Positions 1-64,000 of a stretch of 64,000 nucleotides of DNA are shown here, piece by piece (within the stretch, counting starts at the first letter, position 1; the number at the start of each line of letters is the position of its first letter). The translations under genes were made by a program, and so were the position numbers. The stretch is taken from the NCBI GenBank assembly GCA_963708025.1, contig CAVPSB010000018.1:192001-256000 (forward strand), in the 5' to 3' direction. The stretch is from an uncultured Candidatus Rokubacteria bacterium. GTDB lineage: Bacteria; Methylomirabilota; Methylomirabilia; Rokubacteriales; DASRDR01. Below the pieces are notes generated by a model that was not told the origin of the DNA, searched no databases, and was given only the letters and a program-made list of their open reading frames with translations.

Positions 1-838
1 AGCATCCCTCGCTGTACTGGCGGGCGACCGCGTCGCTCACCGCCGGGATGCGCGTCAGGTCCGCGATGCGCACCATCTCCGTGAAGAAGCCGCGCTTCCC
101 GAACTGCTGGCCGGCGGCGCACATGGCGTGCGGGCTGGCGAGCGCCTCCCACGTGGATCGCGCGATCGGCCGGCCTACGGTCTCGTGCTGGGTCACTTCG
201 CGGGTGCTGAGCGCGGTGACGACCCGGAGCACGGCATCCCGGTAGAAGGCCTCTGCGTCGTCCGCCGCGGTGCAGGGGTGGGCCCCGACCAGATCGAAGT
301 GGTACGCCGCCAGGGGACGATCGTCCCCAACGACGAGGATGATCCGGAGGCTCTTGAGCTGGGCTTGCAGGAGGCGCACCAGGGCCAGGATCGGCCCGCC
401 CCGCCGCCCCTGCTCGCGGAGCACGCGATGGGCCCCGGACGCCAGCCCCGGGAAGGCGTAGTCCCGCGGGTCCGGGCGCGCCTTGGCCACCGCGCCCTCG
501 AGCTGCGCCAGGACCGAGTCGAGGCGGGCCGGGCGGACGTGCACGAGCGTGAACACGGGGGGGATGCGGCTCAGGCGGAAGCGCCGCCGCCCGGAGAAGA
601 GCAGGGCGCGGCGCCAGCTCAGGACCTCGCCGAACGGGGCCGTGGTCAGCAGGCCGTCGGTCCCCGCGTCGGGGGCCTCCTGGACGCGATGGCCCAGCCG
701 CCGGAAGTGTCGCAGCAGGTTGTGCACGAAGCCGTCCAGGAGCGGCGTCGTCGGACCGGGCACGAACGCCAGGGTGGCGCTTCGCCACCAGGGGTGCGCG
801 GACTCGACCGCCCCCATCTCGCCCGCTGACGATGTCAT
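1..838 (-). CDS. Hypothetical protein, 3' end outside the window
   Basis: Manual translation of the minus strand from ATG 838 (alternative 817) gives an open, GC3-biased frame MTSSAGEMGAVESAHPWWRSATLAFVPGP...FFTEMVRIADL...QYSEGC running off the window edge. It is absent from the ORF track because it has no stop. No family recognised. Confidence 0.75.
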   Translation of the reverse strand, partial: MTSSAGEMGAVESAHPWWRSATLAFVPGPTTPLLDGFVHNLLRHFRRLGHRVQEAPDAGTDGLLTTAPFGEVLSWRRALLFSGRRRFRLSRIPPVFTLVHVRPARLDSVLAQLEGAVAKARPDPRDYAFPGLASGAHRVLREQGRRGGPILALVRLLQAQLKSLRIILVVGDDRPLAAYHFDLVGAHPCTAADDAEAFYRDAVLRVVTALSTREVTQHETVGRPIARSTWEALASPHAMCAAGQQFGKRGFFTEMVRIADLTRIPAVSDAVARQYSEGC

Positions 839-895
839 CGCCAACCGAGATCCCTGATGCCGAGCCGGCGCTGCGACCGTGGCTTCCTATCCGCT

Positions 896-935
896 CCCTC
901 TCCCTCCCTCGGGAGGGAGAGGGCTGGGGTGAGGG
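896..935. repeat. Palindromic REP-like element (CCCTCTCCCTCCC-tc-GGGAGGGAGAGGG-CTGGGGTGAGGG)
   Basis: Perfect 13-bp inverted repeat at 896-908/911-923 with a GGGGTGAGGG tail, in the gap between two minus-strand genes. Confidence 0.75.
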
Positions 936-956
936 TGGGGCCGATGGACCTGGACT

Positions 957-2168
957 TCATTCGTCGCAGGCGAGCACGACCCGGATCGCCCCGCCTCGCC
1001 TGTCCCGGGCGGTGGTGATCGCCTGGCGCCAGCGGCTCAGCGGGAAGCGGTGAGTGAGGAGACCCTCGATCCTCAGCCGGCCCTGTCGCAGCAGGTCGAT
1101 GACCACGTCGTACGTGTGCCGCGAGGCGCCGTCCCACGTATCGGTGCCGTGACCGCAGACCCCGGTCAGGTGGACCTCCTGGTGCCAGAGGGGGCTGAGG
1201 TCCAGCCGGAGCGGGGCCAGCTTGATTCCCACCATCACGACCGTCCCGCCCGCCCGGGTCCAGCGCAGGCTGTCGTGCAGGGTGCGGGCGGAGCCGACGC
1301 AGTCGTAGACCACGTCGAAGCCACCCAGGAGCGTGCGGTTGCCCAGCGCCCCGCGGTACAGCCGGGCGCCGGTGATCCGGGCGGTCGCCTGGTAGCCATC
1401 CTCGGCCTCGATCACGTCGTCGGCGCCGAGGTGACGGGCCATCCGGGCCTGGCTCGGATGACGGGCGGCCGCGGTGATGCGGCAGCCCGGCGACACGGCC
1501 CGTACGGCCTGCACGGTGTTGAGGCCGACCGTGCCGCTCCCCAGGACCAGCGCGCACTCACCGGGCCCGGGAGGACGCCGCAGCGCCGCCCGCAGCCCGA
1601 TGCTCAGCGGCTCCACCATCATCGCCTGGTCGTCGCTCAGGTCGTCGGGGACGGGGTACACCTCGGTCTCGTGGGCGGTGAAGCCGTCCCCCCAGCCCCC
1701 GCCGACACCGCGGGGGCCGACGCCCGCCGACGCGTTCTCGCAGCGCGCGCGGTTCCCCTCGGCGCAGTGCCGGCACGGGGGCACGATCTCCTGGCTGAGG
1801 CAGGTGGCCCCCTGGAAGCGGCTGTCCATGATCACCCGGTCGCCCACCCGGTGGCGCGTCACGCCGGACCCGACCTCGGTCACGTGGGCGACCACCTCGT
1901 GTCCCAGGTAAAGGCGCCGGTTGCCCGGCAGCGCGGCCGGCGCGATCGAGGGATCGACGTTGACCAGGAGGAGCGACACGTCGGTGGCGCAGATGCCGCA
2001 CTGCCGGTTCCTCAGCCGAACCCATCGCGGGCCGGGTAGCTCCGGCTCCGGCACCTCCGCGTACCGGGCCGGGGACACGGCCGAGAACACGACGCCGGGC
2101 CAGACCGGCCTGAGCGCCTTGACGGCGAGCATCCGGGGGATGTCTTTGTCGACGTAGATGGTGCGCAC
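957..2168 (-). CDS. Zinc-dependent medium-chain dehydrogenase/reductase
   Basis: Motifs GICATD, LGHE, structural-Zn Cys cluster (C..PPCRHC..GNRARC) and GSGTVG Rossmann loop. Start set at GTG 2168 (VRTIYVDK). Confidence 0.9.
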   Translation of the reverse strand: MRTIYVDKDIPRMLAVKALRPVWPGVVFSAVSPARYAEVPEPELPGPRWVRLRNRQCGICATDVSLLLVNVDPSIAPAALPGNRRLYLGHEVVAHVTEVGSGVTRHRVGDRVIMDSRFQGATCLSQEIVPPCRHCAEGNRARCENASAGVGPRGVGGGWGDGFTAHETEVYPVPDDLSDDQAMMVEPLSIGLRAALRRPPGPGECALVLGSGTVGLNTVQAVRAVSPGCRITAAARHPSQARMARHLGADDVIEAEDGYQATARITGARLYRGALGNRTLLGGFDVVYDCVGSARTLHDSLRWTRAGGTVVMVGIKLAPLRLDLSPLWHQEVHLTGVCGHGTDTWDGASRHTYDVVIDLLRQGRLRIEGLLTHRFPLSRWRQAITTARDRRGGAIRVVLACDE

Positions 2169-2387
2169 CGGTGTGCGGGATCGCAGGCAGTGTGAACCCG
2201 TCTCCCGGCGGCCGTCAAGGGACGATCGGGCCGGGTGGGCGGATTCACCCGATCGATGGCCCGCCGTGTTTTTGGACGGGCGCATCATCGACGTGCGTTA
2301 TCCTCGTCTCACGTGAGCATCGAGGGGACCGAGCCGGGAGCGTCGCGCCCGCCGCTGGAGGCCGGTCGGACCGCTGGGTCCGACGCG

Positions 2388-3116
2388 ATGACCGCGCCCG
2401 GAAGCCCCGAGCTCTCGGTCGTCGTCCCGGTCTTCAACGAGGCGCGGACGATCGCCAACGTGGTGCTCGGCTGGGCCTCGGAGCTCGACGGGCTGGGGAT
2501 CGACTACGAGCTCCTCGTCTACGACGATGGCTCGACCGACGACACCCGGCTGATCCTGGGCCGCCTCGGCGCCCGCGTGCCCCGCCTCACGGTCCGCACG
2601 CAGCAAAACCGGGGCCACGGCGCCACCGTGCTGCGCGGCTACCGGGAAGCGCGCGGCGAGTGGGTGTTCCAGACCGACAGCGACGGCGAGGTGGCGCCCG
2701 GCAGCTTCGATGGTCTGTGGCGGGAGCGCCACGCCCACGACCTCGTGCTCGGGGTCCGGCAGCGCCGCCGGGTGTCGTGGGACCGGCGCCTCGTGAGCTG
2801 GCTCTCTCGGCTCAGCGTGCGGGTGCTCTTCGGCGCCCGGATCGCCGACGCCAACGTCCCCTTCCGCCTGGTGCGGCGCGCCCACCTGCAAGGTATGGTG
2901 GCGGATCTGCCGGAGGACCTCTTCGCCCCGAACGTCGCCCTCGCCGGGGTCGCGGCGCGGGCGCGGCTGCGCATCCGGGAGGTCCCGGTGGCGCACGTCG
3001 GGCGGCTCGAGGGCCGCGGGTCGCTGGTCGGCGCACGGGTCTGGCGCGCGGCCGCCACCGCGTTCCGGCAGACCGTGGAGGTGGCCCTGCGGGCCCGTCG
3101 CCGTCCTCGCTCGTGA
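2388..3116 (+). CDS. Glycosyltransferase family 2 (DPM1-like, polyprenol-phosphate glycosyltransferase-like)
   Basis: SVVVPVFNE, YDDGSTD, NRGHG and TDSD motifs; ATG at 2388. Confidence 0.9.
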   Translation: MTAPGSPELSVVVPVFNEARTIANVVLGWASELDGLGIDYELLVYDDGSTDDTRLILGRLGARVPRLTVRTQQNRGHGATVLRGYREARGEWVFQTDSDGEVAPGSFDGLWRERHAHDLVLGVRQRRRVSWDRRLVSWLSRLSVRVLFGARIADANVPFRLVRRAHLQGMVADLPEDLFAPNVALAGVAARARLRIREVPVAHVGRLEGRGSLVGARVWRAAATAFRQTVEVALRARRRPRS

Positions 3117-4522
3117 ACGACCCCGGGCGAGTCCTGATCCTGGGGGCGGGGCCGACCGGCCTCGGCGCGGCGTACCGGCTCGCCGAGCTGGGGGTTGAGA
3201 CGTTCCTCGTCCTGGAGGCGCGCTCCGGCCCGGGTGGGCTGGCGTCCAGCTACGTGGACGAGTGGGGATTCACGTGGGACGTGGGGGGCCACGTCCAGTT
3301 CAGTCACTACGCGTACTACGACGACGTCCTCGACCGGGCACTGGGAGACGCCTGGATCGAGCACGAGCGGGAGTCGTGGGTCTGGCTCCGGGGGTGCTGG
3401 GTGCCGTACCCCTTTCAGTACAACCTGCACCGGCTGCCCCCGGCCGACCGCGACCGCGCGCTCCTGGGCCTCGAGCGGACCGCCCGGCGGCCCCGGGCTG
3501 CGCCCGCCGGGAACTTCCACGACTGGATCGAGACCACGTTCGGCGACGGGATCGCCGAGCTGTTCCTGATCCCCTACAACGGGAAGGTGTGGGGCTTCCC
3601 GCTGGAAACGCTGGGCGTCGGCTGGGTCGGCGACCGGGTGGCCACGCCCGATCTGGAGCGGGTCCGGAAGAACGTGAAGGAGCATCGGGACGACGTCGGC
3701 TGGGGGCCCAACCACCGCTTCCGCTTCCCCCGCTCCGGAGGGACCGGCGCCATCTGGACGGCGGTCGCCCGGCTCGTTCCCCCCGAGCGGCTTCGGTTCG
3801 AGGCGCGGGTGACGGCCCTGGATCTCCGGCACCGCCGCGCGCGGCTCGCCGATGGTCGGACCTTTCCGTACGATCACCTGGTCACGTCGCTGCCGCTCGA
3901 GGCGCTCTGTGGGCTCGCGGAGGGCCTGGATCCCGCGGTGAGCCGCGCGGCCGCAGCGCTCCGGCACAGCGCCGTGCACGTGCTCGGCGTCGGGCTCCGG
4001 GGCGATCGGCCGGCGAGCCTCCAGGGGAAGTGCTGGATCTACTTCCCGGAGCCTCACAGCCCGTACTACCGGGTCACCGTGTTCTCCCACTACTCGCCGC
4101 ACAACGTGCCGGCCGGGGAAGGCTACTGGTCGCTGATGGCCGAGGTCTGCGAGACGCCGCTGAAGCCGGTCGAGGTCTCGCGGCTGCGGGCCTCGGCGCT
4201 GGAGGCGATGCGGCGGGACGGCCTCGTCGGACCCCGATCCGAGGTCGTGAGCTTCTGGCACCACCGGGAGGAGCACGGCTACCCCACCCCGTCTCTCGGA
4301 CGCGACGAGGCGCTGGCCGTCCTCCTGCCCGCGTTCGAGGGCTTCGGCGTCTACTCGCGCGGCCGCTTCGGCGCCTGGAGGTACGAGGTCTCGAACCAGG
4401 ACCACTCGTTCATGCAGGGGGTGGAGGTCGTGAACCGCGTCCTCGGCCTCGGCGACGAACCCACCCTGCGCGATCCGGGGCTGGTGAACGGCGGCGCCTT
4501 CCTCCGGGCCGGCCGGCCCTGA
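3113..4522 (+). CDS. FAD-dependent enzyme, probable eukaryote-type UDP-galactopyranose mutase
   Basis: GAGPTG dinucleotide loop, GGHVQFSHY, YYRVTVFSHYSP and RGRFGAWRYEVSNQDHSFMQGVE. GTG start overlaps the GT2 stop (GTGA). Confidence 0.75.
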   Translation: MNDPGRVLILGAGPTGLGAAYRLAELGVETFLVLEARSGPGGLASSYVDEWGFTWDVGGHVQFSHYAYYDDVLDRALGDAWIEHERESWVWLRGCWVPYPFQYNLHRLPPADRDRALLGLERTARRPRAAPAGNFHDWIETTFGDGIAELFLIPYNGKVWGFPLETLGVGWVGDRVATPDLERVRKNVKEHRDDVGWGPNHRFRFPRSGGTGAIWTAVARLVPPERLRFEARVTALDLRHRRARLADGRTFPYDHLVTSLPLEALCGLAEGLDPAVSRAAAALRHSAVHVLGVGLRGDRPASLQGKCWIYFPEPHSPYYRVTVFSHYSPHNVPAGEGYWSLMAEVCETPLKPVEVSRLRASALEAMRRDGLVGPRSEVVSFWHHREEHGYPTPSLGRDEALAVLLPAFEGFGVYSRGRFGAWRYEVSNQDHSFMQGVEVVNRVLGLGDEPTLRDPGLVNGGAFLRAGRP

Positions 4523-4569
4523 CCATGAAAGAACGCCGGCCGGCCCGGGGTTCGATACCAGAGAACGAA

Positions 4570-6567
4570 ATGGCGAAGCCCAGGCTCGAGTCCAGCGCCG
4601 CGCCGGCCAAGGCCCCTCCCTCCCAGCCAAAGGCCGCCTTGTCGGCCGTCGAGATGGGCGCCCGTCAGCGGGAGATCTCGGTTTCCGAGTTCTTCACCAA
4701 GAATCGCCACTTGCTCGGCTTCGACAATCCGAGAAAGGCGCTCCTCACCTGCGTCAAGGAAGCCGTCGACAACGCGCTCGACGCGTCCGAGGAAGCGGGC
4801 ATCCTGCCCGAAGTCGTCGTCAAGCTGGATGTCGCGACGAGCAACGGGGCGGCTCCGCCGGCGCCCAGCCAAGCGACCCGCTTCCGCGTCACGGTCATCG
4901 ACTACGGCCCCGGCATCGTCCGCCAGCAGATCCCGCCGATCTTCGCCAAGCTCCTCTACGGCTCCAAATTCCATCGGCTGCGCATGAGCCGCGGCCAGCA
5001 GGGAATTGGAATATCGGCGGCCGGCATGTACGCGCAGCTGACGACCGGCAAGCCGGTGCAGATCATCTCTCGCACCAGCGCGCGGTCGCCGGCCCACTAC
5101 TTCGAAGTCCAGATCGACACCAAGAAGAACGAGCCACGGATCTTCGAGAACAAGAAGATCGACTGGGAGAGCCATCGCGGCACCCAGGTGACGCTCGAGA
5201 TCGAGGGGCGCTATCAGAAGGGCCGCGCCTCCGTGGACGAGTATCTCGAGCAGACCGCCATCGCCAATCCGCACGTGAAGCTCGTCTACCACACGCCGGA
5301 TGGCGAGATCAGAGAGTATCCGCGGACGATTCAAGAGCTGCCGCCCCAGCCCCGCGAGATCAAGCCGCACCCCTACGGCATCGAGTTCGGCATTCTCCTG
5401 AGAATGCTCCACGACACCAAGAGCCACTCGCTGGCCGGGTTCCTCGCCAGCGATTTCAGCCGGGTCTCATCATCCGTCGCCCAGGAGATCTGCCAGACGG
5501 CCCGGCTGTCGCCGGACGCGCGGCCGCGCAACATCCACGGCGCCGCCGCCGAGGCGCTCTACAAGGCGATCCAGTCGACCAAGATCATGGCGCCGCCGTC
5601 GAACTGCATCTCGCCCATCGGCGAAAAGGCGATCCTCCACGGCCTGTACAAGCAGATCAAGGGAGAGTTCTACACGGCGGTGACCCGACCGCCGGCGGTA
5701 TACCGCGGCAATCCGTTCGTCATCGAGGCGGGATTGGCGTACGGCAAGGGACCGGATCAGGCGGCGGATCCGCCGGAAGCACCCGCGGTCGCGTTGGCCG
5801 AAGGCGAGCAGCGGGAGGACGACAGCGAGCTGGCCCGCGTCATTCGCTACGCCAACCGCGTACCGCTGCTCTACCAGCAGTCGGGCTGCGTGACGTTCAA
5901 GGCCGTGCTCGAGACGATCTGGCGGAACTACGGCGTGTCCCAATCCCGGGGCGCGCTCCCGGCCGGCCCCATGGTGGTGTTCGTCCACATGGCCTCGGTC
6001 TGGGTGCCTTTCACGAGCGAGTCCAAGGAAGCGATCGCCGACTACGACGAGATCCGGAAGGAGATCAAGCTCGCGCTGCAAGAGTGCGGGCGCCGGCTGG
6101 GCGTCTTCTTGCGGCGGCGTGAGCGGGCCAAGAGCGAGTTCCGCCGGCGCAACATCTTCGAGCTGTACATCGAAGAGGTCGTCGAGGCCTGCGCCCGCCT
6201 GAAGGGCGGCAAGCTGCGCAAAGAGAAACTCAAGAGCCAGTTGCAGAAGATCGCCAGGAAACGGACGGGCGGCGAGAAGACTGACGAGATACTGGGCGAC
6301 GACAGCGGTCCGGAAGGTCTCCCTCACTCGATCATCGTCACCGCCGGGGGTGCGGAAGGGGAGGCGCCGATGTCGCCCGGCGCCGAGCGGAGCGATATTT
6401 CGCCGCCGGAAGAGCTCCGACCGGAAACGGATCGGCCCGCGCCGGCGAGGCGGAAGGGCCAGGCCAAGCCGGCCCGGTCGACCAGGATGGCCCCGCCTGA
6501 CCACCGGAAGCGAGCGGCGCCGGGCTCCAGGAAGACGAAGACGAGCCCGAAACGCAGGAAGAGATGA
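4570..6567 (+). CDS. top6B: DNA topoisomerase VI subunit B
   Basis: REISVSEFF, KEAVDNALDA (GHKL N-box), LLYGSKF, SRGQQGIGIS, RYANRVPL, VPFTSESKE. Start uncertain (4525/4570/4654). Confidence 0.95.
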   Translation: MAKPRLESSAAPAKAPPSQPKAALSAVEMGARQREISVSEFFTKNRHLLGFDNPRKALLTCVKEAVDNALDASEEAGILPEVVVKLDVATSNGAAPPAPSQATRFRVTVIDYGPGIVRQQIPPIFAKLLYGSKFHRLRMSRGQQGIGISAAGMYAQLTTGKPVQIISRTSARSPAHYFEVQIDTKKNEPRIFENKKIDWESHRGTQVTLEIEGRYQKGRASVDEYLEQTAIANPHVKLVYHTPDGEIREYPRTIQELPPQPREIKPHPYGIEFGILLRMLHDTKSHSLAGFLASDFSRVSSSVAQEICQTARLSPDARPRNIHGAAAEALYKAIQSTKIMAPPSNCISPIGEKAILHGLYKQIKGEFYTAVTRPPAVYRGNPFVIEAGLAYGKGPDQAADPPEAPAVALAEGEQREDDSELARVIRYANRVPLLYQQSGCVTFKAVLETIWRNYGVSQSRGALPAGPMVVFVHMASVWVPFTSESKEAIADYDEIRKEIKLALQECGRRLGVFLRRRERAKSEFRRRNIFELYIEEVVEACARLKGGKLRKEKLKSQLQKIARKRTGGEKTDEILGDDSGPEGLPHSIIVTAGGAEGEAPMSPGAERSDISPPEELRPETDRPAPARRKGQAKPARSTRMAPPDHRKRAAPGSRKTKTSPKRRKR

Positions 6568-6576
6568 GAAGGGTAC

Positions 6577-7683
6577 ATGGCGCGAAAGAGGCCGGAGAAG
6601 AACGGAGCGGTCGAGAAGAAGCTGGTCGGCGTGGCCGACGTCGTGATCACGGCCGCCGAGCGGAGCCGGGACCCCGCGCTGGCGATCCCCGTCCGCAGCC
6701 TCGCCAACGTCAAGTTCAACGAGAAGCGGGGCATCATCGAGATGGGCAGGAGAAAGCAGGCCCGCACGTTCTTCAACGTGGGGATGGCGAAGAAGTTCAT
6801 GCAGACCGTGCTGGTGGCCGATGCCCTGGCCGAGCTGCAGCGGGCGGACCTCACGACCTCGCTCCGGGAGATCTACTACCGCACGAAGCACACGATCAGC
6901 GACTCGCACGAGAACACGTTCGACGGCCAGAACGAATCCGACCCGCTGATCGAGGACCTCGAGGTCACGCTGGCGGCGCTCCGCGAAGAGCTCCACGTGC
7001 GCGCCGAGAACGCCGGCAGCATTGTGGGGCCGGTCGTGCTCGTTGACGACGGCGATCGGGTGGACTGCGCCCGTTTGGGCAAAGGCGGCTACTCGGTCCC
7101 CTCCATCGTCGAGCCCGAATACATCCAGATCCGGAGTTGCACGGCGGACTTCATCCTCCTCGTCGAGAAAGGCACGCAGTGGAACCGCCTGTCGGAAGAC
7201 AAATTCTGGCGCCGGTACAACTGCGTGCTCCTGACCGGCAACGGCCAGCCCCCCCGCGGCGTCCGGCGCCTGGCGCGCCGGCTGCACGAGGAGTACAAGA
7301 TTCCCGTGTATGTCCTCGTCGACAACGACCCGTGGGGTTACTACATCTACTCGGTCGTGAAGCAGGGATCGATCAATCTCGCGTTCGAGAGCCAGCGGAT
7401 GGCCATTCCCAAGGCCAAGTTCATCGGCCTGTCCAGCGCCGATCCCGAGAGCTACGGCCTCCCGCGCAACGTCGGCATCAAGCTCAACGACAAGGACGTC
7501 AGCCGGGCCAAGGAGCTGCTCAGGTATCGCTGGTTTCAGAAGAAGGACTGGCAGGCGGAGATCAAGCGGATGCTCGCGACCGGTCTCAAGTACGAGCTCG
7601 ACGCGCTGGCCAACAAAGATTTCCGCTACCTGACCAAGACCTACCTGCCCCGGAAGCTCAAAGAAAGAGACTGGCTGGACTAG
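6577..7683 (+). CDS. top6A: DNA topoisomerase VI subunit A (Spo11 family)
   Basis: SLREIYY with the catalytic Tyr, QNESDPLIEDLE, Toprim VEK and DNDPWG, KYELDAL; directly downstream of top6B. Confidence 0.95.
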   Translation: MARKRPEKNGAVEKKLVGVADVVITAAERSRDPALAIPVRSLANVKFNEKRGIIEMGRRKQARTFFNVGMAKKFMQTVLVADALAELQRADLTTSLREIYYRTKHTISDSHENTFDGQNESDPLIEDLEVTLAALREELHVRAENAGSIVGPVVLVDDGDRVDCARLGKGGYSVPSIVEPEYIQIRSCTADFILLVEKGTQWNRLSEDKFWRRYNCVLLTGNGQPPRGVRRLARRLHEEYKIPVYVLVDNDPWGYYIYSVVKQGSINLAFESQRMAIPKAKFIGLSSADPESYGLPRNVGIKLNDKDVSRAKELLRYRWFQKKDWQAEIKRMLATGLKYELDALANKDFRYLTKTYLPRKLKERDWLD

Positions 7684-7787
7684 TGCCGTTCCAACTGCAT
7701 GAGCCAAGATGGGCAGCCGATTCTTGAAGCACGGACTTGCCCGCAATTCCTCGAAGGGCTGGCTGGAACGAGTTGGAACGGCACTAG
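7680..7787. mobile_element. MITE-like element with 17-bp perfect terminal inverted repeats
   Basis: CTAGTGCCGTTCCAACT (7680-7696) and AGTTGGAACGGCACTAG (7771-7787) enclose a non-coding, lower-GC interior. CTAG/TA lies at both ends and the left end contains the top6A stop. Confidence 0.8.
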
Positions 7788-7850
7788 CGCGAATGAGCCG
7801 CAACGGACGGTCAGACCCCGGTGACTCCGAGCGTCGTCGCGGGTAGGCGT

Positions 7851-9299
7851 GTGTCCCGTCTGCGGGTCCTGATTGCGGTCTTCGACGGGCTCCAGCCATC
7901 CCAGGTCCGTCCCGGCATCACGCCGACCATTGACCGGCTGGCGAGAGACGGCGTCACGTTCGCGCGCCATCATGCCGTCTTCCCGACCGTCACCCGCGTG
8001 AACGCGGCCAGCATGGTAACCGGGCGCCACCCGGGCGGGCACGGGCTGCTCGGGAACACGCTGGTGGTGCCCGAGTGGGCCCCGTACCGGGCGATCCCGG
8101 CCCTGGTGCCCGAACTGGAGGCGATCGCCGGGGCGACGGGCCGGGTGCTGCTGGCGCCGACTCTCGGTGAGATGCTTCGTCCCCACGGGCTCACGTTCGG
8201 CACCGTGGTGGGCGGCACCAGCGGCAACGCGTACGTTCAGCACCCGCATGCCGCCCGGGTGGGCGGCGCCGTCCTCCATCCTGAATTCGCCCTCCCCGCG
8301 GATCACCATGCGCCGATGATCGCGCGCTTCGGCCCCTGGCCGCCGAAGCGCGCGCCCGCGATCGGGCGCATTCGCCAGGCCGCCGACGTCTTGCTCGGCT
8401 ACTTGCTGCCGGAGGTCGATCCCGAGGTCGCGCTGGTGTGGTTCCCGGAGCCGGACACCTCGCAGCACGCAGCCGGGGTCGGCTCGCCGCCAGCCGTCGA
8501 CGCGTTGACCGCCGCCGACGCCGAGCTCGGTCGGATCGTGGCGGAGCTCGGACGACGCGGCGTCGAGCCCGACGTGCTGGTGCTGTCCGACCACGGGTAC
8601 TCGACCGTCGCCCGTCTGATCCCGATCGAGGCCCTCGTCCGGGAGGCCGGGTTTCCGCCGGCGGACACGGCCGGCGGCGTGGTGGTGGCCGCGAATGGCG
8701 GGGCGGTGCTGTTCTACGTCCGCGATTCGGACCCCGGCGTCCTCGAACGATTGACCGGGTGGCTCGTCGCGCAGCCGTGGGCCGGTGCCCTCGTCGCCGG
8801 ACGGGCGGAGGGCGCGGCGCTCGGGCTTCTCCCCGGTGACCTGCTCGGGCTGGCCGGGCCCCGCGCAGCCGATGTCGTGCTCTCGTTCCGGTGGGATTCG
8901 GCCGGTACGGTGAACGGCTTCGCCGGATGCATCGACAGCGCCGAGGGGGCTCCGGGCCTTGGCACCCACGGGTCGGGCAGTCCCCACGAGCTCCGCTGCG
9001 TGTTGATCGCCAGCGGCCCGAGCTTCCGGCAGCGGCTCGTCTCCGAGCTGCCCTCCGGCAACGTCGACATCGCGCCGACCGTGCTGCGTCTGCTCGGGGT
9101 GACGACGGACGCGGCGCTCGACGGCCGACCTCTGATCGAGGGCTTGCGCAGCGCAGCCGATCGGCCTCTCGAGGCGTCCGCGCCGCATCGATACGAGGCG
9201 ACTTGCCGGATGGGTGGCGTGAGCCTCGTGCACTGCGCGGTCGTCGAGGGTGTCGGACACGCCCGGTACGTCGCCTCGCTGGGCGTCGAACGGCCGTAG
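7851..9299 (+). CDS. Alkaline phosphatase / nucleotide pyrophosphatase-phosphodiesterase family protein
   Basis: VFDGL, FPTVTRVNAAS (Thr nucleophile), EPDTSQH, LSDHG, GTHG, NVDIAPT. Confidence 0.85.
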   Translation: MSRLRVLIAVFDGLQPSQVRPGITPTIDRLARDGVTFARHHAVFPTVTRVNAASMVTGRHPGGHGLLGNTLVVPEWAPYRAIPALVPELEAIAGATGRVLLAPTLGEMLRPHGLTFGTVVGGTSGNAYVQHPHAARVGGAVLHPEFALPADHHAPMIARFGPWPPKRAPAIGRIRQAADVLLGYLLPEVDPEVALVWFPEPDTSQHAAGVGSPPAVDALTAADAELGRIVAELGRRGVEPDVLVLSDHGYSTVARLIPIEALVREAGFPPADTAGGVVVAANGGAVLFYVRDSDPGVLERLTGWLVAQPWAGALVAGRAEGAALGLLPGDLLGLAGPRAADVVLSFRWDSAGTVNGFAGCIDSAEGAPGLGTHGSGSPHELRCVLIASGPSFRQRLVSELPSGNVDIAPTVLRLLGVTTDAALDGRPLIEGLRSAADRPLEASAPHRYEATCRMGGVSLVHCAVVEGVGHARYVASLGVERP

Positions 9300-9305
9300 G
9301 CCCAG

Positions 9306-10298
9306 ATGGCGCGCATGGGCGTCGCCTTCAGCGGGGGGCTGTCCCCCGCCGACATCGTCGAGTGCGTGACGCTGGCCGAAGGGCTCGGCTACGAATCGGC
9401 GTGGGTGGCGGAAGGGCATGGCGGCGACCAGTTCGCGATCCTCGGCGCCTGCGCCGTCGCCACGCGGCGGATCCGGCTGGGCACGAGCATCTCCAGCGTG
9501 TTCGTGCGCAGCGCCACGACCATCGGCATGGCGGCGGCGACCGTCGATCAGCTCTCGAGCGGCCGGTTCATCCTGGGCCTGGGCTCGAGCCATCGGGTGC
9601 AGGTCGAGCCCGAGCACGGCATCCCGTTCGTCCAGCCGACGGCGCGGCTGCGCGACACGATCGCGATCGTGCGCGCGCTGGTGCGAGACGGCGTCGTCGC
9701 GCATCGCGGCGAGGTGGTGACGATCGAGCGGTTCGACCTCTGGTTTCCACCGCGTCGGCCGCACATCCCGATCTACGTGGCGGCGCTGTTCCCGCGCATG
9801 CTCGAGATCGCGGGTGAGCTGGCCGAGGGGGCGCTCCTCACGTGGCCGACGCCCGGCGCGATCACGCGCGCCGTCGAGCACGTCGCGATCGGCGCGCGGC
9901 GCGCCGGGCGCGAGGCGACGGCGGTGGACGTGGCCTCGCTGATTCCGTGCGTCGTGGCGGACACCGCCGCGGCCGCGCGCGACGCCATGCGGCCGGCGGT
10001 CGGTCTCTACGCTGGCTTCTTTCCCCGCTACAACCGGCTGCTGGCGGAGGCGGGCTTCCCCGACGCCGTGCGCGCGATCAAGGACGCCTTCGATCGCGGC
10101 GGCCGCGACGCCGCGGCCACGGTCGTGCCCGACGAGCTGATCGACGCGGTGGCGCTCGCCGGCACTCCGGACACGTGCCGCGAGCGTCTGGTCGCCTATC
10201 GCCGCGCCGGTCTCGGTCTCCCCATCGTGAGCCCGCGGGTGTCCGGCGCGGACGGCAAGAAGACGGCGATGACGGCGATCCGGGCGTGCGCGCCATGA
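9306..10298 (+). CDS. LLM-class (luciferase-like) flavin/F420-dependent oxidoreductase
   Basis: AEGLGYESAWVAE, TRRIRLGTSI, DQLSSGRFILGLG, IPIYVAA. Confidence 0.9.
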   Translation: MARMGVAFSGGLSPADIVECVTLAEGLGYESAWVAEGHGGDQFAILGACAVATRRIRLGTSISSVFVRSATTIGMAAATVDQLSSGRFILGLGSSHRVQVEPEHGIPFVQPTARLRDTIAIVRALVRDGVVAHRGEVVTIERFDLWFPPRRPHIPIYVAALFPRMLEIAGELAEGALLTWPTPGAITRAVEHVAIGARRAGREATAVDVASLIPCVVADTAAAARDAMRPAVGLYAGFFPRYNRLLAEAGFPDAVRAIKDAFDRGGRDAAATVVPDELIDAVALAGTPDTCRERLVAYRRAGLGLPIVSPRVSGADGKKTAMTAIRACAP

Positions 10299-10368
10299 CG
10301 GCGTCGCGCCTCGTCCCGACCAAAGGAGGCCTCATCGAGTGCGGCATCTTCGCTGCATGGCGCGGGAC

Positions 10369-13300
10369 TCACCGGTACGCGACGCGGTAGATGCGGACGC
10401 CGGGATTCTCGTACACGCGCTCGAAGTGGGCGGGGGTCGCCTCGAACTTGTCGAGCCCCGGCCCGCCGTGGTACAGGCGCTCGAGCGGGCCGACGTAGAC
10501 GTAGCGCACCTGGTAGCGCCTCAGGAGCCGGAGGGCGGCCTCGACGTCGGGGGTGGTGTAGATCGTGCGGACCGTCTCCAGGCGCCGGCCGACCGGATCC
10601 CCCGGGAACGCGGCCCGCTGCTGGCGCTCGTGCGAGGCCCAGCCGAGGACGGTGGGCAGCCCCGTGTAGACGCTGACCCGCGATCCCCAGCGATACGGGG
10701 GAACGCTGGCTTCCAGGACGACGGGGCTGCCGGCGACGTGCTCGCGGAGCCACCGGATGGCGTCGGCGTCCCAGGCGAGTGCGATCTCCTGGCCCTGGTC
10801 GCGGACGACCGCGCGGCTCAGGTAGCCCTCGCCGTCGAGGCCGGGGCCCAGCCCGGGATCGAAGCGGTGCCGCAGTCGCGGCGGCGTGGCCAGCAGGGGA
10901 TAGAGCAGCACGCCCGCCAGCAGGACCAGCCAGGTGGCGGCCCACGCGCGGGCCGGCCAGCCCGTCCAGCGCGACGGACCCCAGGCGCGGCACGCGGCGG
11001 CGACCCCCGCGACCGCCACCACCCCGAACAGCATCCACACCTGAAGGTAGAGCTTGAAGACCGTGTTCATCCGGCCGATGTCGCCCCGCAGCACCACGAG
11101 TTCGACGGCGGCGCTCAGGCCAGCCCCCAGGAGGATCAGGCCCGCGATCAGCCGCTCGGTCGGGGTTCGCGCCGACCCGACCGCGTGGGGAAGGGCCAGC
11201 GCGCCCAGAGCGGCCAGCGCCGCCGGGAGGCCGAGACCGAGAGCCGCCAGGAGGCCGGCCCCGGCCAGGCCGGCCGCCCGCAGCCACCACGCGAAGCCGG
11301 ACTGATCCTCGCGCCAGCGCCCCGCGAGCACGAGATACGTCGTCACCCCGAACAGGAAGAAGCCGTAGAAGCCGAGGTACGCGTCGAGAGGGGTGCGGGA
11401 TCCGAGCCACGGCTCGACCGCTCCGTACGCGGTCGCCAGGTGCGCCGTGAAGGGGTGAACGAGCAGGCGGCCGGCCACGAGAACCACGACGAGGCGTCCG
11501 GCGGCGGCGAGGACAGCCGTCCGGTCGAGCCGGCCCCGCCGGCCGAGCTCCCGCAGGACGAGGCCGAGTCCGACCAGCACGAGCGCGGTGGGATGGTCCC
11601 AGGCGTTGATCGCCCACAGGGCGCCGGTCACCAGGCTCAGGAGGCCGAGCACCGCCGTCTCCCGGAGTCGGGCATCCTGGTCGCCCGGTCGATCCGGCCG
11701 CTCACCGTCGGCCGCGAGGTGGATGGCGCCCGCGATCACGAGCAGGACGTACGGCATGGCCAGCATGTGGGCGTGGAGATCCGCGAACAGGAAGGTGAAG
11801 AAGGGGAACTCGGTGATCGGCGGCGGCTCCGTGCTCGGGTGGGGAATGGCCCGCGTGGCGGGCCAGAACCAGTACTCGGTGGGAACGGGGAGTGACCGCC
11901 GCTCCACGAGCCAGAGATAGAGCCCGTGGAGCGTCCGCAGGGCCGGGCCGGCGCCGGGGATCCAGCTCGTCCACCCGGGGGTGCTCAGGCGACTGACCGC
12001 GTCGGCCAGCAACCGACCCTCGACGAGGTTGCCGGCGATGGTCACGTAGAGTGCCCCCAGACTGCCCCAGCCCATGGTCCCGGCCCACCGGCGGCCGCCG
12101 GGGCCGGGCGCCCCTGACCGCCCATCGATGTTGCGGACCAGGGCCGCCGCCGCCGTGAACGCGCCCGCCCCGGTCAGGGCGAAGAACGTGGGAATCGCGA
12201 GCGTGTAGGCGACCGACGGCACGATGCCGGTGAGCTTGACCAGCGTGGCGACCAGCACGAACCCGAAATAGTAGTAGTTGAGGTAGCCGCCCGCGAACCA
12301 CGGGTCGTACGGGGGAAACAGTCCGCTCTTCAGCACCGCGTTGAGAAACGCGAAGTCCATCGGCTTCTCGCCGCCTCGCTCCGGATGCCACAGGTCGGGA
12401 TTCTGCCAGCGGATCCAGAGCATCACGCCGAAGAGGAGCCAGAAGAGCGCCTCCTCCGCGAGGAGGAGCGCCCGCCGCTCCCGCCAGAGCCGCCGGAGGT
12501 CGTGGCGCTGCCACCAGGCGGCGGCGCCCGAGGGGATGGCGAGGGCGACGACCACCAGCGCGACGCTCGCGGCGCTGAAGCGGGCGATGCCGAGGCTGGC
12601 GAGCCACCAGGCGCCGAAGGCCACGAGGAGCAGCCCCACGGCCTTGGCGAGCAGGAAGCCGCGGTCCTCGAGCGTCCCGAGGGCGAGCGCGGTGAGCGGG
12701 AACGCGAGGAGGCCCAGCAGCGCGAGCGCGAGCGCCCAGGCGAGGACCGGCCAGCGGTTCGCCAGGTCGCCGGGGTCGTAGAGGCCGTGCCGCGGATCGA
12801 GCCGCCGCGACCACGTCCCGCCGGTTCGCTGGGCCTCGCGCGTCCCCGGATCGGGCCCCAGGGCGTTCCCGAGCCGCTCCACCTCCCGCGGCCGGAGCCG
12901 TGGGATCTCGTCCCACTCCACCTGGTCGAGGAGGGCCCGGGCGCGCGCCACGCTCCAGGCCTCCGTCTTCTGGAAGATCCGCACGCGCGGATGGTCGTAG
13001 ACCGAGAAGGCCTCCTCGGCGCCCTGGTCGGGGAAGTCGATCCCGAGGAGCCGGGGATAGGCGGTGAACTCCGCCGCCTGCCGGAACCCCAGCTCGCCGG
13101 AGAGCAGGAGACGATAGTAGCGCGTGGTCATCGGGTAGCGCATCGGGAGCCGCGGGATGCTGTCCGAGAGCCGGTTGCTGGAGAGGATGACGTACCCGGC
13201 CTGGTCGAGGACCGCGAGCAGCTGGTCGAGCTTCTGCGGCGTGTCCTCGGCGTAGTTGGCCAGCTCGAGGCGGCGATAGACGGTGAAGGGAGACGCGCCG

Positions 13301-14727
13301 GACAGGCGGAGCGGCAGCGCGTCGTCCCAGTGCTCGACGGCGAGCGCCGTCCCGGGCGGGACGTTGGCGTAGATCCACCGGGACGCCTCGATGCGAGAGT
13401 GGGGTCGCCGGTAGATGCTCGTGAAGGCCCAGGCCCAGGCGAGCGTTCCGCCCACGACCAGCACGGCGAGGGCAGCGGCCGCGGCGGGGCGCCACCGTCC
13501 CGCCCACCCGGCCGGCCGGTCGCCCGCGCCGCCGGCCGCCTGGCGCGCCCGACCCCACGCCCGGGCGAGCAGGGAGGCGGCGAAGAGGGCGAGCGCCGGG
13601 TAGATCGGCAGGAAGTAGCGGAGCGACGTGACCCACCGGGTGCCCTGGTACCCGAAAAGCACCAGGACCCAGATCCAGAGCAGCACCCGCTCGGGCGAGC
13701 GATCCCGGCGGCGCCAGAGGTCCCAGCCGGCCAGGAGCCAGCCACCCCACGCGGCGAGGCCGAGGGCCGGCCCCATCCCCACCGTCACCATGTTCGCCCA
13801 CGGGAACCAGAGGGGTGCCCGGTCCGTCCACTGGTGACCAGGCGGGAAGTCGCGGAGGCCGCTCAGCAGCTCGGCCACCAGGCGCATGCTGCCGACCCAG
13901 GCCGGATCGAGGGCGAGGCCGAAGAACCCGGGTCCCCGGAAGGTGTACGGCTGCAGCACGCGAAAGACGAGCAGGGTCACCGCCAGCGCGAGCCCCAGGC
14001 CCGCGGCCGCCCGGCGGATCCATCGGAGAACCCCTGGCTGGGACCCGTCGGGCCGCTCCCGCCCGCGTTCGCGGACGAGGATCGCGGCCGCGGCCACGAC
14101 GCCGAGGACGGCCACGCTGGCCTTGCAGGCCAGCCCGGCGCCCAGGGCAGCGCCGAGCAGGACGTGGTCCCGCCCGCGGCCCCAGTCGAGGACCCGGACG
14201 CTCGCGACCAGCGCGAGCATCACGAAGGCGGTGGCGAAGGTGTCCACGGTGTAGAAGTGGGCGAGCTGGATCGGCAGCACCGTGACCGCCAGGAGCAAGG
14301 CGCCCAGTAGCCCGACCCCCGGGCCGTACAGGCGCCGCCCGAGCAGGAACGTCAGCAGCACGGTGAGGAGGTCGAAGCCCGCCGACAGCAGCCGCCCGAC
14401 GATGTGGATGCGGTCGTAGCCCGGCTGCCCCGCCGCGTCGCCGACCGTCTTGGTCAGGAAGATCGGGAGGGTGCCGTAGGCGTAGAACGGGAAGCCCCGG
14501 TTCTGGGGATTGAGCGGCGAGGTCGCGGTGTCGAAGTAGCCCCGCACGCCCTCCGGCCAGCGGAGCGCCTCCGTGACCATCGTGAGGAACCGCTCGTCGG
14601 GGTGGAGGTGCTGCTCCTCGAGCACGACCGGACGCCCGGGCGCCTCCCAGCGATGGGCGTCCCAGTGGAGCCCGTCCAGTCGCAGGACGGCGGCGAGGAG
14701 GAGCACGGCGCCGAGGCCCCAGCGCAT
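10369..14727 (-). CDS. Large GT-C membrane protein: N-terminal PMT/GT39-like domain fused to a Chlor_Arch_YYY (DUF2298/TIGR03662) domain
   Basis: HPDERF, AHFYTVD, EHWDD, GGEKPMD, PPYDPWFAGGYLNYYYFG, ITEFPFFTFLFADLHAH, MNTVFKLYLQVW; many TM segments. ATG 14727 (MRWGLG). Confidence 0.85.
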   Translation of the reverse strand: MRWGLGAVLLLAAVLRLDGLHWDAHRWEAPGRPVVLEEQHLHPDERFLTMVTEALRWPEGVRGYFDTATSPLNPQNRGFPFYAYGTLPIFLTKTVGDAAGQPGYDRIHIVGRLLSAGFDLLTVLLTFLLGRRLYGPGVGLLGALLLAVTVLPIQLAHFYTVDTFATAFVMLALVASVRVLDWGRGRDHVLLGAALGAGLACKASVAVLGVVAAAAILVRERGRERPDGSQPGVLRWIRRAAAGLGLALAVTLLVFRVLQPYTFRGPGFFGLALDPAWVGSMRLVAELLSGLRDFPPGHQWTDRAPLWFPWANMVTVGMGPALGLAAWGGWLLAGWDLWRRRDRSPERVLLWIWVLVLFGYQGTRWVTSLRYFLPIYPALALFAASLLARAWGRARQAAGGAGDRPAGWAGRWRPAAAAALAVLVVGGTLAWAWAFTSIYRRPHSRIEASRWIYANVPPGTALAVEHWDDALPLRLSGASPFTVYRRLELANYAEDTPQKLDQLLAVLDQAGYVILSSNRLSDSIPRLPMRYPMTTRYYRLLLSGELGFRQAAEFTAYPRLLGIDFPDQGAEEAFSVYDHPRVRIFQKTEAWSVARARALLDQVEWDEIPRLRPREVERLGNALGPDPGTREAQRTGGTWSRRLDPRHGLYDPGDLANRWPVLAWALALALLGLLAFPLTALALGTLEDRGFLLAKAVGLLLVAFGAWWLASLGIARFSAASVALVVVALAIPSGAAAWWQRHDLRRLWRERRALLLAEEALFWLLFGVMLWIRWQNPDLWHPERGGEKPMDFAFLNAVLKSGLFPPYDPWFAGGYLNYYYFGFVLVATLVKLTGIVPSVAYTLAIPTFFALTGAGAFTAAAALVRNIDGRSGAPGPGGRRWAGTMGWGSLGALYVTIAGNLVEGRLLADAVSRLSTPGWTSWIPGAGPALRTLHGLYLWLVERRSLPVPTEYWFWPATRAIPHPSTEPPPITEFPFFTFLFADLHAHMLAMPYVLLVIAGAIHLAADGERPDRPGDQDARLRETAVLGLLSLVTGALWAINAWDHPTALVLVGLGLVLRELGRRGRLDRTAVLAAAGRLVVVLVAGRLLVHPFTAHLATAYGAVEPWLGSRTPLDAYLGFYGFFLFGVTTYLVLAGRWREDQSGFAWWLRAAGLAGAGLLAALGLGLPAALAALGALALPHAVGSARTPTERLIAGLILLGAGLSAAVELVVLRGDIGRMNTVFKLYLQVWMLFGVVAVAGVAAACRAWGPSRWTGWPARAWAATWLVLLAGVLLYPLLATPPRLRHRFDPGLGPGLDGEGYLSRAVVRDQGQEIALAWDADAIRWLREHVAGSPVVLEASVPPYRWGSRVSVYTGLPTVLGWASHERQQRAAFPGDPVGRRLETVRTIYTTPDVEAALRLLRRYQVRYVYVGPLERLYHGGPGLDKFEATPAHFERVYENPGVRIYRVAYR

Positions 14728-14747
14728 CGGGTTCTCCGTCCGCGCGG

Positions 14748-16913
14748 CTACTCGCCGCCGAGGCGGTCCCCGCGCTCCGGCCGGGGCTCCGGGGCCGGGG
14801 GACGGGGGCCGAGCACCCACACGCTGGCGGCGACGTCCCGGCTGACGTACATCAGGAACTCGCGGCGCAGCGGCCAGTCGGCCAGGTCGACGCCGGGGTA
14901 GCGGCGGTGGGCGACGACCTGCCAGAGCCAGGCGCGGGCCGCGGGGTCGCCGAGCGTCCGGCCCAGGTCGGCCACGCTCAGCTTCCGGTACCCCTGGAGT
15001 GGCCACCAGATCAGCCGGTAGCGTCGCTTGGCGTAGCCGCGCTCGACGAACGGCGCGACCTTGGCGGCGTTCTTCGGTCCCACGATGACGACCGGGGCGG
15101 CCATCGCCTCGGGAGTCGGGACCGTTCCGTAGCCGAAGGCGAGCGGATAGTCGCGCAGGTACCACGCCAGCGGCCAGGTGCTCTCATCGTCGTAGGCGAC
15201 CACGAGGGCCCGGTCGCGGCCGGTCCGCTGCCCGATCAGCTCGATCTCGGACATGGCCCGCTTGATGTCCGGGGTCCCGTGGGCGTAGACGAGCAGCTCG
15301 GTCGCGAGATCGTAGTTGACGTAGGTCAGTCGCACGGTCGTTCGCACGGTCAGCAGGGTGACGGCGGCGACCAGGCCGACGGCGACGAGGCGCCAGCCCG
15401 CGGCCCGTCCCACAGCGCGGAGCGACCGGACCCCGAGGATGGCGAGCGCCGCGGTGAGGAGCACGCTGGTCATCCACCGCGGCATGTCCTCGAGCGCGGC
15501 GAGCTCCCGCCCCGCGACCTCCGGGAACCTCGCCGCGCCAGCCCCGACGACGAGCAGGATCGGCGCGCCCAAGGCCAGGCCGATGGCCCGCCCGGCGCCG
15601 ATCGCCCGCCAGTCGATCGACGCGAGCAGCCGCGCCAGCCCGGAGCCGCCCAGCAGGCACAGCGGCAGCACGATGTGGGCGAGGAGCCACGGCATCTTCT
15701 CGCCGGCCACGGTGTAGGCGACCCAGCTCGCGGCGGCCCACCAGAGACAGAAGGCGAGGGCGGCGTCCCGGCTTGGCGCGGGACTCGAGGACCCGACCGC
15801 CGGCTCCGTCCCCGTCCGGCGCCGGAGCACGGCCACGGCCGCGCCCGCGGCCAGGAGCAGGGGCAGGAACTCGTAGAGCCCCGCGAGGAGCGGGTAGTAG
15901 AACCACGGCTGGCCGCCGCGCTGGACCGGCTGCTGGGTGAGCCAGTACCCGAGGCTCCCGACGACGCCGGTGGCGAGGCCGACGGGGACGTTCGTGAAGA
16001 AGGTCGTGAAGAAGAGGACCTGCAATCCCCAGAACCCGCCCATGAGCCCGGCCCAGCGCCGGAATCCACGTCCGGGCCCGAACCAGAGCCGGGCCGTCGA
16101 GAGGCTCAGCCCGAACAGGAGGACTACCGCCACCCCGTAACGAGCCTGGCCGGCCCGGGTGGTGTAGTCGTGGGGGTTCCAGCCGAGCAGCACGACGCCG
16201 GCGCACCCGGTGAAGGGCAGGACCAGGGTCAGCATCAACGCCGCGAGGTCGCCCGGCGCGCTCTCCCGCCACCGGTCGCGGCCGTCCCGCCAGCGCTGGA
16301 GGAACAGCCCGACGCAGAAGGATCCGGCGATCGCGCCGAAGATGAACGCGACCTCCTTCGAGAGGAAGCTCGCGGCCATGGCGAGCGTGACGAGGACCAG
16401 CCAGCGCCGGTGCCGATCCTCGAGGTAGCGGATCATGCCGTAGACCCACAGGAGCGAGAAGAGGCAAACGGAGAGGTCGTTGCGGACGTAGCGGCTGTAG
16501 AAGGTCAGCGTCGGGCTCACCAGCACCAGGACGGCGGCCAGCAGCGCGCCCGTCCGGCCCAGGTACCGCCGGAACCACCACAGCGCCGCCACCAGGCCGA
16601 TCCCCGCTGCCGCCGGGACCAGGCGCGCGGTGGTATCGCTGGCCCCGAACAGCCAGAACACGGCCGCGTTCAGGTGTTGGAGGAGCGGCCCGTGCGTGGA
16701 GGGGTCGTGGCGGTAGAAGCCCGCCTGGTAGAGCTTGAAGCCCAGGAAGGCGTGGATGCTCTCGTCGTGGCTCATCGCGCGACTGCCGAGCTCCGCGAAC
16801 CGCGAGAGCGCGGCGAGCAGCAGGACTCCGCCCCACGCCGCCTGCTCCCGGGAGACTCCGCGCGAGACGGCGACCAGCGGCTCGTCCCACCAGGACATCG
16901 GCCGATCGCTCAC
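14748..16913 (-). CDS. TIGR03663-family GT-C-like membrane protein
   Basis: MSHDESIHA, YRHDPSTHGP, FYSRYVRND, SLGYWLTQQPVQRGGQPWFYY, AGEKMPWL. GTG 16913 is preceded by GAGAGG. Confidence 0.85.
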   Translation of the reverse strand: MSDRPMSWWDEPLVAVSRGVSREQAAWGGVLLLAALSRFAELGSRAMSHDESIHAFLGFKLYQAGFYRHDPSTHGPLLQHLNAAVFWLFGASDTTARLVPAAAGIGLVAALWWFRRYLGRTGALLAAVLVLVSPTLTFYSRYVRNDLSVCLFSLLWVYGMIRYLEDRHRRWLVLVTLAMAASFLSKEVAFIFGAIAGSFCVGLFLQRWRDGRDRWRESAPGDLAALMLTLVLPFTGCAGVVLLGWNPHDYTTRAGQARYGVAVVLLFGLSLSTARLWFGPGRGFRRWAGLMGGFWGLQVLFFTTFFTNVPVGLATGVVGSLGYWLTQQPVQRGGQPWFYYPLLAGLYEFLPLLLAAGAAVAVLRRRTGTEPAVGSSSPAPSRDAALAFCLWWAAASWVAYTVAGEKMPWLLAHIVLPLCLLGGSGLARLLASIDWRAIGAGRAIGLALGAPILLVVGAGAARFPEVAGRELAALEDMPRWMTSVLLTAALAILGVRSLRAVGRAAGWRLVAVGLVAAVTLLTVRTTVRLTYVNYDLATELLVYAHGTPDIKRAMSEIELIGQRTGRDRALVVAYDDESTWPLAWYLRDYPLAFGYGTVPTPEAMAAPVVIVGPKNAAKVAPFVERGYAKRRYRLIWWPLQGYRKLSVADLGRTLGDPAARAWLWQVVAHRRYPGVDLADWPLRREFLMYVSRDVAASVWVLGPRPPAPEPRPERGDRLGGE

Positions 16914-16940
16914 GTGCCTCTCAGCTTCCGTGGGTTTCTC

Positions 16941-17067
16941 GCAACCCCCCTGGTCCGGCCGCGCGGCCGTGGCGTTCCACTTCGAGCCGCGGCCCAAAGG
17001 CCGAAGGCCGTCCAACAGTCGCGGCCTCCGAGGGGGGGCTTCGGGGGGTCTTCCAAGACCCCCCCGA
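16941..17067. repeat. Composite palindromic intergenic element (family C) hosting a GGCCGAAGGCC module
   Basis: Hairpin TCGGGGGGTCTT-cc-AAGACCCCCCCGA at 17041-17067 with a near-identical copy at 40371-40405; nested module at 16994-17015. Confidence 0.75.
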
Positions 17068-17072
17068 TGTTC

Positions 17073-18623
17073 TCACGGGTCCGGCTCGGGCTCCGACGCA
17101 GGCGTCTTCGGCATCTCGCCGGAGCCCCCCTCTCCTCCGGGCACCCACAGGATGATGCCGACGGGCCCCGCCGCGCCGATGCGGATCCGATAGCGGCTTC
17201 CCGCGTAGCCCGGGGGCAGCCGCGCGGCGAGGGCGTCCGGCCGCGAGCCGGCGCCGACATCTGGTGTGACGATCAGCGGAGAGAGGGTCTGGTCGCCGAC
17301 GTCGGATGGCGGGCTCGCGACCCAGCGGAGCCGCGGCAGGTCCCGGAGATACCAGGCGAGGAGCGGGTCGGCTCGCGGATCCCCCACGACACGGACCGGG
17401 CACTCGCGCGCGTCGCCGACCTGCCAAGCACAGAGTGACGCCGCGTCGGCCGCCAGCAGCCGGGCGCCCGCCTGCGTGGCCTCCCCTCGGGAGGGGGGCT
17501 GGAAGGCGTGGCGCAGTGTGAGGAGCAGGAGCACCGCGGCGCAGACGCCAGCTAGCCGGGCTCCTCGCGTGTGGAGCGCGACCCTCCGGGGCAGTCTCCC
17601 CACCACCTGAGCCGCGGCGAGGGCAAGCAGGAGGGTCAAGGGGAGCCGGCCCACGATGGTCGCCCGCTCGACCCACGCCATGGCCAGCGCCAGCCCGCAC
17701 GCGGCGAGCAGGATGATCCGGCGGCGCCAGGGCGCCGGGCTTGCCCGCTGCCACTCGATCGCCAGGCCCAGCAATCCCAGGCCCAGCGTGAGGGGCTGCT
17801 CGAGGACGAGCCGCTCCAGCAAGCTCAGCAGGCCAGGCAGCCCGGGGGGATCGAGCGACTGCGCGCTCCAGACGGTCAGGCTCATGCTCACCGCCGGCAG
17901 CCCCTGCCGCTGGATGAGGCCGGCGGTGGCCGCCAGGACCGCGCTGGCGGCCGTCACGCCGAGGAGGCGCCCGACGAGGCCGCGCTCGCGCGCCCGGCGC
18001 GCGCCGGCCGGGCTCGCCGCCGCGTCGAGCCACGCGCCGGCGCCCGCGAGTCCCAGGAGCAGCAGGAAGCTCCACGCCGCCGGCCCGCTGGCGACGAGCA
18101 GGCCGAAGGAGGCGGCCGCCGCCCGCAGCCACCGGCGTCGCTCGGCCTCGCCCGCGGCGTCGCCGGCCGTCGCGGCCCGCACGCGGACGACACACGCGAC
18201 GACCAGGAGAGCGCCGAGCGCGCTGGCGATGGCCCCGTCGGCGAGGCGGCTCGTCCCCACCAGCACGGGATCCACGGCGAGGACTCCGGCGAGGGCGAGA
18301 GTCGTCGCCCGGCCGATCACGGGCCGCACGAGCCAGGGCACGAGCACGACCGCGGTCCCGAGGGCGGCCGGCCACGCCCGGGCGAGCGCGTCCGTCCCGC
18401 TCCCGGCCAGCCAGAACAGCGCCCACTGCCCGACGAAGAGCAGCGCGCTCGCCGGCGGCCCACCGGGCGGGAGCGCGACCCCGCCGGTTTCCGTCGCCGC
18501 GACCCACCCCGGCCACGTGCTGGCCGCCTCCAGCAGCCCCAGGGGCTCGCGGGCGAGGTCGCGGAAGCGCAGCCCGGCGGCCACCGCCACCAGCAGCGCG
18601 CCGAGGAGCCTCTCCGTGGGCAT
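17073..18623 (-). CDS. Divergent TIGR03663-like multi-pass membrane protein
   Basis: Same N-terminal layout as its neighbour (LRFRDLAREPL..., ALARAWPAALG, SRLADG) and a shared C-terminal PLLAWYLRD; acidic motifs are degenerate. Confidence 0.7.
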   Translation of the reverse strand: MPTERLLGALLVAVAAGLRFRDLAREPLGLLEAASTWPGWVAATETGGVALPPGGPPASALLFVGQWALFWLAGSGTDALARAWPAALGTAVVLVPWLVRPVIGRATTLALAGVLAVDPVLVGTSRLADGAIASALGALLVVACVVRVRAATAGDAAGEAERRRWLRAAAASFGLLVASGPAAWSFLLLLGLAGAGAWLDAAASPAGARRARERGLVGRLLGVTAASAVLAATAGLIQRQGLPAVSMSLTVWSAQSLDPPGLPGLLSLLERLVLEQPLTLGLGLLGLAIEWQRASPAPWRRRIILLAACGLALAMAWVERATIVGRLPLTLLLALAAAQVVGRLPRRVALHTRGARLAGVCAAVLLLLTLRHAFQPPSRGEATQAGARLLAADAASLCAWQVGDARECPVRVVGDPRADPLLAWYLRDLPRLRWVASPPSDVGDQTLSPLIVTPDVGAGSRPDALAARLPPGYAGSRYRIRIGAAGPVGIILWVPGGEGGSGEMPKTPASEPEPDP

Positions 18624-18644
18624 CACGACCCACGGCGCCCGGCG

Positions 18645-21082
18645 TCAGTCACGACGCCGGAAGATGCGCACGTCCCCGTGCCGGAACGCCAGCTCCATGA
18701 CGCGGGCCAGCTCGTCCTCCTCCCGGGGGCCGACGCCGTAGCGGAGGCGCTCGCGCGGTCCCAGGTACACGTAGCCGACCTCCCATCGAACCAGGAGTCG
18801 GCGCAGCGCCTCGGACGTGGTCGGCCGGTAAATCGCCTCCAGCGCGCTCGCCCGGCCCGCGGCCTGGCGGGCGAAGGCGGCCCCGCGCCACTGTACCTCG
18901 TGACCCTGCCATCCCAGGAGCGTCGCGCGCCCGGTGGCCACGCTGACGCGCCCGTCGGCCGGCCGGTAGCTGTCACCCGCCGCCTGGACGACCCGCGCCT
19001 CCGGGAGCGTGTTCGCGCGGATCCAGCGGATGGCGGCCGCCTCATCCGGGGCCTCGCGCTCGAGGTGCGCCAGGCCGTCCAGGGTCAGCCGGTCGGGTCT
19101 TGCGCCCGCGACGTTCCCGGCGACGCCGACGACGGCGTAGGCGAGGGCGCCCACGAGCACGACCACGGCCCCCCGGCCCAGCATCCGGACCATGCCCGCG
19201 TTGCGGAGCGCCGCGACGGCGCCGGCGGCCGCCGCGACCCCGAGCAGCAGCCAGGCCTGATAGTAGGCCTTGAAGATCGTGTTCATCCGGGTGCCGAAGC
19301 CGTCCCGCACGTACACCACCTCCGGGACGAGCACCAGGACGAGCCCCACCACGAGCAAGACGAGCGCGAAGCGGACGTCCGGGTCGCGGGGCGCTCTCCG
19401 TCGCCGGAGCGCGTCCCCCTCCCGCGGTGCGTCGTGCCAGAGCAGTGCCCCGGCGACGGCGAGCCCGGCCGCCAGCAGCGCGGCGCTCGGCCAGCCGCCT
19501 CGCCAGCGATCGAGAGCCGAGAGGAGGGGACTCGCGCCGCCGGCGCGCGGCGCCAGCGAGCCGAGCCACGCGCGACCGGACGGGCTGAAGGCCGCCGCCG
19601 CGGCCCCGGCCGCCAGTCCCAGGCCCGTCACCCCGAGCGTGGCGGCGAGGATCGCGCCGATCCGCCACGAGGCCGGCCGCCGCTCGCGCCAGCTCGCCCA
19701 GACGAGGGCCGCGACGCCGGGGGCGAACACGCCGAACACGGACGCGAGCTGGCCGAGCGGGGTGGGGTGGAACAGGTTCGGGAGCAGGCCTGTCACCTGG
19801 CTCTGGGCGGTGAGGAAGTGGGGCAGGCCGAGCACGGCGGCGCCGGCCGGGACCAGCAGCGAGACGACGAGGATCCGCCGACGGCATCGATACCGGGCGG
19901 CCACGCAGGCCAGGACGAGGAGGAGCCAGGCGGCCGGGAAGTTCCAGGTGTTGACGGCGATCAGGGCGCCGGCCGCGACGCCGACCACGATCGCCCCGAC
20001 CACCCCGAGCGGAAATCCGCCGAACCACCGGCACCCGCGCCCCGGGCGTCCCGCCGTCCGACCGCCCACGGCCCCGCGCGTGAGGAAGAGGGCCAGCGCC
20101 AGGGTGACCACCAGGACGTCGAGCGGCATGGCCAGGACGTGCGGATGATCGTCGCCGAGGAGGTAGCTGAAGAACGGGAACTCGTCGATGACCTCGATCG
20201 GTCGGCCGGTGAGGTCGGCATCGCGCAGCACGCGGCTGCTCGGCCACCACCACGGCGCGCCGACCGGTGCCGCCTCCGGGACCACGCCGCCGCCGAGCCA
20301 CGGCACCAGGCGCGGGAGCCAGCGGGCCGCTTCGCTCAGTCCGGCCGCCACGCCGTGCGGGTTCGCCGCCAGGGCCACCGCGCAGGCCGCGAGCAGGCCG
20401 CCGAGCACGGCCCGCCGCCGATCGCGCCCGGCGTCGCCTCGCCGCCCCAGGGCCGCGAGATTCGAGCCCAGGCTGTAGCAGCCGGCCGCCAGCAGGCCGA
20501 ACCAGCAGGCCTGACCGACGTTGTAGGCGATCTCGGGGGGCGTGTCGGCGAGTCGCGCCAGGGTCGCCAGGAGCCAGTAGCCCAGGTAGTAGTAGCTGAC
20601 CGCGTAGCCGGCGAGCCAGGGGTCGCGGGGGGGAAGGTCGGGCTGGTCCAGACCGCCGACAGGAAGAGCAGATCCATCGGCTGCTCGGTGTGACCGATGG
20701 CCGGGTCGCACGCCCGCACCAGGGCCCAGCCGCCGAAGGCCAGCAGGAAGACCGCCTCGACGGCCAGGAGCCGCGGGGCGTGGGCGCGCATCCACGCCAG
20801 CAGGGGCCGCGTGCCGCGCGCCGTCGGCTCGAGGCCGGGCCACCCCGCGACGACGGCGAGGCCGGTCACCACGAGGACGGCGAGCCCGGCGCCACCGGGG
20901 TCGTTGCGGAGGACGCCGTAGGCCGTGCCCAGCCACAACGTCACGCCGACGAGGAGGACCCCGAGGATCTTGCCGACGCCGTAGCCGCGATCGGGCAGGC
21001 GGCGGAAGAGCCGCCACGCCAGGGGGAAGGTCAGGAGGCCGAGCAGCTCGACGACGAGGTACCAGCGGAAGAGCGCCACCAT
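18645..21082 (-). pseudogene. Chlor_Arch_YYY (DUF2298) membrane protein split by a 1-nt frameshift in a C7 tract
   Basis: ORF 20336-21082 carries the N-terminus to TEQPMD..SPTFPP. The second frame resumes RDPWLAGYAVSYYYLG..EFPFFSYLLGDDHPH..MNTIFKAYYQAW. The G run at 20627-20633 has 7 nt; 8 would fuse the frames. Confidence 0.85.
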
Positions 21083-21145
21083 CGTCTTCGCGGGGTCATC
21101 CGACCGGGGCGAACCCCGCGGTCCGCTCGCCCCGGGCCGAGCCGA

Positions 21146-21652
21146 CTACTTGGTCCCCGTATAACTGTAAGTCACGACCTTCGGCGGGGGGACGCAGCCC
21201 GCGCTGAAGTTCAGACTCTCGGTCCCGTTGATCTGGTTTCCCGTGATCTGACCACTGACGGTGCTCGTCGCGGTGAACCGGCTGCTGAAGGTGTTGGTGC
21301 CCTGCCCGCTGTAGCTGCCATTCGGCTGGATCGTTATCGACATCACGCGGGTTTCGATCTGCATCCTGGAGGGGTTGAGCGTGATGATGATCGGTCCGCT
21401 GAACGTCGCCCTGAAATTGCAGCCGTCGTCCCGTGTCTTCGTGAAGTTGCTGTTGTACGTGCCCGCGAATTGGGCGAGGGGGTCGGCGGGGGGCGCGGGC
21501 GCGGGACCCCCAGGAGGGCCGGGTGTCGCGGTCGCCGGCACGGTCGTTGGCTCGATCGTGGGCGTGGTGGCCGGGCTGCAGTGGGCGATCACTCCCAGGG
21601 CCACGGCGAGCCCCAGGTAGGAGATGGCATTCTTCCTCGGCGTCCCCCTCAC
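21146..21652 (-). CDS. Small exported protein / probable lipoprotein with a Thr/Pro-rich linker
   Basis: GGAGG before GTG 21652; basic N-terminus and hydrophobic stretch ending VIAH-C (non-canonical lipobox); SPATTPTIEPTTVPATATPGPPGG linker; Ser/Thr/Asn-rich beta-type domain. Confidence 0.75.
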   Translation of the reverse strand: MRGTPRKNAISYLGLAVALGVIAHCSPATTPTIEPTTVPATATPGPPGGPAPAPPADPLAQFAGTYNSNFTKTRDDGCNFRATFSGPIIITLNPSRMQIETRVMSITIQPNGSYSGQGTNTFSSRFTATSTVSGQITGNQINGTESLNFSAGCVPPPKVVTYSYTGTK

Positions 21653-21761
21653 GGCAGGCCCTCCCAGGTCTGCCGAACGGCTCGAGTGTCGTCCGCCCGG
21701 CGAAGCGGAACCCCTCCCTTGACCAGCGGCACGAGCCGCACTCACGTGCCGGATCGGCGCG

Positions 21762-21791
21762 ACTCTAGCACCACGGCGGAGAGCCCGTCAA
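21762..21791 (-). promoter_or_regulatory. Sigma70-type promoter for the lipoprotein/GT-C operon
   Basis: Minus strand reads TTGACG-18 nt-TAGAGT with an extended -10 TG. Confidence 0.55.
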
Positions 21792-21844
21792 GCTTTGCGG
21801 ACCGCCGGCATCGGGTCTCGTCGAGGGCGCCCGCCCGACAGCGG

Positions 21845-21873
21845 TTGAGCCCACCAGGGTCGCCCGGTATCAT
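21845..21873 (+). promoter_or_regulatory. Sigma70-type promoter for the GT4-methyltransferase operon
   Basis: TTGAGC-17 nt-TATCAT, divergent from the promoter above. Confidence 0.5.
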
Positions 21874-21965
21874 ACCGGACACCAGATGCGGGTGATCGCG
21901 CGGCGGGAGGCCGGGACGCGGGGTGTCCTCTCGCGAGGCCGGGCGTCCGGACGGCGCCCTCCGAC

Positions 21966-23120
21966 GTGAGACTCCTCAGCATCCTCACGTACTATCATCC
22001 CCACTGGACCGGCCTGACCGCGCACGCCCAGCGCCTGGCCGAGGGTCTGGCGCGCCGGGGCCACGAGGTGACCGTGCTCACCTCGCGCTACTCGCCGGAG
22101 CTCGCGCCGGACGAGGTGTGCCGCGGGGTGCGTGTCCTGCGCCTGCCGGTCCTGGCCCGCGTCAGCCGGGGCGTGATCATGCCGACGTTCCCCGTCGCGG
22201 CCCGGCGGCTCGTCGAGGCCCACGACGTCGTGCAGTTCCACACGCCGATCCTGGAGGCCTGGCTGATCACGACGCTGGCGCGCCGGGCCGGCAAGCGGGC
22301 CCTGATGACCCACCACGGCGACCTCGTCATGCCCGGCCGGCCTTTCGACCGCCTGGTCGAGCGCTCGGTGACCCGGATGATGACGCAGGCGGGAAAGGCC
22401 GCCGCCGCGATCAGCGTGTACAGCCGGGACTACGCCGACCACTCGGCGTTCCTGCGCCCCTTCCGGGCCAAGCTCGTCTACATCCGTCCCCCGATCGACA
22501 TCCCGGTGCCCGACCGGGCGGCGGCGGTGGCCTGGAGGCGCGAGATCGGGCTGGACGGCGCGAGGGTCGTCGGCTTCGCGGGGCGATTCGTCGAGGAGAA
22601 GGGCTTCGACATCCTGCTGAAGGCGGTTCCGCTCGTCCGCGATCGTCTCCCGAACGTCAAGTTCGTCTACGCGGGTGAGACCCGGGTCGTCTACGAGCGC
22701 TTCCACGCCCGGTGGCGTCACCTGGTCGAGCGCTACCGCGCCCACGTCCTCATGCTGGGCCTGATCCGCGATCGCCAGCGGCTGGCCCAGTTCTATGCCA
22801 TGAGCGACGTGTTCGCCTTGCCGAGCCGGTCCGACACCCTGGCCGCCGTGCAGATCGAAGCCATGCTATGCGGCACCCCGGTCGTCGCCTCGGACATCCC
22901 GGGCGCCCGGGAGGCGGTGCGGATCACCGGGATGGGCCGGCTCGTCCGGCCCGAGGATCCCGAGGCCCTGGCCGATGGGCTGGCCGAGGTGGCGCGCGAC
23001 CGCGAGCGGTTCGTCCGGAGCCGCGACACCGTCCGGGCCGTGTTCGACCCCGAGCGGTCGGTGGACGAGTACGAGGCGCTCCTCGGGGTCCTGGCCGGGG
23101 ACGCGGCGGTCAGGGTGTGA
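21966..23120 (+). CDS. Glycosyltransferase family 4
   Basis: LARRGHEVTVLT, GFAGRFVEEKG, DVFALPS..DTLAAVQIEAMLCGTPVVASD. Confidence 0.9.
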   Translation: MRLLSILTYYHPHWTGLTAHAQRLAEGLARRGHEVTVLTSRYSPELAPDEVCRGVRVLRLPVLARVSRGVIMPTFPVAARRLVEAHDVVQFHTPILEAWLITTLARRAGKRALMTHHGDLVMPGRPFDRLVERSVTRMMTQAGKAAAAISVYSRDYADHSAFLRPFRAKLVYIRPPIDIPVPDRAAAVAWRREIGLDGARVVGFAGRFVEEKGFDILLKAVPLVRDRLPNVKFVYAGETRVVYERFHARWRHLVERYRAHVLMLGLIRDRQRLAQFYAMSDVFALPSRSDTLAAVQIEAMLCGTPVVASDIPGAREAVRITGMGRLVRPEDPEALADGLAEVARDRERFVRSRDTVRAVFDPERSVDEYEALLGVLAGDAAVRV

Positions 23121-24055
23121 CGCCCCTCCCCGGGTCGATGGAATCCGGGCGGGCGAAGCTGGATCGCCTGCTCCGCAACGAAGCCGACATGACGGCGAAG
23201 CATCGGGTCCGGGTGGTGCTGGAGTACCTGGACGTCCAGCCGGGCGATCGAGTGCTCGACTGCGGCTGCGGCTACGGATGGTTCCTGAAGGTGCTCGGCG
23301 AGATGTCCGCGTGCCGGCTCGTGGGGACGGACGTCGATCTGAACCGCCTGGGAAAGGCGCGGCGGGAGCTCGCCGCCGGAGCGGGCCCAGGGAGCGCGGC
23401 GGTGCTCGCTGCCGACGCCGCGCGCCTGCCCTTTCAGGACGACACCTTCGACAAGATCGTGCTGTCGGAGGTGCTCGAGCACCTGCCGGGCGATCGGGCC
23501 GCGCTGCTCGAGGTCCGGCGGGTGCTGAAGCCGGGCGGGGTGGTCGCGATCACGGTGCCCAATCGCGACTATCCGATGCTGTGGGACCCGGTGAACTGGC
23601 TGCGCGAGCGTCTGGGCCTGGCCCCCATCCGTCGTGGACTCTTCGGCGGGATCTGGACGGACCACCTGAGACTCTATCGTCGGGACGAGATCGTGCGTCT
23701 CGTGCGAGAGGCCCGCTTCGCCGTCGAGGACGTGCGGGGACTGGTGCACTACTGCGTCCCGTTCAGTCACAACCTCGTCTACGGGCTGGGCAAGCCGCTG
23801 GTCGAGCGCGGGCTGCTGGCCCGCGCCGATCGATTCCGCTACGCGGAGAACCGCGGGTCCATGTGGGACCCCCTGAACCTGGGGCGGTGGGTGTTCAACG
23901 CGATCGACCGGCTCAACGGCCCGGCGTCGGGCACGGCCGGGACGACGGTGGTCATCGGCCTGAAAGCGCGGAAGCCGGGCGGTCCACCCGGTGTCGAGAG
24001 TGCGGCGGTGACCGACCCGGGCGCGGTGGTCGCACGCACCGGACCGCCCGGCTGA
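23117..24055 (+). CDS. Class I SAM-dependent methyltransferase
   Basis: VLDCGCGYG, DAARLPFQDDTFD, SEVLEH, RVLKPGG. GTG overlaps the GT4 stop (alternative ATG 23138). Confidence 0.9.
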   Translation: MTPLPGSMESGRAKLDRLLRNEADMTAKHRVRVVLEYLDVQPGDRVLDCGCGYGWFLKVLGEMSACRLVGTDVDLNRLGKARRELAAGAGPGSAAVLAADAARLPFQDDTFDKIVLSEVLEHLPGDRAALLEVRRVLKPGGVVAITVPNRDYPMLWDPVNWLRERLGLAPIRRGLFGGIWTDHLRLYRRDEIVRLVREARFAVEDVRGLVHYCVPFSHNLVYGLGKPLVERGLLARADRFRYAENRGSMWDPLNLGRWVFNAIDRLNGPASGTAGTTVVIGLKARKPGGPPGVESAAVTDPGAVVARTGPPG

Positions 24056-24080
24056 TGGATGCCCTCGGTGGGGTCTCGCC

Positions 24081-24887
24081 ATGTCGCCGGCGCGGCTGAG
24101 GTACTACGTCGCCTCGATCCCGACGTTGCTGCGCGGGGTGAAGAACCGGGCGGCGACCGCCGCCGCCCTGCTCCGGGCGCGTCGCGGCGAGCCCTTCGTG
24201 GTCGAGTTGCGCGATGGGTGCCGCTTCAAAGTGGTGACCGCGCTGGATCTGTGGATCCTCAAGGAGGTGTGCCTCGACCGGGAATATGAGCGATACGGCG
24301 CGACGATCCGAAACGGCTGGACCGTCGTTGACGTCGGCGCGGGCCTCGGCGAGTTCTGCATCCAGGTCGCCCGCGAGCACCCCGACTGCCGCGTCTATGC
24401 GTTCGAGCCGGGGTCCGAGTCGTTCGCGCTGTTACGGGAGAACGTCGGCCTCAACGCCGTTCGAAACGTCAGCCTCTTCCCCTGGGCCGTCGGCGGGCGT
24501 GCCGGCGTGTCCGTCCTGCGTCTGGCGGCGGGCACACGGGCCCGGGCCAGCATCGCGACGGCGGCGGGAACCCCCGGACAGCCGTGGGCTGACGTGCCGA
24601 CGACGACGCTGGGCGAGATCTTCCGTGACCTGGACATTCCGCGGTGCGACTTCCTGAAGGTGGACTGCGAGGGCGCCGAGTACGACATCCTCATGGGCGC
24701 GGACGCCGGCACGCTGGACCGGATCGCGCACATGAGCATCGAGTACCACGATGGCGTCACGGCCTTCTCCGGCGTCGATCTGGCCCGATTCCTGGAGAGC
24801 CGGGGATTCCGGGTCCGTCAGGTCCGGAATCCCGCGTATCCCGCGAAGCTCGGGTGGCTGTCCGCAGCCCACCCCCGCCACGCCTGA
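24081..24887 (+). CDS. FkbM-family methyltransferase
   Basis: VVDVGAGLG, VYAFEP, FLKVDCEGAEYDIL, IEYH. Confidence 0.9.
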   Translation: MSPARLRYYVASIPTLLRGVKNRAATAAALLRARRGEPFVVELRDGCRFKVVTALDLWILKEVCLDREYERYGATIRNGWTVVDVGAGLGEFCIQVAREHPDCRVYAFEPGSESFALLRENVGLNAVRNVSLFPWAVGGRAGVSVLRLAAGTRARASIATAAGTPGQPWADVPTTTLGEIFRDLDIPRCDFLKVDCEGAEYDILMGADAGTLDRIAHMSIEYHDGVTAFSGVDLARFLESRGFRVRQVRNPAYPAKLGWLSAAHPRHA

Positions 24888-25030
24888 GCTTCTCAGCCCC
24901 AGAAGCTGCCGGGCAGGGCACCGGGTGCCCCGAAAGAACCACCAGACGACCGGTGTGATGGCCGCCAGGATCGGGAGCGGCACGAGCGCCTCGAGTAGCT
25001 CGGGACCTCCCGCCCACTTCCCCATGGCCC

Positions 25031-27559
25031 TCAGCGCTCGACCGGGCTCTCCTCCCCGAAGACGAGATCCTCCAGCCACTCGATCTGGATCCGATCGGGA
25101 CCCCGCAGGCTCCCGCCGTAGGCGCCGTTAACGGCGCGCCGGGTGGCCCACAGGACCACCTGCTTGCCCTGCTGCTGGAGCGTCCGGATCGCCTCGTGGA
25201 AGTCGCCGTCGCCGGTCCCGATCACGAAGACGGAGATCTCGGGGTGCTCCCGCAAGACCAGGTGGATCTTCTCCAGCAGCACGTGATCGGACGAGTTGGA
25301 CTTCGCCCCGCCGGCGATGTCCGAGAAGTACCCGGCGTTCTTCACGGCCTTCTGGTCACCCTCGAAGGTGGGCCGGTCCCAGTCCGCCACCGCCCAACGC
25401 TGGCGGGGGAGACCGTGGCGCCAAGCCGCGTCGCGGAGCCGGGTGGCCAGTTCGGCACCGGCGAGCCGGGACCGCAACGCCTGGGCCCGCCCGTCGGGCA
25501 TCTCGGCGATCAGGTCGGCCAGGCTGATCTTGATGTTCTCCCAGTCGAGCATGAGGGCGAGCGGCGGCCGCTCCGGACTGGCGCCGGACCGCTCGCGCCG
25601 GCGCTCGAGCGGGGGCGCCACGGCGGCCCGCCCGGCGTCGCGGGCCGGCGGGCTCTCGGGCTCTTCGCTCTCGCCGGGGGCGTCGGGCTCGGCGGGAGCC
25701 CGGCCGCTGGGGCCCAGCCGCTCCTCCCACATCCGGGCATCGGCGTCCGCCATGCCGGTGTCCCGCCAGCTCTGCTTCAGGATGCGGAGGCCGTCCTCCT
25801 GGAAGCCGTGGCGGAGACCCCAGCCGAGCAGGCCCCGCAGCACCTGGGTCTTCTTGCGGGGATCGACGTTCTTCTTGTGCTGCGTTGACCGCCAGCTCTG
25901 CTGGCGGCACCGCCAGGCCGCCGTCAGGTCGCCGGCCGTCTCGTTGAGGACCGCCGCGCATTCCCAGTTCTTGAAGACCCGGCCTTCGCTCCCGTAGGAC
26001 GCGCGCTGGCGGAACCACTCGACGCCGGCGGCGATGAGCGAGTGCTCGATGAAGTCGCGCGTGAGCTGGTCCAGCTCGTCGAACGCGAGCCGCTCCTTCG
26101 GATCCGGGAACACGCGGTCGGGGTCGCGCAGGATCCGGTTGATGCGACGGAAGTGGTCGCGGAAGGCCGCCGGCCCGCCGGGCCCGCCACCCTCCCGGAG
26201 CGCCTCCGCGTCCTGGAGCGCGGCCAGCAGGTGGGCCTCGTAGTAGCGGGCCTTGAGGAACAGCGTCGCCAGGACGTCGCGCCGGTTCTGCTCGAGCGCC
26301 CACAGGAGGCACAGCTCGAACACCTCGGAGGTGTGGGCGTCGTGTTCCAGCGCCGGCACCAGGACGTCGAGGGCTTCGGGAGCCCGGGACGGGAGGCGTC
26401 GCAGGGCGCACGCCAGGTTCCACCGCGCCGTCCAGCCCCGGTCCGGCCGGAAGTTCTCGGAGGCGATGGCCTCCTCCAGGAGCTCGATGATGTCGTGGAT
26501 GTCGGTGGTCCGGCCGAAGAGGGTCAGCGCGTACGCGTACCACTCCTTGGCGATGGTGTTGTGGCTCTTGCGGTAGTGGATGTCGTTGAACAGGTCGAGG
26601 GCGCGCGGATCCTGGCGGAGGATCAGGCCGCGCGCCTCGACGAAGGCCGGATCGGGGGCGCCGCTGACCCGCAGCTCGGACACCGGCTCCCGGTACTCGG
26701 CCTTCGCGTCCAGGCGAAGCCTGAGGTTCATCTCCAGCTCGTCGGCGATCTCCTCCAGGGCCTGACCCAGGGCCTGGGCGTCGCCGCGCTCGACCGCCTG
26801 GCGGATCGCCGACCAGACCGCGGGGGGAATTAGCGCCGAGAGGTCCTCCGGGCGACGGAGGGCGCGCTGCGCCTTGCGGGCGGCGGCCGGCGCCACTTCC
26901 TGGCCGATCTCCTCCCACTGCCGGCGGATCTTCTCGAGCCGGGTCGGGATCTCCATCGCCAGGACCGGCTCGATGTTTTCCCGGACGATCCGCTCGTGGA
27001 AGGCGGCATCGCCCTCGCCGGCCGCCCGGATCCGCTCCAGCTCGGACAGGAGCAGCTCGTTGACGCCGAGGAGGAGCTGGGGAGGGACGATGCCCCAGGC
27101 GGAGCGCACGAAGGTCAGGACGGCCTCCTGGATCGCGCCGGCGTCGGTCTCCCCGGCCTGGCAGCGACCGACCTCGTGGAGCACGAGCACCTTGAGCGCG
27201 TTCGAAAGGGTCTGCCGCATCGGCTGGGTTGCCCGGAGCAGGGGGTTGCCGCCCCGGAACATCTCGTGGGCAGCCTGGAAGAGCCGGAGGCCCTCGGCGA
27301 CCTCGCCGGTCCCGGCCGTCCGCCGGCCGAGCACGTCGAGCGCGAAGCCGAGGGTGACCAGCTCCCGGCTCCGGGAGCCGTCCCTGACCTGGGACGCCGT
27401 CGAGGGCGCCTCCCTCAGGGACAGGACGGCGGCGCGGTTCTTCTCGCGATGCTCCTCGGGAAAGTCGTCGAGGCGCGACTCGATGGTCGCGACCAGGTCA
27501 GGCAGTGCATCGACGATCTGCTCGGCCGACCAAAGATGCCACTCGAGAGGTTGACCCAT
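25031..27559 (-). CDS. 842-aa protein: alpha-helical/TPR-like region plus a C-terminal NYN (LabA/DUF88 PIN-like) nuclease domain
   Basis: C-terminal LMLDWENI...KSNSSD...IGTGDGDF..IRTLQQQGKQVVLW; TPR-like stretches such as ARWNLACALRR. AGGAG RBS. Confidence 0.8.
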   Translation of the reverse strand: MGQPLEWHLWSAEQIVDALPDLVATIESRLDDFPEEHREKNRAAVLSLREAPSTASQVRDGSRSRELVTLGFALDVLGRRTAGTGEVAEGLRLFQAAHEMFRGGNPLLRATQPMRQTLSNALKVLVLHEVGRCQAGETDAGAIQEAVLTFVRSAWGIVPPQLLLGVNELLLSELERIRAAGEGDAAFHERIVRENIEPVLAMEIPTRLEKIRRQWEEIGQEVAPAAARKAQRALRRPEDLSALIPPAVWSAIRQAVERGDAQALGQALEEIADELEMNLRLRLDAKAEYREPVSELRVSGAPDPAFVEARGLILRQDPRALDLFNDIHYRKSHNTIAKEWYAYALTLFGRTTDIHDIIELLEEAIASENFRPDRGWTARWNLACALRRLPSRAPEALDVLVPALEHDAHTSEVFELCLLWALEQNRRDVLATLFLKARYYEAHLLAALQDAEALREGGGPGGPAAFRDHFRRINRILRDPDRVFPDPKERLAFDELDQLTRDFIEHSLIAAGVEWFRQRASYGSEGRVFKNWECAAVLNETAGDLTAAWRCRQQSWRSTQHKKNVDPRKKTQVLRGLLGWGLRHGFQEDGLRILKQSWRDTGMADADARMWEERLGPSGRAPAEPDAPGESEEPESPPARDAGRAAVAPPLERRRERSGASPERPPLALMLDWENIKISLADLIAEMPDGRAQALRSRLAGAELATRLRDAAWRHGLPRQRWAVADWDRPTFEGDQKAVKNAGYFSDIAGGAKSNSSDHVLLEKIHLVLREHPEISVFVIGTGDGDFHEAIRTLQQQGKQVVLWATRRAVNGAYGGSLRGPDRIQIEWLEDLVFGEESPVER

Positions 27560-27748
27560 GGGACCTCGCTCCTACGTGCACGTGGCTCCCCGCCGGGGAG
27601 TGACAGCATTGGTCCGGTGACCGGGTGATCAAGGGGTGACGCCGCTCAAAGAGGCCCGGGTCGTGTCGTCGGGCTGACACCGGCTGCCCGCTGACTTCCC
27701 TGCGCGCTCGGCAGAAGCCCGGGGTCGGAGCGGGACCAACACTCCGAG

Positions 27749-28171
27749 CTACCGGCGACGCCGCGGCGCGGTCTTGCGGCTGGCCTGTCCCGCGTGCGGC
27801 CGCCGGGCGGGCTTCCGGGGGACGTGGCGGCTCGGAGCCGGCTTCCGGGGCGCGGGCTGGGGCTGCCGGACCGGAGCGTGGACAGGGATGGGTGCCGTCC
27901 GCTCCTTCATCGGCGGGGACTTGCGTGCTTTCGGGTCAACGGCCGGCTGGACGATAATGGACGGGGTGGCGTCGAGGAAGTGACGCACCGCGAACCCGCA
28001 GACCCGGCACCGCTTGTAGATGAACCGGCGGCCGTGCTCGTCGACCCGGGTCCGGCCCAGCACCTCCATCCGGACCGCACAGCACTTGTTGGGGGCCGGC
28101 GGCGAGATGATCCTTTTAGGATAAAGATTCTGAGCTTTTACATGACGTGTATAAACGATGATGCTCTTCAT
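27749..28171 (-). CDS. Small putative zinc-ribbon protein with a basic low-complexity tail
   Basis: KCCAVRM...YKRCRVCG Cys pairs; Pro/Arg/Lys-rich C-terminus; start uncertain. Confidence 0.6.
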   Translation of the reverse strand: MKSIIVYTRHVKAQNLYPKRIISPPAPNKCCAVRMEVLGRTRVDEHGRRFIYKRCRVCGFAVRHFLDATPSIIVQPAVDPKARKSPPMKERTAPIPVHAPVRQPQPAPRKPAPSRHVPRKPARRPHAGQASRKTAPRRRR

Positions 28172-28230
28172 GGTCCCAGCCGTGCTCGGGGGCATTTTCC
28201 CCGAATCGGCCGTAGTTTGCAAGTAGAATC

Positions 28231-29112
28231 TTACGTGGGACGTTCGGAGGCCGGGCGGCCGCGGCTGACGAGGGCGCGGGCGCTCGGGAAGAGGCGGAAG
28301 AGGGTTTCGTGGGGTGTCGTTTCCAGGAACGGCTCGACGAGCCGCTTCGTGTAGGCCGGGCTCCCCGCGAAGCGCACCTCGCCGGACGCGATCAGCGTGC
28401 CGTCGCCGGTCAGGAGGAGACCCTGAGCGCGAAGGTACCGGCCGCGCCGATCATCGTCCGGCCGAACGCCGGCCCGGTCGCCGATGACGAGGAGGGGCGC
28501 GAAGGGGAGCGGTCGCACGACCGTGACGGTGACCTCGGTGGTGACACCGCACTCCTGCTGCGCCAGCGCGCCGAGCCACCAGCCGAGCTCGTCGAGGGCG
28601 ATCGTGACCAGGGCGGGGTGCAGCGAGCCGTCGGCGGCGCGATAGGTGTCGCGGGGCGTGTACTCGCGCCAGAGAAACCGGTCATCGAAGGCGAACCGGA
28701 TCCCGAGGCCCAGGGCGTTGTCGGTGCCACAGGCCAGGCAGGTTGCGGTCGCCGGGACTTCAGCCAGCGGTTGCCTGCCCCGCCAGGCGTCGAGGATCGG
28801 CCGGGGGTCGATGGCAAGGACTGGCCCGCGCGCCAGCTCCGCCGCCGCCAGCCGGCGGTCTCCCTGGGCGAGCGCGAGCTGGGCCACGCTGCCGGCGCTC
28901 CCCGTCGTCAGCTGGAGCGGCGTCTCGGTGGGGACGCCGCGGAGCAGCTCCATGCGGAGCCGGACCGGCGGGCTCGGTGTGGTCACGCGGTAGAAGAGCC
29001 CAGCCACGGCACCCCCGTGGACCGTGCCGGGAAAGCCGTGGAAGTCGCGCGCGAACGTGACCTCGCCGAGCCCGGCGCCGGCGAGGGCCTCACGCAGCGC
29101 CGCTTCGATCAT
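28231..29112 (-). CDS. Double hot-dog fold (thioesterase-like) protein
   Basis: FHGFPGTVHGGAVA in the first domain; CLACG..NALGLG and ALDELGWW in a second PaaI-like domain. Confidence 0.7.
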   Translation of the reverse strand: MIEAALREALAGAGLGEVTFARDFHGFPGTVHGGAVAGLFYRVTTPSPPVRLRMELLRGVPTETPLQLTTGSAGSVAQLALAQGDRRLAAAELARGPVLAIDPRPILDAWRGRQPLAEVPATATCLACGTDNALGLGIRFAFDDRFLWREYTPRDTYRAADGSLHPALVTIALDELGWWLGALAQQECGVTTEVTVTVVRPLPFAPLLVIGDRAGVRPDDDRRGRYLRAQGLLLTGDGTLIASGEVRFAGSPAYTKRLVEPFLETTPHETLFRLFPSARALVSRGRPASERPT

Positions 29113-29174
29113 CGGGGGGCCGGCGCCACTAGAGTCTTTGCGCCAGAGCGGCGACAGATGAGTCAAGATCTCGG

Positions 29175-29394
29175 GGGCGGGGCCGAGGAGCGAGCAGCGC
29201 CCACAGGCCGAAGGCCGTCCAATGGACGCAGGGAGTCGCCGACCGGAGGCGTACTCCGAGTACGCCGAGGATCGGCGACGACCCCAACGGCCGAAGGCCG
29301 TCCGAACGACGACCGTAGGTCGGGACGGACGCGAGGCCGTAGGCCGAGCGCGTCACGACCGAGATGAACGTTGCGACGCTCATCGGCCCCGCCC
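29175..29394 (-). repeat. Structured repeat family A, copy 1 (long form)
   Basis: 12-bp terminal IR GGGCGGGGCCGA/TCGGCCCCGCCC; core GCGTAC-tccga-GTACGC; near-identical inverted copy at 33085-33315. Confidence 0.9.
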
Positions 29395-29395
29395 G

Positions 29396-29512
29396 CTAGG
29401 GGTCGGAGCAGTCGCGCGTATAGCCGCAGTGCGGGCACACGAGCTTGCACTTGATCTCCCGCATCACGGTCCCGCAGACCCAGCAGATGTGCGCCTCGGC
29501 CGGCGCCGCCAT
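29396..29512 (-). CDS. 38-aa Cys-rich zinc-finger microprotein
   Basis: MAAPAEAHICWVCGTVMREIKCKLVCPHCGYTRDCSDP with a strong GGAGGGAGG RBS; CxxC and CPxCG motifs. Confidence 0.85.
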   Translation of the reverse strand: MAAPAEAHICWVCGTVMREIKCKLVCPHCGYTRDCSDP

Positions 29513-29548
29513 GGCGATCCTCCCTCCCTCGGGGCTATAGTATGATCG

Positions 29549-30127
29549 ATGCGCGCCCCGGTTCAACTGGTGTGCGCCCTGCTCGGCGCTTGGGCCCTGT
29601 CGGCGGCCGGGTGTGCGCGGGTGACGCTCGATACGGTCCAGACCGACGTCGCCGCGGGGCACGGCCACCTGATTCGGACGGTGCCCTTCATCCCCCAGGA
29701 GGCGTACCAGTGCGGTCCCGCTGCGCTGGCGATGGTTCTCCAGTACTACGGCTCCCTGATCGGGGCGGACGAGATCGCCCGGGAGCTGTACCTGCCGTCG
29801 ATCCGGGGCACGCTGAACCTGGACATCGAGTTCTTCGCCCGCCGGCGCGGCTTTCAGGCCCGGTCGTTCGCCGGGACGCTCGAGCAGGCCAGGGCCGAGC
29901 TGCGCCGCGACCGACCGCTCATCGTCTTCCAGGACCTCGGGCTCCCGGGGTATCCGGTGCCCCACTTCGCGGTGCTCGTCGGCTACGACGACCGCGCCCG
30001 GGCCGTCGTCCTCCACTCGGGGACGACGGCGTATCGAACGCTCTCCTACCCTGACTTCGAGCGGAGCTGGGCCCGCCGCCGCGCCTGGACCCTCCTGATC
30101 ACCCCACCGGACTCTCCAGCCTCGTGA
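29549..30127 (+). CDS. C39-like cysteine peptidase lipoprotein
   Basis: Lipobox SAAG-C; QEAYQCGPAALAMVL (catalytic Cys); PHFAVLVGYD (His). Confidence 0.85.
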   Translation: MRAPVQLVCALLGAWALSAAGCARVTLDTVQTDVAAGHGHLIRTVPFIPQEAYQCGPAALAMVLQYYGSLIGADEIARELYLPSIRGTLNLDIEFFARRRGFQARSFAGTLEQARAELRRDRPLIVFQDLGLPGYPVPHFAVLVGYDDRARAVVLHSGTTAYRTLSYPDFERSWARRRAWTLLITPPDSPAS

Positions 30128-30273
30128 CCGATCGCGCCGATATTCCAAGCGTTTTTAGTCATCAAGCTCGCCTCGCACGATCCGCGCGGCAGGCCCCGGC
30201 ACCTCGCTGACGGTCCTCGTTCAGGCAGGGGGTCGGCCCGACCTGTCAGGAGGGTGCGGCCCGGCCGCGCCGC

Positions 30274-30302
30274 TTGACCGGTGCCGACATCGGGCGTAGC
30301 GT
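30274..30302 (+). promoter_or_regulatory. Sigma70-type promoter of the hybrid kinase
   Basis: TTGACC-17 nt-TAGCGT. Confidence 0.5.
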
Positions 30303-30367
30303 GAGGGGGCCATCCCCCAGGTGGGGTGGCATCATTGTCTTCGCCTCGACGCACGTCGGGAGGGTGG

Positions 30368-33100
30368 ATGGCCAAGGCCCGGCTCGTCAGCGCGGCGCCG
30401 TCCGGTGCTCAACGGTGGTCCGGCGCGCCGGTCCTCCGCGAGGTGGGCTTCGACGTGATCGAGGTGGCATCCGCCGCCGAGGCGCTGCGGCTGGCCGCCG
30501 AGCAGCCCGAACTGATCCTGCTGGACGTCAGCCTCCCCGATCTCGACGGGATCGAGGTCGCGCGGCGCCTCAAGGCCGATTCCCGAACGGCCTCCATCCC
30601 GTTGCTGCTGCTGGCCGGCCCGGAGGCCGCGCACGCCACCCGGGCCCGCGCGCTCGAGGCGGGCGCCGACGGGTACCTCGCGCAGCCGGTCGCCGCCGCC
30701 GAGCTGCGGGCGGCCGTCGAGGGGCTTCTCCGTGTCCACCGGACCGAGGTCGAGCTGCGACGCAGCGAGGCGCGCTTCCAGAGCCTGGTCACCGAGGCCA
30801 GGCGCCAGGAGGCGGAGCGGACGGCCGCGCTCGCCCGCGAGCAGGCCGCACGCGCCGAGGCCGAGGCGGGCCAGGACCGCCTGGCGTTCCTGGCGGCGGC
30901 CAGCGAGATCCTGGCGTCGTCGCTCGAGTACCAGACCACCCTCGCGCGGGTCGCGCGGCTGGCGGTGCCCATTCTCGCCGACTGGTGCATCGTGCACCTC
31001 CTCGAGGAGGACGGCGCGCTGCGGGCCCTGGCGGCGGCCCACGCGGATCCGGCGAAGGCCGACCGGGCGTGGCAGCTCTGGCGGCGTCACCACGCCGAGC
31101 TGGGCGACAGCCACGGGCCGGCCCGGGTCCTCCACACCGGCGAGTCCGAGCTGTTCCCGGAGATCCCCGACGCGCTGCTCGCCGATGTCACCCGCGACGC
31201 CCGGCGCTTCGATGCGCTCAAGCTCCTCGGGCTGACCTCCTACATGTGCGTCCCGCTCCAGGCCCGCGGCCAGACCCTGGGGACCATGACCTTCGTCACC
31301 GCGGAATCCCGGCGCCGCTACCGGACCGTGGATCTCGCGCTGGCCCAGGACCTGGCCCGCCAGGCGGCGGTGGCGATCGACAACGCCCGGCTCTACCGCG
31401 ATGCGCAGGCGGCCACCCAGCTCGAGCGGGAGCGGACCGTCCAGCTCCGGCGCCTGGCCGAGGCCTACGTCGCCATCGGCTCCGCCGGGCGGCTCGACGC
31501 CATCGTGCGGGCGACGACCGAGCAGGCCCGCGCGATCATCGGGGCCCACCAGGCCGTGGGGGTGCTGCTCCCCGAGGGCACGGCGGCGGCGGGGATCACC
31601 GCCGTGTCGGTCTCGGACCGGGACGCGGGCCGGCGCGACGAGCGGGTCGGGGCGGACCCGCGGCTGGTGGCGCTGGTCCGCGAGGAGAATCGCCCGCTGC
31701 GCCTGACGGGGGCCGAGCTGGCCGGGCACCCGGCCTGGGCGAGCGCGCCGCCCGGCCCGGCCGGCGGGCTCGCCCTCGCGGGGTGCCTGGCCGCTCCGCT
31801 CCTCGGACGCGACGGGCGCACCGTCGGCGTGGTGCAGCTCTCCGAGCGCATCGAGGGCGAGTTCACCGAGCACGACGAGGCGATCCTGGTCCAGCTCGTG
31901 CAGGCCGCGTCGGTCGCGATCGACAACCTCCAGCTCTACCGGGAGACGGAGGCGGCGAGCCGCGCCAAGGACGAGTTCATCGCCACCCTCTCGCACGAGC
32001 TCCGCACCCCGCTCAACGCGATCGTCGGCTGGACCCAGGTGCTGCGCAGCCGTCTTCCCGCGACCGGCTCGTCCGGCCGCGCCCTGGAGTCGATCGAGCG
32101 GAATGCCCGGCTCCAGGCGCACCTCGTCGACGAGCTGCTCGACGTCGCCCGGATCATCACCGGCAAGCTCCACGTGGAGATCCGGCCGGTGGACCTGGGC
32201 CCGGTGGTGGAAGCGGCGGTGGACGCCAACCGCGCCAGCGCCGAGGCCCGGGGCGTTCGGCTCGACGTCCGGCCGGGGGCCGGGGGCCCACGCGTCATGG
32301 GCGATCCCTTTCGCCTCCAGCAGGTGGTCTCGAACCTGCTGTCGAACGCGGTCAAGTTCACCCTGGCTGGTGGCCGGGTGGACGTGCGGGTGGAGACCGG
32401 GGAGCACCACGTCGAGGTGCGGGTGCGCGACACCGGGCGCGGGATTCGCCCGGACTTCCTGCCGTACGTCTTCGAGCGGTTCCGCCAGGCGGAGAGCCGG
32501 GTCGCCGGCGAGAGCGGCCTCGGTCTCGGGCTCGCGCTCGTTCGTCGCCTCGTCGGGCTGCACGGGGGCAGCGTGCGGGCCGAGAGCGCCGGCGAGGGAC
32601 ACGGGGCCACCTTCACGGTGACGCTGCCGCTCGCGCCGACGGAGACCCCGGCCGACGCGCCCCGCGTCCCGTCCCAGCCGGCCGGGCTGGCGTCCCCGGT
32701 GGGAATGTTGCGCGGCATGCGGGTGCTGGTCGTGGACGACGATGCCGACACGCGGGGATGGCTGACCGCGGTGCTCGAGGACGGGGGGGCGGCGGTGACG
32801 GCGGTGGGGTCCACGCAGGAGGCGCTGTCGGCGCTCGAACAGCGGCCACCCCACGTGCTCATCGCCGACATCGCCATGCCGGACGAGGACGGGTACGCGC
32901 TCATTCGGAAAGTGCGGGCGATCCCGGCCGAGCGCGGCGGCCGGGTGCCGGCCCTCGCGCTGACGGCCTATGCCGGCGCCGAGGATCGGGAGCGGATCAT
33001 GTCGGCCGGCTTCGAGCAGCACGTGCCGAAGCCGGCGCAGCCGGCCGAGCTGATCGCGCTGATCGCCACGCTGGCCCGCCAGGCGGGGCGGGGCCGATGA
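30368..33100 (+). CDS. Cytoplasmic hybrid sensor histidine kinase (REC-GAF-GAF-HisKA-HATPase-REC)
   Basis: LSHELRTPL, NLLSNAVKFT, DTGRGI, GLGLGL; C-terminal VLVVDD..ADIAMPDEDG..KP. GGGAGG RBS before ATG 30368. Confidence 0.92.
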   Translation: MAKARLVSAAPSGAQRWSGAPVLREVGFDVIEVASAAEALRLAAEQPELILLDVSLPDLDGIEVARRLKADSRTASIPLLLLAGPEAAHATRARALEAGADGYLAQPVAAAELRAAVEGLLRVHRTEVELRRSEARFQSLVTEARRQEAERTAALAREQAARAEAEAGQDRLAFLAAASEILASSLEYQTTLARVARLAVPILADWCIVHLLEEDGALRALAAAHADPAKADRAWQLWRRHHAELGDSHGPARVLHTGESELFPEIPDALLADVTRDARRFDALKLLGLTSYMCVPLQARGQTLGTMTFVTAESRRRYRTVDLALAQDLARQAAVAIDNARLYRDAQAATQLERERTVQLRRLAEAYVAIGSAGRLDAIVRATTEQARAIIGAHQAVGVLLPEGTAAAGITAVSVSDRDAGRRDERVGADPRLVALVREENRPLRLTGAELAGHPAWASAPPGPAGGLALAGCLAAPLLGRDGRTVGVVQLSERIEGEFTEHDEAILVQLVQAASVAIDNLQLYRETEAASRAKDEFIATLSHELRTPLNAIVGWTQVLRSRLPATGSSGRALESIERNARLQAHLVDELLDVARIITGKLHVEIRPVDLGPVVEAAVDANRASAEARGVRLDVRPGAGGPRVMGDPFRLQQVVSNLLSNAVKFTLAGGRVDVRVETGEHHVEVRVRDTGRGIRPDFLPYVFERFRQAESRVAGESGLGLGLALVRRLVGLHGGSVRAESAGEGHGATFTVTLPLAPTETPADAPRVPSQPAGLASPVGMLRGMRVLVVDDDADTRGWLTAVLEDGGAAVTAVGSTQEALSALEQRPPHVLIADIAMPDEDGYALIRKVRAIPAERGGRVPALALTAYAGAEDRERIMSAGFEQHVPKPAQPAELIALIATLARQAGRGR

Positions 33101-33315
33101 GCGTCGCAACGTTCATCTCGGTCGTGACGCGCTCGGCCTACGTCGGGGCGGCCTCGGCGTCCGTCCCGACCTACGGTCGTCGTTCGGACGGCCTTCGGCC
33201 TTTGGGGTCGTCGCCGATCCTCGGCGTACTCGGAGTACGCCTGCGGTCGGCTCCTCCCTGTGTCGATCGGACAGCCTCCGGCCTTTGGGCGCTGCTCGCT
33301 CCTCGACCCCGCCCC
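33085..33315 (+). repeat. Structured repeat family A, copy 2 (long form); supplies the kinase stop codon
   Basis: Reverse-complement match to 29175-29394; TGA 33098-33100 lies inside the element. Confidence 0.9.
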
Positions 33316-33371
33316 CACGAACGTGACTCGTCTGCCATGGCCTTGGAGCTCCAAGGAGCCTAGCGGAGTAG

Positions 33372-34547
33372 ATCGCGACGACGGGTCGGATCCTGAGCCC
33401 GGCGTTCCTGGAGGCCGCCCTCGGGAACTTCCTCTTCTTCACCGCGCTGTCGGCGTTCTTCCTCCTGCCGCTCCACCTCAAGCAGCTCGGCGCCACCGAC
33501 GGCCAGCTCGGGCTGATCATGGGGCTCTACAGCGGGATCGCCATCTTCGCCCAGCCGGTGGTGGGGGTGTGGGTCAACCGCGTGGGCCGCCGCCCGTTCA
33601 TGCTCGGGGGCGCCGCGCTGGCCGCGGTCGCCGCGCTCGCCTTCGCGCTGGCGCCCACCGCGCTCTGGCTCTTTCCCCTGCTGCGCATCCTCCAGGGCCT
33701 CGCCTTCTCTCTCTTCTTCATCGCCAACTTCACCCTGGTCATCGACCTGGTGCCGGCCCAGCGGCGCGGCCAGGCCCTCGGCATCTTCGGCATCTCGGGG
33801 CTCACGTCGACGGCGGTCGGCCCGGCGCTGGGCGAGGTGGTCGTCCGGGCATTCGGCTTCCGCGTGTTCTTCGCGGCGGCGGGCGCCGTCAGCCTGGCCG
33901 CGCTCGCGGTGGCGGCGCGTGTCGGCGAGCCTTCGAGCGGGCGCCCGGCCACCACCACCGGGCTGACCGGGCTGCTGCACGCGGTGCTCACCGCGCCGCG
34001 GCTGCCCATGACGCTGGCATTCGCCTTCGGTCTCGGGCTGGGCGTCGTCTTCACCTTCCTGCCGATCTATGCCGCGACGGTGGGCGTCGGGCGCATCGGG
34101 CTCTTCGCGGTCGCCTACTCCGCGGGCGCGCTCGTCGTGCGGACGGCCGGGGGCCAGCTCATCGACCGCGTGGGCCGGCGCCCGGTGATCATCCCGGCGC
34201 TGGGCCTTCAGGCCGCCGGCGCTGTTCTCCTCGCCGGCCTCGGGCCCCTGGTGGGCCGGTCGGGATGGCCGGTGGCCCCGCTCCTCGGGGTCGTCGGGCT
34301 CCTGGCCGGCTCCGCTCACGGGTTTCTCTACCCGGCGCTCACCGCGCTGGTGATGGATCTCACCCCCGAGGACCGGCGAGGGCGGGTGATCGGCGTGTTC
34401 GGCGCCTACATCCTCGCCGGCAACGCCGCCGGCGCGATGGCCTTCGGGTACCTCGCCCACGCCGTCGGCTACCCCGCCATGTTCGGGGTCCTGGCGGTCG
34501 GGCTCGCGGGTGCCTGCGCCCTGGCGTTGCGACTGCCGCCTGACTAG
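33372..34547 (+). CDS. MFS transporter (start codon non-canonical or uncertain)
   Basis: Motif A repeats (NRVGRR, DRVGRR) and a multi-TM pattern. The frame is open from 33372 and encodes TM1, but the first ATG is at 33519. Confidence 0.85.
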   Translation: MATTGRILSPAFLEAALGNFLFFTALSAFFLLPLHLKQLGATDGQLGLIMGLYSGIAIFAQPVVGVWVNRVGRRPFMLGGAALAAVAALAFALAPTALWLFPLLRILQGLAFSLFFIANFTLVIDLVPAQRRGQALGIFGISGLTSTAVGPALGEVVVRAFGFRVFFAAAGAVSLAALAVAARVGEPSSGRPATTTGLTGLLHAVLTAPRLPMTLAFAFGLGLGVVFTFLPIYAATVGVGRIGLFAVAYSAGALVVRTAGGQLIDRVGRRPVIIPALGLQAAGAVLLAGLGPLVGRSGWPVAPLLGVVGLLAGSAHGFLYPALTALVMDLTPEDRRGRVIGVFGAYILAGNAAGAMAFGYLAHAVGYPAMFGVLAVGLAGACALALRLPPD

Positions 34548-34624
34548 GAAGCCCGGGATCGACTGTGTATACTGGCCGCGCGCGGACCACGCCGGTGGGG
34601 CGGAATGGCGGGAAGGAGTCACCC

Positions 34625-35155
34625 ATGCGGAGCGACCGGGTAGGCAGTCTCGGATTGCTGCTGCTGATCGCCCTGGCCGGGATCGGCGCGAAGGGAACGG
34701 CCGAGAAGCCAGTGGCGGCCGCCGGTGGTCCTCAGGAAGCCGAGGTCACCGGGGTTCTGGTCGATCCCCAGACCCGGCAGCCGCTGGTAGTCCTGCAATC
34801 CAAGCGCGACAAGCGGACGCTGATCCTGACCATCGGGCATTTCGAGGCGAACGGGATCGCCATCCCGCTCCAGGGGGTCACGCCGCCCCGGCCGCTGACC
34901 CACGACCTGATCCTGAACCTGCTCGCCGATCTCAAGGCGTCCCTCGCGCGGATCGTGATCACCGATCTCAAGAACGACGTCTACTACGCGGTGCTCCACC
35001 TCGACGTCGGGGGCGTCGCGCGAACACTCGACTCGCGGCCCTCGGACGCCATCGCCCTCGCCCTCCGCGCCAAGGTGCCGATCCTGGTCGAGGAACGCGT
35101 TTTCGAGAAGGCGGAGCGATCGATGCCGAAGCCGGCGCCGTCCCCTCACTTCTGA
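34625..35155 (+). CDS. Bifunctional nuclease family (DUF151) protein with an N-terminal signal-like segment
   Basis: IGHFEANGIA, RPLTHDL, YYAVLHL, DSRPSDAIALALR; AAGGAG RBS. Confidence 0.9.
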   Translation: MRSDRVGSLGLLLLIALAGIGAKGTAEKPVAAAGGPQEAEVTGVLVDPQTRQPLVVLQSKRDKRTLILTIGHFEANGIAIPLQGVTPPRPLTHDLILNLLADLKASLARIVITDLKNDVYYAVLHLDVGGVARTLDSRPSDAIALALRAKVPILVEERVFEKAERSMPKPAPSPHF

Positions 35156-35159
35156 ATCC

Positions 35160-36113
35160 TTGGCGGACGCACGACTCGGCTCGGCCCTTCCCTCGCTCGA
35201 GTGGGCAGTCCAGCGTCGCCTCGACGACCTCATCGCCAAGCTAGAGGTGAAGTTCGGCGATCTGCGCGGCCGGATCGAGGTGGCGCCGCGGCCCGCCGTC
35301 ACTTTCGACCTGATCGGGGGGGCCGATCACGCGAAAGGCGGGATCAGCAGCCTCTCCTACGCCCTCCGGATGCCGGAGCTGTACGAGCGCTGGGGGATCA
35401 GCCCGCCGCGGGGGGCCCTCCTCTACGGCCCACCCGGCAACGGCAAGACGCTCCTGGCCAGGGCGCTGGCCACCCTGTCGGAGGCCCTCTTCTATCACGT
35501 GCGGCTCCAGACCCTCACCTCGAAGGTCGGGCCCAACTCCGCCGAGGTGATCAAGGAGGTGTTCCAGCTCGCGAGGTCGGAAGGGAAGGGCGTCATCTTC
35601 CTGGACGACGCCGACGCGCTGTCGCTCGAGCACCTGCTGCCGCCCGACCGGGCCCGCGAGGCGGCCGGGCCGCTGATCAGCGGCCTCTGCGAGCTGCTCG
35701 ACGGGCTCCGGGCCTCGCCGAGCTTGCTGGTGCTGGCCTCGACCAGCCGGCCCGACGGCGTCGAGTCACCGCTCATCGCGCCGGGACGGCTGGATCACCT
35801 CATCGAGGTGCCGCTGCCCGACGGCCCGGCGCTGCGCGAGATCATCGACATCCGCCGCCGCCGGGCGGAACAGACCGCGGGGCGGACCCTCTTCGAGGCG
35901 CTCGACTACGAGGCGCTGGTCCCGCGGCTGACGGGCATGACCGGCGCCGAGGTCTCCGAGGTGCTGCGCCGGGCCCTGGAGGCCAAGGTCCAGCTCGCCG
36001 GGTCGGGCACCGATCCGGGACTCGTCACCACCGCCAACGTCCTGCGCTCGGTGGACGAATTTCGTCGGATACGCGAGGTGGTGGTCAAGATCCGCTACGG
36101 GCAGTACCTGTAG
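35160..36113 (+). CDS. Single-domain classic-clade AAA+ protein with degenerate catalytic motifs and a C-terminal GQYL motif
   Basis: Walker A GPPGNGKT; Walker B VIFLDD; SRH ASTSRPD..PLIAPGRLD; ends KIRYGQYL*. Confidence 0.88.
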   Translation: MADARLGSALPSLEWAVQRRLDDLIAKLEVKFGDLRGRIEVAPRPAVTFDLIGGADHAKGGISSLSYALRMPELYERWGISPPRGALLYGPPGNGKTLLARALATLSEALFYHVRLQTLTSKVGPNSAEVIKEVFQLARSEGKGVIFLDDADALSLEHLLPPDRAREAAGPLISGLCELLDGLRASPSLLVLASTSRPDGVESPLIAPGRLDHLIEVPLPDGPALREIIDIRRRRAEQTAGRTLFEALDYEALVPRLTGMTGAEVSEVLRRALEAKVQLAGSGTDPGLVTTANVLRSVDEFRRIREVVVKIRYGQYL

Positions 36114-36115
36114 CT

Positions 36116-36241
36116 GGCGCCGTGCCGATGACCTTCGCATCCCGTCGTCCTCGGTCGTCGGCGGGCCTCAACGTATGCGGCATACGCCTCGGCCCGCCTC
36201 CTCCCTGCGTCCTAGGGCTGCTCGGTTTTCGGCCCGGCGCC
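36116..36241 (+). repeat. Structured repeat family A, divergent short copy
   Basis: Shares GTCGTCCTCGGTCGTCG and TCCCTGCGTCCTA with 38862-38985, while the stems differ in sequence yet still pair. Confidence 0.8.
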
Positions 36242-36255
36242 CATTCGTAGCACCC

Positions 36256-36675
36256 GTGGGGGAAGTCACGGTCGGTGAGACGACGGTCCGGGTCCGGTAC
36301 GCGGAGACGGACACCATGGGCGTCGTCTACTACGGCAACTACCTGACCTACTTCGAGGTCGGCCGCGTCGAGTTCCTCCGCCAGAACGGGCTTCCGATGT
36401 CCGAGGTCGACCGGAAGATCCACATGCCCGTGGTGGAGGCGACCGTTCGGTACGTGAAGCCCGCGCGCCTCGACGATCTCTTGCGCATCCGCTGCTGGGT
36501 CGCCGAGCGCAAGCGCGCCTCGTTCCTCTTCCAGTACGACATCCGGCACGCCGAGAGCGGCGAGGTGATCGCCACCGGCCATACCCGGCACGCCTGCTGG
36601 CACCCGGAGAGCCAGCGGATGATCGGCATTCCCGAGTGGCTGGCCGCGCTCCTGGTGCCCACCAGTCCCTCATGA
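36256..36675 (+). CDS. Acyl-CoA thioesterase, YbgC/4HBT family
   Basis: VRVRYAETDTMGVVYYGNYLTYFEVGR, YVKPARLDD. Confidence 0.92.
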   Translation: MGEVTVGETTVRVRYAETDTMGVVYYGNYLTYFEVGRVEFLRQNGLPMSEVDRKIHMPVVEATVRYVKPARLDDLLRIRCWVAERKRASFLFQYDIRHAESGEVIATGHTRHACWHPESQRMIGIPEWLAALLVPTSPS

Positions 36676-36715
36676 GCGTGATCCACGCGCAGGCTCTGAG
36701 AGCGTGTGAAGGAAT

Positions 36716-36813
36716 GGGTCCTCCGACTCCCCCCTCCCCCCGGCCACAGGCCGAAGGCCGTCGAACGGTGGGGGAGGGGGGTTGGGGGTCGGGATGGGGC
36801 GGGAGGTCCCGAA
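36716..36813 (-). repeat. Palindromic repeat family B copy
   Basis: Minus strand begins TTCGGGACCTCCCGCC; a CCCCCTCCCC/GGGGAGGGGG stem holds the GGCCGAAGGCC module in its loop. Confidence 0.8.
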
Positions 36814-36830
36814 CTGAGGAGAGGCGCATC

Positions 36831-37109
36831 ATGATCGACGAGACGGCCATGGAGGAGTATCGGGCGGCGTTCGACGCGGACATCAGCCCGATGCTCGAGC
36901 AGCTGTCGCAGGTCCGGATGCGCTACTTCCGGAAGGTGACCCAGGACTCGCGCCTGTCGGGCGCCGACCGCGTCCTCCTGTGCACCCACACCGACGCCGT
37001 GATCCTCTACTCGCTGCTGGCTCTCGACGGCTCGTCGCCGGAGAGCGCGACCAAGTACATGAGCGCCGTGGCCCAGACGGTGCTCGAGCTCATCGAGGAG
37101 CAAGACTGA
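36831..37109 (+). CDS. Hypothetical 92-aa protein
   Basis: GAGGAGAGG RBS, GC3-biased codons, 3 nt upstream of fhs. Confidence 0.75.
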   Translation: MIDETAMEEYRAAFDADISPMLEQLSQVRMRYFRKVTQDSRLSGADRVLLCTHTDAVILYSLLALDGSSPESATKYMSAVAQTVLELIEEQD

Positions 37110-37112
37110 CCC

Positions 37113-38747
37113 ATGAAGCCGATCAGCGAGGTCGCCGCCGGACTCGGGCTGGCCGAGGCCGATCTCATCCCATTCGGGCACCACAAGGCGAAGGTCAACG
37201 TGCGCGCCCTGGAGGCGCGCCGGAGCGCGCCGAACGGCAAGCTGGTGGTAGTCTCCTCCATCACGCCGACCCCGCCGGGCGACGGCAAGACCACGGTGAC
37301 GATCGGGCTCGGCCAGGGCCTCACCCGCCTGGGCCGGCGGGCGGTCGTGGCGCTGCGCGAGCCCTCGATCGGCCCCTGCTTCGGCGTCAAGGGGGGCGGG
37401 ACCGGCGGCGGTCGCTCCCAGGTCGTCCCCGCCGACGAGATCAACCTCCACTTCACCGGTGACATCCACGCGGTGGAGAGCGCGCACAACCTGCTGGCGG
37501 CGTGCCTGGACAACCACCTCTTCCACGACAACGCGCTCCGCATCGATCCTCGCCAGATCCTCTTCCGGCGGGCCATGGACATGAACGACCGCGCCCTCCG
37601 CCAGACCGTGCTCGGCCTGGGCGGCCGCTTCCAGGGCTACCCGCGGGAGGAGGGGTTCCTGATCACGGCGGCCTCGGAGGTCATGGCGCTTCTCTGCCTG
37701 GCCGAGGACCTGGGCGACCTCAAGGCGCGACTGGGCCGCATCCTGCTCGCCTTCACGTTCGACGGCCGCCCGGTCCTGGCCCAGGACCTCAAGGTCACCG
37801 GGGCGATGGCCGCGCTCCTCAAGGACGCGATCCACCCGAACCTGGTCCAGACGCTCGAAGGCTCGCCCGCGCTCGTCCACGGGGGGCCGTTCGCCAACAT
37901 CGCCCACGGCTGCAACTCGGTCCTCGCCACCAAGCTGGCCCTCAAGCTCGGGGAGATCTGCGTGACCGAGGCCGGCTTCGGCTTCGACCTCGGCGCCGAG
38001 AAGTTCTTCGACATCAAGTGCGGCTACGCCGGGCTGGCGCCCGACGCCGTCGTCCTCGTCGCCACCGCCCGCGCGCTCAAGTACCACGGCGGGGTGCCGA
38101 TGAGCGCGGTGGACCGGGAGGACCTGCCGGCCATCAAGGCCGGCATGGCCAACCTCGAGAAGCACGTGGAGGACATCGGCCTCTTCGGGGTGCCGCTGGT
38201 GGTGGCGCTGAACCGCTTCCCCTCGGACACCGACCGCGAGCTGGCCGCCATCGTCGAGCATTGCGGCGCGCTGGGCGTCCAGGCGGTGGTGGCCGACGTG
38301 TTCGCCAGGGGCGGGGCCGGTGGCGAGGCGCTGGCCGCGGCGCTGGCGTCGCTGCTGGAGCGCGAGCCGAGCCGCTTCCGGCCGCTCTACGACTGGACGG
38401 CGCCGATCAAGGCCAAGATCGAGACCATCGCGACCCGGATGTACGGGGCGGAGCGGGTCGTCTACGCCAAGCGGGCCGAGGGTCAGATCGCCCAGGCCGA
38501 GGCTCTCGGCTACGCCGGCCTGCCGATCTGCATGGCCAAGACCCAGCGCTCGCTGTCGGACGATCCGACCCTGCTGGGCCGGCCCCGCGACTTCGCGGTC
38601 ACGGTGAGCGAGCTGCGGATCTCGGCCGGCGCCGGCTTCCTCGTTCCCCTGACCGGGGACATCCTGACCATGCCCGGGCTCCCCCGGTCGCCGAACGCCG
38701 AGCGGATCGACGTGGACGCCGCCGGCGCGATCACCGGCCTCCTCTAG
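37113..38747 (+). CDS. fhs: Formate--tetrahydrofolate ligase
   Basis: TPTPPGDGKTT, LREPS.GP.FGVKGG, INLHFTGDIHA, HGGPFANIAHGCNS, GAEKFFDIKC, TMPGLP. Confidence 0.97.
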   Translation: MKPISEVAAGLGLAEADLIPFGHHKAKVNVRALEARRSAPNGKLVVVSSITPTPPGDGKTTVTIGLGQGLTRLGRRAVVALREPSIGPCFGVKGGGTGGGRSQVVPADEINLHFTGDIHAVESAHNLLAACLDNHLFHDNALRIDPRQILFRRAMDMNDRALRQTVLGLGGRFQGYPREEGFLITAASEVMALLCLAEDLGDLKARLGRILLAFTFDGRPVLAQDLKVTGAMAALLKDAIHPNLVQTLEGSPALVHGGPFANIAHGCNSVLATKLALKLGEICVTEAGFGFDLGAEKFFDIKCGYAGLAPDAVVLVATARALKYHGGVPMSAVDREDLPAIKAGMANLEKHVEDIGLFGVPLVVALNRFPSDTDRELAAIVEHCGALGVQAVVADVFARGGAGGEALAAALASLLEREPSRFRPLYDWTAPIKAKIETIATRMYGAERVVYAKRAEGQIAQAEALGYAGLPICMAKTQRSLSDDPTLLGRPRDFAVTVSELRISAGAGFLVPLTGDILTMPGLPRSPNAERIDVDAAGAITGLL

Positions 38748-38809
38748 CTAGCTAGCCCCGATTCCCTCTTTGGACGGTCTGCCCGCGATGGAAGCCGGCC
38801 GCGCCGGTG

Positions 38810-38818
38810 TGCTAGACT
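38810..38818 (+). promoter_or_regulatory. Extended -10 promoter of the sugar ABC operon
   Basis: TGCTAGACT (TGn-TAGACT). Confidence 0.45.
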
Positions 38819-38861
38819 TCCTGACGCTTCAAAGCCTTCGCTGAAGAGCCATGTTCTCCGG

Positions 38862-38985
38862 GGGCAGGGCCGAGGAGCGAGCAGCGCTAGGACGCAGGGA
38901 GTCGCCGACCGCAGGCGTACTCCGAGTACGCCGAGGATCGGCGACGACCGAGGACGACGCGCTGCGACGCTCATCGGCCCTGCCC
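38862..38985 (-). repeat. Structured repeat family A, short (core) copy
   Basis: Terminal IR GGGCAGGGCCGA/TCGGCCCTGCCC; same core as copies 1 and 2 without the inserted modules. Confidence 0.9.
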
Positions 38986-39009
38986 GCTCACTCGCACGGA
39001 GGAGACGCC

Positions 39010-40326
39010 ATGAGACTGCCCCGGTCGATCGCCGCCTGGCTCCTGGGATCGCTGCTCGCCGCCGCGCTCGTCGCACCCGGGGCCGGTGAGGCGGCTGGGC
39101 CCAAGGGCAAGGTCGTCATCTGGTACGACAGCGGGGCCGCCTGGAATCCCTTCATCACCGAGTTCAACAAGGAGCTGGCCAGCAAGTACCCGGACGTGAC
39201 CGTCGAGTGGGTCACCCAGGACGCGGCGCAGCTCTCGGCGAAGCTGGTCGCGGCGTTCGCGACGCGCCAGGGTCCGGACATCGCCCTGGGCTCCCAGTAC
39301 CGGCTGGTGCCGGTGGAGCAGCAGTTCAAGGCCTGGGCGGACCTCTCCGGCAAGCTCGCCTCCGATCCCGAGCTGAAGGAGATCGCCGGCGCCTTGCCGA
39401 AGGTCCACGTCGACGCGTACTACAGCGGAAAGAAGCTGTGGGGCCTGCCGCAGGTGATCCAGTCGGTCGGGCTCTTCGTCCGGAAGTCCTGGGCCGACAA
39501 GTTGAAGGCCCGGATGCCGGAGGACTGGGACGAGCTGACCACCCTCGCCGAGCGCTTCACGAAGGAGGATCCCGACGGGAACGGCCAGGCCGACACGTTC
39601 GGCTACTGCGTCTTCGGGGCGCCCGGGGTCACGAACAGCGCCGGGACCCAGTTCCTCTACAGCGCGGCGGCCGCCGGGATGCCCCATCCCATCGTGGACC
39701 CCGAGGGCAAGCCCTCGTTCAACACCGACGGGGGGCGCGAGGTGGCCAGGGCGCTCCGGCGCTGGCAGCACGAGAAGAAGGTGACCCCGCCGGCCACGCC
39801 GACCTTCACCCACAAGGAGTTCTACGAGATGGTCCAGGCCGGGAAGTGCGGGATCGGGCGCGTGGGGGCCTGGAACGTCGGCCCCTGGGCGAAGTCGGCG
39901 ATCGGCGAGGACTACGTCGTGATCCCGTACCCGCCAGCCAAGACCGCGCAGAAGGGGTACCAGGTCTCGTGGTCGAACGCCGTCGCGCTCAACGGGGCCT
40001 CGAAGGCCGAGGACGCGACCTACGCGGTCTTCAAGGCGCTCCTGGGCAAGAGCGGGCAGACGGCCTTCTACGACAAGCTCACGAGCTCGGCCCGGACCGA
40101 CCTCGACTGGGCGCGGCTCGCGACGAAGCCGCAACTCGCCTACTTCACCCGGCCGCAGGCCTACGCGCTGGAGATGACCTGGATCGACACCTGGCTGCCG
40201 GTCCTGGACATCCTCTCCCGGCACCTCAACGGCATGCTCGCCGACGCCCGGGTCGACCCCGTGAAGGCGCTGGCCGACGCCGACCGCGAGGCCCAGGCGA
40301 AGGTCGCGGAGATCCGGAAGAAGTAG
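39010..40326 (+). CDS. Carbohydrate ABC transporter substrate-binding protein
   Basis: Signal peptide; GPDI, KLWGLP, PEDWDEL, DPDGNGQADTFG; GGAGGAG RBS. Confidence 0.9.
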   Translation: MRLPRSIAAWLLGSLLAAALVAPGAGEAAGPKGKVVIWYDSGAAWNPFITEFNKELASKYPDVTVEWVTQDAAQLSAKLVAAFATRQGPDIALGSQYRLVPVEQQFKAWADLSGKLASDPELKEIAGALPKVHVDAYYSGKKLWGLPQVIQSVGLFVRKSWADKLKARMPEDWDELTTLAERFTKEDPDGNGQADTFGYCVFGAPGVTNSAGTQFLYSAAAAGMPHPIVDPEGKPSFNTDGGREVARALRRWQHEKKVTPPATPTFTHKEFYEMVQAGKCGIGRVGAWNVGPWAKSAIGEDYVVIPYPPAKTAQKGYQVSWSNAVALNGASKAEDATYAVFKALLGKSGQTAFYDKLTSSARTDLDWARLATKPQLAYFTRPQAYALEMTWIDTWLPVLDILSRHLNGMLADARVDPVKALADADREAQAKVAEIRKK

Positions 40327-40370
40327 CGGGCCGCCGCGCGGGACGCGCCGCCGCTTCCCGCGCCACGCCT

Positions 40371-40405
40371 GGGGGGATCCGGGGGGGTCTTCCGAGACCC
40401 CCCGA
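40371..40405. repeat. Palindromic repeat family C copy (SBP-permease intercistronic hairpin)
   Basis: GGGGGGTCT-tccg-AGACCCCCC, matching 17032-17067. Confidence 0.7.
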
Positions 40406-40417
40406 AGAAACGAGCCG

Positions 40418-41344
40418 GTGGGGCGATCGTCACGCGTCGCGGGGCCGGCAGCGGGTCGTCCGGCCCGCCTCGGACGGGAAGGCGTGCTCTACGCCTTCCT
40501 GGCGCCGATCCTGCTCCTGTATACCGTCTTCTCGCTCTATCCGATCGTGGAGACGTTCGAGCTGTCCTTCTTCGACGCCAAGATCGTCGAGCAGGGGCCG
40601 TTCGTGGGCCTGGCGAACTACCGCGACATCCTGGCGGCGCCCGGCTTCCGGCAGGCCCTGGGCAACACGCTCCTCTTCACGGCGGGCTCGACCGTTGCCG
40701 TCCTGGTGGTGGCGCTCGCCCTCGCGGTCCTGGTCAACATCCCCTGGGTTCGGGGGAAGACGGCGTTCAAGGTCGTCTTCTTCCTGCCGGTGGTCACGTC
40801 GCTGGTGGCGGTCGGCTACATCTGGAAGTGGATGATGGACCCGAGCTTCGGCGTCCTCAACGTGGCCCTGGCCGCGGGCGGGATCCGGCCCGGACCCAAC
40901 TGGCTCTCCAGTCCCGACCTGGCCCTCTGGTCTCTCGTCCTCGTGAACGTCTGGAAGTGGGTCGGGTACTTCCTGGTGATCTTGACCGCCAACCTCCAGG
41001 CCATCGACCGCGGCTACTACGAGGCGGCGGCGATCGACGGGGCCGGGGCCTGGGCGCAGTTCTGGCGGGTCACGCTGCCGCTCCTGCGGGCGGCGATCGT
41101 CCTGTCGGTGATCCTCGCGATCGTCAACTTCCTCAAGGCGTTCGCCCTGGTCTTCGTCATGACCCAGGGGGGGCCGGCGGGGCGGACCGAGCTGATCGCG
41201 ACCTACGTCTACCGCGAAGCCTTCGGGACCGGCCAGCTCCGCTTCGGCTTCTCGGCAGCGGCCTCGATGGTCCTGTTCCTCCTCATCATGGTCGGCACCG
41301 TCCTCGCGAACCGGTCGGGCCGGGCGGGAGAGGTCGCGCTGTGA
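40418..41344 (+). CDS. Carbohydrate ABC transporter permease 1
   Basis: FVGLANY; EAA loop YYEAAAIDGAGAWAQFWRVTLP; MTQGGP. Confidence 0.92.
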   Translation: MGRSSRVAGPAAGRPARLGREGVLYAFLAPILLLYTVFSLYPIVETFELSFFDAKIVEQGPFVGLANYRDILAAPGFRQALGNTLLFTAGSTVAVLVVALALAVLVNIPWVRGKTAFKVVFFLPVVTSLVAVGYIWKWMMDPSFGVLNVALAAGGIRPGPNWLSSPDLALWSLVLVNVWKWVGYFLVILTANLQAIDRGYYEAAAIDGAGAWAQFWRVTLPLLRAAIVLSVILAIVNFLKAFALVFVMTQGGPAGRTELIATYVYREAFGTGQLRFGFSAAASMVLFLLIMVGTVLANRSGRAGEVAL

Positions 41345-42192
41345 CCCGCCGGCGGCGGCTCGGGTGGCGGGACGGGGCGGCCCGGATCGTCGTGTACGGG
41401 CTGCTCGGTCTCGCCGCGCTCGCGATGGCGTTTCCCTTCTACTGGATGGTGGTCACCACCGTGCGGCCCGAGCGCGAGGCCTACAGCGTCGCGCTGAGCC
41501 TCTGGCCCTCCCGGCTGTCCCTCGACGTCTACCGCAAGCTCCTCGCCGACCCGCAGCTCCCGGTCGTGCGGTTCTTCCTGAACAGCCTGATCATCGCCAC
41601 CGGCGCCACCGTCGCCAACGTCGGGACCGCGGTCCTCGCCGCCTTCGCGCTGGGCCGCCACGCCATCCCGGGCGGAGCCCTCGCGTACTACGCCATCGTG
41701 GCCACCATGATGGTGCCGGGGGAGGTGGTGCTGATCGGCCTGTTCCGGGTCGTCAACGCCCTCGGGCTGATCGACACGTACCTCGGCATGCTCCTCCCGC
41801 TGGCCGTGAACGCCGTGAACTTCCTGTTGATCTACAACTACATGCGGGCGCTGCCGCGGGAGCTCGACGAGGCGGCCCGCGTGGACGGCGCGACGAGCTG
41901 GCAGCAGCTCTGGCACGTGATGCTCCCGCTGTCCCGCCCCGTCCTCTACAGCGCCATGCTGCTGGCGTTCCTGGCCGCCTGGCAGAACTTCACGATCCCC
42001 TACCTCCTCGCCCAGAGCAACGCCATGTACCCGCTGGCGGTGGGCGCCCTGTTCACCGAGAGCACCCTCATGGCCACCAAGCAGGAGACGCTCACGCTCG
42101 CGACCATCCTCACGGTTCCCACCCTGCTCGTCTTCGTCCTCACGCAGCGGTTCGTCTTCTCCGGCATCACCGCCGGCGCGGTCAAGGGCTGA
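41341..42192 (+). CDS. Carbohydrate ABC transporter permease 2
   Basis: FPFYWM, FLNSL, LPRELDEAARVDGA; ends GAVKG; GTGA overlap. Confidence 0.92.
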   Translation: MTRRRRLGWRDGAARIVVYGLLGLAALAMAFPFYWMVVTTVRPEREAYSVALSLWPSRLSLDVYRKLLADPQLPVVRFFLNSLIIATGATVANVGTAVLAAFALGRHAIPGGALAYYAIVATMMVPGEVVLIGLFRVVNALGLIDTYLGMLLPLAVNAVNFLLIYNYMRALPRELDEAARVDGATSWQQLWHVMLPLSRPVLYSAMLLAFLAAWQNFTIPYLLAQSNAMYPLAVGALFTESTLMATKQETLTLATILTVPTLLVFVLTQRFVFSGITAGAVKG

Positions 42193-42197
42193 CCGGG

Positions 42198-43895
42198 ATG
42201 ACGGTGGAGGCCTCGATCCGGGTCGACGCCGAGCGGTGGCGGGGACCCCTCCGGCGCATCTGGGCCAGCATCGGCTACGACGAGATCAACTGGACCTACA
42301 CCGGACGCGGGAAGGCCCTCTACGCCACGCTGGGAGAGCTGGCCGAGGTGCCCTACCACGTCCGCAACCACAACGCCCTCACCAGCGGCAACGGCCTCTC
42401 GGAGCCCGCCCGCGGGTCCAGCAACGTCTACCAGGAGCGGCCCGACGGGACCCCGGCCTTCGACTTCGCCATCCTGGACCGGCTGTACGACACGATCACC
42501 GGCGCCGGGTTCCGGCCCATCGTCGAGCTGGGCTTCCTGCCCCGCGACCTGGTGCCGGTCGAGGTGGTGCCCGCCGGCTGGCGGCGGGACGTGGGCCGGG
42601 AGACGTACGAGGCGGACGGGCTCTGGAAATCCCCCCCGAAGGACCACGCTCGGTGGGAGGAGCTGGTGTACCAGGTCGTCCGGCACTGCGTCGAGCGCTA
42701 CGGACCGCGGACGGTGGAGCGCTGGCACTTCGAGGTGTGGAACGAGCCCGACCTCCCGAACTACTGGCGCGGCTCCTTCGAGGACTACTGCCGCCTCTAC
42801 GACCACGCGGTGGCGGGGGCGACCCGGGCCCTCCCGTCGGTCCGGATCGGCGGCCCGGCCACCACCGGCCCCGGGGACCCGGCGGCCCGGGAGTACCTGC
42901 GGCGGTTCCTCGAGCACTGCGGGTCGGGTCGCAACGCGGTGACCGGAGGGAAGGGCACCCGGCTCGACTTCGTGTCGTTCCACACCAAGGGCGCCCACTA
43001 CTCCCGGCGCCGGATCTACAACTGGCAGGCGCCGGTCGAGCGGGAGAGCCCGTCGAGCGCGTCGATGCTGCGCGACATCCGGGCCGGGCTGGAGACGGTC
43101 GCCGCCTTCCCGGCGCTCGGGGGACGCCCGGTCCTCGTCGACGAGTGCGACCCCGCGGTGGGGACGATCTACGGCGTCCACGACAACCCGAACTTCGCCG
43201 TGACCAACACCGAGTACTACCCGACGTTCCTCTGTGCCCTGATCCGGCGCGTCCTCGACCTCGACGCCGACTTCGGCGATCGGATCGCGCTGGTCACGAC
43301 CTGGGCGTTCTACATGGAGGGGAAGCGCTTCTTCGAGGGGAACCGGACGCTCGTCACCAACGACAACGTCGAGAAGCCGATCGTGAACGGGCTCCGCATG
43401 CTCGCCCGGCTCGGCGAGACGCGCCTGGACGTCGAAGCGTCCCACCGCCGGGACGTGCTGGGACCCGGCGCGGCGGACGCCGAGGTCGACGCGCTGGCCG
43501 CCGTCGCCGGAGAGCGGGTCACCGTGCTCGCCTGGCACCAGAGCGACCCGTGGTGGACCGAGGGCGCGGCCGAGGTCCACCTGACGGTGGCGGGGCTGCC
43601 GTTCGAGGGCCCGGCCCGCGTCCGGCACTGGCGCATCGACGGCGCCCACTCGAACGCGCACGGCGAGTGGGTGCGGCTGGGGCGTCCCGAGACCCCGTCG
43701 CCGGCCCAGGTCGCCCGGCTCAGGCGCCGTCAGGGCCTCGAGCTCCTGGAGCCGTCGCGTGTCGTGGTCCCGCCGCGGCGGACCCTCGAGTACCGGTTCC
43801 GGCTGCCGCTCCACGCGACCTCCCTGCTGGAGATCGAGCCGGCGACCGGGGCCCGGCCCGCCGCTCGCCGGCGCCGCCGCGCGCCCGGGGCGTGA
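42198..43895 (+). CDS. Glycoside hydrolase family 39 (beta-xylosidase-like), no signal peptide
   Basis: RPIVELGFLP, FEVWNEPD (acid/base), DFVSFHTKG, VDECDP (nucleophile), WRIDGAHSN. Confidence 0.88.
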   Translation: MTVEASIRVDAERWRGPLRRIWASIGYDEINWTYTGRGKALYATLGELAEVPYHVRNHNALTSGNGLSEPARGSSNVYQERPDGTPAFDFAILDRLYDTITGAGFRPIVELGFLPRDLVPVEVVPAGWRRDVGRETYEADGLWKSPPKDHARWEELVYQVVRHCVERYGPRTVERWHFEVWNEPDLPNYWRGSFEDYCRLYDHAVAGATRALPSVRIGGPATTGPGDPAAREYLRRFLEHCGSGRNAVTGGKGTRLDFVSFHTKGAHYSRRRIYNWQAPVERESPSSASMLRDIRAGLETVAAFPALGGRPVLVDECDPAVGTIYGVHDNPNFAVTNTEYYPTFLCALIRRVLDLDADFGDRIALVTTWAFYMEGKRFFEGNRTLVTNDNVEKPIVNGLRMLARLGETRLDVEASHRRDVLGPGAADAEVDALAAVAGERVTVLAWHQSDPWWTEGAAEVHLTVAGLPFEGPARVRHWRIDGAHSNAHGEWVRLGRPETPSPAQVARLRRRQGLELLEPSRVVVPPRRTLEYRFRLPLHATSLLEIEPATGARPAARRRRRAPGA

Positions 43896-43935
43896 CGCTC
43901 CCGAGGGGCCCGGTCGGCCGCTCGGCGACTCCGTG

Positions 43936-43944
43936 TGCTATAAT
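43936..43944 (+). promoter_or_regulatory. Consensus extended -10 promoter
   Basis: TGCTATAAT about 75 nt upstream of the ABC operon, conspicuous in high-GC DNA. Confidence 0.65.
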
Positions 43945-44018
43945 TCCTCGCCGAAGGACCGCTTGACGTCTTCAGGAAAGCCCTTGACGCCGGTCGCGAC
44001 CCAATTGATGGAGCGCAC

Positions 44019-45014
44019 ATGATCGAGGTCGACCGCCTGACGAAGTACTACGGAGCCACGCCCGCCATCCAGGACGTGTCCTTCTCGGTGGAGAAGGGGT
44101 CGATCGTCGGCTTCCTCGGCCCCAACGGGGCCGGGAAGACGACGACGATGCGCATCCTGTCCTGCTTCATGCCGGCCTCGAGCGGCGTCGCCCGGGTGGC
44201 CGGCTACGACTGCTTCGAGCAGTCCCTGGAGGTCCGCAAGCGGATCGGCTACCTCCCCGAGAACGTCCCGCTGTACGGCGACATGACGGTGGCCGCCTAC
44301 CTCGACTTCGTCGGCGACATCAAGGGGCTGGGGCGGGCAGACCGGCGGCGCCGGGTCGGCGAGGTGATGGCGCGCTGCCTGATCGAGGACGTCCGGGGCC
44401 GCCTGATCGGTCGCCTCTCCAAGGGCTACCGGCAGCGGGTCGGCCTGGCCCAGGCGCTCGTCGCCGACCCCGAGGTCTTGATCCTCGACGAGCCGACGAT
44501 CGGGCTCGACCCCAAGCAGATCATCGAGATCCGGTCGCTCATCAAGTCCCTGGCCGGCGCGCACACCGTCATCCTGTCCACCCACATCCTCCCCGAGGTC
44601 TCGATGGTCTGCGACGGTGTCATCATCATCAACCGGGGCCGGATCGTCGCCAAGGGCCCGCTCGACCGGCTGATGCGGGAGCTGGCGCCGGGCCAGCGGG
44701 TGCAGCTCCAGGTGGAGGGGCCGCTCGAGCTGGTCGCCGCGTCGCTGCGAGCGCTCCCGGGCGTGACCCGGGTCGAGACCCGTGGCGGGGCCGACGGGGT
44801 CGGGACCTTCGTGGTCGAGGCCGACCGCGCCCGGGACGTCCGGCGCGACCTGTTCCAGCTCGTGAGCCAGCAGCGCTGGGCGCTCCTCGAGCTGCGGCCG
44901 CTCGGGCTCTCGCTGGAGGACGTCTTCATCCGGATCGTGGCCGGCGAGGAGCACGAGGCGACGGCCGATCAGGCGGCGGCCGCCGACAGCACCGAGGAGG
45001 TGGAGGCGCGATGA
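44019..45014 (+). CDS. ABC transporter ATP-binding protein (GldA-like)
   Basis: GPNGAGKTT, LSKGYRQRVGLAQA, ILDEPT, STHIL. Confidence 0.92.
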   Translation: MIEVDRLTKYYGATPAIQDVSFSVEKGSIVGFLGPNGAGKTTTMRILSCFMPASSGVARVAGYDCFEQSLEVRKRIGYLPENVPLYGDMTVAAYLDFVGDIKGLGRADRRRRVGEVMARCLIEDVRGRLIGRLSKGYRQRVGLAQALVADPEVLILDEPTIGLDPKQIIEIRSLIKSLAGAHTVILSTHILPEVSMVCDGVIIINRGRIVAKGPLDRLMRELAPGQRVQLQVEGPLELVAASLRALPGVTRVETRGGADGVGTFVVEADRARDVRRDLFQLVSQQRWALLELRPLGLSLEDVFIRIVAGEEHEATADQAAAADSTEEVEAR

Positions 45015-45778
45015 GGGTCTGGGCGGTCTTCAAGAAGGAGATGCGGCTGTACTTCAGCTCGCCCATCGCGTACGTGGTCTTCGCCATCTTCACGCTGATC
45101 GCCGGCTGGTTCTTCTACAACGTCTTCGCCTACTACACCCTCATCAGCATGCAGTCGGCCATGAATCCCATGATGGCCCGCGACATGTCGGTCACCGAGG
45201 GCGTGCTGCGGCCGCTCTTCCAGAACATCAGCGTGATCCTGCTCTTTCTGCTGCCGCTCCTCACCATGCGGCTCTTCGCCGAGGAGAAGAAGAGCGGCAC
45301 CATCGAGCTCCTGCTGACCTATCCGGTCCGCGACGGCGAGGTGCTGATGGGCAAGTACCTGGCCGCCCTGGCCGTCTTCGTGGTGATGCTCACGCTGACG
45401 CTCCTCTACCCCGCGCTGGTGGCGTGGGCGACCTCGCTCGAGTGGGGCCCCCTGGCCACCGGCTACCTCGGCCTCCTCCTCCAGGGCGCGGTCTTCATCG
45501 GCATCGGGATCCTCATCTCGTCGCTCACCGAGAACCAGGTGGTGGCCGGCGTGGGGACCTTCGGCATCCTCCTGTTCCTGTGGGTCATCTCGTGGGCCGC
45601 GGACTCGGCCGGCGGCACCCTGGGCCGCGTCCTCTCCCACGTGTCGGTGACGGAGCACTTCGACTCGTTCGCCCGGGGCGTCATCGACACCAAGGACGTC
45701 ATCTACTACCTGAACCTGATCATCCTGAGCCTGTTCCTGACGCTCCGCTCGCTCGAATCGAAGCGGTGGCGAGGGTAG
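45011..45778 (+). CDS. ABC-2 type permease (GldF-like)
   Basis: YFSSPIAY, TMRLFAEEKKSGTIELLLT, SSLTENQ, HFDSFARG. Confidence 0.9.
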   Translation: MRVWAVFKKEMRLYFSSPIAYVVFAIFTLIAGWFFYNVFAYYTLISMQSAMNPMMARDMSVTEGVLRPLFQNISVILLFLLPLLTMRLFAEEKKSGTIELLLTYPVRDGEVLMGKYLAALAVFVVMLTLTLLYPALVAWATSLEWGPLATGYLGLLLQGAVFIGIGILISSLTENQVVAGVGTFGILLFLWVISWAADSAGGTLGRVLSHVSVTEHFDSFARGVIDTKDVIYYLNLIILSLFLTLRSLESKRWRG

Positions 45779-45782
45779 GACC

Positions 45783-47345
45783 ATGCAGCGATTCGCGACC
45801 CCCGCGCTCCTCCTCGGCCTGATCGGCATCGCCGCCGGCTATGCCTTGCGCTTCTATCGCCCCTCCTGGACGGCCGCCTGGCCGGCGGCGCTGATCGTCG
45901 GCGGCCTGCTGCTCCTGTTCGGGCTCTACGCCAGCTTCCCGAACGCCCGCTCGGTCTGGGGCCGGCGGACGACCCGGTACGGGCTGAACGCCGCGGTCAT
46001 GATCGTCCTCATCTTCGGCGTGATCGCGCTGGTGGAGGCGGTGTCCTATCGCCACAACTGGCGGGTCGACCTCACCGAGAACAAGCGGCAGAGCCTGTCG
46101 CCCCAGACCGCCAAGGTGCTCAAGGAGCTGAAGGCGCCGGTCAAGGCCATCGCGTTCCTGCGGCCCGACATCCCGGGCAAGCGGACGACCGAGGACCGGC
46201 TGAAGCTCTACGCCGCCAACTCGGACGGGAAGTTCTCGTGGGAGACCATCGACGCGGACAGCAACCCGCTCCGGGCGACCCGGTACGGCGTCACGACCTA
46301 CGGCACCATCGTGCTGGAAGCCGAGGTGAAGAAGGGCGAGGTCCGGGAGGAGAAGGTCCAGGACGCGGAAGAGGAGACCCTGACCAACGCGCTGATTCGC
46401 GTGACCCGCGAGGGCAAGCGCGTCGTGTACTTCCTCAAGGGCCACGGCGAGAAGGAGCTGGCCGGCAACGAGCGGAACGGCCTGTCCCAGCTCAAGGCGG
46501 CCCTCGAGAAGGTGAACTACGAGACGAAGGACCTCCTGCTGGCCCGCGAAGCGAAGGTGCCGGACGACGCCGGGATCGTCGTGGTGGCGGGTCCCGAGAA
46601 GGACCTGCTGCCGAACGAGATGGATGCCCTGGCGGGCTACGTCGGCCGGGGCGGCCGACTCTTGCTGATGGCGGATCCCTTCAAGGCCCCGGGACTCGGG
46701 GGGCTGGTCGAGCGCTACGGCATCGGGCTCGACAACGACGTGATCATCGACGTGAGCGGGCTGGGCCAGATGTTCAACACCGGCCCCGAGGTCCCCATCG
46801 TCGCCGACTACCCGGCGCACCCCGTCACCCAGGGGTTCCGCCTGATCACGGCGTTCCCGGTCGCCCGCAGCATCACCGTGAAGGAGAAGCCGGCGGAGGG
46901 GGTCACGGCACAGGTCCTGGCACGGACGAGCCCGGAGAGCTGGGGCGAGACCAACCAGGAGCAGATCAAGACGGGGCAGGTGAAGCCGGATCCCGGCGAG
47001 ACGAGGGGCCCGCTGGCGGTCGCCGCCGCCGCCACCGTCAACGTCAAGGCCACGCACGCGGACCAGAAGGGCGCGAAGGCGCGGCTGGTCGTCGTCGGCG
47101 ACTCGGACTTCGCCTCGAACCTAGCCTTCAACGCCCAGGGCAACCGGGACTTCGTCCTCAACATCCTGGCCTGGCTGGCCGGCGAGGAGAACGTGATCTC
47201 GATCCGGCCCAAGGACGCGCGCAACTCTCCGGTCTTCCTCACCGCCACCCAGGGCTACGTCCTCTTCTGGCTGCCGGTCGTCGTGCTGCCGATCGCGATG
47301 ATCGTGGCCGGCGTGGTGGCGGTCGCGCAGAAGCGGGGCAAGTAG
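45783..47345 (+). CDS. GldG-family ABC auxiliary protein
   Basis: DLTENK..SLS, VYFLKGHGE, VVVGDSDF, NRDFVLN; C-terminal TM. Confidence 0.88.
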   Translation: MQRFATPALLLGLIGIAAGYALRFYRPSWTAAWPAALIVGGLLLLFGLYASFPNARSVWGRRTTRYGLNAAVMIVLIFGVIALVEAVSYRHNWRVDLTENKRQSLSPQTAKVLKELKAPVKAIAFLRPDIPGKRTTEDRLKLYAANSDGKFSWETIDADSNPLRATRYGVTTYGTIVLEAEVKKGEVREEKVQDAEEETLTNALIRVTREGKRVVYFLKGHGEKELAGNERNGLSQLKAALEKVNYETKDLLLAREAKVPDDAGIVVVAGPEKDLLPNEMDALAGYVGRGGRLLLMADPFKAPGLGGLVERYGIGLDNDVIIDVSGLGQMFNTGPEVPIVADYPAHPVTQGFRLITAFPVARSITVKEKPAEGVTAQVLARTSPESWGETNQEQIKTGQVKPDPGETRGPLAVAAAATVNVKATHADQKGAKARLVVVGDSDFASNLAFNAQGNRDFVLNILAWLAGEENVISIRPKDARNSPVFLTATQGYVLFWLPVVVLPIAMIVAGVVAVAQKRGK

Positions 47346-47351
47346 GCGGTC

Positions 47352-49115
47352 ATGCGCTGGAAGACGAACGCCGTCCTGGCGGTCCTCCTGATCGGGCTGG
47401 CGACCTTCTTCTACGTGTACGAGGTCCGGCAGGGGCCGGCCCGGGAGAAGGCCACCACCGACAAGGATCGGGTCTGGAAGAGCGTCGAGGCGAAGGACAT
47501 CGAGGAGGTGGCCATCACCCGGAAGGGTGAGACCGTCCAGCTCAAGAAGTCCGGGGAGGCCTGGACGCTGGAGTCCCCGGTCCAGAGCCGGGCCGAGTCC
47601 CAGCCGGTCCAGGACCTGCTGACCTCCCTGGCCACGCTGCGGATCGAGCGGGAGCTCGACCCGAACGCCGGGAAGCTGTCCGATTACGGCCTCGAAGCCC
47701 CGGCCGCCGACGTCGCCTTCAGCGCCAAGGGCGAGAAGCACCGGGTCTGGCTCGGCGCGAAGACCCCGACCGGCACCTGGGTGTACGCCCGGCTGGATGA
47801 CAAGCCCGCCGTCGTCCTGGTCCCCGACTCGCTGCTCCGGGACGCCGAGAAGCCGGTGGCCGACTTCCGGGACCGGACCGTGATCGCCTTCGAGCGGAAG
47901 GACGTCAAGGGGCTCGAGATCAAGACGCCGGGCGGCCCGAGCGTGGCGGCCCAGCTCAAGGGCGACCAGTGGGCGCTGACCAGCCCGCTGGCGGTGGCCG
48001 CCGACCGGGACCAGATCTCCTCGCTCCTCGACAAGGTGAAGGCCGCCAAGATCAAGGAGTTCGTGACCGAGCCGCCGCCGAAGACCCCGGATCCCTACGG
48101 CCTCGAGCGCCCGCTGGCGGTGACCTTGTGGCTCGGGGAAGAGAAGGACCGCGCGGCCCGGACCCTCCGGCTCGGCAAGGCGATCCCCGACAAGAAGGTG
48201 GTCTACGCCCAGCGCGAGGGCGACCCGACCGTCTTCACCGTGGAAGACGCGCTGGTGCAGGCGGTGCCGACCTCCGCCACCGCGCTCCGGGACAAGACGG
48301 TCTTCACCTACGACCGGGGGAAGCTCGAGCGGTTCGAGCTGGAGAGCCCGAAGGGGAAGGTCGCCGCGACGATCGAGGGCGGCGCCTGGAAGCTCACCGC
48401 CCCGGCCCCGCTCAAGGCCGACGAGTCCACGATCAACGAGCTGCTCGGGAAGGTCCGCGACCTCCGGGCCAAGGACTTCGTCGCCGAGGACGCCAAGGCC
48501 CTGGCCCGCTACGGTCTGGATCACCCCCAGGTTCGGCTCTCGGTGTGGGAGAAGGACGCCAAGGAGCCGAAGAGCCTCCTGCTGGCGCCGGGCAAGGAGA
48601 AGGACCAGGCCTACGCGACGACCTCCACCGGGGGCGTGGTCGTGGCGGTGGACGCCAAGGCTCTCGCGGACCTGTCGCGCTCGCCCCAGGACCTGCGCGA
48701 CCACTCGCTCTTCGCCGGCTTCGACCCCGGCGACGTCGCCAAGGTCGCCATCCAGCGGAAGGACCAGACGCTGGTCCTGGAGCGCACGGGTCCGGAGGAC
48801 TGGAAGCTCGTGGCCCCCAAGAGCGGCAAGGCGCGCGGCCAGAAGGTGAGCGACCTCCTCTGGACCCTGCGGAGCCTCCGGTGGCGCGACCTCGTCGCGG
48901 AGCAGGGCTGGGAGCCGGCCCGCTACGGCCTGGACGCCCCGGCGGCGACGATCACGCTCACCGGCAAGGACGGCAAGACGATCGGGGCGCTTGCCATCGG
49001 CGGTCGCGACAAGGGTGACGCCTACGTCCGGCTGCCCGACCAGCCCGCGCTCTACGCGGTCGAGTCCCGGACCCTGGGCGAGCTGCCCGCCACCCCCGAA
49101 GACCTGCTCCTCTGA
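47352..49115 (+). CDS. DUF4340-domain protein (three repeats)
   Basis: N-terminal anchor; repeated YGLxxP and (F/L)RD units; typical position after GldG. Confidence 0.85.
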   Translation: MRWKTNAVLAVLLIGLATFFYVYEVRQGPAREKATTDKDRVWKSVEAKDIEEVAITRKGETVQLKKSGEAWTLESPVQSRAESQPVQDLLTSLATLRIERELDPNAGKLSDYGLEAPAADVAFSAKGEKHRVWLGAKTPTGTWVYARLDDKPAVVLVPDSLLRDAEKPVADFRDRTVIAFERKDVKGLEIKTPGGPSVAAQLKGDQWALTSPLAVAADRDQISSLLDKVKAAKIKEFVTEPPPKTPDPYGLERPLAVTLWLGEEKDRAARTLRLGKAIPDKKVVYAQREGDPTVFTVEDALVQAVPTSATALRDKTVFTYDRGKLERFELESPKGKVAATIEGGAWKLTAPAPLKADESTINELLGKVRDLRAKDFVAEDAKALARYGLDHPQVRLSVWEKDAKEPKSLLLAPGKEKDQAYATTSTGGVVVAVDAKALADLSRSPQDLRDHSLFAGFDPGDVAKVAIQRKDQTLVLERTGPEDWKLVAPKSGKARGQKVSDLLWTLRSLRWRDLVAEQGWEPARYGLDAPAATITLTGKDGKTIGALAIGGRDKGDAYVRLPDQPALYAVESRTLGELPATPEDLLL

Positions 49116-49120
49116 GATTT

Positions 49121-49272
49121 TCGGGACCTCCCGCCCACCCGATCCTTCGACGGCCTTCGGCCTTTGGCCCCCCTCCCGTCTGACCGGATCGCCGGGACGG
49201 CTCGGGCCTGCGGCCCTCGCGGCGTCCCGCCCTCCGGCGGCCACTGGGGGGAGGGGGGAGCCGGAGGTCCCC
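49121..49272 (+). repeat. Palindromic repeat family B copy (expanded)
   Basis: GGGACCTCC 49123-49131 pairs with GGAGGTCCC 49263-49271; nested GGCCTTCGGCC module at 49146-49167. Confidence 0.8.
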
Positions 49273-49342
49273 ATGGCTTCGCACCCCTTCGTCCTGGACT
49301 CCGTGGGGAGAGCCCCGTGAAGGACTCGCGGCAGGGCCCGAG

Positions 49343-50020
49343 ATGAACGCGTCCGACGGCTCGTCGCTCTACGTCAGGCAGCTGGAGCTGGGGCCGATGC
49401 AGAACTTCGTCTACCTGGTCGGGGACCGCACGGCCGGGGAGTGCGTGGTCGTGGACCCCGCCTGGGAGATCGACGCCATCCTCGGCGCCGCCGAGGCCGA
49501 CGGCATGCGCATCACCGGCGCCCTCGTCACCCACGCCCACCCCGACCACGTCGGCGGGGACCTCTTCGGCATGGACATCCCGGGCGTGGCGGATCTGCTC
49601 GAGCGCGCCCCGGCCCGGGTCTACGCCAACGCGGCCGAGTGCCAGTTCCTGCCCGGCTTCGGGTCGGACCTCGTCCCGGTCGAGGCCGGCGCCGAGCTGA
49701 CCATCGGGCGGCTTCACCTCACGTTCATCCACACCCCGGGCCACACGCCCGGCTCCCAGTGCTTCTACGTCGACGGCCGCCTGATCTCCGGGGACACGCT
49801 GTTCATCGGCGGCTGCGGGCGGACCGACCTGCCGGGTGGAGATCCCGCCGAGATGCACCGGAGCCTGACCCAGCGCCTGGCCAAGCTGCCCGACGACACC
49901 GTGCTGCTCCCCGGCCACAACTACGGCGGCCCGTCCTCCACCATCGGCGACGAGAAGCGCCAGAACCCTTTCATGCGCGTCGAGCTGAGCGACTTCCTCC
50001 GCGCCATGGGCCGCGGCTGA
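49343..50020 (+). CDS. MBL-fold metallohydrolase (glyoxalase II-like)
   Basis: THAHPDHVGG, HTPGHTPG, SGDTLF..GCGRTD, PGH. Confidence 0.92.
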   Translation: MNASDGSSLYVRQLELGPMQNFVYLVGDRTAGECVVVDPAWEIDAILGAAEADGMRITGALVTHAHPDHVGGDLFGMDIPGVADLLERAPARVYANAAECQFLPGFGSDLVPVEAGAELTIGRLHLTFIHTPGHTPGSQCFYVDGRLISGDTLFIGGCGRTDLPGGDPAEMHRSLTQRLAKLPDDTVLLPGHNYGGPSSTIGDEKRQNPFMRVELSDFLRAMGRG

Positions 50021-50024
50021 AACC

Positions 50025-50046
50025 TTCGGGGGACTGGTCCCCCGAA
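50025..50046. terminator. Hairpin after the MBL gene, possible terminator
   Basis: TTCGGGGGAC-tg-GTCCCCCGAA perfect 10-bp stem; no clear U-tract. Confidence 0.4.
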
Positions 50047-50164
50047 TAGGCGGAGCGATCCGGGACTTCCGCACCGCGGTGCTGAAGCAGATCGAGCAGA
50101 TCGCCCGGGTCGAGATCGAGCAGCTCGGCCCCGGCTGACGGGCCGGCCGGGCCGGCCGAACCGG

Positions 50165-50809
50165 TCAGGCCGTGGCGATGCCGCCCCGCTCGATCACGTA
50201 GACGTGGTCGAGGACGCGGCCGAGCAGCTTGGCGTCGGACTCTGCTACCAGCGCCGAGACGCCGAGCCGCCGCGCGTCGGCGACCACCTCGGCAATCCGC
50301 TCCGCCAGCGCCGGGGCCACGCCCTCCAGGGGCTCGTCGAGCAGGAGGAGCCGCCTACCGCAGATGAGCGCGCGGGCCAGGGCCACGATCTTCTGCTGGC
50401 CGCCGGAGAGCTGGGACGCCCGGCGCCGGGCCAGCGGCACCAGCTCCGGGATGACCCCGTACGTGCGCTGGAGACGGTCGGCGGTCTCGGCCGAGCGCGT
50501 CGCCCACGCCGGCACCAGGATGTTGTCCTCGACGGTCAGCTCGGGGACGAGCCGGCGGTCCTCGGGCATGTACCCGATGCCGAGGTGGGCGCGCCGAAAC
50601 GGAGGGCTCGCCCGGAGGTCGATACTCTCGAAGCGCATGGATCCCGAGCGGACCGGCAGGGCGCCCATGATGGTGCGGAGGAGCGTGGTCTTGCCGGCGC
50701 CGTTCCGGCCGATGACCCCGCATAGCGACCCGGCCGGCACCCGGAGAGAGACGCCCCGCAGGATGGGCGAGCCCGCCAGGCCGACCTCCAGATCCTCGAC
50801 CTCAAGCAC
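50165..50809 (-). CDS. Branched-chain amino acid-type ABC ATP-binding protein (LivF-like)
   Basis: GRNGAGKTT, GYMPEDRR, LSGGQQK, LLDEP. Confidence 0.9.
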   Translation of the reverse strand: MLEVEDLEVGLAGSPILRGVSLRVPAGSLCGVIGRNGAGKTTLLRTIMGALPVRSGSMRFESIDLRASPPFRRAHLGIGYMPEDRRLVPELTVEDNILVPAWATRSAETADRLQRTYGVIPELVPLARRRASQLSGGQQKIVALARALICGRRLLLLDEPLEGVAPALAERIAEVVADARRLGVSALVAESDAKLLGRVLDHVYVIERGGIATA

Positions 50810-51617
50810 CGCCGGGTCCGCCCCCCGCCGGCGTCGCCGGCACCGCCCGGCCGGCGCGATCGGCCCGGCGGCCGATCACGTGCTCGCGGATCTTCGGATC
50901 GGCGAGGACGACCCCGGTCGGGCCGTCGGCCAGGATCCGGCCCTCGTGGAAGGCGAGGACGCGCGTGCCGTAGCGCTCGACGATGTCGATGTCGTGCTCG
51001 ATGAAGATCACGGTCGCCTGGCGGCGGGCGAGGGCGGCCATCACGATGTCCATCAGCCCGAACTTCTCTTCCGTGCTGATGCCGCTGGTCGGCTCGTCGA
51101 GCAGGAGGAGCGTCGCCGGGCGGGCAGTGGCCATGGCGATGTCGAGCAGCTTGCGGACGCCCTGGGGCACGACGGCGGCCGGGCGGTCGCGATAGTCGGC
51201 GATCTGGTAGGTGGCCAGGAAAGCCTCGCAGGCCGCGCGCCGCGCCGGGGTGTCGAGCGTGGAGAGCGCCGTCCGGCCGGGCTCGGCCAGGCCGTGGGCG
51301 ATCATGAGGTTGTCGAGCACGGACAGGGTCGCGAAGACCTGGGGCACCTGGAAGGAGCGGCACACCCCCAGCCGGGTGACCGCGCGCGGCGGCAGCCCCA
51401 CCAGGTCCCGTCCGCGGAAGCGGATCACGCCGGAGCTGGGCTTCGTGTAGCCGGTGATCATGTTGACGAAGGTCGTCTTGCCGGCGCCGTTGGCGCCGAT
51501 GATGCTGACGACCTCCCCGGCGGCGACCGACACGCTGATGTCCTGGGCCGCCGCCACGCGGCCGAACAGCTTGTTGAGCCCCCGGACTTCCAGAACCGGG
51601 AGGACCGGGGGCGTCAT
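50802..51617 (-). CDS. Branched-chain amino acid-type ABC ATP-binding protein (LivG-like)
   Basis: GANGAGKTT, RSFQ, LLDEPTSG, IEHD; ATG 51617. Confidence 0.9.
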   Translation of the reverse strand: MTPPVLPVLEVRGLNKLFGRVAAAQDISVSVAAGEVVSIIGANGAGKTTFVNMITGYTKPSSGVIRFRGRDLVGLPPRAVTRLGVCRSFQVPQVFATLSVLDNLMIAHGLAEPGRTALSTLDTPARRAACEAFLATYQIADYRDRPAAVVPQGVRKLLDIAMATARPATLLLLDEPTSGISTEEKFGLMDIVMAALARRQATVIFIEHDIDIVERYGTRVLAFHEGRILADGPTGVVLADPKIREHVIGRRADRAGRAVPATPAGGGPGGA

Positions 51618-52555
51618 GCCCCGGCGCGGCCGCGCTCGAACACGGACCAGAGTCCGCCGGGGAGACAGAGGATGATGGCCAGCAGCGCGGCCCCGAGCAG
51701 CATCTGCCAGACCTGGGGGGCGTGCTGCAGGGCCAGGGTCTGGATGAGCCCGAACACGGCGGAGCCGAGGAAGGGCGCCACCACGCTCCCGGTGCCGCTC
51801 AGGATCGCCACGAACACCAGCTCGCCCGAGGTCGTCCAGTAGGCCATCGACGGATCCACGTGTCCGATGGCCAGCGCGGTGAGGGCGCCGCCGGCGCCAG
51901 CCAGCGCGGCGCCGAGCACGTACTGGACGTGGAGCGCCCGGGCGACCGGATAGCCGAGGTACTCGACGCGCACCTCGTTGTCGCGGATCGCGGCGGTAAG
52001 GCGTCCCTGGAGCGTTTGCAGGTACCGGTGGACGCCGAAGCCGGCCCCCAGGGCGGTCGCGGCCGTGAGGGCGTACAGCGCGGTGCGGGTGGCCTCGGCC
52101 GGCAGCCGGTGCCCGAGCCAGGTCGCTCGCTGGATGTTGAAGCCGTCGGTGCTGCCGAGGCTCTCGCTCTTGACCAAGAGACCGTAGAAGAGCATGGAAA
52201 AGGCCAGGCTGAGCATGGCGAAGAAGATCTCGCGGTAGCGGCGCATCAGGAAGCCGAGCAGGCCGGCCAGGAGCGTCGCGGCCGCCGTCCCGAGGAGGAG
52301 CAGAAGCAGCGCGTCGGTCAGCCGCAGCTTCATCCAGGCCAGGCCGACGGCGTAGCCACCCACCGCGAAGAACAGCGCCTGGCCGAACGACACCAGGCCG
52401 GACCGGAACTGGACCATCAGGCCCAGCACGACCAGGCCGCGGGCCAGGGACAGGAGCGCGAGCGACAGCGCCCACGGGGGGAGCGCGAGGGCGGCGGCCG
52501 CCGCCAGGACGGCGGCGCCGGCGGCCAGGGCGGCGGCCGTCCGGCCGGAGGTCAT
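51614..52555 (-). CDS. Branched-chain amino acid-type ABC permease (LivM-like)
   Basis: GLVSFGQA, IFFAMLSLAF, AIRDNE, PGGL. Confidence 0.9.
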   Translation of the reverse strand: MTSGRTAAALAAGAAVLAAAAALALPPWALSLALLSLARGLVVLGLMVQFRSGLVSFGQALFFAVGGYAVGLAWMKLRLTDALLLLLLGTAAATLLAGLLGFLMRRYREIFFAMLSLAFSMLFYGLLVKSESLGSTDGFNIQRATWLGHRLPAEATRTALYALTAATALGAGFGVHRYLQTLQGRLTAAIRDNEVRVEYLGYPVARALHVQYVLGAALAGAGGALTALAIGHVDPSMAYWTTSGELVFVAILSGTGSVVAPFLGSAVFGLIQTLALQHAPQVWQMLLGAALLAIILCLPGGLWSVFERGRAGA

Positions 52556-52562
52556 CTGGCCG

Positions 52563-53459
52563 TCAGATCCGGCGGACCTGGAGCCGGCCGAGAAGCCCGT
52601 AGGGCCGGACCAGCAGCACCAGCGTCATGATGAGGTAGATCGCGAACAGCTCCGCCTGCGGCAAGAGGTGGATGGCGGCGGCCCGGCTGAGCCCGATGAG
52701 GACGGACCCGAGGAGGGCGCCGGGAATCGAGCCCATGCCGCCGACGACGATCACGGCGAAGGAGAGCACGATCGTGTCCACGCCGAGCCCCCGGGACACC
52801 GAGATCATCGGCGCCGTGCAGGCCCCCCCCAGCGCCCCCAGCACGGCGCCGATCACGAAGGTGACCCGGAACAGCCGCCGGACGTCGATCCCGCAGGCCT
52901 CGGCCATCTCGCGGTCGGCGATGACCGTCAGGAGGAGCTTGCCCCACACCGTGCGGGTGAGCCCCCACCAGGCAGCCGCCCCGACGGCCAGGGCCAGGCC
53001 GACCAGCGAGATGTCGTAGTTGTTCACGACCAGCGGACCGACTGTCGTGGTGCCGAGCAGGGCGTACGGCTGCGGCGCCGGCCGCGCCTCCACGCCCCAG
53101 ACGAGCTGGATGGCGTCCTCCAGGATCAGAAACGCGGCGTAGGTGGCCAGCACCACCACGACCTCGTCCCGGCCGTAGAGAAACCGCAGCAAGCCCCCCT
53201 CCAGCACGAGCCCCATCACGATTCCGACCAGGAGCGCCGCGCCGAACAGGAGGGCGAACGACGCGAGCGCCGGGTAACCACGCGCGAACCAGGCGCCCAC
53301 CATGGTTGCCGCCGTGTAGGCGCCCAGCGCGTACAGGCTCCCGTGGGCGACGTTCAGCACCCGCATGACGCCGTAGACGAGCGTCATCCCGACCGCGACG
53401 ATCAGGAGCCACGAGGCGTATATGACGCCGTCGGCGACGATGAAGAGGAGGGTCGCCAT
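52563..53459 (-). CDS. Branched-chain amino acid-type ABC permease (LivH-like)
   Basis: GMTLVYGVMRVLNVAHG, VVGGMGS, RPYGLLG. Confidence 0.9.
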   Translation of the reverse strand: MATLLFIVADGVIYASWLLIVAVGMTLVYGVMRVLNVAHGSLYALGAYTAATMVGAWFARGYPALASFALLFGAALLVGIVMGLVLEGGLLRFLYGRDEVVVVLATYAAFLILEDAIQLVWGVEARPAPQPYALLGTTTVGPLVVNNYDISLVGLALAVGAAAWWGLTRTVWGKLLLTVIADREMAEACGIDVRRLFRVTFVIGAVLGALGGACTAPMISVSRGLGVDTIVLSFAVIVVGGMGSIPGALLGSVLIGLSRAAAIHLLPQAELFAIYLIMTLVLLVRPYGLLGRLQVRRI

Positions 53460-53462
53460 CTA

Positions 53463-53534
53463 TCGGGACCTCCCGCCACCTCCCAATCCCCCCGCCCCTC
53501 CCACCGGGGAAGGGGGGCTAGCAAGACGTCGCGA
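53463..53534 (+). repeat. Palindromic repeat family B copy (decayed)
   Basis: Starts TCGGGACCTCCCGCC; inner C-rich/G-rich stem; outer arm GACGTCGCGA has 2 mismatches. Confidence 0.65.
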
Positions 53535-53551
53535 GATTCCTTGACGGATCG

Positions 53552-54868
53552 TTACTCGCAGCGGGCGCCCTTGAAGCCTCCGGTGATCCAGTCGGCGCTC
53601 TTCGCTCCCTCGGGCGGGAACACGCAGTCGGCGGGGTAGTAGACGACGTCGGTGACCGTCGGCTGGTTCTTGGCGCGGTCGAACTTGTAGATCCCGACCG
53701 CCGACTCGGTGACGCCCTGGTGGCCCTTCGAGCGCGACATCTCCACGGTCGTCCCGAACGCCTCGAACTTGAGCCCCTCCAGCGCCTTCCCGATCTCCTC
53801 GGGCGTCGGCTTGGCGCCGCCCTTGGCCGCCGCGACCTTGTCGGCGGTGGCCTTCAGGGCGAGCAGAGCCTGTCCCATGTGGTAGGCGGTGTAGGGCGGG
53901 GTGATCCCGTGCTTCTTCTCGTAGGTGCCGCGGAACCAGTTCCCGAGCGGCGTCGGCCGGGCGAAGGCGCTGTACGGGCCGCGGTCGGCGATGATGACCC
54001 CGTCGGGCAGCTTGTCGCCCAGCCGGAAGATGCTGCCGGCCCCGGCCGTCATGGCCATCACCATCTGCTGGTGGAGGCCCCGCGGGACCATCTGGAAGAC
54101 GAAGGCCTCGAAGTCGCCCCCGGCGAAGGCCGTGTGGAGGAGCTGGGGCTTCTTGGCCAGCAGGACGGAGATCTCCGAGCCGTACTGGCCGCCGCCGAAC
54201 GTGGTGAACTGCTCGTTGACCGCCTCCACGTCCGGCTTCAAGGCCTGGAGCGACAAGCGGAAGTCGCGCCAGGCGTCCTGCCCGTACGCGGTGTTCCAGT
54301 TCAGCCCGGCGAAGGTCTTCACGTTGGGCATCCGCTTGAGCAGGTAGCGGGCCATCGCCACGCTGTCCGGCGTCAGGTGAGCGGACGTCCGGTACACGTA
54401 CCGGTACTCGCCGTCCTCGAAGATCCGCGGGGTACTGCAGGTCGAGAAGAAAGTGAGCATCTTCAGCTCGTCGGCCACCGGCGCCACCGCGATGCAGTTG
54501 CCGGCCACCAGGTAGCCGATGACGACGTCCACGTCCCTCCGCTCGGCCAGGCCGCGGAACTCGGTGACCTGCTTGCTGGTGGGCGTGGCCTCGTCGATGA
54601 CGACCAGCTCGACCTGGCGGCCGGCCACGCCCTTGCTGCCGTACGGCGCGGGCAGCGTCCCGCCGTTGATCGCCTCGGCGACCATCTCGGCGCCGTGCCG
54701 GGCCGGCACGCCGATGGAGGCGGCGAACGGCCCCGACAGGAGGGTGACGACTCCCACCCGGAACTTCTCCTGGGCCCCGGCCGGTCGGGCGGCCACGCCG
54801 GCCAGGCCGGCAGCGATCAGGAGCGCGGCGGTCGCGAGCCGCCAGTGACGCCGTGGTGTCGTTCGCAT
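53552..54868 (-). CDS. ABC transporter substrate-binding protein (LivK/PBP1 type)
   Basis: Signal peptide; VGVVTLLSGPFA, INGG...GRQVELVVIDE; heads the Liv-like operon. Confidence 0.9.
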   Translation of the reverse strand: MRTTPRRHWRLATAALLIAAGLAGVAARPAGAQEKFRVGVVTLLSGPFAASIGVPARHGAEMVAEAINGGTLPAPYGSKGVAGRQVELVVIDEATPTSKQVTEFRGLAERRDVDVVIGYLVAGNCIAVAPVADELKMLTFFSTCSTPRIFEDGEYRYVYRTSAHLTPDSVAMARYLLKRMPNVKTFAGLNWNTAYGQDAWRDFRLSLQALKPDVEAVNEQFTTFGGGQYGSEISVLLAKKPQLLHTAFAGGDFEAFVFQMVPRGLHQQMVMAMTAGAGSIFRLGDKLPDGVIIADRGPYSAFARPTPLGNWFRGTYEKKHGITPPYTAYHMGQALLALKATADKVAAAKGGAKPTPEEIGKALEGLKFEAFGTTVEMSRSKGHQGVTESAVGIYKFDRAKNQPTVTDVVYYPADCVFPPEGAKSADWITGGFKGARCE

Positions 54869-54999
54869 GGCGCAATCCCTCCTCGACGCCCGGGTCGAGT
54901 CGTCGGTGGTTGGTCGAGTCCCGTGGGCCCTCATCTACGCGGGTCCGACTTCGCTGTCAAGGTCGGGTTTCGGCGGTCGGCCTCCGGTGGGCGACGGCG

Positions 55000-56439
55000 T
55001 CATACCACCGGCCGGGCCAGCACCTCCGGCGCGACCTTGCGCCGGACCCAGCGGCCGTCGGACACGCTTCCCTGGAGCTTGCCGTCCTGGACGATCACCT
55101 TGCCCCGCAGGATCGTGGTGATCGGGTACCCGCGGCAGGTGAAGCCCTCCCAGATGCTGTAGTCGGCGTCGGAGTGCAAGTCGCTGAGCGCGAGCGTCTT
55201 CGTCACGTCCGGGTCCAGCACGACCAGGTCGGCGTCGCTCCCCGGCGCGATGACACCTTTCTGCGGGTACAGGCCGAGGATGCGGGCGGCGTTGGTCGCG
55301 GTGATGGCGGCGAAGCGCGGGAGCGACATCTTCCGCTCCACCACGAACTTGGTGAAGGCGACGGGGACGCGCGTCTCGATGCCGTTGTGCCCGCCGCACA
55401 CGGTGTGGATGGTGTTCCCCCAGAGCTTCACATCCTTGTGCACCGTGAAGTCGTCGGTGGCGGTGGTGCAGAGCCGGCCGTCCAGCAACCCCGCGATCAG
55501 CGCGTCGCGGTCCTCGGGGTACTTGAGGGCGGGGTAGGTGTGGACGGCCGTGCCGCCGGGCCGCTTGTAGTCCTCGCAGGTGAACTGGAGGTAGTTGTGC
55601 AGCGCCTCTCCGTACACGGGCTGCCCTTGCTGCCGGGCCTCCGCGATGGCGACCACGCCCTCCTTGGCGGTGGTGTGGACGAAGTAGACGCCGACGCCGG
55701 TGTGCCGGGCCAGCCGGATGATCTTGCGGAAGGCCAGGTCCTCGGAGAGGTTGTTGTGCACCAGGTGGAGGTTCTCCCCGCCGGTCCGGCCCTCGGCGGA
55801 GAGCTTCTCGGTCATGTAACTGACGACGTCGTCCTCCTCGGCGTGCACGGCCATGATCCCGCCGTGCTTGGCCACCTCGGCGAAGACGGCCCACAGGTGA
55901 CCGTAGGGAATGCGCAGCTCCGAGAAGGTGGTGAAGATCTTGAAGCTGGCGATCCCCTCCTGGATCGCCTCCCCGAGCTGGCCGATGGTTCCCGGCGCAA
56001 CCCGGCCGGCCAGCACGTAGTGGAAGGCGAAGTCGGTGTAGCAGTGGCCGCGGAAGACCTCCCGGCGCGTCTCCACCTTCTCCATGATGGACCGGGTGTC
56101 GGGTCGTTCCTGGGGCGTGAGGATCAGGTCGCCGGCGAAGTCGATGACCGTCGTGACCCCGCCGAAGGCGGCCGCCCGGGTGGCGGCCTCCGGGGGCTGC
56201 GACATCATCTCCGGGCGCCCACCCCAGGTCTCGGGGACCGGGATCTGGATGTGCGTGTGGGGCTCGATGCCGCCCGGGAGGACGATCTTGCCCTGCGCGT
56301 CCACGACTCGAGCGGCATCCCGGGGCAGGGTGCCCGGCCACGCTACCGCGACGATCTTCCCGTCCTGGACGCCGACGTCCCGCACGCCGACGTCGTCCGG
56401 GGTGACGACCAGCCCGTTGCGCACCAGCAGGTCCAACAT
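55000..56439 (-). CDS. Cyclic amidohydrolase (dihydropyrimidinase/hydantoinase-like), paralogue 1
   Basis: PGGIEPHTH, AAAFGGVTT, SFKIF, VHAE, FVHTT, ATD, KGVIAPGSDADL; ATG 56439. Confidence 0.88.
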   Translation of the reverse strand: MLDLLVRNGLVVTPDDVGVRDVGVQDGKIVAVAWPGTLPRDAARVVDAQGKIVLPGGIEPHTHIQIPVPETWGGRPEMMSQPPEAATRAAAFGGVTTVIDFAGDLILTPQERPDTRSIMEKVETRREVFRGHCYTDFAFHYVLAGRVAPGTIGQLGEAIQEGIASFKIFTTFSELRIPYGHLWAVFAEVAKHGGIMAVHAEEDDVVSYMTEKLSAEGRTGGENLHLVHNNLSEDLAFRKIIRLARHTGVGVYFVHTTAKEGVVAIAEARQQGQPVYGEALHNYLQFTCEDYKRPGGTAVHTYPALKYPEDRDALIAGLLDGRLCTTATDDFTVHKDVKLWGNTIHTVCGGHNGIETRVPVAFTKFVVERKMSLPRFAAITATNAARILGLYPQKGVIAPGSDADLVVLDPDVTKTLALSDLHSDADYSIWEGFTCRGYPITTILRGKVIVQDGKLQGSVSDGRWVRRKVAPEVLARPVV

Positions 56440-56634
56440 CAGGCACCTCCGCGACGCCGCGGCAAGACGGACGAGGACTTCCGGGCCGCCCCGAGCGTAG
56501 CGAAACCGCGGGGCGGGCGCAACAGGCAGGCCTGGCCGGCCGGCCCGGCCGCATCGCGGCTTGCCCTGCCGGTCCTCGCCGTGCGACAACTGAGGCGGGA
56601 GCCGGAGACCACGGCAGCCAGGAGGGTGAGCGGG

Positions 56635-58956
56635 ATGGCTCGCGAACTGCGCTCGCACACGTCACACTGGGGCGCCTTCCAGGCGGAGGTCGAGGCCGGC
56701 GCGGTCGTCGCCGTACACCCCTGGCCAGGCGATCCCGACCCTTCGCCGCTGCTCGGCAACATCCCCGGCAGCCTGCGCCACCCGGCCCGGATCGCCCGGC
56801 CGATGGTCCGGTCCGGCTGGCTCGACCGCGGCCCCGGCCCCGACGGACGGCGGGGAGCCGAGCCGTTCGTGCCGGTGAGCTGGGCGACGGCGATCGAGCT
56901 CCTGGCGCGCGAGCTGCGGCGCGTCTACCGCGACCACGGGGCGGAGGCCGTCTACGGGGGCTCGTACGGCTGGGCCAGCGCCGGACGCTTCCACCACGCG
57001 CAGAGCCAGCTCCACCGCTTCCTCAACGGCCTGGGCGGCTACGTGCGGTCGATGCACACCTACAGCAACGGGGCGCTGACCGTCATCATGCCGCGGGTGA
57101 TGGGATCCGTCCGTGACTACCTCGATCGCGCCACCGCGTGGTCGGTGATCGAGCGGCATACCGAGCTGTTCGTCTGCTTCGGGGGCCTCCCCCTCAAGAA
57201 CACGATGGTGAGCCCGGGCGGCGCCAGCCGGCACCCGATGCGGGACCACCTGCGCGCGGCGAAGGCTCGGGGGACGGACTTTGTGTTGATCAGCCCTCTC
57301 CGCGACGACGTGCCGGAGTTCGTCGGGGCCGAGTGGCTCCCGGTCGTGCCGGGCTCCGACGTCGCGCTGATGCTGGCCCTGGCCCACACGCTCGTGGACG
57401 AGGGCCTCCACGACCGCGCGTTCCTCGAGCGGTACTGCGTCGGCTTCGACCGCTTCGAGGGGTACCTCCGCGGCGCGGGGGACGGCCAGGCGAAGACCCC
57501 CGAGTGGGCCGAGCGGCTCTCCGGGATCGCCGCCGGCACGATCCGGTCGCTGGCCCGGCGGATGGCCGCCCGGCGGACGCTCGTCAACGTGAACTACTCG
57601 CTCCAGCGCGTCGAGCACGGCGAGCAGGCGCCGTGGATGGCCGTGACGCTCGCGGCGATGCTCGGCCAGATCGGGCTCCCCGGCGGCGGCTTCGGCCAGG
57701 GCTACGGCTCGCTGGGCTACGTGGGGCGGCCGCCGCTCCGCGTCGGTCCGCCGGCCTTGCCCCAGGGACGGAATCCGGTCAACGCGTTCATCCCCGTGGC
57801 CCGGGTGGCCGACATGCTGCTGCATCCCGGCGAGCCGTTCGACTTCGACGGGCAGCGGCTGGTCTATCCCGAGATCCGCCTCGTCTACTGGTGCGGGGGG
57901 AACCCCTTCCACCACCACCAGGACCTCGGGCGCTTCCGCCGCGCCCTCGCCCGGCCGGACACGATCGTCGTCCACGACCCGTTCTGGACGCCGATGGCCC
58001 GGCACGCGGACGTCGTGTTGCCGGCCACGGTGACTCTGGAGCGGAACGACATCGGCGGGTCACCGAACGACCCCGCTCTCGTCGCGATGCACCGGGCGGT
58101 CGAGCCCTACGGCGAAGCCCGCCACGATTACGACATCTTCGCCGACCTCGCCGCCGCGCTCGGGATCGGCGAGGCTTTCACCGAGGGCCGGGACGAGACG
58201 GCGTGGCTCCGGCACCTCTACGACACGTGGCGCGCCCGGGTGGCGGAGCGCGGGGGGCTGCCCGTGCCCGCCTTCGACGAGTTCTGGGCGGCCGGTCTCC
58301 TGGAGGTGCCCGACGTCGACGCCGACCTGGTGGTGCTCTCGGAGTTCCGGGCCGACCCGGACGAGGCGCCGCTCGCCACCCCGAGCGGCCGGATCGAGAT
58401 CTTCTCGGCCACCATCGACGGGTTCGGCTACAAGGACTGCCCCGGCCACCCGAGCTGGCTCGAGCCCACCGAGTGGCTCGGCGCGCCGCTGGCCGAGCGC
58501 TACCCGCTGCACCTCATCGCGAACAACCCGACGACGCGGCTCCACAGCCAGCTCGACGTCGGGGCGTTCAGCCAGGCCGCCAAGGTGCAGGGGCGCGAGC
58601 CGATCCGCATCCACCCGGCCGACGCCGGCCGGCGCGCGATCCGGAGCGGGGACGTCGTGCGCGTGTTCAACGACCGGGGGAGCTGCCTCGCCGGCGCCGT
58701 CGTCACCGACGCGGTGCGCCCGGGCGTGGTGCAGCTCGCCACCGGGGCCTGGTACGACCCGCTCGACCCGGCCGACCCCGACGCGATGTGCGTCCACGGT
58801 AACCCGAACGTGCTCACCTTCGACCGGGGCACCTCGAGCCTCGCCCAGGGGTGCTCGGGCCAGCACGCCCTCGTCCAGGTCGAGCGGTGGACCGGGCCGC
58901 TGCCCCCGATCCGCGCCTACGCGCCGCCGCCGGTGGAGGAGCGCCCGGGCCTGTAG
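56635..58956 (+). CDS. Mo-bisPGD oxidoreductase of the DMSO/TMAO/biotin-sulfoxide reductase clade, no Tat signal
   Basis: SHWGAF, GSYGWASAGRFHHA, TYS (Ser ligand), GGNPFHHHQD, RLHSQ, GNPNVLT; no N-terminal Fe-S motif or twin-Arg. Confidence 0.92.
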   Translation: MARELRSHTSHWGAFQAEVEAGAVVAVHPWPGDPDPSPLLGNIPGSLRHPARIARPMVRSGWLDRGPGPDGRRGAEPFVPVSWATAIELLARELRRVYRDHGAEAVYGGSYGWASAGRFHHAQSQLHRFLNGLGGYVRSMHTYSNGALTVIMPRVMGSVRDYLDRATAWSVIERHTELFVCFGGLPLKNTMVSPGGASRHPMRDHLRAAKARGTDFVLISPLRDDVPEFVGAEWLPVVPGSDVALMLALAHTLVDEGLHDRAFLERYCVGFDRFEGYLRGAGDGQAKTPEWAERLSGIAAGTIRSLARRMAARRTLVNVNYSLQRVEHGEQAPWMAVTLAAMLGQIGLPGGGFGQGYGSLGYVGRPPLRVGPPALPQGRNPVNAFIPVARVADMLLHPGEPFDFDGQRLVYPEIRLVYWCGGNPFHHHQDLGRFRRALARPDTIVVHDPFWTPMARHADVVLPATVTLERNDIGGSPNDPALVAMHRAVEPYGEARHDYDIFADLAAALGIGEAFTEGRDETAWLRHLYDTWRARVAERGGLPVPAFDEFWAAGLLEVPDVDADLVVLSEFRADPDEAPLATPSGRIEIFSATIDGFGYKDCPGHPSWLEPTEWLGAPLAERYPLHLIANNPTTRLHSQLDVGAFSQAAKVQGREPIRIHPADAGRRAIRSGDVVRVFNDRGSCLAGAVVTDAVRPGVVQLATGAWYDPLDPADPDAMCVHGNPNVLTFDRGTSSLAQGCSGQHALVQVERWTGPLPPIRAYAPPPVEERPGL

Positions 58957-59067
58957 CGCCGGGGACCACCCGCCGGCCGACCGAGCGCGCCGAGCCTGCT
59001 GTTGGTTCGGCGACCAGGCCCGTCAGAGGGTGCTGTATTCGCTGTTCAGGGTTGGAAGCGCCCGCGT

Positions 59068-59328
59068 TCACGCCAGTGGCTCGATCTTCCCGGGCGGCTC
59101 GAGCCGGCTCGCCCTTTCCCACGCCTGCAATAGCTCACGCTGATGGAGGGAGGCCCATTCAGTGACCATTCCGAGCGCCCGGCCCGGCAGCCTACCACCG
59201 ATGATCGCCAAGGTGTTCATGTTGATCAGAAGCTCGTACTCGCCGTACTCCGCATGGAAGTGGGGCGGATTGTGGTCGTCGTAGAAGATCTTGATGACGA
59301 TGCCGTAGAAGCGACTAACCTCAGGCAT
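59068..59328 (-). CDS. DUF4160-family protein (putative TA component)
   Basis: MPEVSRFYGIVI..DHNPPHFHAEYG..EWASLHQ..KIEPL. Confidence 0.88.
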   Translation of the reverse strand: MPEVSRFYGIVIKIFYDDHNPPHFHAEYGEYELLINMNTLAIIGGRLPGRALGMVTEWASLHQRELLQAWERASRLEPPGKIEPLA

Positions 59329-59605
59329 TCGGGCTCATCGGGCCGGGCCCCACAAACACCTCCTCGGGTCGCTTGCCCGTCAGGCGGAGGTAGATGGCGT
59401 CCGGGCACAGGTCAACGTCGCCTGGCCATTCGATCGCGCCATGCGGGCCAAGCCTGACCTTGGCAAACACGCCTTCGTGGTCCCACACGGAGAAGACTCC
59501 TTTGCCCGCCAAGTGGGACAGGTCTACCTCGCCCTGTGTCCCGTCCTGATAGCGTAGCCAGATTCGATAGGGTCCAAGCGCCCGAACCTCAAGAGGCCGA
59601 ATCAT
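59321..59605 (-). CDS. DUF2442-family protein (putative TA component)
   Basis: YRIWLRYQDG..GEVDL..GVF..IEWPGDVDLCPDAIY. Confidence 0.88.
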   Translation of the reverse strand: MIRPLEVRALGPYRIWLRYQDGTQGEVDLSHLAGKGVFSVWDHEGVFAKVRLGPHGAIEWPGDVDLCPDAIYLRLTGKRPEEVFVGPGPMSPNA

Positions 59606-59794
59606 GTCAACACCGACCTTGTTGTTCTCACTTGACTCGCTTGTTCTCGCGACGAAAGCCCGCCGTGCTTGGGGTGTTAGCCTGATCGTAGACTATCACG
59701 ACGTTAGCGAGGCCCGGTCCCCTGCCTGTGCCTCCGAGTCGCGCCTACGAGCCGCCCGCCGATGGAGCAACGGCCGGTCGTGTAGCGACGGCCG

Positions 59795-61228
59795 TCAGCA
59801 GGCCGGGCGCTCGAGGATGGCCCGGTCGATCTTCCGGGGGACGAGGCGGCCGCCGCGGGCATCTCCGGTGAGGCGGCCGCGCTCGGCGATCACCCGGCCG
59901 CGGAGGACGGTGACGACCGGCCAGCCGGCGACCTCCCAGCCCTCCCACGGGCTGTAGTCGCTGACGTGGAAGTCCTCCCGGGTCAGGATCTTCCGCACCG
60001 ACGGGTCGAGCAGCGCGAGGTCGGCGTCGCTCCCGGGCGCGATCACGCCCTTCCGCGGGTAGAGGCCGAAGATCCGCGCGGCGTTGGTCGCGGTGACCGC
60101 CGCGAAGCGCTCGAGCGACATCCCGCGCTTGACCACGCCCTCGGTGTACCCGATCCCCAGCCGCGCCTCGGCGCCGACGTTGCCGCCCGTCACGTCCTCG
60201 ATGGTCCGGCCGCGCAGCTTGACGGCGAGCGGCGTGGGGTACTCGTCGGTGGCCAGCGTCGAGACGCCGTCCTCGACCAGGCCCCGCCAGAGCGCCTCGC
60301 GGTCCTCGGGCAGCTTGAGCGAGGGGTAGGTGTGGGCGCAGAGCCCGCGCGGGGCCTTGTAGTGCTCGGCGTCGAAGCACGCGTACTGGTGGAGGGTCTC
60401 GGCGTACACGGGCTGGCCCGTCGCCCGCGCCTGGGTGACCTCTGCCACGCCCTCCCGGGCCGAGGTGTGGACGAAGTACAGCCCGGCGCCGGTGGCGCGG
60501 GCGAGCCCGATCGCCCGGCGGAAGGCGAGCTGCTCGGAGAGCTTCGTGTGGACGAGGTGCATGTTCGCCGCGTCCATCCGCCCCTCGGCCCGGAAGCGCT
60601 CGTAGTTGCACTGGACCAGCTCGTCGTCCTCGCCGTGGACGACCATGATCCCGCCGTGACGGGCGACCTGCTCCATGGCCAGCTGGATCCGGCCGAAGTC
60701 GAGCCGGAACGGCGCGCGCTTCGGGTGCGGCGGCAGGACGTCGGTCGTGAACACCTTGAAGCTCGGGAAGCCCTGCTGGATGGCCTCGGGGATCTGGTCG
60801 AAGACGCGGAGCGGGAGCGCGCCGCAGAGGGTGACGTGGAAGGCGTAGTCCACGTGCGAGTTCCCCGCCCAGCGGGCCTGGCGCTGCTCGATCGCCTCGG
60901 CGATCTCCGTCCCCGGCCGCACGAAGCAGAAGTCGATGTGGGTCGTCGTCCCGCCGCACGCCATGCCGACGGTGTCGTCCTCGGGACCGAGGGTCAGGCC
61001 CGGCTCGTCGGGCACCGTGCGGATCGCGTGGGCCAGGTGGGTGTGGGGCTCCACCCCACCCGGCACGACGATCAGGCCCGCCGCGTCCAGGACCCGGGCG
61101 CCCTCGGCCGGCAGCGTGCCGGCGGCAGCGACGGCGGCGATGCGCTCGCCCACGACGCCGACGTCCCACTGCCCGGCGCCCTGCGGCGTGACCACCGTGC
61201 CGCCGCGGATCAGGAGATCCAGCGCCAT
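59795..61228 (-). CDS. Cyclic amidohydrolase (dihydropyrimidinase/hydantoinase-like), paralogue 2
   Basis: PGGVEPHTH, GGTTTHIDF, SFKVF, VHGE, FVHTS, ATDE, KGVIAPGSDADL; ATG 61228. Confidence 0.88.
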   Translation of the reverse strand: MALDLLIRGGTVVTPQGAGQWDVGVVGERIAAVAAAGTLPAEGARVLDAAGLIVVPGGVEPHTHLAHAIRTVPDEPGLTLGPEDDTVGMACGGTTTHIDFCFVRPGTEIAEAIEQRQARWAGNSHVDYAFHVTLCGALPLRVFDQIPEAIQQGFPSFKVFTTDVLPPHPKRAPFRLDFGRIQLAMEQVARHGGIMVVHGEDDELVQCNYERFRAEGRMDAANMHLVHTKLSEQLAFRRAIGLARATGAGLYFVHTSAREGVAEVTQARATGQPVYAETLHQYACFDAEHYKAPRGLCAHTYPSLKLPEDREALWRGLVEDGVSTLATDEYPTPLAVKLRGRTIEDVTGGNVGAEARLGIGYTEGVVKRGMSLERFAAVTATNAARIFGLYPRKGVIAPGSDADLALLDPSVRKILTREDFHVSDYSPWEGWEVAGWPVVTVLRGRVIAERGRLTGDARGGRLVPRKIDRAILERPAC

Positions 61229-61235
61229 CGTGCCG

Positions 61236-61565
61236 TTACGGTGCGAACATCTCGCCGAGGACGGCCAAGACCCGCTGGGCGGTCGGCTCGTCGATGCGGC
61301 CGAGTCGCTGCCCGAGCCGGCTCTTGTCCACGGTGCGGATCTGATCCAGAACGACCTGGCCTTGCTTTCGCCGAAACCTGATCGGCACCCGGGTGGGATA
61401 GGCCTGGCCACCGGTGGTCATGGGCGCGACGATCACCGTCCCGATCTGGCGGTTCATCTCATCCGGCGACACGACGACACAGGGTCGGGTCTTCCGAATC
61501 TCGTGCCCCTCGGTGGGGTCGAGGCGCATCAGGTGAACTTCGAAGCGGGACGCTACCACGTCCAC
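61236..61565 (-). CDS. mazF: PemK/MazF-family toxin
   Basis: LDPTEGHEIRKTRPCVVVS, APMTT, LDQIRTVDKSRL; start overlaps the antitoxin stop. Confidence 0.93.
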   Translation of the reverse strand: MDVVASRFEVHLMRLDPTEGHEIRKTRPCVVVSPDEMNRQIGTVIVAPMTTGGQAYPTRVPIRFRRKQGQVVLDQIRTVDKSRLGQRLGRIDEPTAQRVLAVLGEMFAP

Positions 61566-61807
61566 TCGGTCTCGTCCCACCGAGTCGATGGCAGCGAGTC
61601 TCCATCGAGGAGCACGTCGTCCCCCCGCTGAGCCATCTGCTTGAACGCCTCTTCCCAGCCGCTTCTCGGCTTGGCGGCAGATCGGACGATCAGCTCACCG
61701 CGGCGGACCTCGAGCTCCACCACGCTGCCGAGCCCACACTGCTCCAGGACCGTCTTCGGGATGCGGATACCCCGCGAGTTTCCGATGCGAACCACGCTCG
61801 CTTTCAT
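61553..61807 (-). CDS. mazE: AbrB/MazE-family antitoxin
   Basis: RIGNSRGIRIPK..RSGWEEAF..WDETEWTW. Confidence 0.93.
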   Translation of the reverse strand: MKASVVRIGNSRGIRIPKTVLEQCGLGSVVELEVRRGELIVRSAAKPRSGWEEAFKQMAQRGDDVLLDGDSLPSTRWDETEWTW

Positions 61808-61829
61808 GCTCCGTAGGCCCTCTCTTCCG

Positions 61830-61872
61830 GAGTAATTACCGAGTAATTACGCGACACGGAGCGCGTTGTCAA
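61830..61872 (-). promoter_or_regulatory. mazEF promoter with a tandem palindromic operator
   Basis: TTGACA on the minus strand at 61867-61872, 17 nt from TAATTA; two GAGTAATTAC copies at 61830-61839 and 61841-61850. Confidence 0.65.
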
Positions 61873-62096
61873 GCAGCGTGCCAGCGTTGCGCGAAAAATC
61901 AGCCGCCGGGAGCGTCTGACCGTCCTCCGAGGCTGAGGACCCCGGACACGGATCGATTTGGTCTCTGGCGTATCCTGCCGCGCACGTGGTCCGACCTCAC
62001 GTCGTCAGAAACTTCGGCCATTTTCTATCGCACCACGTGGCCCGAGGATTGCTACCCGTCACGAGTGTCCCAATTCTCCAACACGAGGAGGCCGAC

Positions 62097-62442
62097 ATGA
62101 GAGGACGGGTTCTGACATGGCTGGTGGCGGGCGTGGTGCTCCTGAGCGTCGGGGTGGCGATGGCCGCGCCGCCCGGCGCCGCCCCGGGCGGCGGCCGGCG
62201 GTCCGGCGGGGGACGGCCTGCGGCTGATGCGCGGGGAGGTGACGAAGGTCAGCGAGGCCAAGGGGACGCTGATGCTCAAGACCGCCGAGGGCGACCTGGA
62301 ACTTCAGCTCCCACCGAGCGCGGTCAAGGGCATCAAGAAGGGCGACCACCTGACGGTGCGGATCGGGGTGCGCTCGGCCGACGGCGGGGGCCAGCGTCAC
62401 GCGGGGCCGGGCGGGGGTTCCTCGAGCACCAAGTCGCCCTAG
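62097..62442 (+). pseudogene. Small exported beta-barrel (OB-fold-like) protein split by a frameshift
   Basis: GAGGAGG and ATG 62097 encode a signal peptide in one frame. The domain GEVTKVSEAKGTLMLKT..IKKGDHLTV lies in the +1 frame. G5 run at 62208-62212. Confidence 0.6.
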
Positions 62443-62449
62443 CGGCCGT

Positions 62450-62480
62450 GATGGGGGGCCGGGCCGCCTGGCCCCCCATC
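62450..62480. terminator. Hairpin between convergent genes
   Basis: GATGGGGGGCC...GGCCCCCCATC 11-bp stem. Confidence 0.5.
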
Positions 62481-62497
62481 CGCCGACCGGCCGATCG

Positions 62498-62953
62498 TCA
62501 GGCCCAGAAGGCCTCGACGGTGGCGGCGTCGTCGGGGTGGAACCAGGCCTCGGTCACGCGGCCGTCCCGGACGTGGTAGACCGCCACCTCGCGACCGGTC
62601 AGTCGCCGGCCGCCGCGCTCGGCCGACCAGTTGACCAGCGCTACCGCGTGGGCGTCGTTGGCCAGCACGTCGTGGAGCTCGAGCCGGCCGGTCCGCGTCC
62701 GCCTCACGGCGGGCACTCGCCTGACGGTCGCCGGACGCGGACGGAAGATCGATGTGCCGCCGGTGAGCGCCATCGCCTGGGTGTGCATGCCCAGGACGGC
62801 GTCGGCGCCACGGAGCCGACCGGTGTACGGCGAGTCGGGGCCCGGCTCGTGCCAGACGATGTCCGCGGCGAGCATCGCGCGCACGGTGTCGAGGTCGCCC
62901 CGCGCCCAGGCGGCGTAGAGGCGGCGAATCAGGGTCTCGCTGGGATGCGGCAT
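62498..62953 (-). CDS. SnoaL-like / NTF2-fold protein with an in-frame palindromic insertion
   Basis: RRLYAAWARGD..LAADIVWHEPG..LELHDVLAND..YHVRDGRVTEAW; extra 21-22 aa between TGGT and RLELHD. Confidence 0.85.
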   Translation of the reverse strand: MPHPSETLIRRLYAAWARGDLDTVRAMLAADIVWHEPGPDSPYTGRLRGADAVLGMHTQAMALTGGTSIFRPRPATVRRVPAVRRTRTGRLELHDVLANDAHAVALVNWSAERGGRRLTGREVAVYHVRDGRVTEAWFHPDDAATVEAFWA

Positions 62954-63011
62954 CCCCGGTATTCTAGGGCGGCCTGTCGTTCCCTCACAACCGCAACCCG
63001 GGGAGGAGCCG

Positions 63012-63533
63012 ATGCGCGTCGAGGAGAAGCTCGCCAGCCTGGGGATGCCGGTGCCGGACCTCGAGGAGGAGTATCGCAGCAACCCGGCCGGCGCCCACTT
63101 CATCTCGCACTTCGCGGTCCAGAACCTCTGCTACTTCTCGGGGACGGTGCCGCTCAAGGACGGCAAGCCGTTCCGGCCCGGGCTCGTGGGGCGGGACCTG
63201 ACGATCGCCGAGGGGGCCGAGGCGGCGCGCTACGCCTTGCTGACCAGCCTGTCCGCCGTCAAGTACGCGCTGGCGGACCTCGACCGGGTCCAGCAGGTCG
63301 TCCAGCTCATCGGCTTCGTCAACTCGGCGCCCGGCTTCTCGGATCAGCCGCGGGTCATCAACGGCGCCGCCGACCTCCTCGTCGAGCTGTACGGCGACCG
63401 GGGCAAGCCCACCCGCGCCGCCATCGGCTGTCAGGGCCTCGCGCTGAACAGCTCGGTGGAGATCATCCTGACCGTGCTCTTCTCGGGGACGGACGTCCGC
63501 CCGCCGCTGGCCCGCGACCGCCACCAGAAGTAG
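63012..63533 (+). CDS. RidA/YjgF-family protein
   Basis: FSGTVP, GFVNSAPGFSDQPRVINGAADLL, PTRAAIG (conserved Arg), SVEI. Confidence 0.9.
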   Translation: MRVEEKLASLGMPVPDLEEEYRSNPAGAHFISHFAVQNLCYFSGTVPLKDGKPFRPGLVGRDLTIAEGAEAARYALLTSLSAVKYALADLDRVQQVVQLIGFVNSAPGFSDQPRVINGAADLLVELYGDRGKPTRAAIGCQGLALNSSVEIILTVLFSGTDVRPPLARDRHQK

Positions 63534-63550
63534 CGGGCCCGGCGGCCGGC

Positions 63551-64000
63551 CTAGATCAAGCCCGCCCACCCCGCGCGGACGCGGGCGACGAGGCGGGCCC
63601 GGGCGGCGTCGTCGAGGAACGTCGCCGCCGCCGCGTGCTCGGACATCGTGGCCAGCTCGCACGGGCTGACCCCGAGGCGGGCGAGGCACAGCTCCATCTC
63701 GTCGAGCAGGTCGGTGCCGAAGAAGGTCGGGTCGTCCGAGTTCAGGGTGACCCGGACGCCGGCGTCGAGCAGGCGGCGGAGCGGGTGGGCCGCGTAGCTC
63801 GCCACGACCCCGGTGCGGACGTTGGACGTGACGCAGACCTCCAGCGGCATCCCGGTCCGGGCGAGCCGCTCCAGCAACGCCGGGTCCTCGACCGCGCGGA
63901 CCCCGTGGCCGATCCGCTCCGGGTCGAGCGTGGCGAGGGCTTCCAGGACCGATGCCGGCCCCGCCGCCTCCCCGGCGTGGACGGCGCGGTGGAAGCCCCG
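63551..64000 (-). CDS. add: Adenosine/adenine deaminase, 5' part outside the window
   Basis: VHAGEAAG, RIGHG, LEVCVTSN, HPLRRLL, TLNSDDP; the frame is open to the window end. Confidence 0.88.
   Translation of the reverse strand, partial: RGFHRAVHAGEAAGPASVLEALATLDPERIGHGVRAVEDPALLERLARTGMPLEVCVTSNVRTGVVASYAAHPLRRLLDAGVRVTLNSDDPTFFGTDLLDEMELCLARLGVSPCELATMSEHAAAATFLDDAARARLVARVRAGWAGLI

Follow-up and report, generated by a model that had tools for sequence, protein, structure and literature searches.

A 21-nt GGCC-GAA-GGCC cassette nested in structured intergenic repeats of a Rokubacteria genome

Nesting of short palindromic repeats within larger ones has been described for REP sequences. In the part of their paper drawn on here, Di Nocera, De Gregorio and Rocco (2013; PMC3733652) reported that REPs are regularly inserted within other palindromes, with a small palindromic repeat at the centre of a larger palindrome in each case, that T. 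roseum also carries hundreds of empty targets, and that their own study had not gone into the nesting in depth. The same part describes CGTC-tagged REPs, which have an unpaired 5' CGTC head, an 8-9-bp stem starting with A/T pairs, a loop of 4-5 nt and a 3' CCA tail, and for which it gives no dedicated transposase as known.

We analysed a 21-nt cassette, here called the module, in an uncultured Candidatus Rokubacteria bacterium, starting from a 64,000-nt stretch of one contig (the window). The module resembles REP/BIME and REPIN-RAYT systems in being a short extragenic imperfect palindrome with hundreds of copies (541 in this genome). As with REP/BIME, its copies are mainly downstream of genes, with a deficit in divergent spacers, and it forms BIME-like mosaics with other short motifs as well as tandem arrays: 11 of the 12 empty/filled combinations of three slots in one host occur, and arrays reach 18.7 units. 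It differs from REPs in its stem of just 4 bp and its unit of 21 nt, and in its location, which is within other repeats and not free-standing in spacers. It also lacks the unpaired GTAG (or CGTC) head beside a stem of about 8 bp or longer that the cited part of PMC3733652 describes. Neighbouring modules are direct repeats and not the inverted pairs of REPINs, and the genome has no RAYT.

The module, too, contains the words CGTC and CCA, but, compared with the CGTC-tagged REPs in that part of PMC3733652, its CCA is on the 5' side, its CGTC shares bases with the 3' end of the 4-bp GGCC stem, and its loop has 3 nt. Compared with the nested REPs described there, one cassette here occupies at least ten slots in at least five unrelated and older structured hosts, sits at junctions as well as tips, reaches four nesting levels, and has a direction of gain that sister genera without the module demonstrate. 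The module does not fit the definition of a MITE (an IS-related element of 70-300 bp with terminal inverted repeats and target-site duplication), being 21 nt long, with no duplication at its slot junctions and no core near the six IS110-type loci fetched. Nor does it fit that of IS200/IS605-type elements (Y1 TnpA and insertion 3' of a fixed 4-5-nt target word). In a literature text search for GGCCGAAGGCC, the module core, as a repeat, the matches listed were primers or unrelated, and in one for palindromic repeats of Rokubacteria those listed were unrelated work.

The module and its host repeats

The consensus of the cassette is CC-AMA-GGCC-GAA-GGCC-GTC-SR. The position profile placed CC-AMA 5' of the 4-bp GGCC stem and GTC 3' of it, and the predicted fold is a C:G-closed GAA triloop on that stem. 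The left flank (positions -6 to -14) was mixed and held no conserved target word. Hirao and colleagues reportedly described DNA mini-hairpins of extraordinary stability, d(GCGAAGC), with GNA triloops. The module triloop is of this C:G-closed kind, and GTA and GCA triloops at other host tips (GGCC-GTA-GGCC in D, GGCC-GCA-GGCC in E; together GGCC-GYA-GGCC) also fit GNA. However, the mini-hairpin is a structural motif and not a repeat family, and the lone module hairpin was weak under nearest-neighbour DNA parameters (-3.4 kcal/mol, z -1.69).

The original prediction had placed seven modules in the window, and re-reading recovered all seven. One (CCAAAGGCCGAAGGCCGTCCAA, 16994..17015, + strand) forms the tip of the hairpin of a filled host B element (16936..17067, +). 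Two lie in a host A element (29173..29394, +) with both slots filled: in slot 1, a CCACAGG..CAA copy between GAGCAGCGC and GACGCAGG (29201..29222, +), and in slot 2, a CCAACGG..CGAA copy of the CCAAC variant (29284..29306, +). This element also contains a D hairpin (29318..29360, +) with the tip GGCC-GTA-GGCC and its own slot empty. The reverse-oriented host A element at 33083..33316 (-) likewise has both slots filled, with a module in slot 2 (33183..33205, -) and a variant with a GGA loop and a GGCT arm in slot 1 (33267..33288, -), and its D hairpin is degenerate. The host C element at 36697..36813 (+), a C-run/G-run hairpin with a G-rich tail, carries a CCACAGG..GAA module in slot 1 at the hairpin tip (36744..36765, +), while its slot 2 is empty. 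In the reverse-oriented host C element at 49120..49275 (-), an E hairpin with the tip GGCC-GCA-GGCC (49178..49245, -) occupies slot 1 and a module occupies slot 2 (49146..49167, -); elsewhere in the genome, E hairpins hold up to two modules each. The module-free family A copy that had been predicted at 38862-38985 is real: the host A element at 38860..38988 (+) lacks the D hairpin and has both slots empty, reading TAG and (C)GAG, that is, CTA and CTC on the other strand, where filled copies have the module.

The genome comprises 8.17 Mb in 49 contigs at 71% GC. We counted 634 exact GGCCGAAGGCC cores, where base composition predicts about 31; 516 of the 634 are followed by GTC and 486 fit CCnnA-core-GTC. 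The extended module has 541 copies on most contigs, and an exact 19-mer has 390 (190 on the + and 200 on the - strand), with a backwards control of 0. The window holds 6 exact cores and 20 matches at no more than one mismatch; shuffled windows averaged 6.24 such matches, with 12 as the highest count, and none of 100 reached 20. Over 95% of copies fall outside predicted genes (25 of 541 in predicted CDS, mostly at ORF edges), in a genome with a predicted coding share of 76%.

Copies were classed by flank signature; single-linkage clustering lumped all of them, their flanks holding other modules. This genome-wide search bore out the expectation that most copies are nested in hosts and not free-standing. 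Among the 539 classified copies (541 minus 2 near contig ends), 471 occupy seven recurrent host slots, and the other 68 are nearly all variants, recombinants or tandem copies in known host families. A handful lie in non-repeat DNA, such as two chance-looking matches within coding sequence. At least five unrelated host families (A, B, C, D, E and possibly F) carry the module in unpaired slots, and at least ten slots were found filled (A1, A2, D, B, C1, C2, C3, two in E, and F). The predicted Russian-doll nesting was found to reach as many as four levels (C > E > module; A > D > module). Each slot has one orientation, and two to three modules in one host A or C always point the same way.

An immediately closing stem of at least 6 bp marked about 35% of copies as hairpin tips, compared with 6.6% of 2000 random intergenic controls; the other copies sit at unpaired junctions of multi-branched hosts. 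Because only about a third are at true tips, the description "hairpin loop" was widened to "unpaired slot of a structured host". The claim that the module occurs only nested in palindromes holds for nearly all copies across this genome, but not as an intrinsic rule: in the sister genus g5, 26 of 42 module sites lie in a non-palindromic intercistronic element.

With Rfam 15, the whole window gave no match at gathering score; over 36650-39050 there was none at E<=1, and sub-threshold matches appeared only at 16900-17120. The hosts, family A above all, look like conserved structured elements worth study.

Filled and empty alleles and the direction of change

We compared aligned slots and found that in five of them the filled allele is exactly 21 nt longer than the empty one, which bears out the view of the module as a separable unit. 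The slot grows from 3 to 24 nt in A1 (86 empty, 73 filled and 4 double at 45 nt), from 4 to 25 nt in A2, from 8 to 29 nt in D, from 6 to 27 nt in B (55 vs about 31) and from 7 to 28 nt in C1. Exact-insertion alleles were seen in C1 (..GTCCA|TGG, 9 copies) and A1 (..GTCCG|AAG, 22 copies), and AAG occurs naturally as a slot triplet in g5. The loop bases left in most filled alleles are not those of the empty allele (for example, TAG when empty versus ATG/AAG/ACA when filled), so many alleles are not related by simple insertion. None of the slot junctions showed a target-site duplication.

Families A, B and C comprise 189, about 90-200 and about 350 copies, and in each host family about half lack the cassette. 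On a host-only tree of family A, which took in 156 of 189 copies, slot-state changes matched shuffled labels (51 vs 51.0, 46 vs 45.6 and 47 vs 47.3), whereas held-out host columns did cluster. A host subfamily likewise showed the same fill rates (33 copies against 112; p=0.69 and p=1), and single-column association tests gave only weak linkage of slot state to nearby host SNPs (p between 0.01 and 0.09). In at least 13 recombinant A copies, one module joins the slot-1 left arm to the slot-2 or D right arm, with the core lost. Tandem copies are head-to-tail with a unit of 20/21 nt; 44 copies adjoin another module, and one A copy holds in slot 2 an array of 18.7 copies with a period of 21 (TRF).

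The dominant 5' variant and the tail differ slot by slot (chi2 249 and 902, with the significance overstated by the relatedness of the copies). Movement of a whole 24-nt unit between slots found no support; the 5' variant and the tail travel separately. Within 73 anchor-defined A1 inserts, variation per site was 1.2% in the 14-nt core, including the unpaired CC, A and GTC, 29% in the 5-nt tail and 3.9-5.8% in the host flanks. So localised a pattern is less suggestive of passive hitch-hiking than of constraint, homogenisation or diversity generated at the junctions.

We then assessed relatives of this genome. The exact 19-mer was present in 14 of 15 genomes of g5 (6-62 copies each) and absent from 5 genomes of the family's other five genera and from 20 genomes of the order's other families. 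Those five module-less genera nevertheless have the hosts: host A, contiguous and module-free, gave 40-42 scored matches in each, module-free host B gave 28-45, and module-free host C was present in four of the five (g2 43, g3 12, g4 3, g7 1, g6 0). No core was found in host loci fetched from module-less genomes. Since hosts A, B and C are module-free there, the module was gained and is not an ancestral part that was deleted. The possibility raised with the original prediction, that an ancestral module had been lost, does not apply, the hosts being multi-copy and module-free in five genera. On these sequence comparisons, the module is a derived gain, younger than its host repeats.

In four public contig sets of relatives, the contigs over 29100-49099 break off at the repeats (with pieces beginning or ending at about 29372, 33092, 36814-36827 and 38985) and so span no orthologous slot that could be compared. 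One loose contig end at 29308 reads as the empty slot-2 form and could derive from any A copy. Among JGI metagenome contigs reached through a 910-aa neighbour protein, the best identity was 57%, and 0 of 80 loci had the module.

Origin and spread of the cassette

The best explanation, to which we give roughly even credence, is a lineage-specific REP/BIME-like mosaic cassette that made few founding entries and then spread mainly passively. The cassette would have entered a few unpaired slots, whether hairpin tips or multi-branch junctions, in structured intergenic repeats that are older and common to the whole bacterial family, adding a small extra arm and leaving the host fold unbroken. Illegitimate events, for instance template switching at a stalled hairpin, probably account for these entries. 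It would then have spread by co-amplification with its hosts, by exchange between host copies that shuffled filled and empty alleles, and by replication slippage yielding the 20/21-nt arrays. The route through recombination or gene conversion is one that we infer from the allele patterns of dispersed 130-230-nt repeats. Because each slot has its own dominant module variant, few founding insertions with host-linked spread are a better fit than a single pool from which slots are targeted again and again. That only loops are occupied may be a matter of what the folded host can accommodate and not of targeting. The constant increment of 21 nt, the at least five unrelated slots and the fixed orientation point to a defined insertion process that passive spread does not explain.

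An alternative, the model of the original prediction, is an active non-autonomous mini element, in which an enzyme acting in trans, RAYT/HUH or unrecognised, would recognise the GGCC-GAA-GGCC hairpin and insert the 21-nt unit into unpaired loops of folded single-stranded DNA. We regard this as a tentative and rather unlikely reading. It agrees with a derived gain in at least ten slots of at least five unrelated hosts, with every slot being unpaired and every increment 21 nt, with a fill state independent of host lineage, with a tail as hypervariable as imprecise junctions would be, and with the other contexts of the module in the sister genus, where 9 of 15 genomes have one Y1_Tnp gene. But this genome, which has by far the most copies and is 99.67% complete, gave 0 matches to PF01797 (Y1 transposase), no module lay within 1.5 kb of the g5 Y1 genes in any of four loci read, and genome G016, with 36 exact copies, gave no Y1 match. 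The expectation of a TnpA(REP)/HUH gene flanked by the motif found no support in these genomes and loci. The missing left target word and target duplication also count against this reading, and slot-specific variants argue against a common donor pool. Module polarity relative to transcription is opposite in different hosts (sense in C, antisense in A and B), so no single genome-wide strand rule applies; local GC skew was weak, agreeing with gene direction in 369 of 621 cases, and was a poorer predictor than gene direction. RVT_1 and the TnpB TNB domain each gave 0 matches in the genome, and IS110-type elements gave seven, with no core within 1.5 kb in six fetched loci. RAYT, TnpB, reverse transcriptase and IS110 were accordingly rejected as mobilisers, none being linked to the module.

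It is improbable, though worth stating, that an unrecognised non-HUH activity copies the cassette into loops or junctions of folded repeat DNA or RNA, leaving junction bases variable. If true, the cassette would be the smallest bacterial repeat unit so far with structure-targeted mobility, and transposase-less REP-like sequences would have a route of spread.

We also considered a selected functional site whose loop positions would reflect its role, either a putative site for a lineage-specific DNA- or RNA-binding protein or a structural cap, formed by the C:G-closed GNA triloop, that would stabilise host hairpins. The low variation of the core relative to host flanks and the GGCC-GYA-GGCC tips of other hosts are consistent with it. 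So is the behaviour of the hosts, which are strongly gene-oriented (C sense in 197 of 207, A antisense in 138 of 151), rare in divergent spacers (19/830 vs 305/4238 co-directional) and, in host A, compensated across genera at 18 of 42 stem pairs. Yet about half of each host family and five entire genera do without the cassette, the predicted transcript loop differs between hosts (GAA for C, UUC for A and B), the longest arrays look like slippage and not function, and the lone hairpin is weak. We consider selection for such a site quite doubtful. The idea that the pattern comes from faulty metagenome assembly or binning, or from chance at high GC, is hardly credible despite 49 contigs and an estimated contamination of 8.18%, and was refuted by the 541 copies on most contigs, the empty backwards control, the module in 14 g5 genomes and its presence in many independent Rokubacteria/Methylomirabilota MAGs (43 among the 64 loci listed).

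The module bears on the question of how REP-like palindromes multiply without a RAYT. This genome builds multi-level "hairpin in hairpin" DNA, at which short-read assemblies break. The lineage offers an unusually clean natural experiment, with a datable arrival, hundreds of filled and empty alleles and no HUH enzyme, and the coexistence of exact-insertion, tandem and recombinant forms within it makes the mechanism testable.

The module and its structured hosts

The window (G000:C18:192001-256000) belongs to a Rokubacteria genome, G000, of 8.17 Mb with 71.2% GC in 49 contigs. Seven module copies had been predicted in it, and all seven were confirmed in position and strand, as was a family-A copy lacking the module at 38862-38985. 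The window contains six exact copies of the 11-nt core, GGCCGAAGGCC, and 20 matches if up to one mismatch is allowed; dinucleotide shuffles gave 6.24 ± 2.43 matches at ≤1 mismatch and reached 20 in 0 of 100. Across G000 we counted 634 exact cores against ~31 expected by composition, with GTC directly 3' in 516 and the pattern CCnnA-core-GTC in 486. The conserved unit is CC-A-M-A-GGCC-GAA-GGCC-GTC-S-R, and a regular expression permitting a GAA or GGA loop gave 541 copies. Literature searches by motif and by Rokubacteria plus palindromic found no report of the motif as a repeat.

We assigned the copies by flank signatures, and seven slots took 471 of the 539 classified: C1 147, C2 91, A1 77, A2 60, D 40, B 37 and C3 19. 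Read row by row, the 68 others comprised extra slots within the E and F hairpins, diverged copies of A or C, tandems and recombinants, with just a handful in non-repeat DNA. The hosts were predicted to fold as long hairpins or multi-branched structures, with the module at the tip in B and C1 and at an unpaired junction in A1, A2 and C2. A perfect stem of ≥6 bp closed immediately around the module in only ~35% of copies (6.6% of 2000 random intergenic controls), so "loop of a hairpin" is too narrow and "unpaired slot of a structured repeat" is the better description. Nesting reached four levels, as in host C, hairpin E, module. This repeat architecture is real and striking.

Host A (window 38860-38988, 29173-29394 and 33083-33316; other loci L187-L197) is a conserved structured element in all seven genera of the family, with ~190 copies in G000 and no match in Rfam. 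A 12-genome alignment gave 42 pairs, 18 with compensatory changes, and invariant unpaired linkers AGGACGCAGG and CCGAGGACG. The element is antisense to co-directional neighbours (138:13); G-U type pairs nonetheless lie on that antisense strand. Host C (36697-36813, 49120-49275) consists of a hairpin formed by a C-run and a G-run and, after it, a G-rich tail containing several runs of G3-G7; of its several hundred copies, 197 of 207 were sense, directly upstream of the next gene's start. Other nested hairpins (29318-29360, 49178-49245) carry GGCC-GTA-GGCC or GGCC-GCA-GGCC tips, and the empty B tip (e.g. L198) is GC-TTC-GC, or GC-GAA-GC on the opposite strand; C:G-closed GNA triloops therefore recur across unrelated G000 repeats.

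Filled and empty slots

To compare alleles, 189 host A copies were located via the central hairpin alone. Slot A1 measured 3 nt when empty (86 copies, TAG in 80), 24 nt when filled (73 copies) and 45 nt with two units (4 copies). The change was from 4 to 25 nt in A2, 8 to 29 nt at the D tip, 6 nt (55 copies, CTTCGC in 34) to 27 nt (~31 copies) at the B tip, and 7 to 28 nt in C1, where the search matches both strands and counts are doubled. The difference was thus 21 nt in every slot, the same as the period of tandem arrays. The longest, 18.7 units by TRF, fills slot 2 of a divergent host A copy (L212 286-683, G000:C15:314285-314682), whose slot 1 and D slot contain two units each.

The original prediction held that the module replaces a short host segment. 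Many filled alleles do look so, since their residual loop bases are unlike those of the empty allele, but exact-insertion alleles were also found: ..GTCCA|TGG at C1 (9 copies) and ..GTCCG|AAG at A1 (22 copies). AAG is a natural slot triplet in copies from the sister genus g5.

The exact 19-mer of the module occurred 390 times in G000 (backwards control, 0) and 6-62 times per genome in 14 of 15 g5 genomes. It was not found in the single genome available for each of the family's five remaining genera or in 20 genomes from other families of the order. Among the matches listed, with one genome per species, 43 of 64 loci lay in Rokubacteria/Methylomirabilota MAGs, 18 were isolated single hits in other high-GC taxa and 3 lay in one further bacterium. 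Host A is present in all five module-free genera, with 40-42 scored matches per genus whose alignment runs unbroken across both slots, as is host B (28-45 each), and four carry host C (43, 12, 3, 1 and 0 matches); the core was absent from the loci fetched from them. The hosts are therefore older and wider than the module. Insertion is favoured over an ancestral module later deleted, and its gain is well supported as the derived state. Host-flank diversity was marginally lower in filled than in empty A copies (3.9% vs 5.8%).

Genomic placement and the sister genus

A purpose-made crude gene caller (GC3/GC2 log-odds) predicted 6879 ORFs spanning 76% of G000. Only 25 of the 541 modules lay mostly within an ORF, mainly at ORF edges, and two of these resemble chance matches in genuine coding sequence. 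One 1296-aa open frame contains three modules of one C host (L213 ~1917-1990; G000:C13:43416-43490); it may be a genuine gene that includes the repeat in frame, or an open frame that, in such GC-rich DNA, spans two separate genes. Module copies occupied 305 of 4238 co-directional, 48 of 780 convergent and merely 19 of 830 divergent spacers.

In g5, we surveyed 42 distinct module sites from eight genomes. In 26, the module formed the 5' end of a ~75-nt intergenic element, in which the upstream stop is followed by the module, then by a conserved GGAG-containing stretch, and last by the GTGAGC that starts the next gene (L012, L013, L014, L016, L019, L022, L027, L035 and L036, around position 1500 in most). 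The element frequently includes additional half-units, repeats of CCACAGGCCG and GGCCGTCCGATCAA. It folded weakly (z -0.12, 0.51 and -2.77 for three copies) and gives the impression of an insert fitted to places where a stop and a start overlap. Some remaining sites lay in A-, C3- and D-like hosts. Nesting solely inside palindromes, as predicted, is thus the rule in G000 but not intrinsic to the module, because most g5 sites lie in this non-hairpin element.

Mode of spread

In host A, 11 of 12 slot 1/slot 2/D state combinations occurred, which favours independent slot turnover; slots 1 and 2 were associated in part only (OR 4.5), and slot state was weakly linked to nearby host SNPs. On a tree of host-only columns (156 of 189 copies, those scored at both slots), slot-state changes matched shuffled labels (51 vs 51.0, 46 vs 45.6, 47 vs 47.3). 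Held-out variable host columns clustered on it; all six tested lie at the outer edge of the element. A subfamily defined by three substitutions in linkage (33 copies, against 112) was filled at the same rates (p=0.69 and p=1).

The dominant variant differs from slot to slot (A1 CCACA plus CGAAG or CAATG, A2 CCAAA plus CGAAC, D CCCCA plus CGATC, B CCAAA plus CAACA, C2 CCAAA plus GAAGG), which speaks against one donor pool shared by all slots. In at least 13 A copies, the slot-1 left arm leads through a single module straight into the slot-2 or D right arm, and the intervening core is gone. Such shortened copies, an outer stem joined by one module without the central hairpin (e.g. C12:17440, C12:136877, C15:188989, C18:352015), are what recombination of a slot-1 cassette with a slot-2 or D cassette would be expected to produce. 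In 73 anchor-defined inserts the core varied by 1.2% per site, positions 3-4 by 20% and the 5-nt tail by 29%, an unevenness not accounted for by these patterns of spread. A few founding insertions followed by passive spread, with recombination and slippage, rank first among the readings, at about even confidence.

An active element targeting structure ranks second and seems rather unlikely. The predicted TnpA(REP)/HUH gene flanked by the motif did not materialise: a PF01797 profile, which covers the Y1 HUH family including RAYTs, had zero matches in G000, and the four g5 Y1 loci read had no module within 1.5 kb. Nine of 15 g5 genomes hold one PF01797 gene apiece, and G016 has 36 modules with zero Y1 matches. 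One such gene, single-copy and Y1-transposase-like (313 aa; L038 1459-2400, genome G010), has no module nearby. Searches for RVT_1 and the TnpB TNB domain found neither. IS110-type genes gave seven matches, and none of the six whose loci were fetched had a core nearby.

A binding or capping site under selection is the least probable of the three readings.

REPs regularly inserted inside other palindromes are described in three species, and CGTC REPs are noted to have no known transposase (Di Nocera et al. 2013, PMC3733652). Under passive spread from few founders, the module system would be a REP/BIME-like mosaic.

Follow-up and report, generated by a model that had tools for sequence, protein, structure and literature searches.

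The 317-amino-acid product of a gene at positions 35160..36113 (+ strand, stop codon included) of the window, a 64,000-nucleotide stretch of an uncultured Candidatus Rokubacteria genome, is probably an undescribed partner of the bacterial proteasome. Judging from its sequence, we favour on balance the view that it represents a minimal, proteasome-docking AAA ring of an undescribed family, which in the window's own lineage would be poor at hydrolysis and incapable of threading. The protein, made up of an N-terminal helix, an AAA module and a KIRYGQYL tail, would form a ring, and this ring would dock on the alpha-ring of the host's actinobacterial-type 20S particle, its GQYL tails inserting into the inter-alpha pockets as those of Mpa/ARC and Bpa/PafE do. 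Docking on the 20S seems the most economical explanation of the data; with it, a phylum apparently without Bpa or Cpa would possess two proteasome regulators, Mpa and the AAA ring. These three are the bacterial proteasome activators named in the available text of four papers (PMC12288473, PMC8142254, PMC6017811, PMC6466877), in which GQYL is the C-terminal sequence common to Mpa and Bpa.

The open reading frame begins with TTG and runs for 317 codons to ...VVVKIRYGQYL-stop, as an earlier note on this DNA had reported. Pfam finds AAA-type domains only (PF00004 at residues 87-219, E 1.7e-24, 87.1 bits against a gathering cut-off of 21.2); with its core and lid fold the protein belongs among the classic AAA proteins. 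About 45 residues precede the AAA module, and there is no Pfam match to a coiled-coil or OB domain (PF17758, PF16450) in the 317-aa protein, in agreement with the earlier reading that these domains are missing. The sole element ahead of the module is a conserved helix, EWAVQRRL[DE]DL... (residues 13-32; 35196..35255, + strand), recognized in the AlphaFold2 (AF2) model and in an alignment of 63 sequences (A3), where conservation is 90% or higher at R19, R20, L21, D23 and L28. The AF2 model built on this alignment (pLDDT 92.7, pTM 0.88) consists of helix 13-32, the AAA core, the lid and a long last lid helix bearing the tail (residues 291-312; 36030..36095, + strand); the exposed tail, predicted at lower confidence, extends only about five residues past this helix. 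Its best Foldseek matches are the AAA domain of PAN (TM 0.88-0.91 over the target), p97 and FtsH, at E values of about 1e-17 to 1e-18. The host assembly, of which the window is C18:192001-256000, comprises 8.17 Mb in 49 contigs, all of 69-72% GC, and is reported to be 99.7% complete and 8.2% contaminated.

This is a genuine gene, conserved and under strong purifying selection: among 29 coding sequences, the 25 closest pairs have dN/dS values of 0.06-0.16 (NG86; dS 0.07-0.52), far below the value near 1 that simple decay would give, while the median of 0.33 over all 406 pairs comes from comparisons in which dS is saturated. Homologues are labeled Candidatus Rokubacteria, Methylomirabilota or NC10, and from the searches the family appears essentially specific to Methylomirabilota. 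A search of genome contigs seeded on Walker A words gave 79 loci, with one true member (L010, from a Rokuibacteriota MAG, 55% identity) among generic archaeal and bacterial AAA genes. Near-identical contigs turned up in two soil RNA libraries (221 nt with 2 differences; 151 nt with 3), where presence in a library is not the same as transcription; the other pieces from RNA libraries are mostly generic Walker A or BFN fragments from different organisms.

The GQYL ending of the family is not due to chance, since QYL is rare at protein ends in this genome and no homologue examined departs from the tail. Among 40,940 stop-to-stop ORFs of at least 100 aa, only three end in QYL, and all three in GQYL: the AAA gene, Mpa, and an ORF elsewhere on the contig that contains the window (C18:476712-477311; 164-199 aa). 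The last of these was considered as a candidate Bpa and rejected, being Arg-rich, without a Pfam match and overlapped by better-looking ORFs in other frames, so that it was judged spurious; Mpa is thus the only other credible GQYL-ending protein of the host. In the AAA protein itself the tail is KIRYGQYL (residues 310-317; 36087..36110, + strand). The earlier note had made conservation of GQYL among orthologues a test of its proposal, and comparison of homologues finds the motif in all of them: 244 of 244 family sequences from protein searches, at identities down to about 42%, end this way. A word-indexed search scored 8,000 candidates, of which 1,344 had E <=0.001, and the best 120 of these (58-100% identity) do so without exception. 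An exhaustive search covered 1.84 billion cluster representatives; among the best 150, five end in QYL, in each case as GQYL (P0122, P0126, P0129 and P0171, at 43-51% identity, and the fragment P0174), and these are exactly the relatives of about 310 aa whose alignment runs through to the final residue. Next in rank there comes a family of single-AAA proteins of about 500 aa, whose C-termini differ. A further search centred on P0171 gave GQYL in all 120 proteins listed and the full KIRYGQYL in 116, and the longer form also ends the product at 11 further genome loci (5/5 in the f10 lineage and 6/6 in further genomes). Throughout alignment A3, R312, G314, Q315, Y316 and L317 are invariant.

Is there a 20S particle in this host for such a tail to dock on? 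All the genes named in the earlier note's proposed search (prcA, prcB, the ARC/Mpa gene and the Pup ligase genes) are present, along with pup itself. A complete mpa-dop-prcB-prcA-pafA operon lies on a 482-kb contig (C25), a different one from that of the AAA gene, and its products all score above the NCBIfam equivalog cut-offs (Mpa 752 bits, Dop 626, PrcB 299, PrcA 330, PafA 592). Both OB domains of Mpa are detected by Pfam, and Mpa tails across the phylum read GQYL or GHYL. The Pup gene is unlinked, on contig C14, and its product ends in GGE. Neither a Bpa (best PF10759 match 14 bits) nor a Cdc48/Cpa-like protein was found in the host genome. Its other classic AAA paralogues are three FtsH-like proteins and Mpa, each at most 28% identical to the 317-aa protein. 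A third PF00227 match, on contig C49, was considered as an alternative protease partner and proved to be HslV, next to HslU (C-terminus ...SRYIL), xerC and topA.

The host alpha subunit is of the actinobacterial kind, matching PrcA of Rhodococcus at E 4e-74 and that of M. tuberculosis at E 5.5e-69. Its K51 aligns with position 52 of the Rhodococcus protein, which we take to be the pocket Lys, and a Lys occupies this position in 21 of 21 PrcA sequences from the phylum. The pocket Lys of PrcA is described as forming a salt bridge with the C-terminus of the activator (available text of PMC6466877 and PMC12288473), and no mention of K52 was found in the available text of PMC8142254. With a conserved GxYx tail on one side and an alpha subunit with a putative pocket Lys on the other, the pair would belong, by sequence, to the penultimate-Tyr docking class. 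Prediction of a complex of two PrcA subunits with AAA residues 222-317, run without controls, gave scores of 0.04, 0.36 and 0.31 in three runs, with a median of 0.31 against a mark of 0.32, values that weigh neither for nor against binding.

All the motif states named in the earlier note are confirmed by alignment. Walker A, compared with relatives and the host Mpa, is intact (GPPGNGKT, residues 90-97; 35427..35450, + strand). Further along the same strand, pore loop 1 reads TSKVGPN (residues 120-126; 35517..35537), with Val at the position of the aromatic residue that is Tyr in the host Mpa (KYVG) and Phe or Trp in relatives. Walker B (IFLDDAD, residues 146-152; 35595..35615) has DD replacing the DE of Mpa (FFDEMDA), and sensor 1 (ASTSRPD, residues 193-199; 35736..35756) has Ser replacing the Asn seen in Mpa (ASNRQD) and relatives (STNRPD). 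In the SRH (LIAPGRLDH, residues 205-213; 35772..35798) the first Arg, present in Mpa (ILRPGRLD), is Ala, and the second (PGR) is retained.

How far these changes extend beyond the window can be seen from the counts. Among the 124 nearest members, Walker A conforms to GPPG[NTS]GK[TS] in 120 (GPAG in two, GPRG in one, gapped in one), the Walker B acidic pair is ED in 69, DD in 41 and DE in 14, and the pore-loop aromatic position holds an aliphatic residue or Thr in 119 (Phe in two, Trp in two, Gly in one); sensor-1 Asn occurs in just seven, and the first SRH position is Arg in two and Lys in one. Among 120 divergent members, for which counts taken from the ten commonest patterns per motif are lower bounds, Walker B is DE in at least 112, the pore loop has Phe or Trp in at least 108, sensor-1 Asn is kept in at least 71 and the first SRH Arg in at least 42. 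The full degenerate set is found in 18 of 18 loci of f1, the window's own taxonomic family; lineage f5 combines Ile in the pore loop with DE, f2 Phe with DE, and f10 Trp with DE, and NC10-type members retain the first SRH Arg as well. The pseudo-unfoldase reading of the earlier note consequently stands in part: the motif losses are fixed in f1, but other lineages retain the DE pair and an aromatic residue in the pore loop, often the sensor-1 Asn and in some cases the first SRH Arg. The degenerate motifs are, on this comparison, a derived state of f1 and do not define the family. Because other lineages keep the motor residues and the degenerate clade is the most nested one in the midpoint-rooted tree of AAA domains, the family appears to have started from a competent-looking protein and to have lost catalytic and threading residues stepwise; the ancestral member looks like a competent minimal unfoldase without an N-domain and with a GQYL tail.

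That tree (IQ-TREE, 50 rows, midpoint root only) included 13 GQYL members, 16 members of the 500-aa family, the D1 and D2 domains of eight Cdc48-like proteins, three host FtsH and two Mpa sequences. The GQYL family is monophyletic (100/100) and joins the single-AAA family of about 500 aa (100/100), with FtsH, Cdc48 D2, and Cdc48 D1 together with Mpa on the opposite side; the sister family carries no names, and its N-terminal region has no Pfam match. Among solved structures, the family profile scores highest against the D2 domain of Cdc48/p97/VAT (341 bits). Being monophyletic and separate from Mpa, the family would have acquired its tail independently and not by inheritance from Mpa.

What the window protein does with its altered motor is a separate question from whether it docks. 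In f1 the Walker B Glu has become Asp, the sensor-1 Asn Ser, the first arginine finger Ala and the pore-loop aromatic residue Val; since the residues for hydrolysis and threading are replaced while purifying selection on the gene is strong, we infer that the protein most likely binds ATP, hydrolyses it poorly and threads no substrate. The ring may then serve as a cap that opens the gate in a nucleotide-dependent way, or it may control access to the 20S. A more far-reaching proposal, which we regard as possible though rather doubtful, is that the Methylomirabilota, independently of Actinobacteria, built a regulator of their own from an unrelated AAA protein that shed its N-domain and gained GQYL, and that in f1 this has become an ATPase-dead yet strictly conserved ring, a nucleotide-sensing cap that gates the 20S or apportions it between itself and Mpa.

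An unlikely but serious alternative is that the protein is a working minimal unfoldase in f1 too, with ED or DD pairs able to hydrolyse ATP and an aliphatic loop able to grip the substrate, giving these bacteria a second, Pup-independent proteasomal ATPase. The D1 domain of p97 has an aliphatic residue at the pore-loop position, and ED or DD pairs and a Val pore loop are no proof of lost activity. Among the nearest members, Walker A, the second arginine of the SRH and an acidic pair are always kept, the canonical relatives look fully competent, and purifying selection is strong. Against this, four catalytic and threading positions are altered jointly, and fixed in all 18 f1 loci. In the predicted structure of the window protein the pore-loop segment moreover falls inside one continuous helix (residues 116-140), unlike that of a canonical member (P0126), where the same region is interrupted by a loop at 121-124; this is only a hint, from models, of an altered pore loop.

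Another alternative, which we consider improbable, accepts docking but reverses its effect: the ring would sit on the 20S as a negative cap, competing with Mpa for the pockets and so limiting Pup-dependent degradation. The identity of its tail with that of Mpa and the degenerate motor of the window's lineage both agree with such a role, and in the available text of a 2025 minireview (PMC12288473), regulation of the association of activators with the 20S is undescribed, and Mpa is thought probably to require extra factors. The relatives with intact motors, however, argue for a productive role in the ancestor.

The remaining alternative of substance concerns the docking itself. The tail could bind some partner that is not the 20S, or it could work in assembling the ring or in autoregulation, in which case its likeness to Mpa and Bpa would be coincidental; we think this improbable. 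Of 251 genomes of the phylum, 206 carry the AAA gene, as a single copy; PrcA (TIGR03691) is found in 194 and a Pup-ligase-family gene in 212. A few genomes flagged as unpublished contribute to these counts and to nothing else (G034, G076, G217 and G218 to each of the three, G044 to the AAA count). With PrcA alone as the marker, 162 AAA-positive genomes have it and 44 do not, and of the AAA-negative genomes 32 have it and 13 do not; with PrcA or a Pup ligase as the marker, the corresponding figures are 176 and 30, and 37 and 8. The association of the GQYL family with prcAB that the earlier note proposed to check is borne out by the 176 of 206, but not by the 30 without either gene, which are among the points in favor of a non-20S partner. 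About 213 of the 251 genomes have a Pup-proteasome gene, and a test of co-occurrence within the phylum has little power since the proteasome is nearly universal there.

In lineage f2, all 27 genomes negative for Pup ligase are also negative for PrcA, which suggests that the operon is missing as one unit, as expected if a single contig had gone unbinned. Of the 30 genomes with neither gene, the five of high completeness that were tested all have an intact Pup at another locus (5/5: G219, G220, G224, G136, G154). Lineage f10, with AAA in 6/6 genomes and PrcA in 0/6, was considered as a proteasome-free counter-example and rejected: in the five of six genomes followed up, PrcA itself was not found, but the operon is fragmented: G043 and G041 have Mpa at contig ends, G045 (another of the 30) has an Mpa match truncated where its contig stops, and there are Pup-ligase fragments likewise at contig ends and a PrcB-like match on a 1.6-kb contig. 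The sole clean proteasome-negative lineage, f6 (two genomes, about 100% complete), lacks the AAA gene too. In the other direction, 37 proteasome-bearing genomes are without the AAA gene; it occurs in 2 of 20 genomes of f13 and 4 of 15 of f8, and since these lineages mostly have a proteasome without it, the AAA protein would be an accessory one.

Gene neighborhoods offer the non-20S reading some comfort, the AAA gene being unlinked to the proteasome operon: no proteasome gene lies beside it at any of the loci examined (31 from the same order as the window and five from f10). Directly upstream in the window is a gene for a BFN-domain protein with an N-terminal hydrophobic segment (PF02577, E 2.6e-35; 34565..35155, + strand), whose stop is 4 nt before the AAA start. 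The BFN gene holds this position, and the order MFS-BFN-AAA-thioesterase(-FTHFS) recurs, in 31 of 31 same-order loci; in the five f10 loci the MFS, BFN, thioesterase and FTHFS neighbors are all absent, and the AAA gene stands tail-to-tail with a ThiF-family gene and a weak Prok-JAB match. The BFN-AAA pairing is a conserved context, from which a functional link is only putative. A defence ATPase of the IetA or TRIP13 type was also considered and rejected, the PADLOC scores (only 52 and 41 bits) reflecting generic AAA similarity; PADLOC has no match in the two genes neighboring the AAA gene.

Two further points lend the non-20S reading some weight: the conserved block at the C-terminus is eight residues long, more than GQYL would need, and HslV is present in the host, whose partner HslU likewise uses a C-terminal tail. 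Set against these are the invariance of the exact GQYL sequence in a phylum whose Mpa proteins end in GQYL or GHYL, the confinement of the family to this proteasome-bearing phylum, and the Pup genes or operon fragments still carried by the exceptions that were tested. The loss of several catalytic residues might finally suggest a decaying AAA pseudogene or an annotation artefact, but this is refuted by dN/dS values of 0.06-0.16 and by the presence of a single-copy gene in 206 of 251 genomes, and the confident predicted fold and the near-identical contigs in two soil RNA libraries also speak against it.

If the family does dock on the 20S, what would follow? To our knowledge, the described interactors of the bacterial proteasome are only Mpa/ARC, Bpa/PafE and Cpa, all from Actinobacteria. 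The GQYL AAA family would then be a fourth candidate, and none was found described outside Actinobacteria; within the literature on bacterial proteasomes, Pup and Rokubacteria, covered at the level of abstracts and with subscription-only papers outside that coverage, no description of it was found. Docking would also mean that unrelated AAA lineages can converge on a GQYL tail, and that the phylum holds a natural graded series from competent to degenerate motors, useful for probing what AAA rings do besides unfolding. Should the reading of the f1 protein as an ATPase-dead cap be correct as well, bacterial proteasome systems would have in it their first dedicated regulator of activator association. 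As the protein is small, single-domain and confidently folded in silico, these ideas should be easily tested.

In comparison with known systems, the earlier note held that the architecture matches none of Mpa, Bpa and Cpa, and Pfam, the NCBIfam scores and the AAA tree all bear this out. With Mpa/ARC (TIGR03689) the protein shares a classic-clade AAA domain, the C-terminal GQYL and occurrence in the same genomes as PrcAB; unlike Mpa, it lacks a coiled coil, a double OB domain and the Mpa-type C-terminal extension, scores 71.2 bits against a cut-off of 504.75, is 28% identical to the host Mpa over the AAA core, lies on another branch of the tree and outside the operon, and in its own lineage has degenerate motor residues. 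Bpa/PafE (PF10759) is also small, ends in GQYL and is encoded away from the proteasome operon, and if the motor of the 317-aa protein is dead, both would be non-unfolding gate openers; the two are nevertheless without homology, PF10759 being absent among the Pfam matches at E <=0.01, and Bpa is a four-helix-bundle dodecamer with no nucleotide site (available text of PMC6466877). Cdc48/Cpa (TIGR01243) differs in having an N-D1-D2 arrangement in place of one AAA domain (145 bits against 802), and Cpa lacks the penultimate Tyr (available text of PMC6017811 and PMC6466877); it resembles the AAA family in that its carriers have a proteasome while not every proteasome carrier has Cpa (available text of PMC6466877). 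The FtsH score (104 bits) is likewise far below its cut-off. Among archaeal-type unfoldases, VAT uses an HbYX tail. PAN (TIGR01242 / NF003069), which has the highest NCBIfam subfamily score (144-150 bits, well short of the cut-off of 500) and is also the closest in fold, likewise has a tail past the last lid helix, but it differs from the 317-aa protein in its coiled coil, its OB domain and an HbYX tail in place of GQYL.

Directly upstream of the AAA gene (window 35160–36113, forward strand) lies a gene for a BFN-domain protein (window 34565–35155), whose stop codon is 4 nt ahead of the AAA start and which is the invariable upstream neighbor of the AAA gene within the order; its predicted product has an N-terminal hydrophobic segment, suggestive of a membrane anchor or signal peptide. 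The surroundings in f10, a divergent Methylomirabilota family, were seen at three AAA loci (L125, L128, L129): a DUF3568 gene upstream and, tail-to-tail with the AAA gene, a ThiF-family (E1-like) gene (74–78 bits) and a weak Prok-JAB match (19–21 bits, below the cut-off of 25). In this family the small AAA protein retains GQYL, while Mpa (genome G043, locus L132) ends in GHYL instead. The sister family of the GQYL AAA proteins is unnamed; its members (P0138, P0142, P0153, P0155, and others) are some 500 aa long and have a single AAA domain, with C-termini of the type ...YER.K....GF and no Pfam matches in their N-terminal ~230 aa.

The host has a proteasome operon on contig C25 (locus L006), in which the mature PrcB ORF (L006 7129–7869) and a PrcB-propeptide-like start at the 5' end of prcB (L006 7869–7969) are in different frames; this split could reflect a frameshift, an assembly error, or the result of insertion of the dispersed repeat described below. 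The Pup gene is unlinked to the operon, on contig C14 (C14:460152–460340, locus L009), and its product ends in GGE, vs. GGQ in all three relatives examined. HslU, encoded 3' of HslV on contig C49 (L008 3152–4518), is present as two adjoining ORFs of 187 and 268 aa, which may also be due to a frameshift or assembly error; its C-terminal residues are ...DLSRYIL. A further host ORF ending in GQYL, encoding an Arg-rich product of 164 aa (C18:476712–477206; L007 4713–5207), lies among phage-like unannotated ORFs and has no family match, and its GQYL end is apparently a matter of chance.

The spacer between the AAA stop codon and the following thioesterase gene (window 36114–36260) is one copy of a repeat, roughly 100 bp long, that is dispersed in the host genome: a blastn-short search of that genome gave 184 HSPs for this spacer, several of them with 97–98% identity across 100–103 nt. 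A similar-looking repeat is also found on C25, between dop and prcB. The spacer repeat resembles a MITE or REP element.
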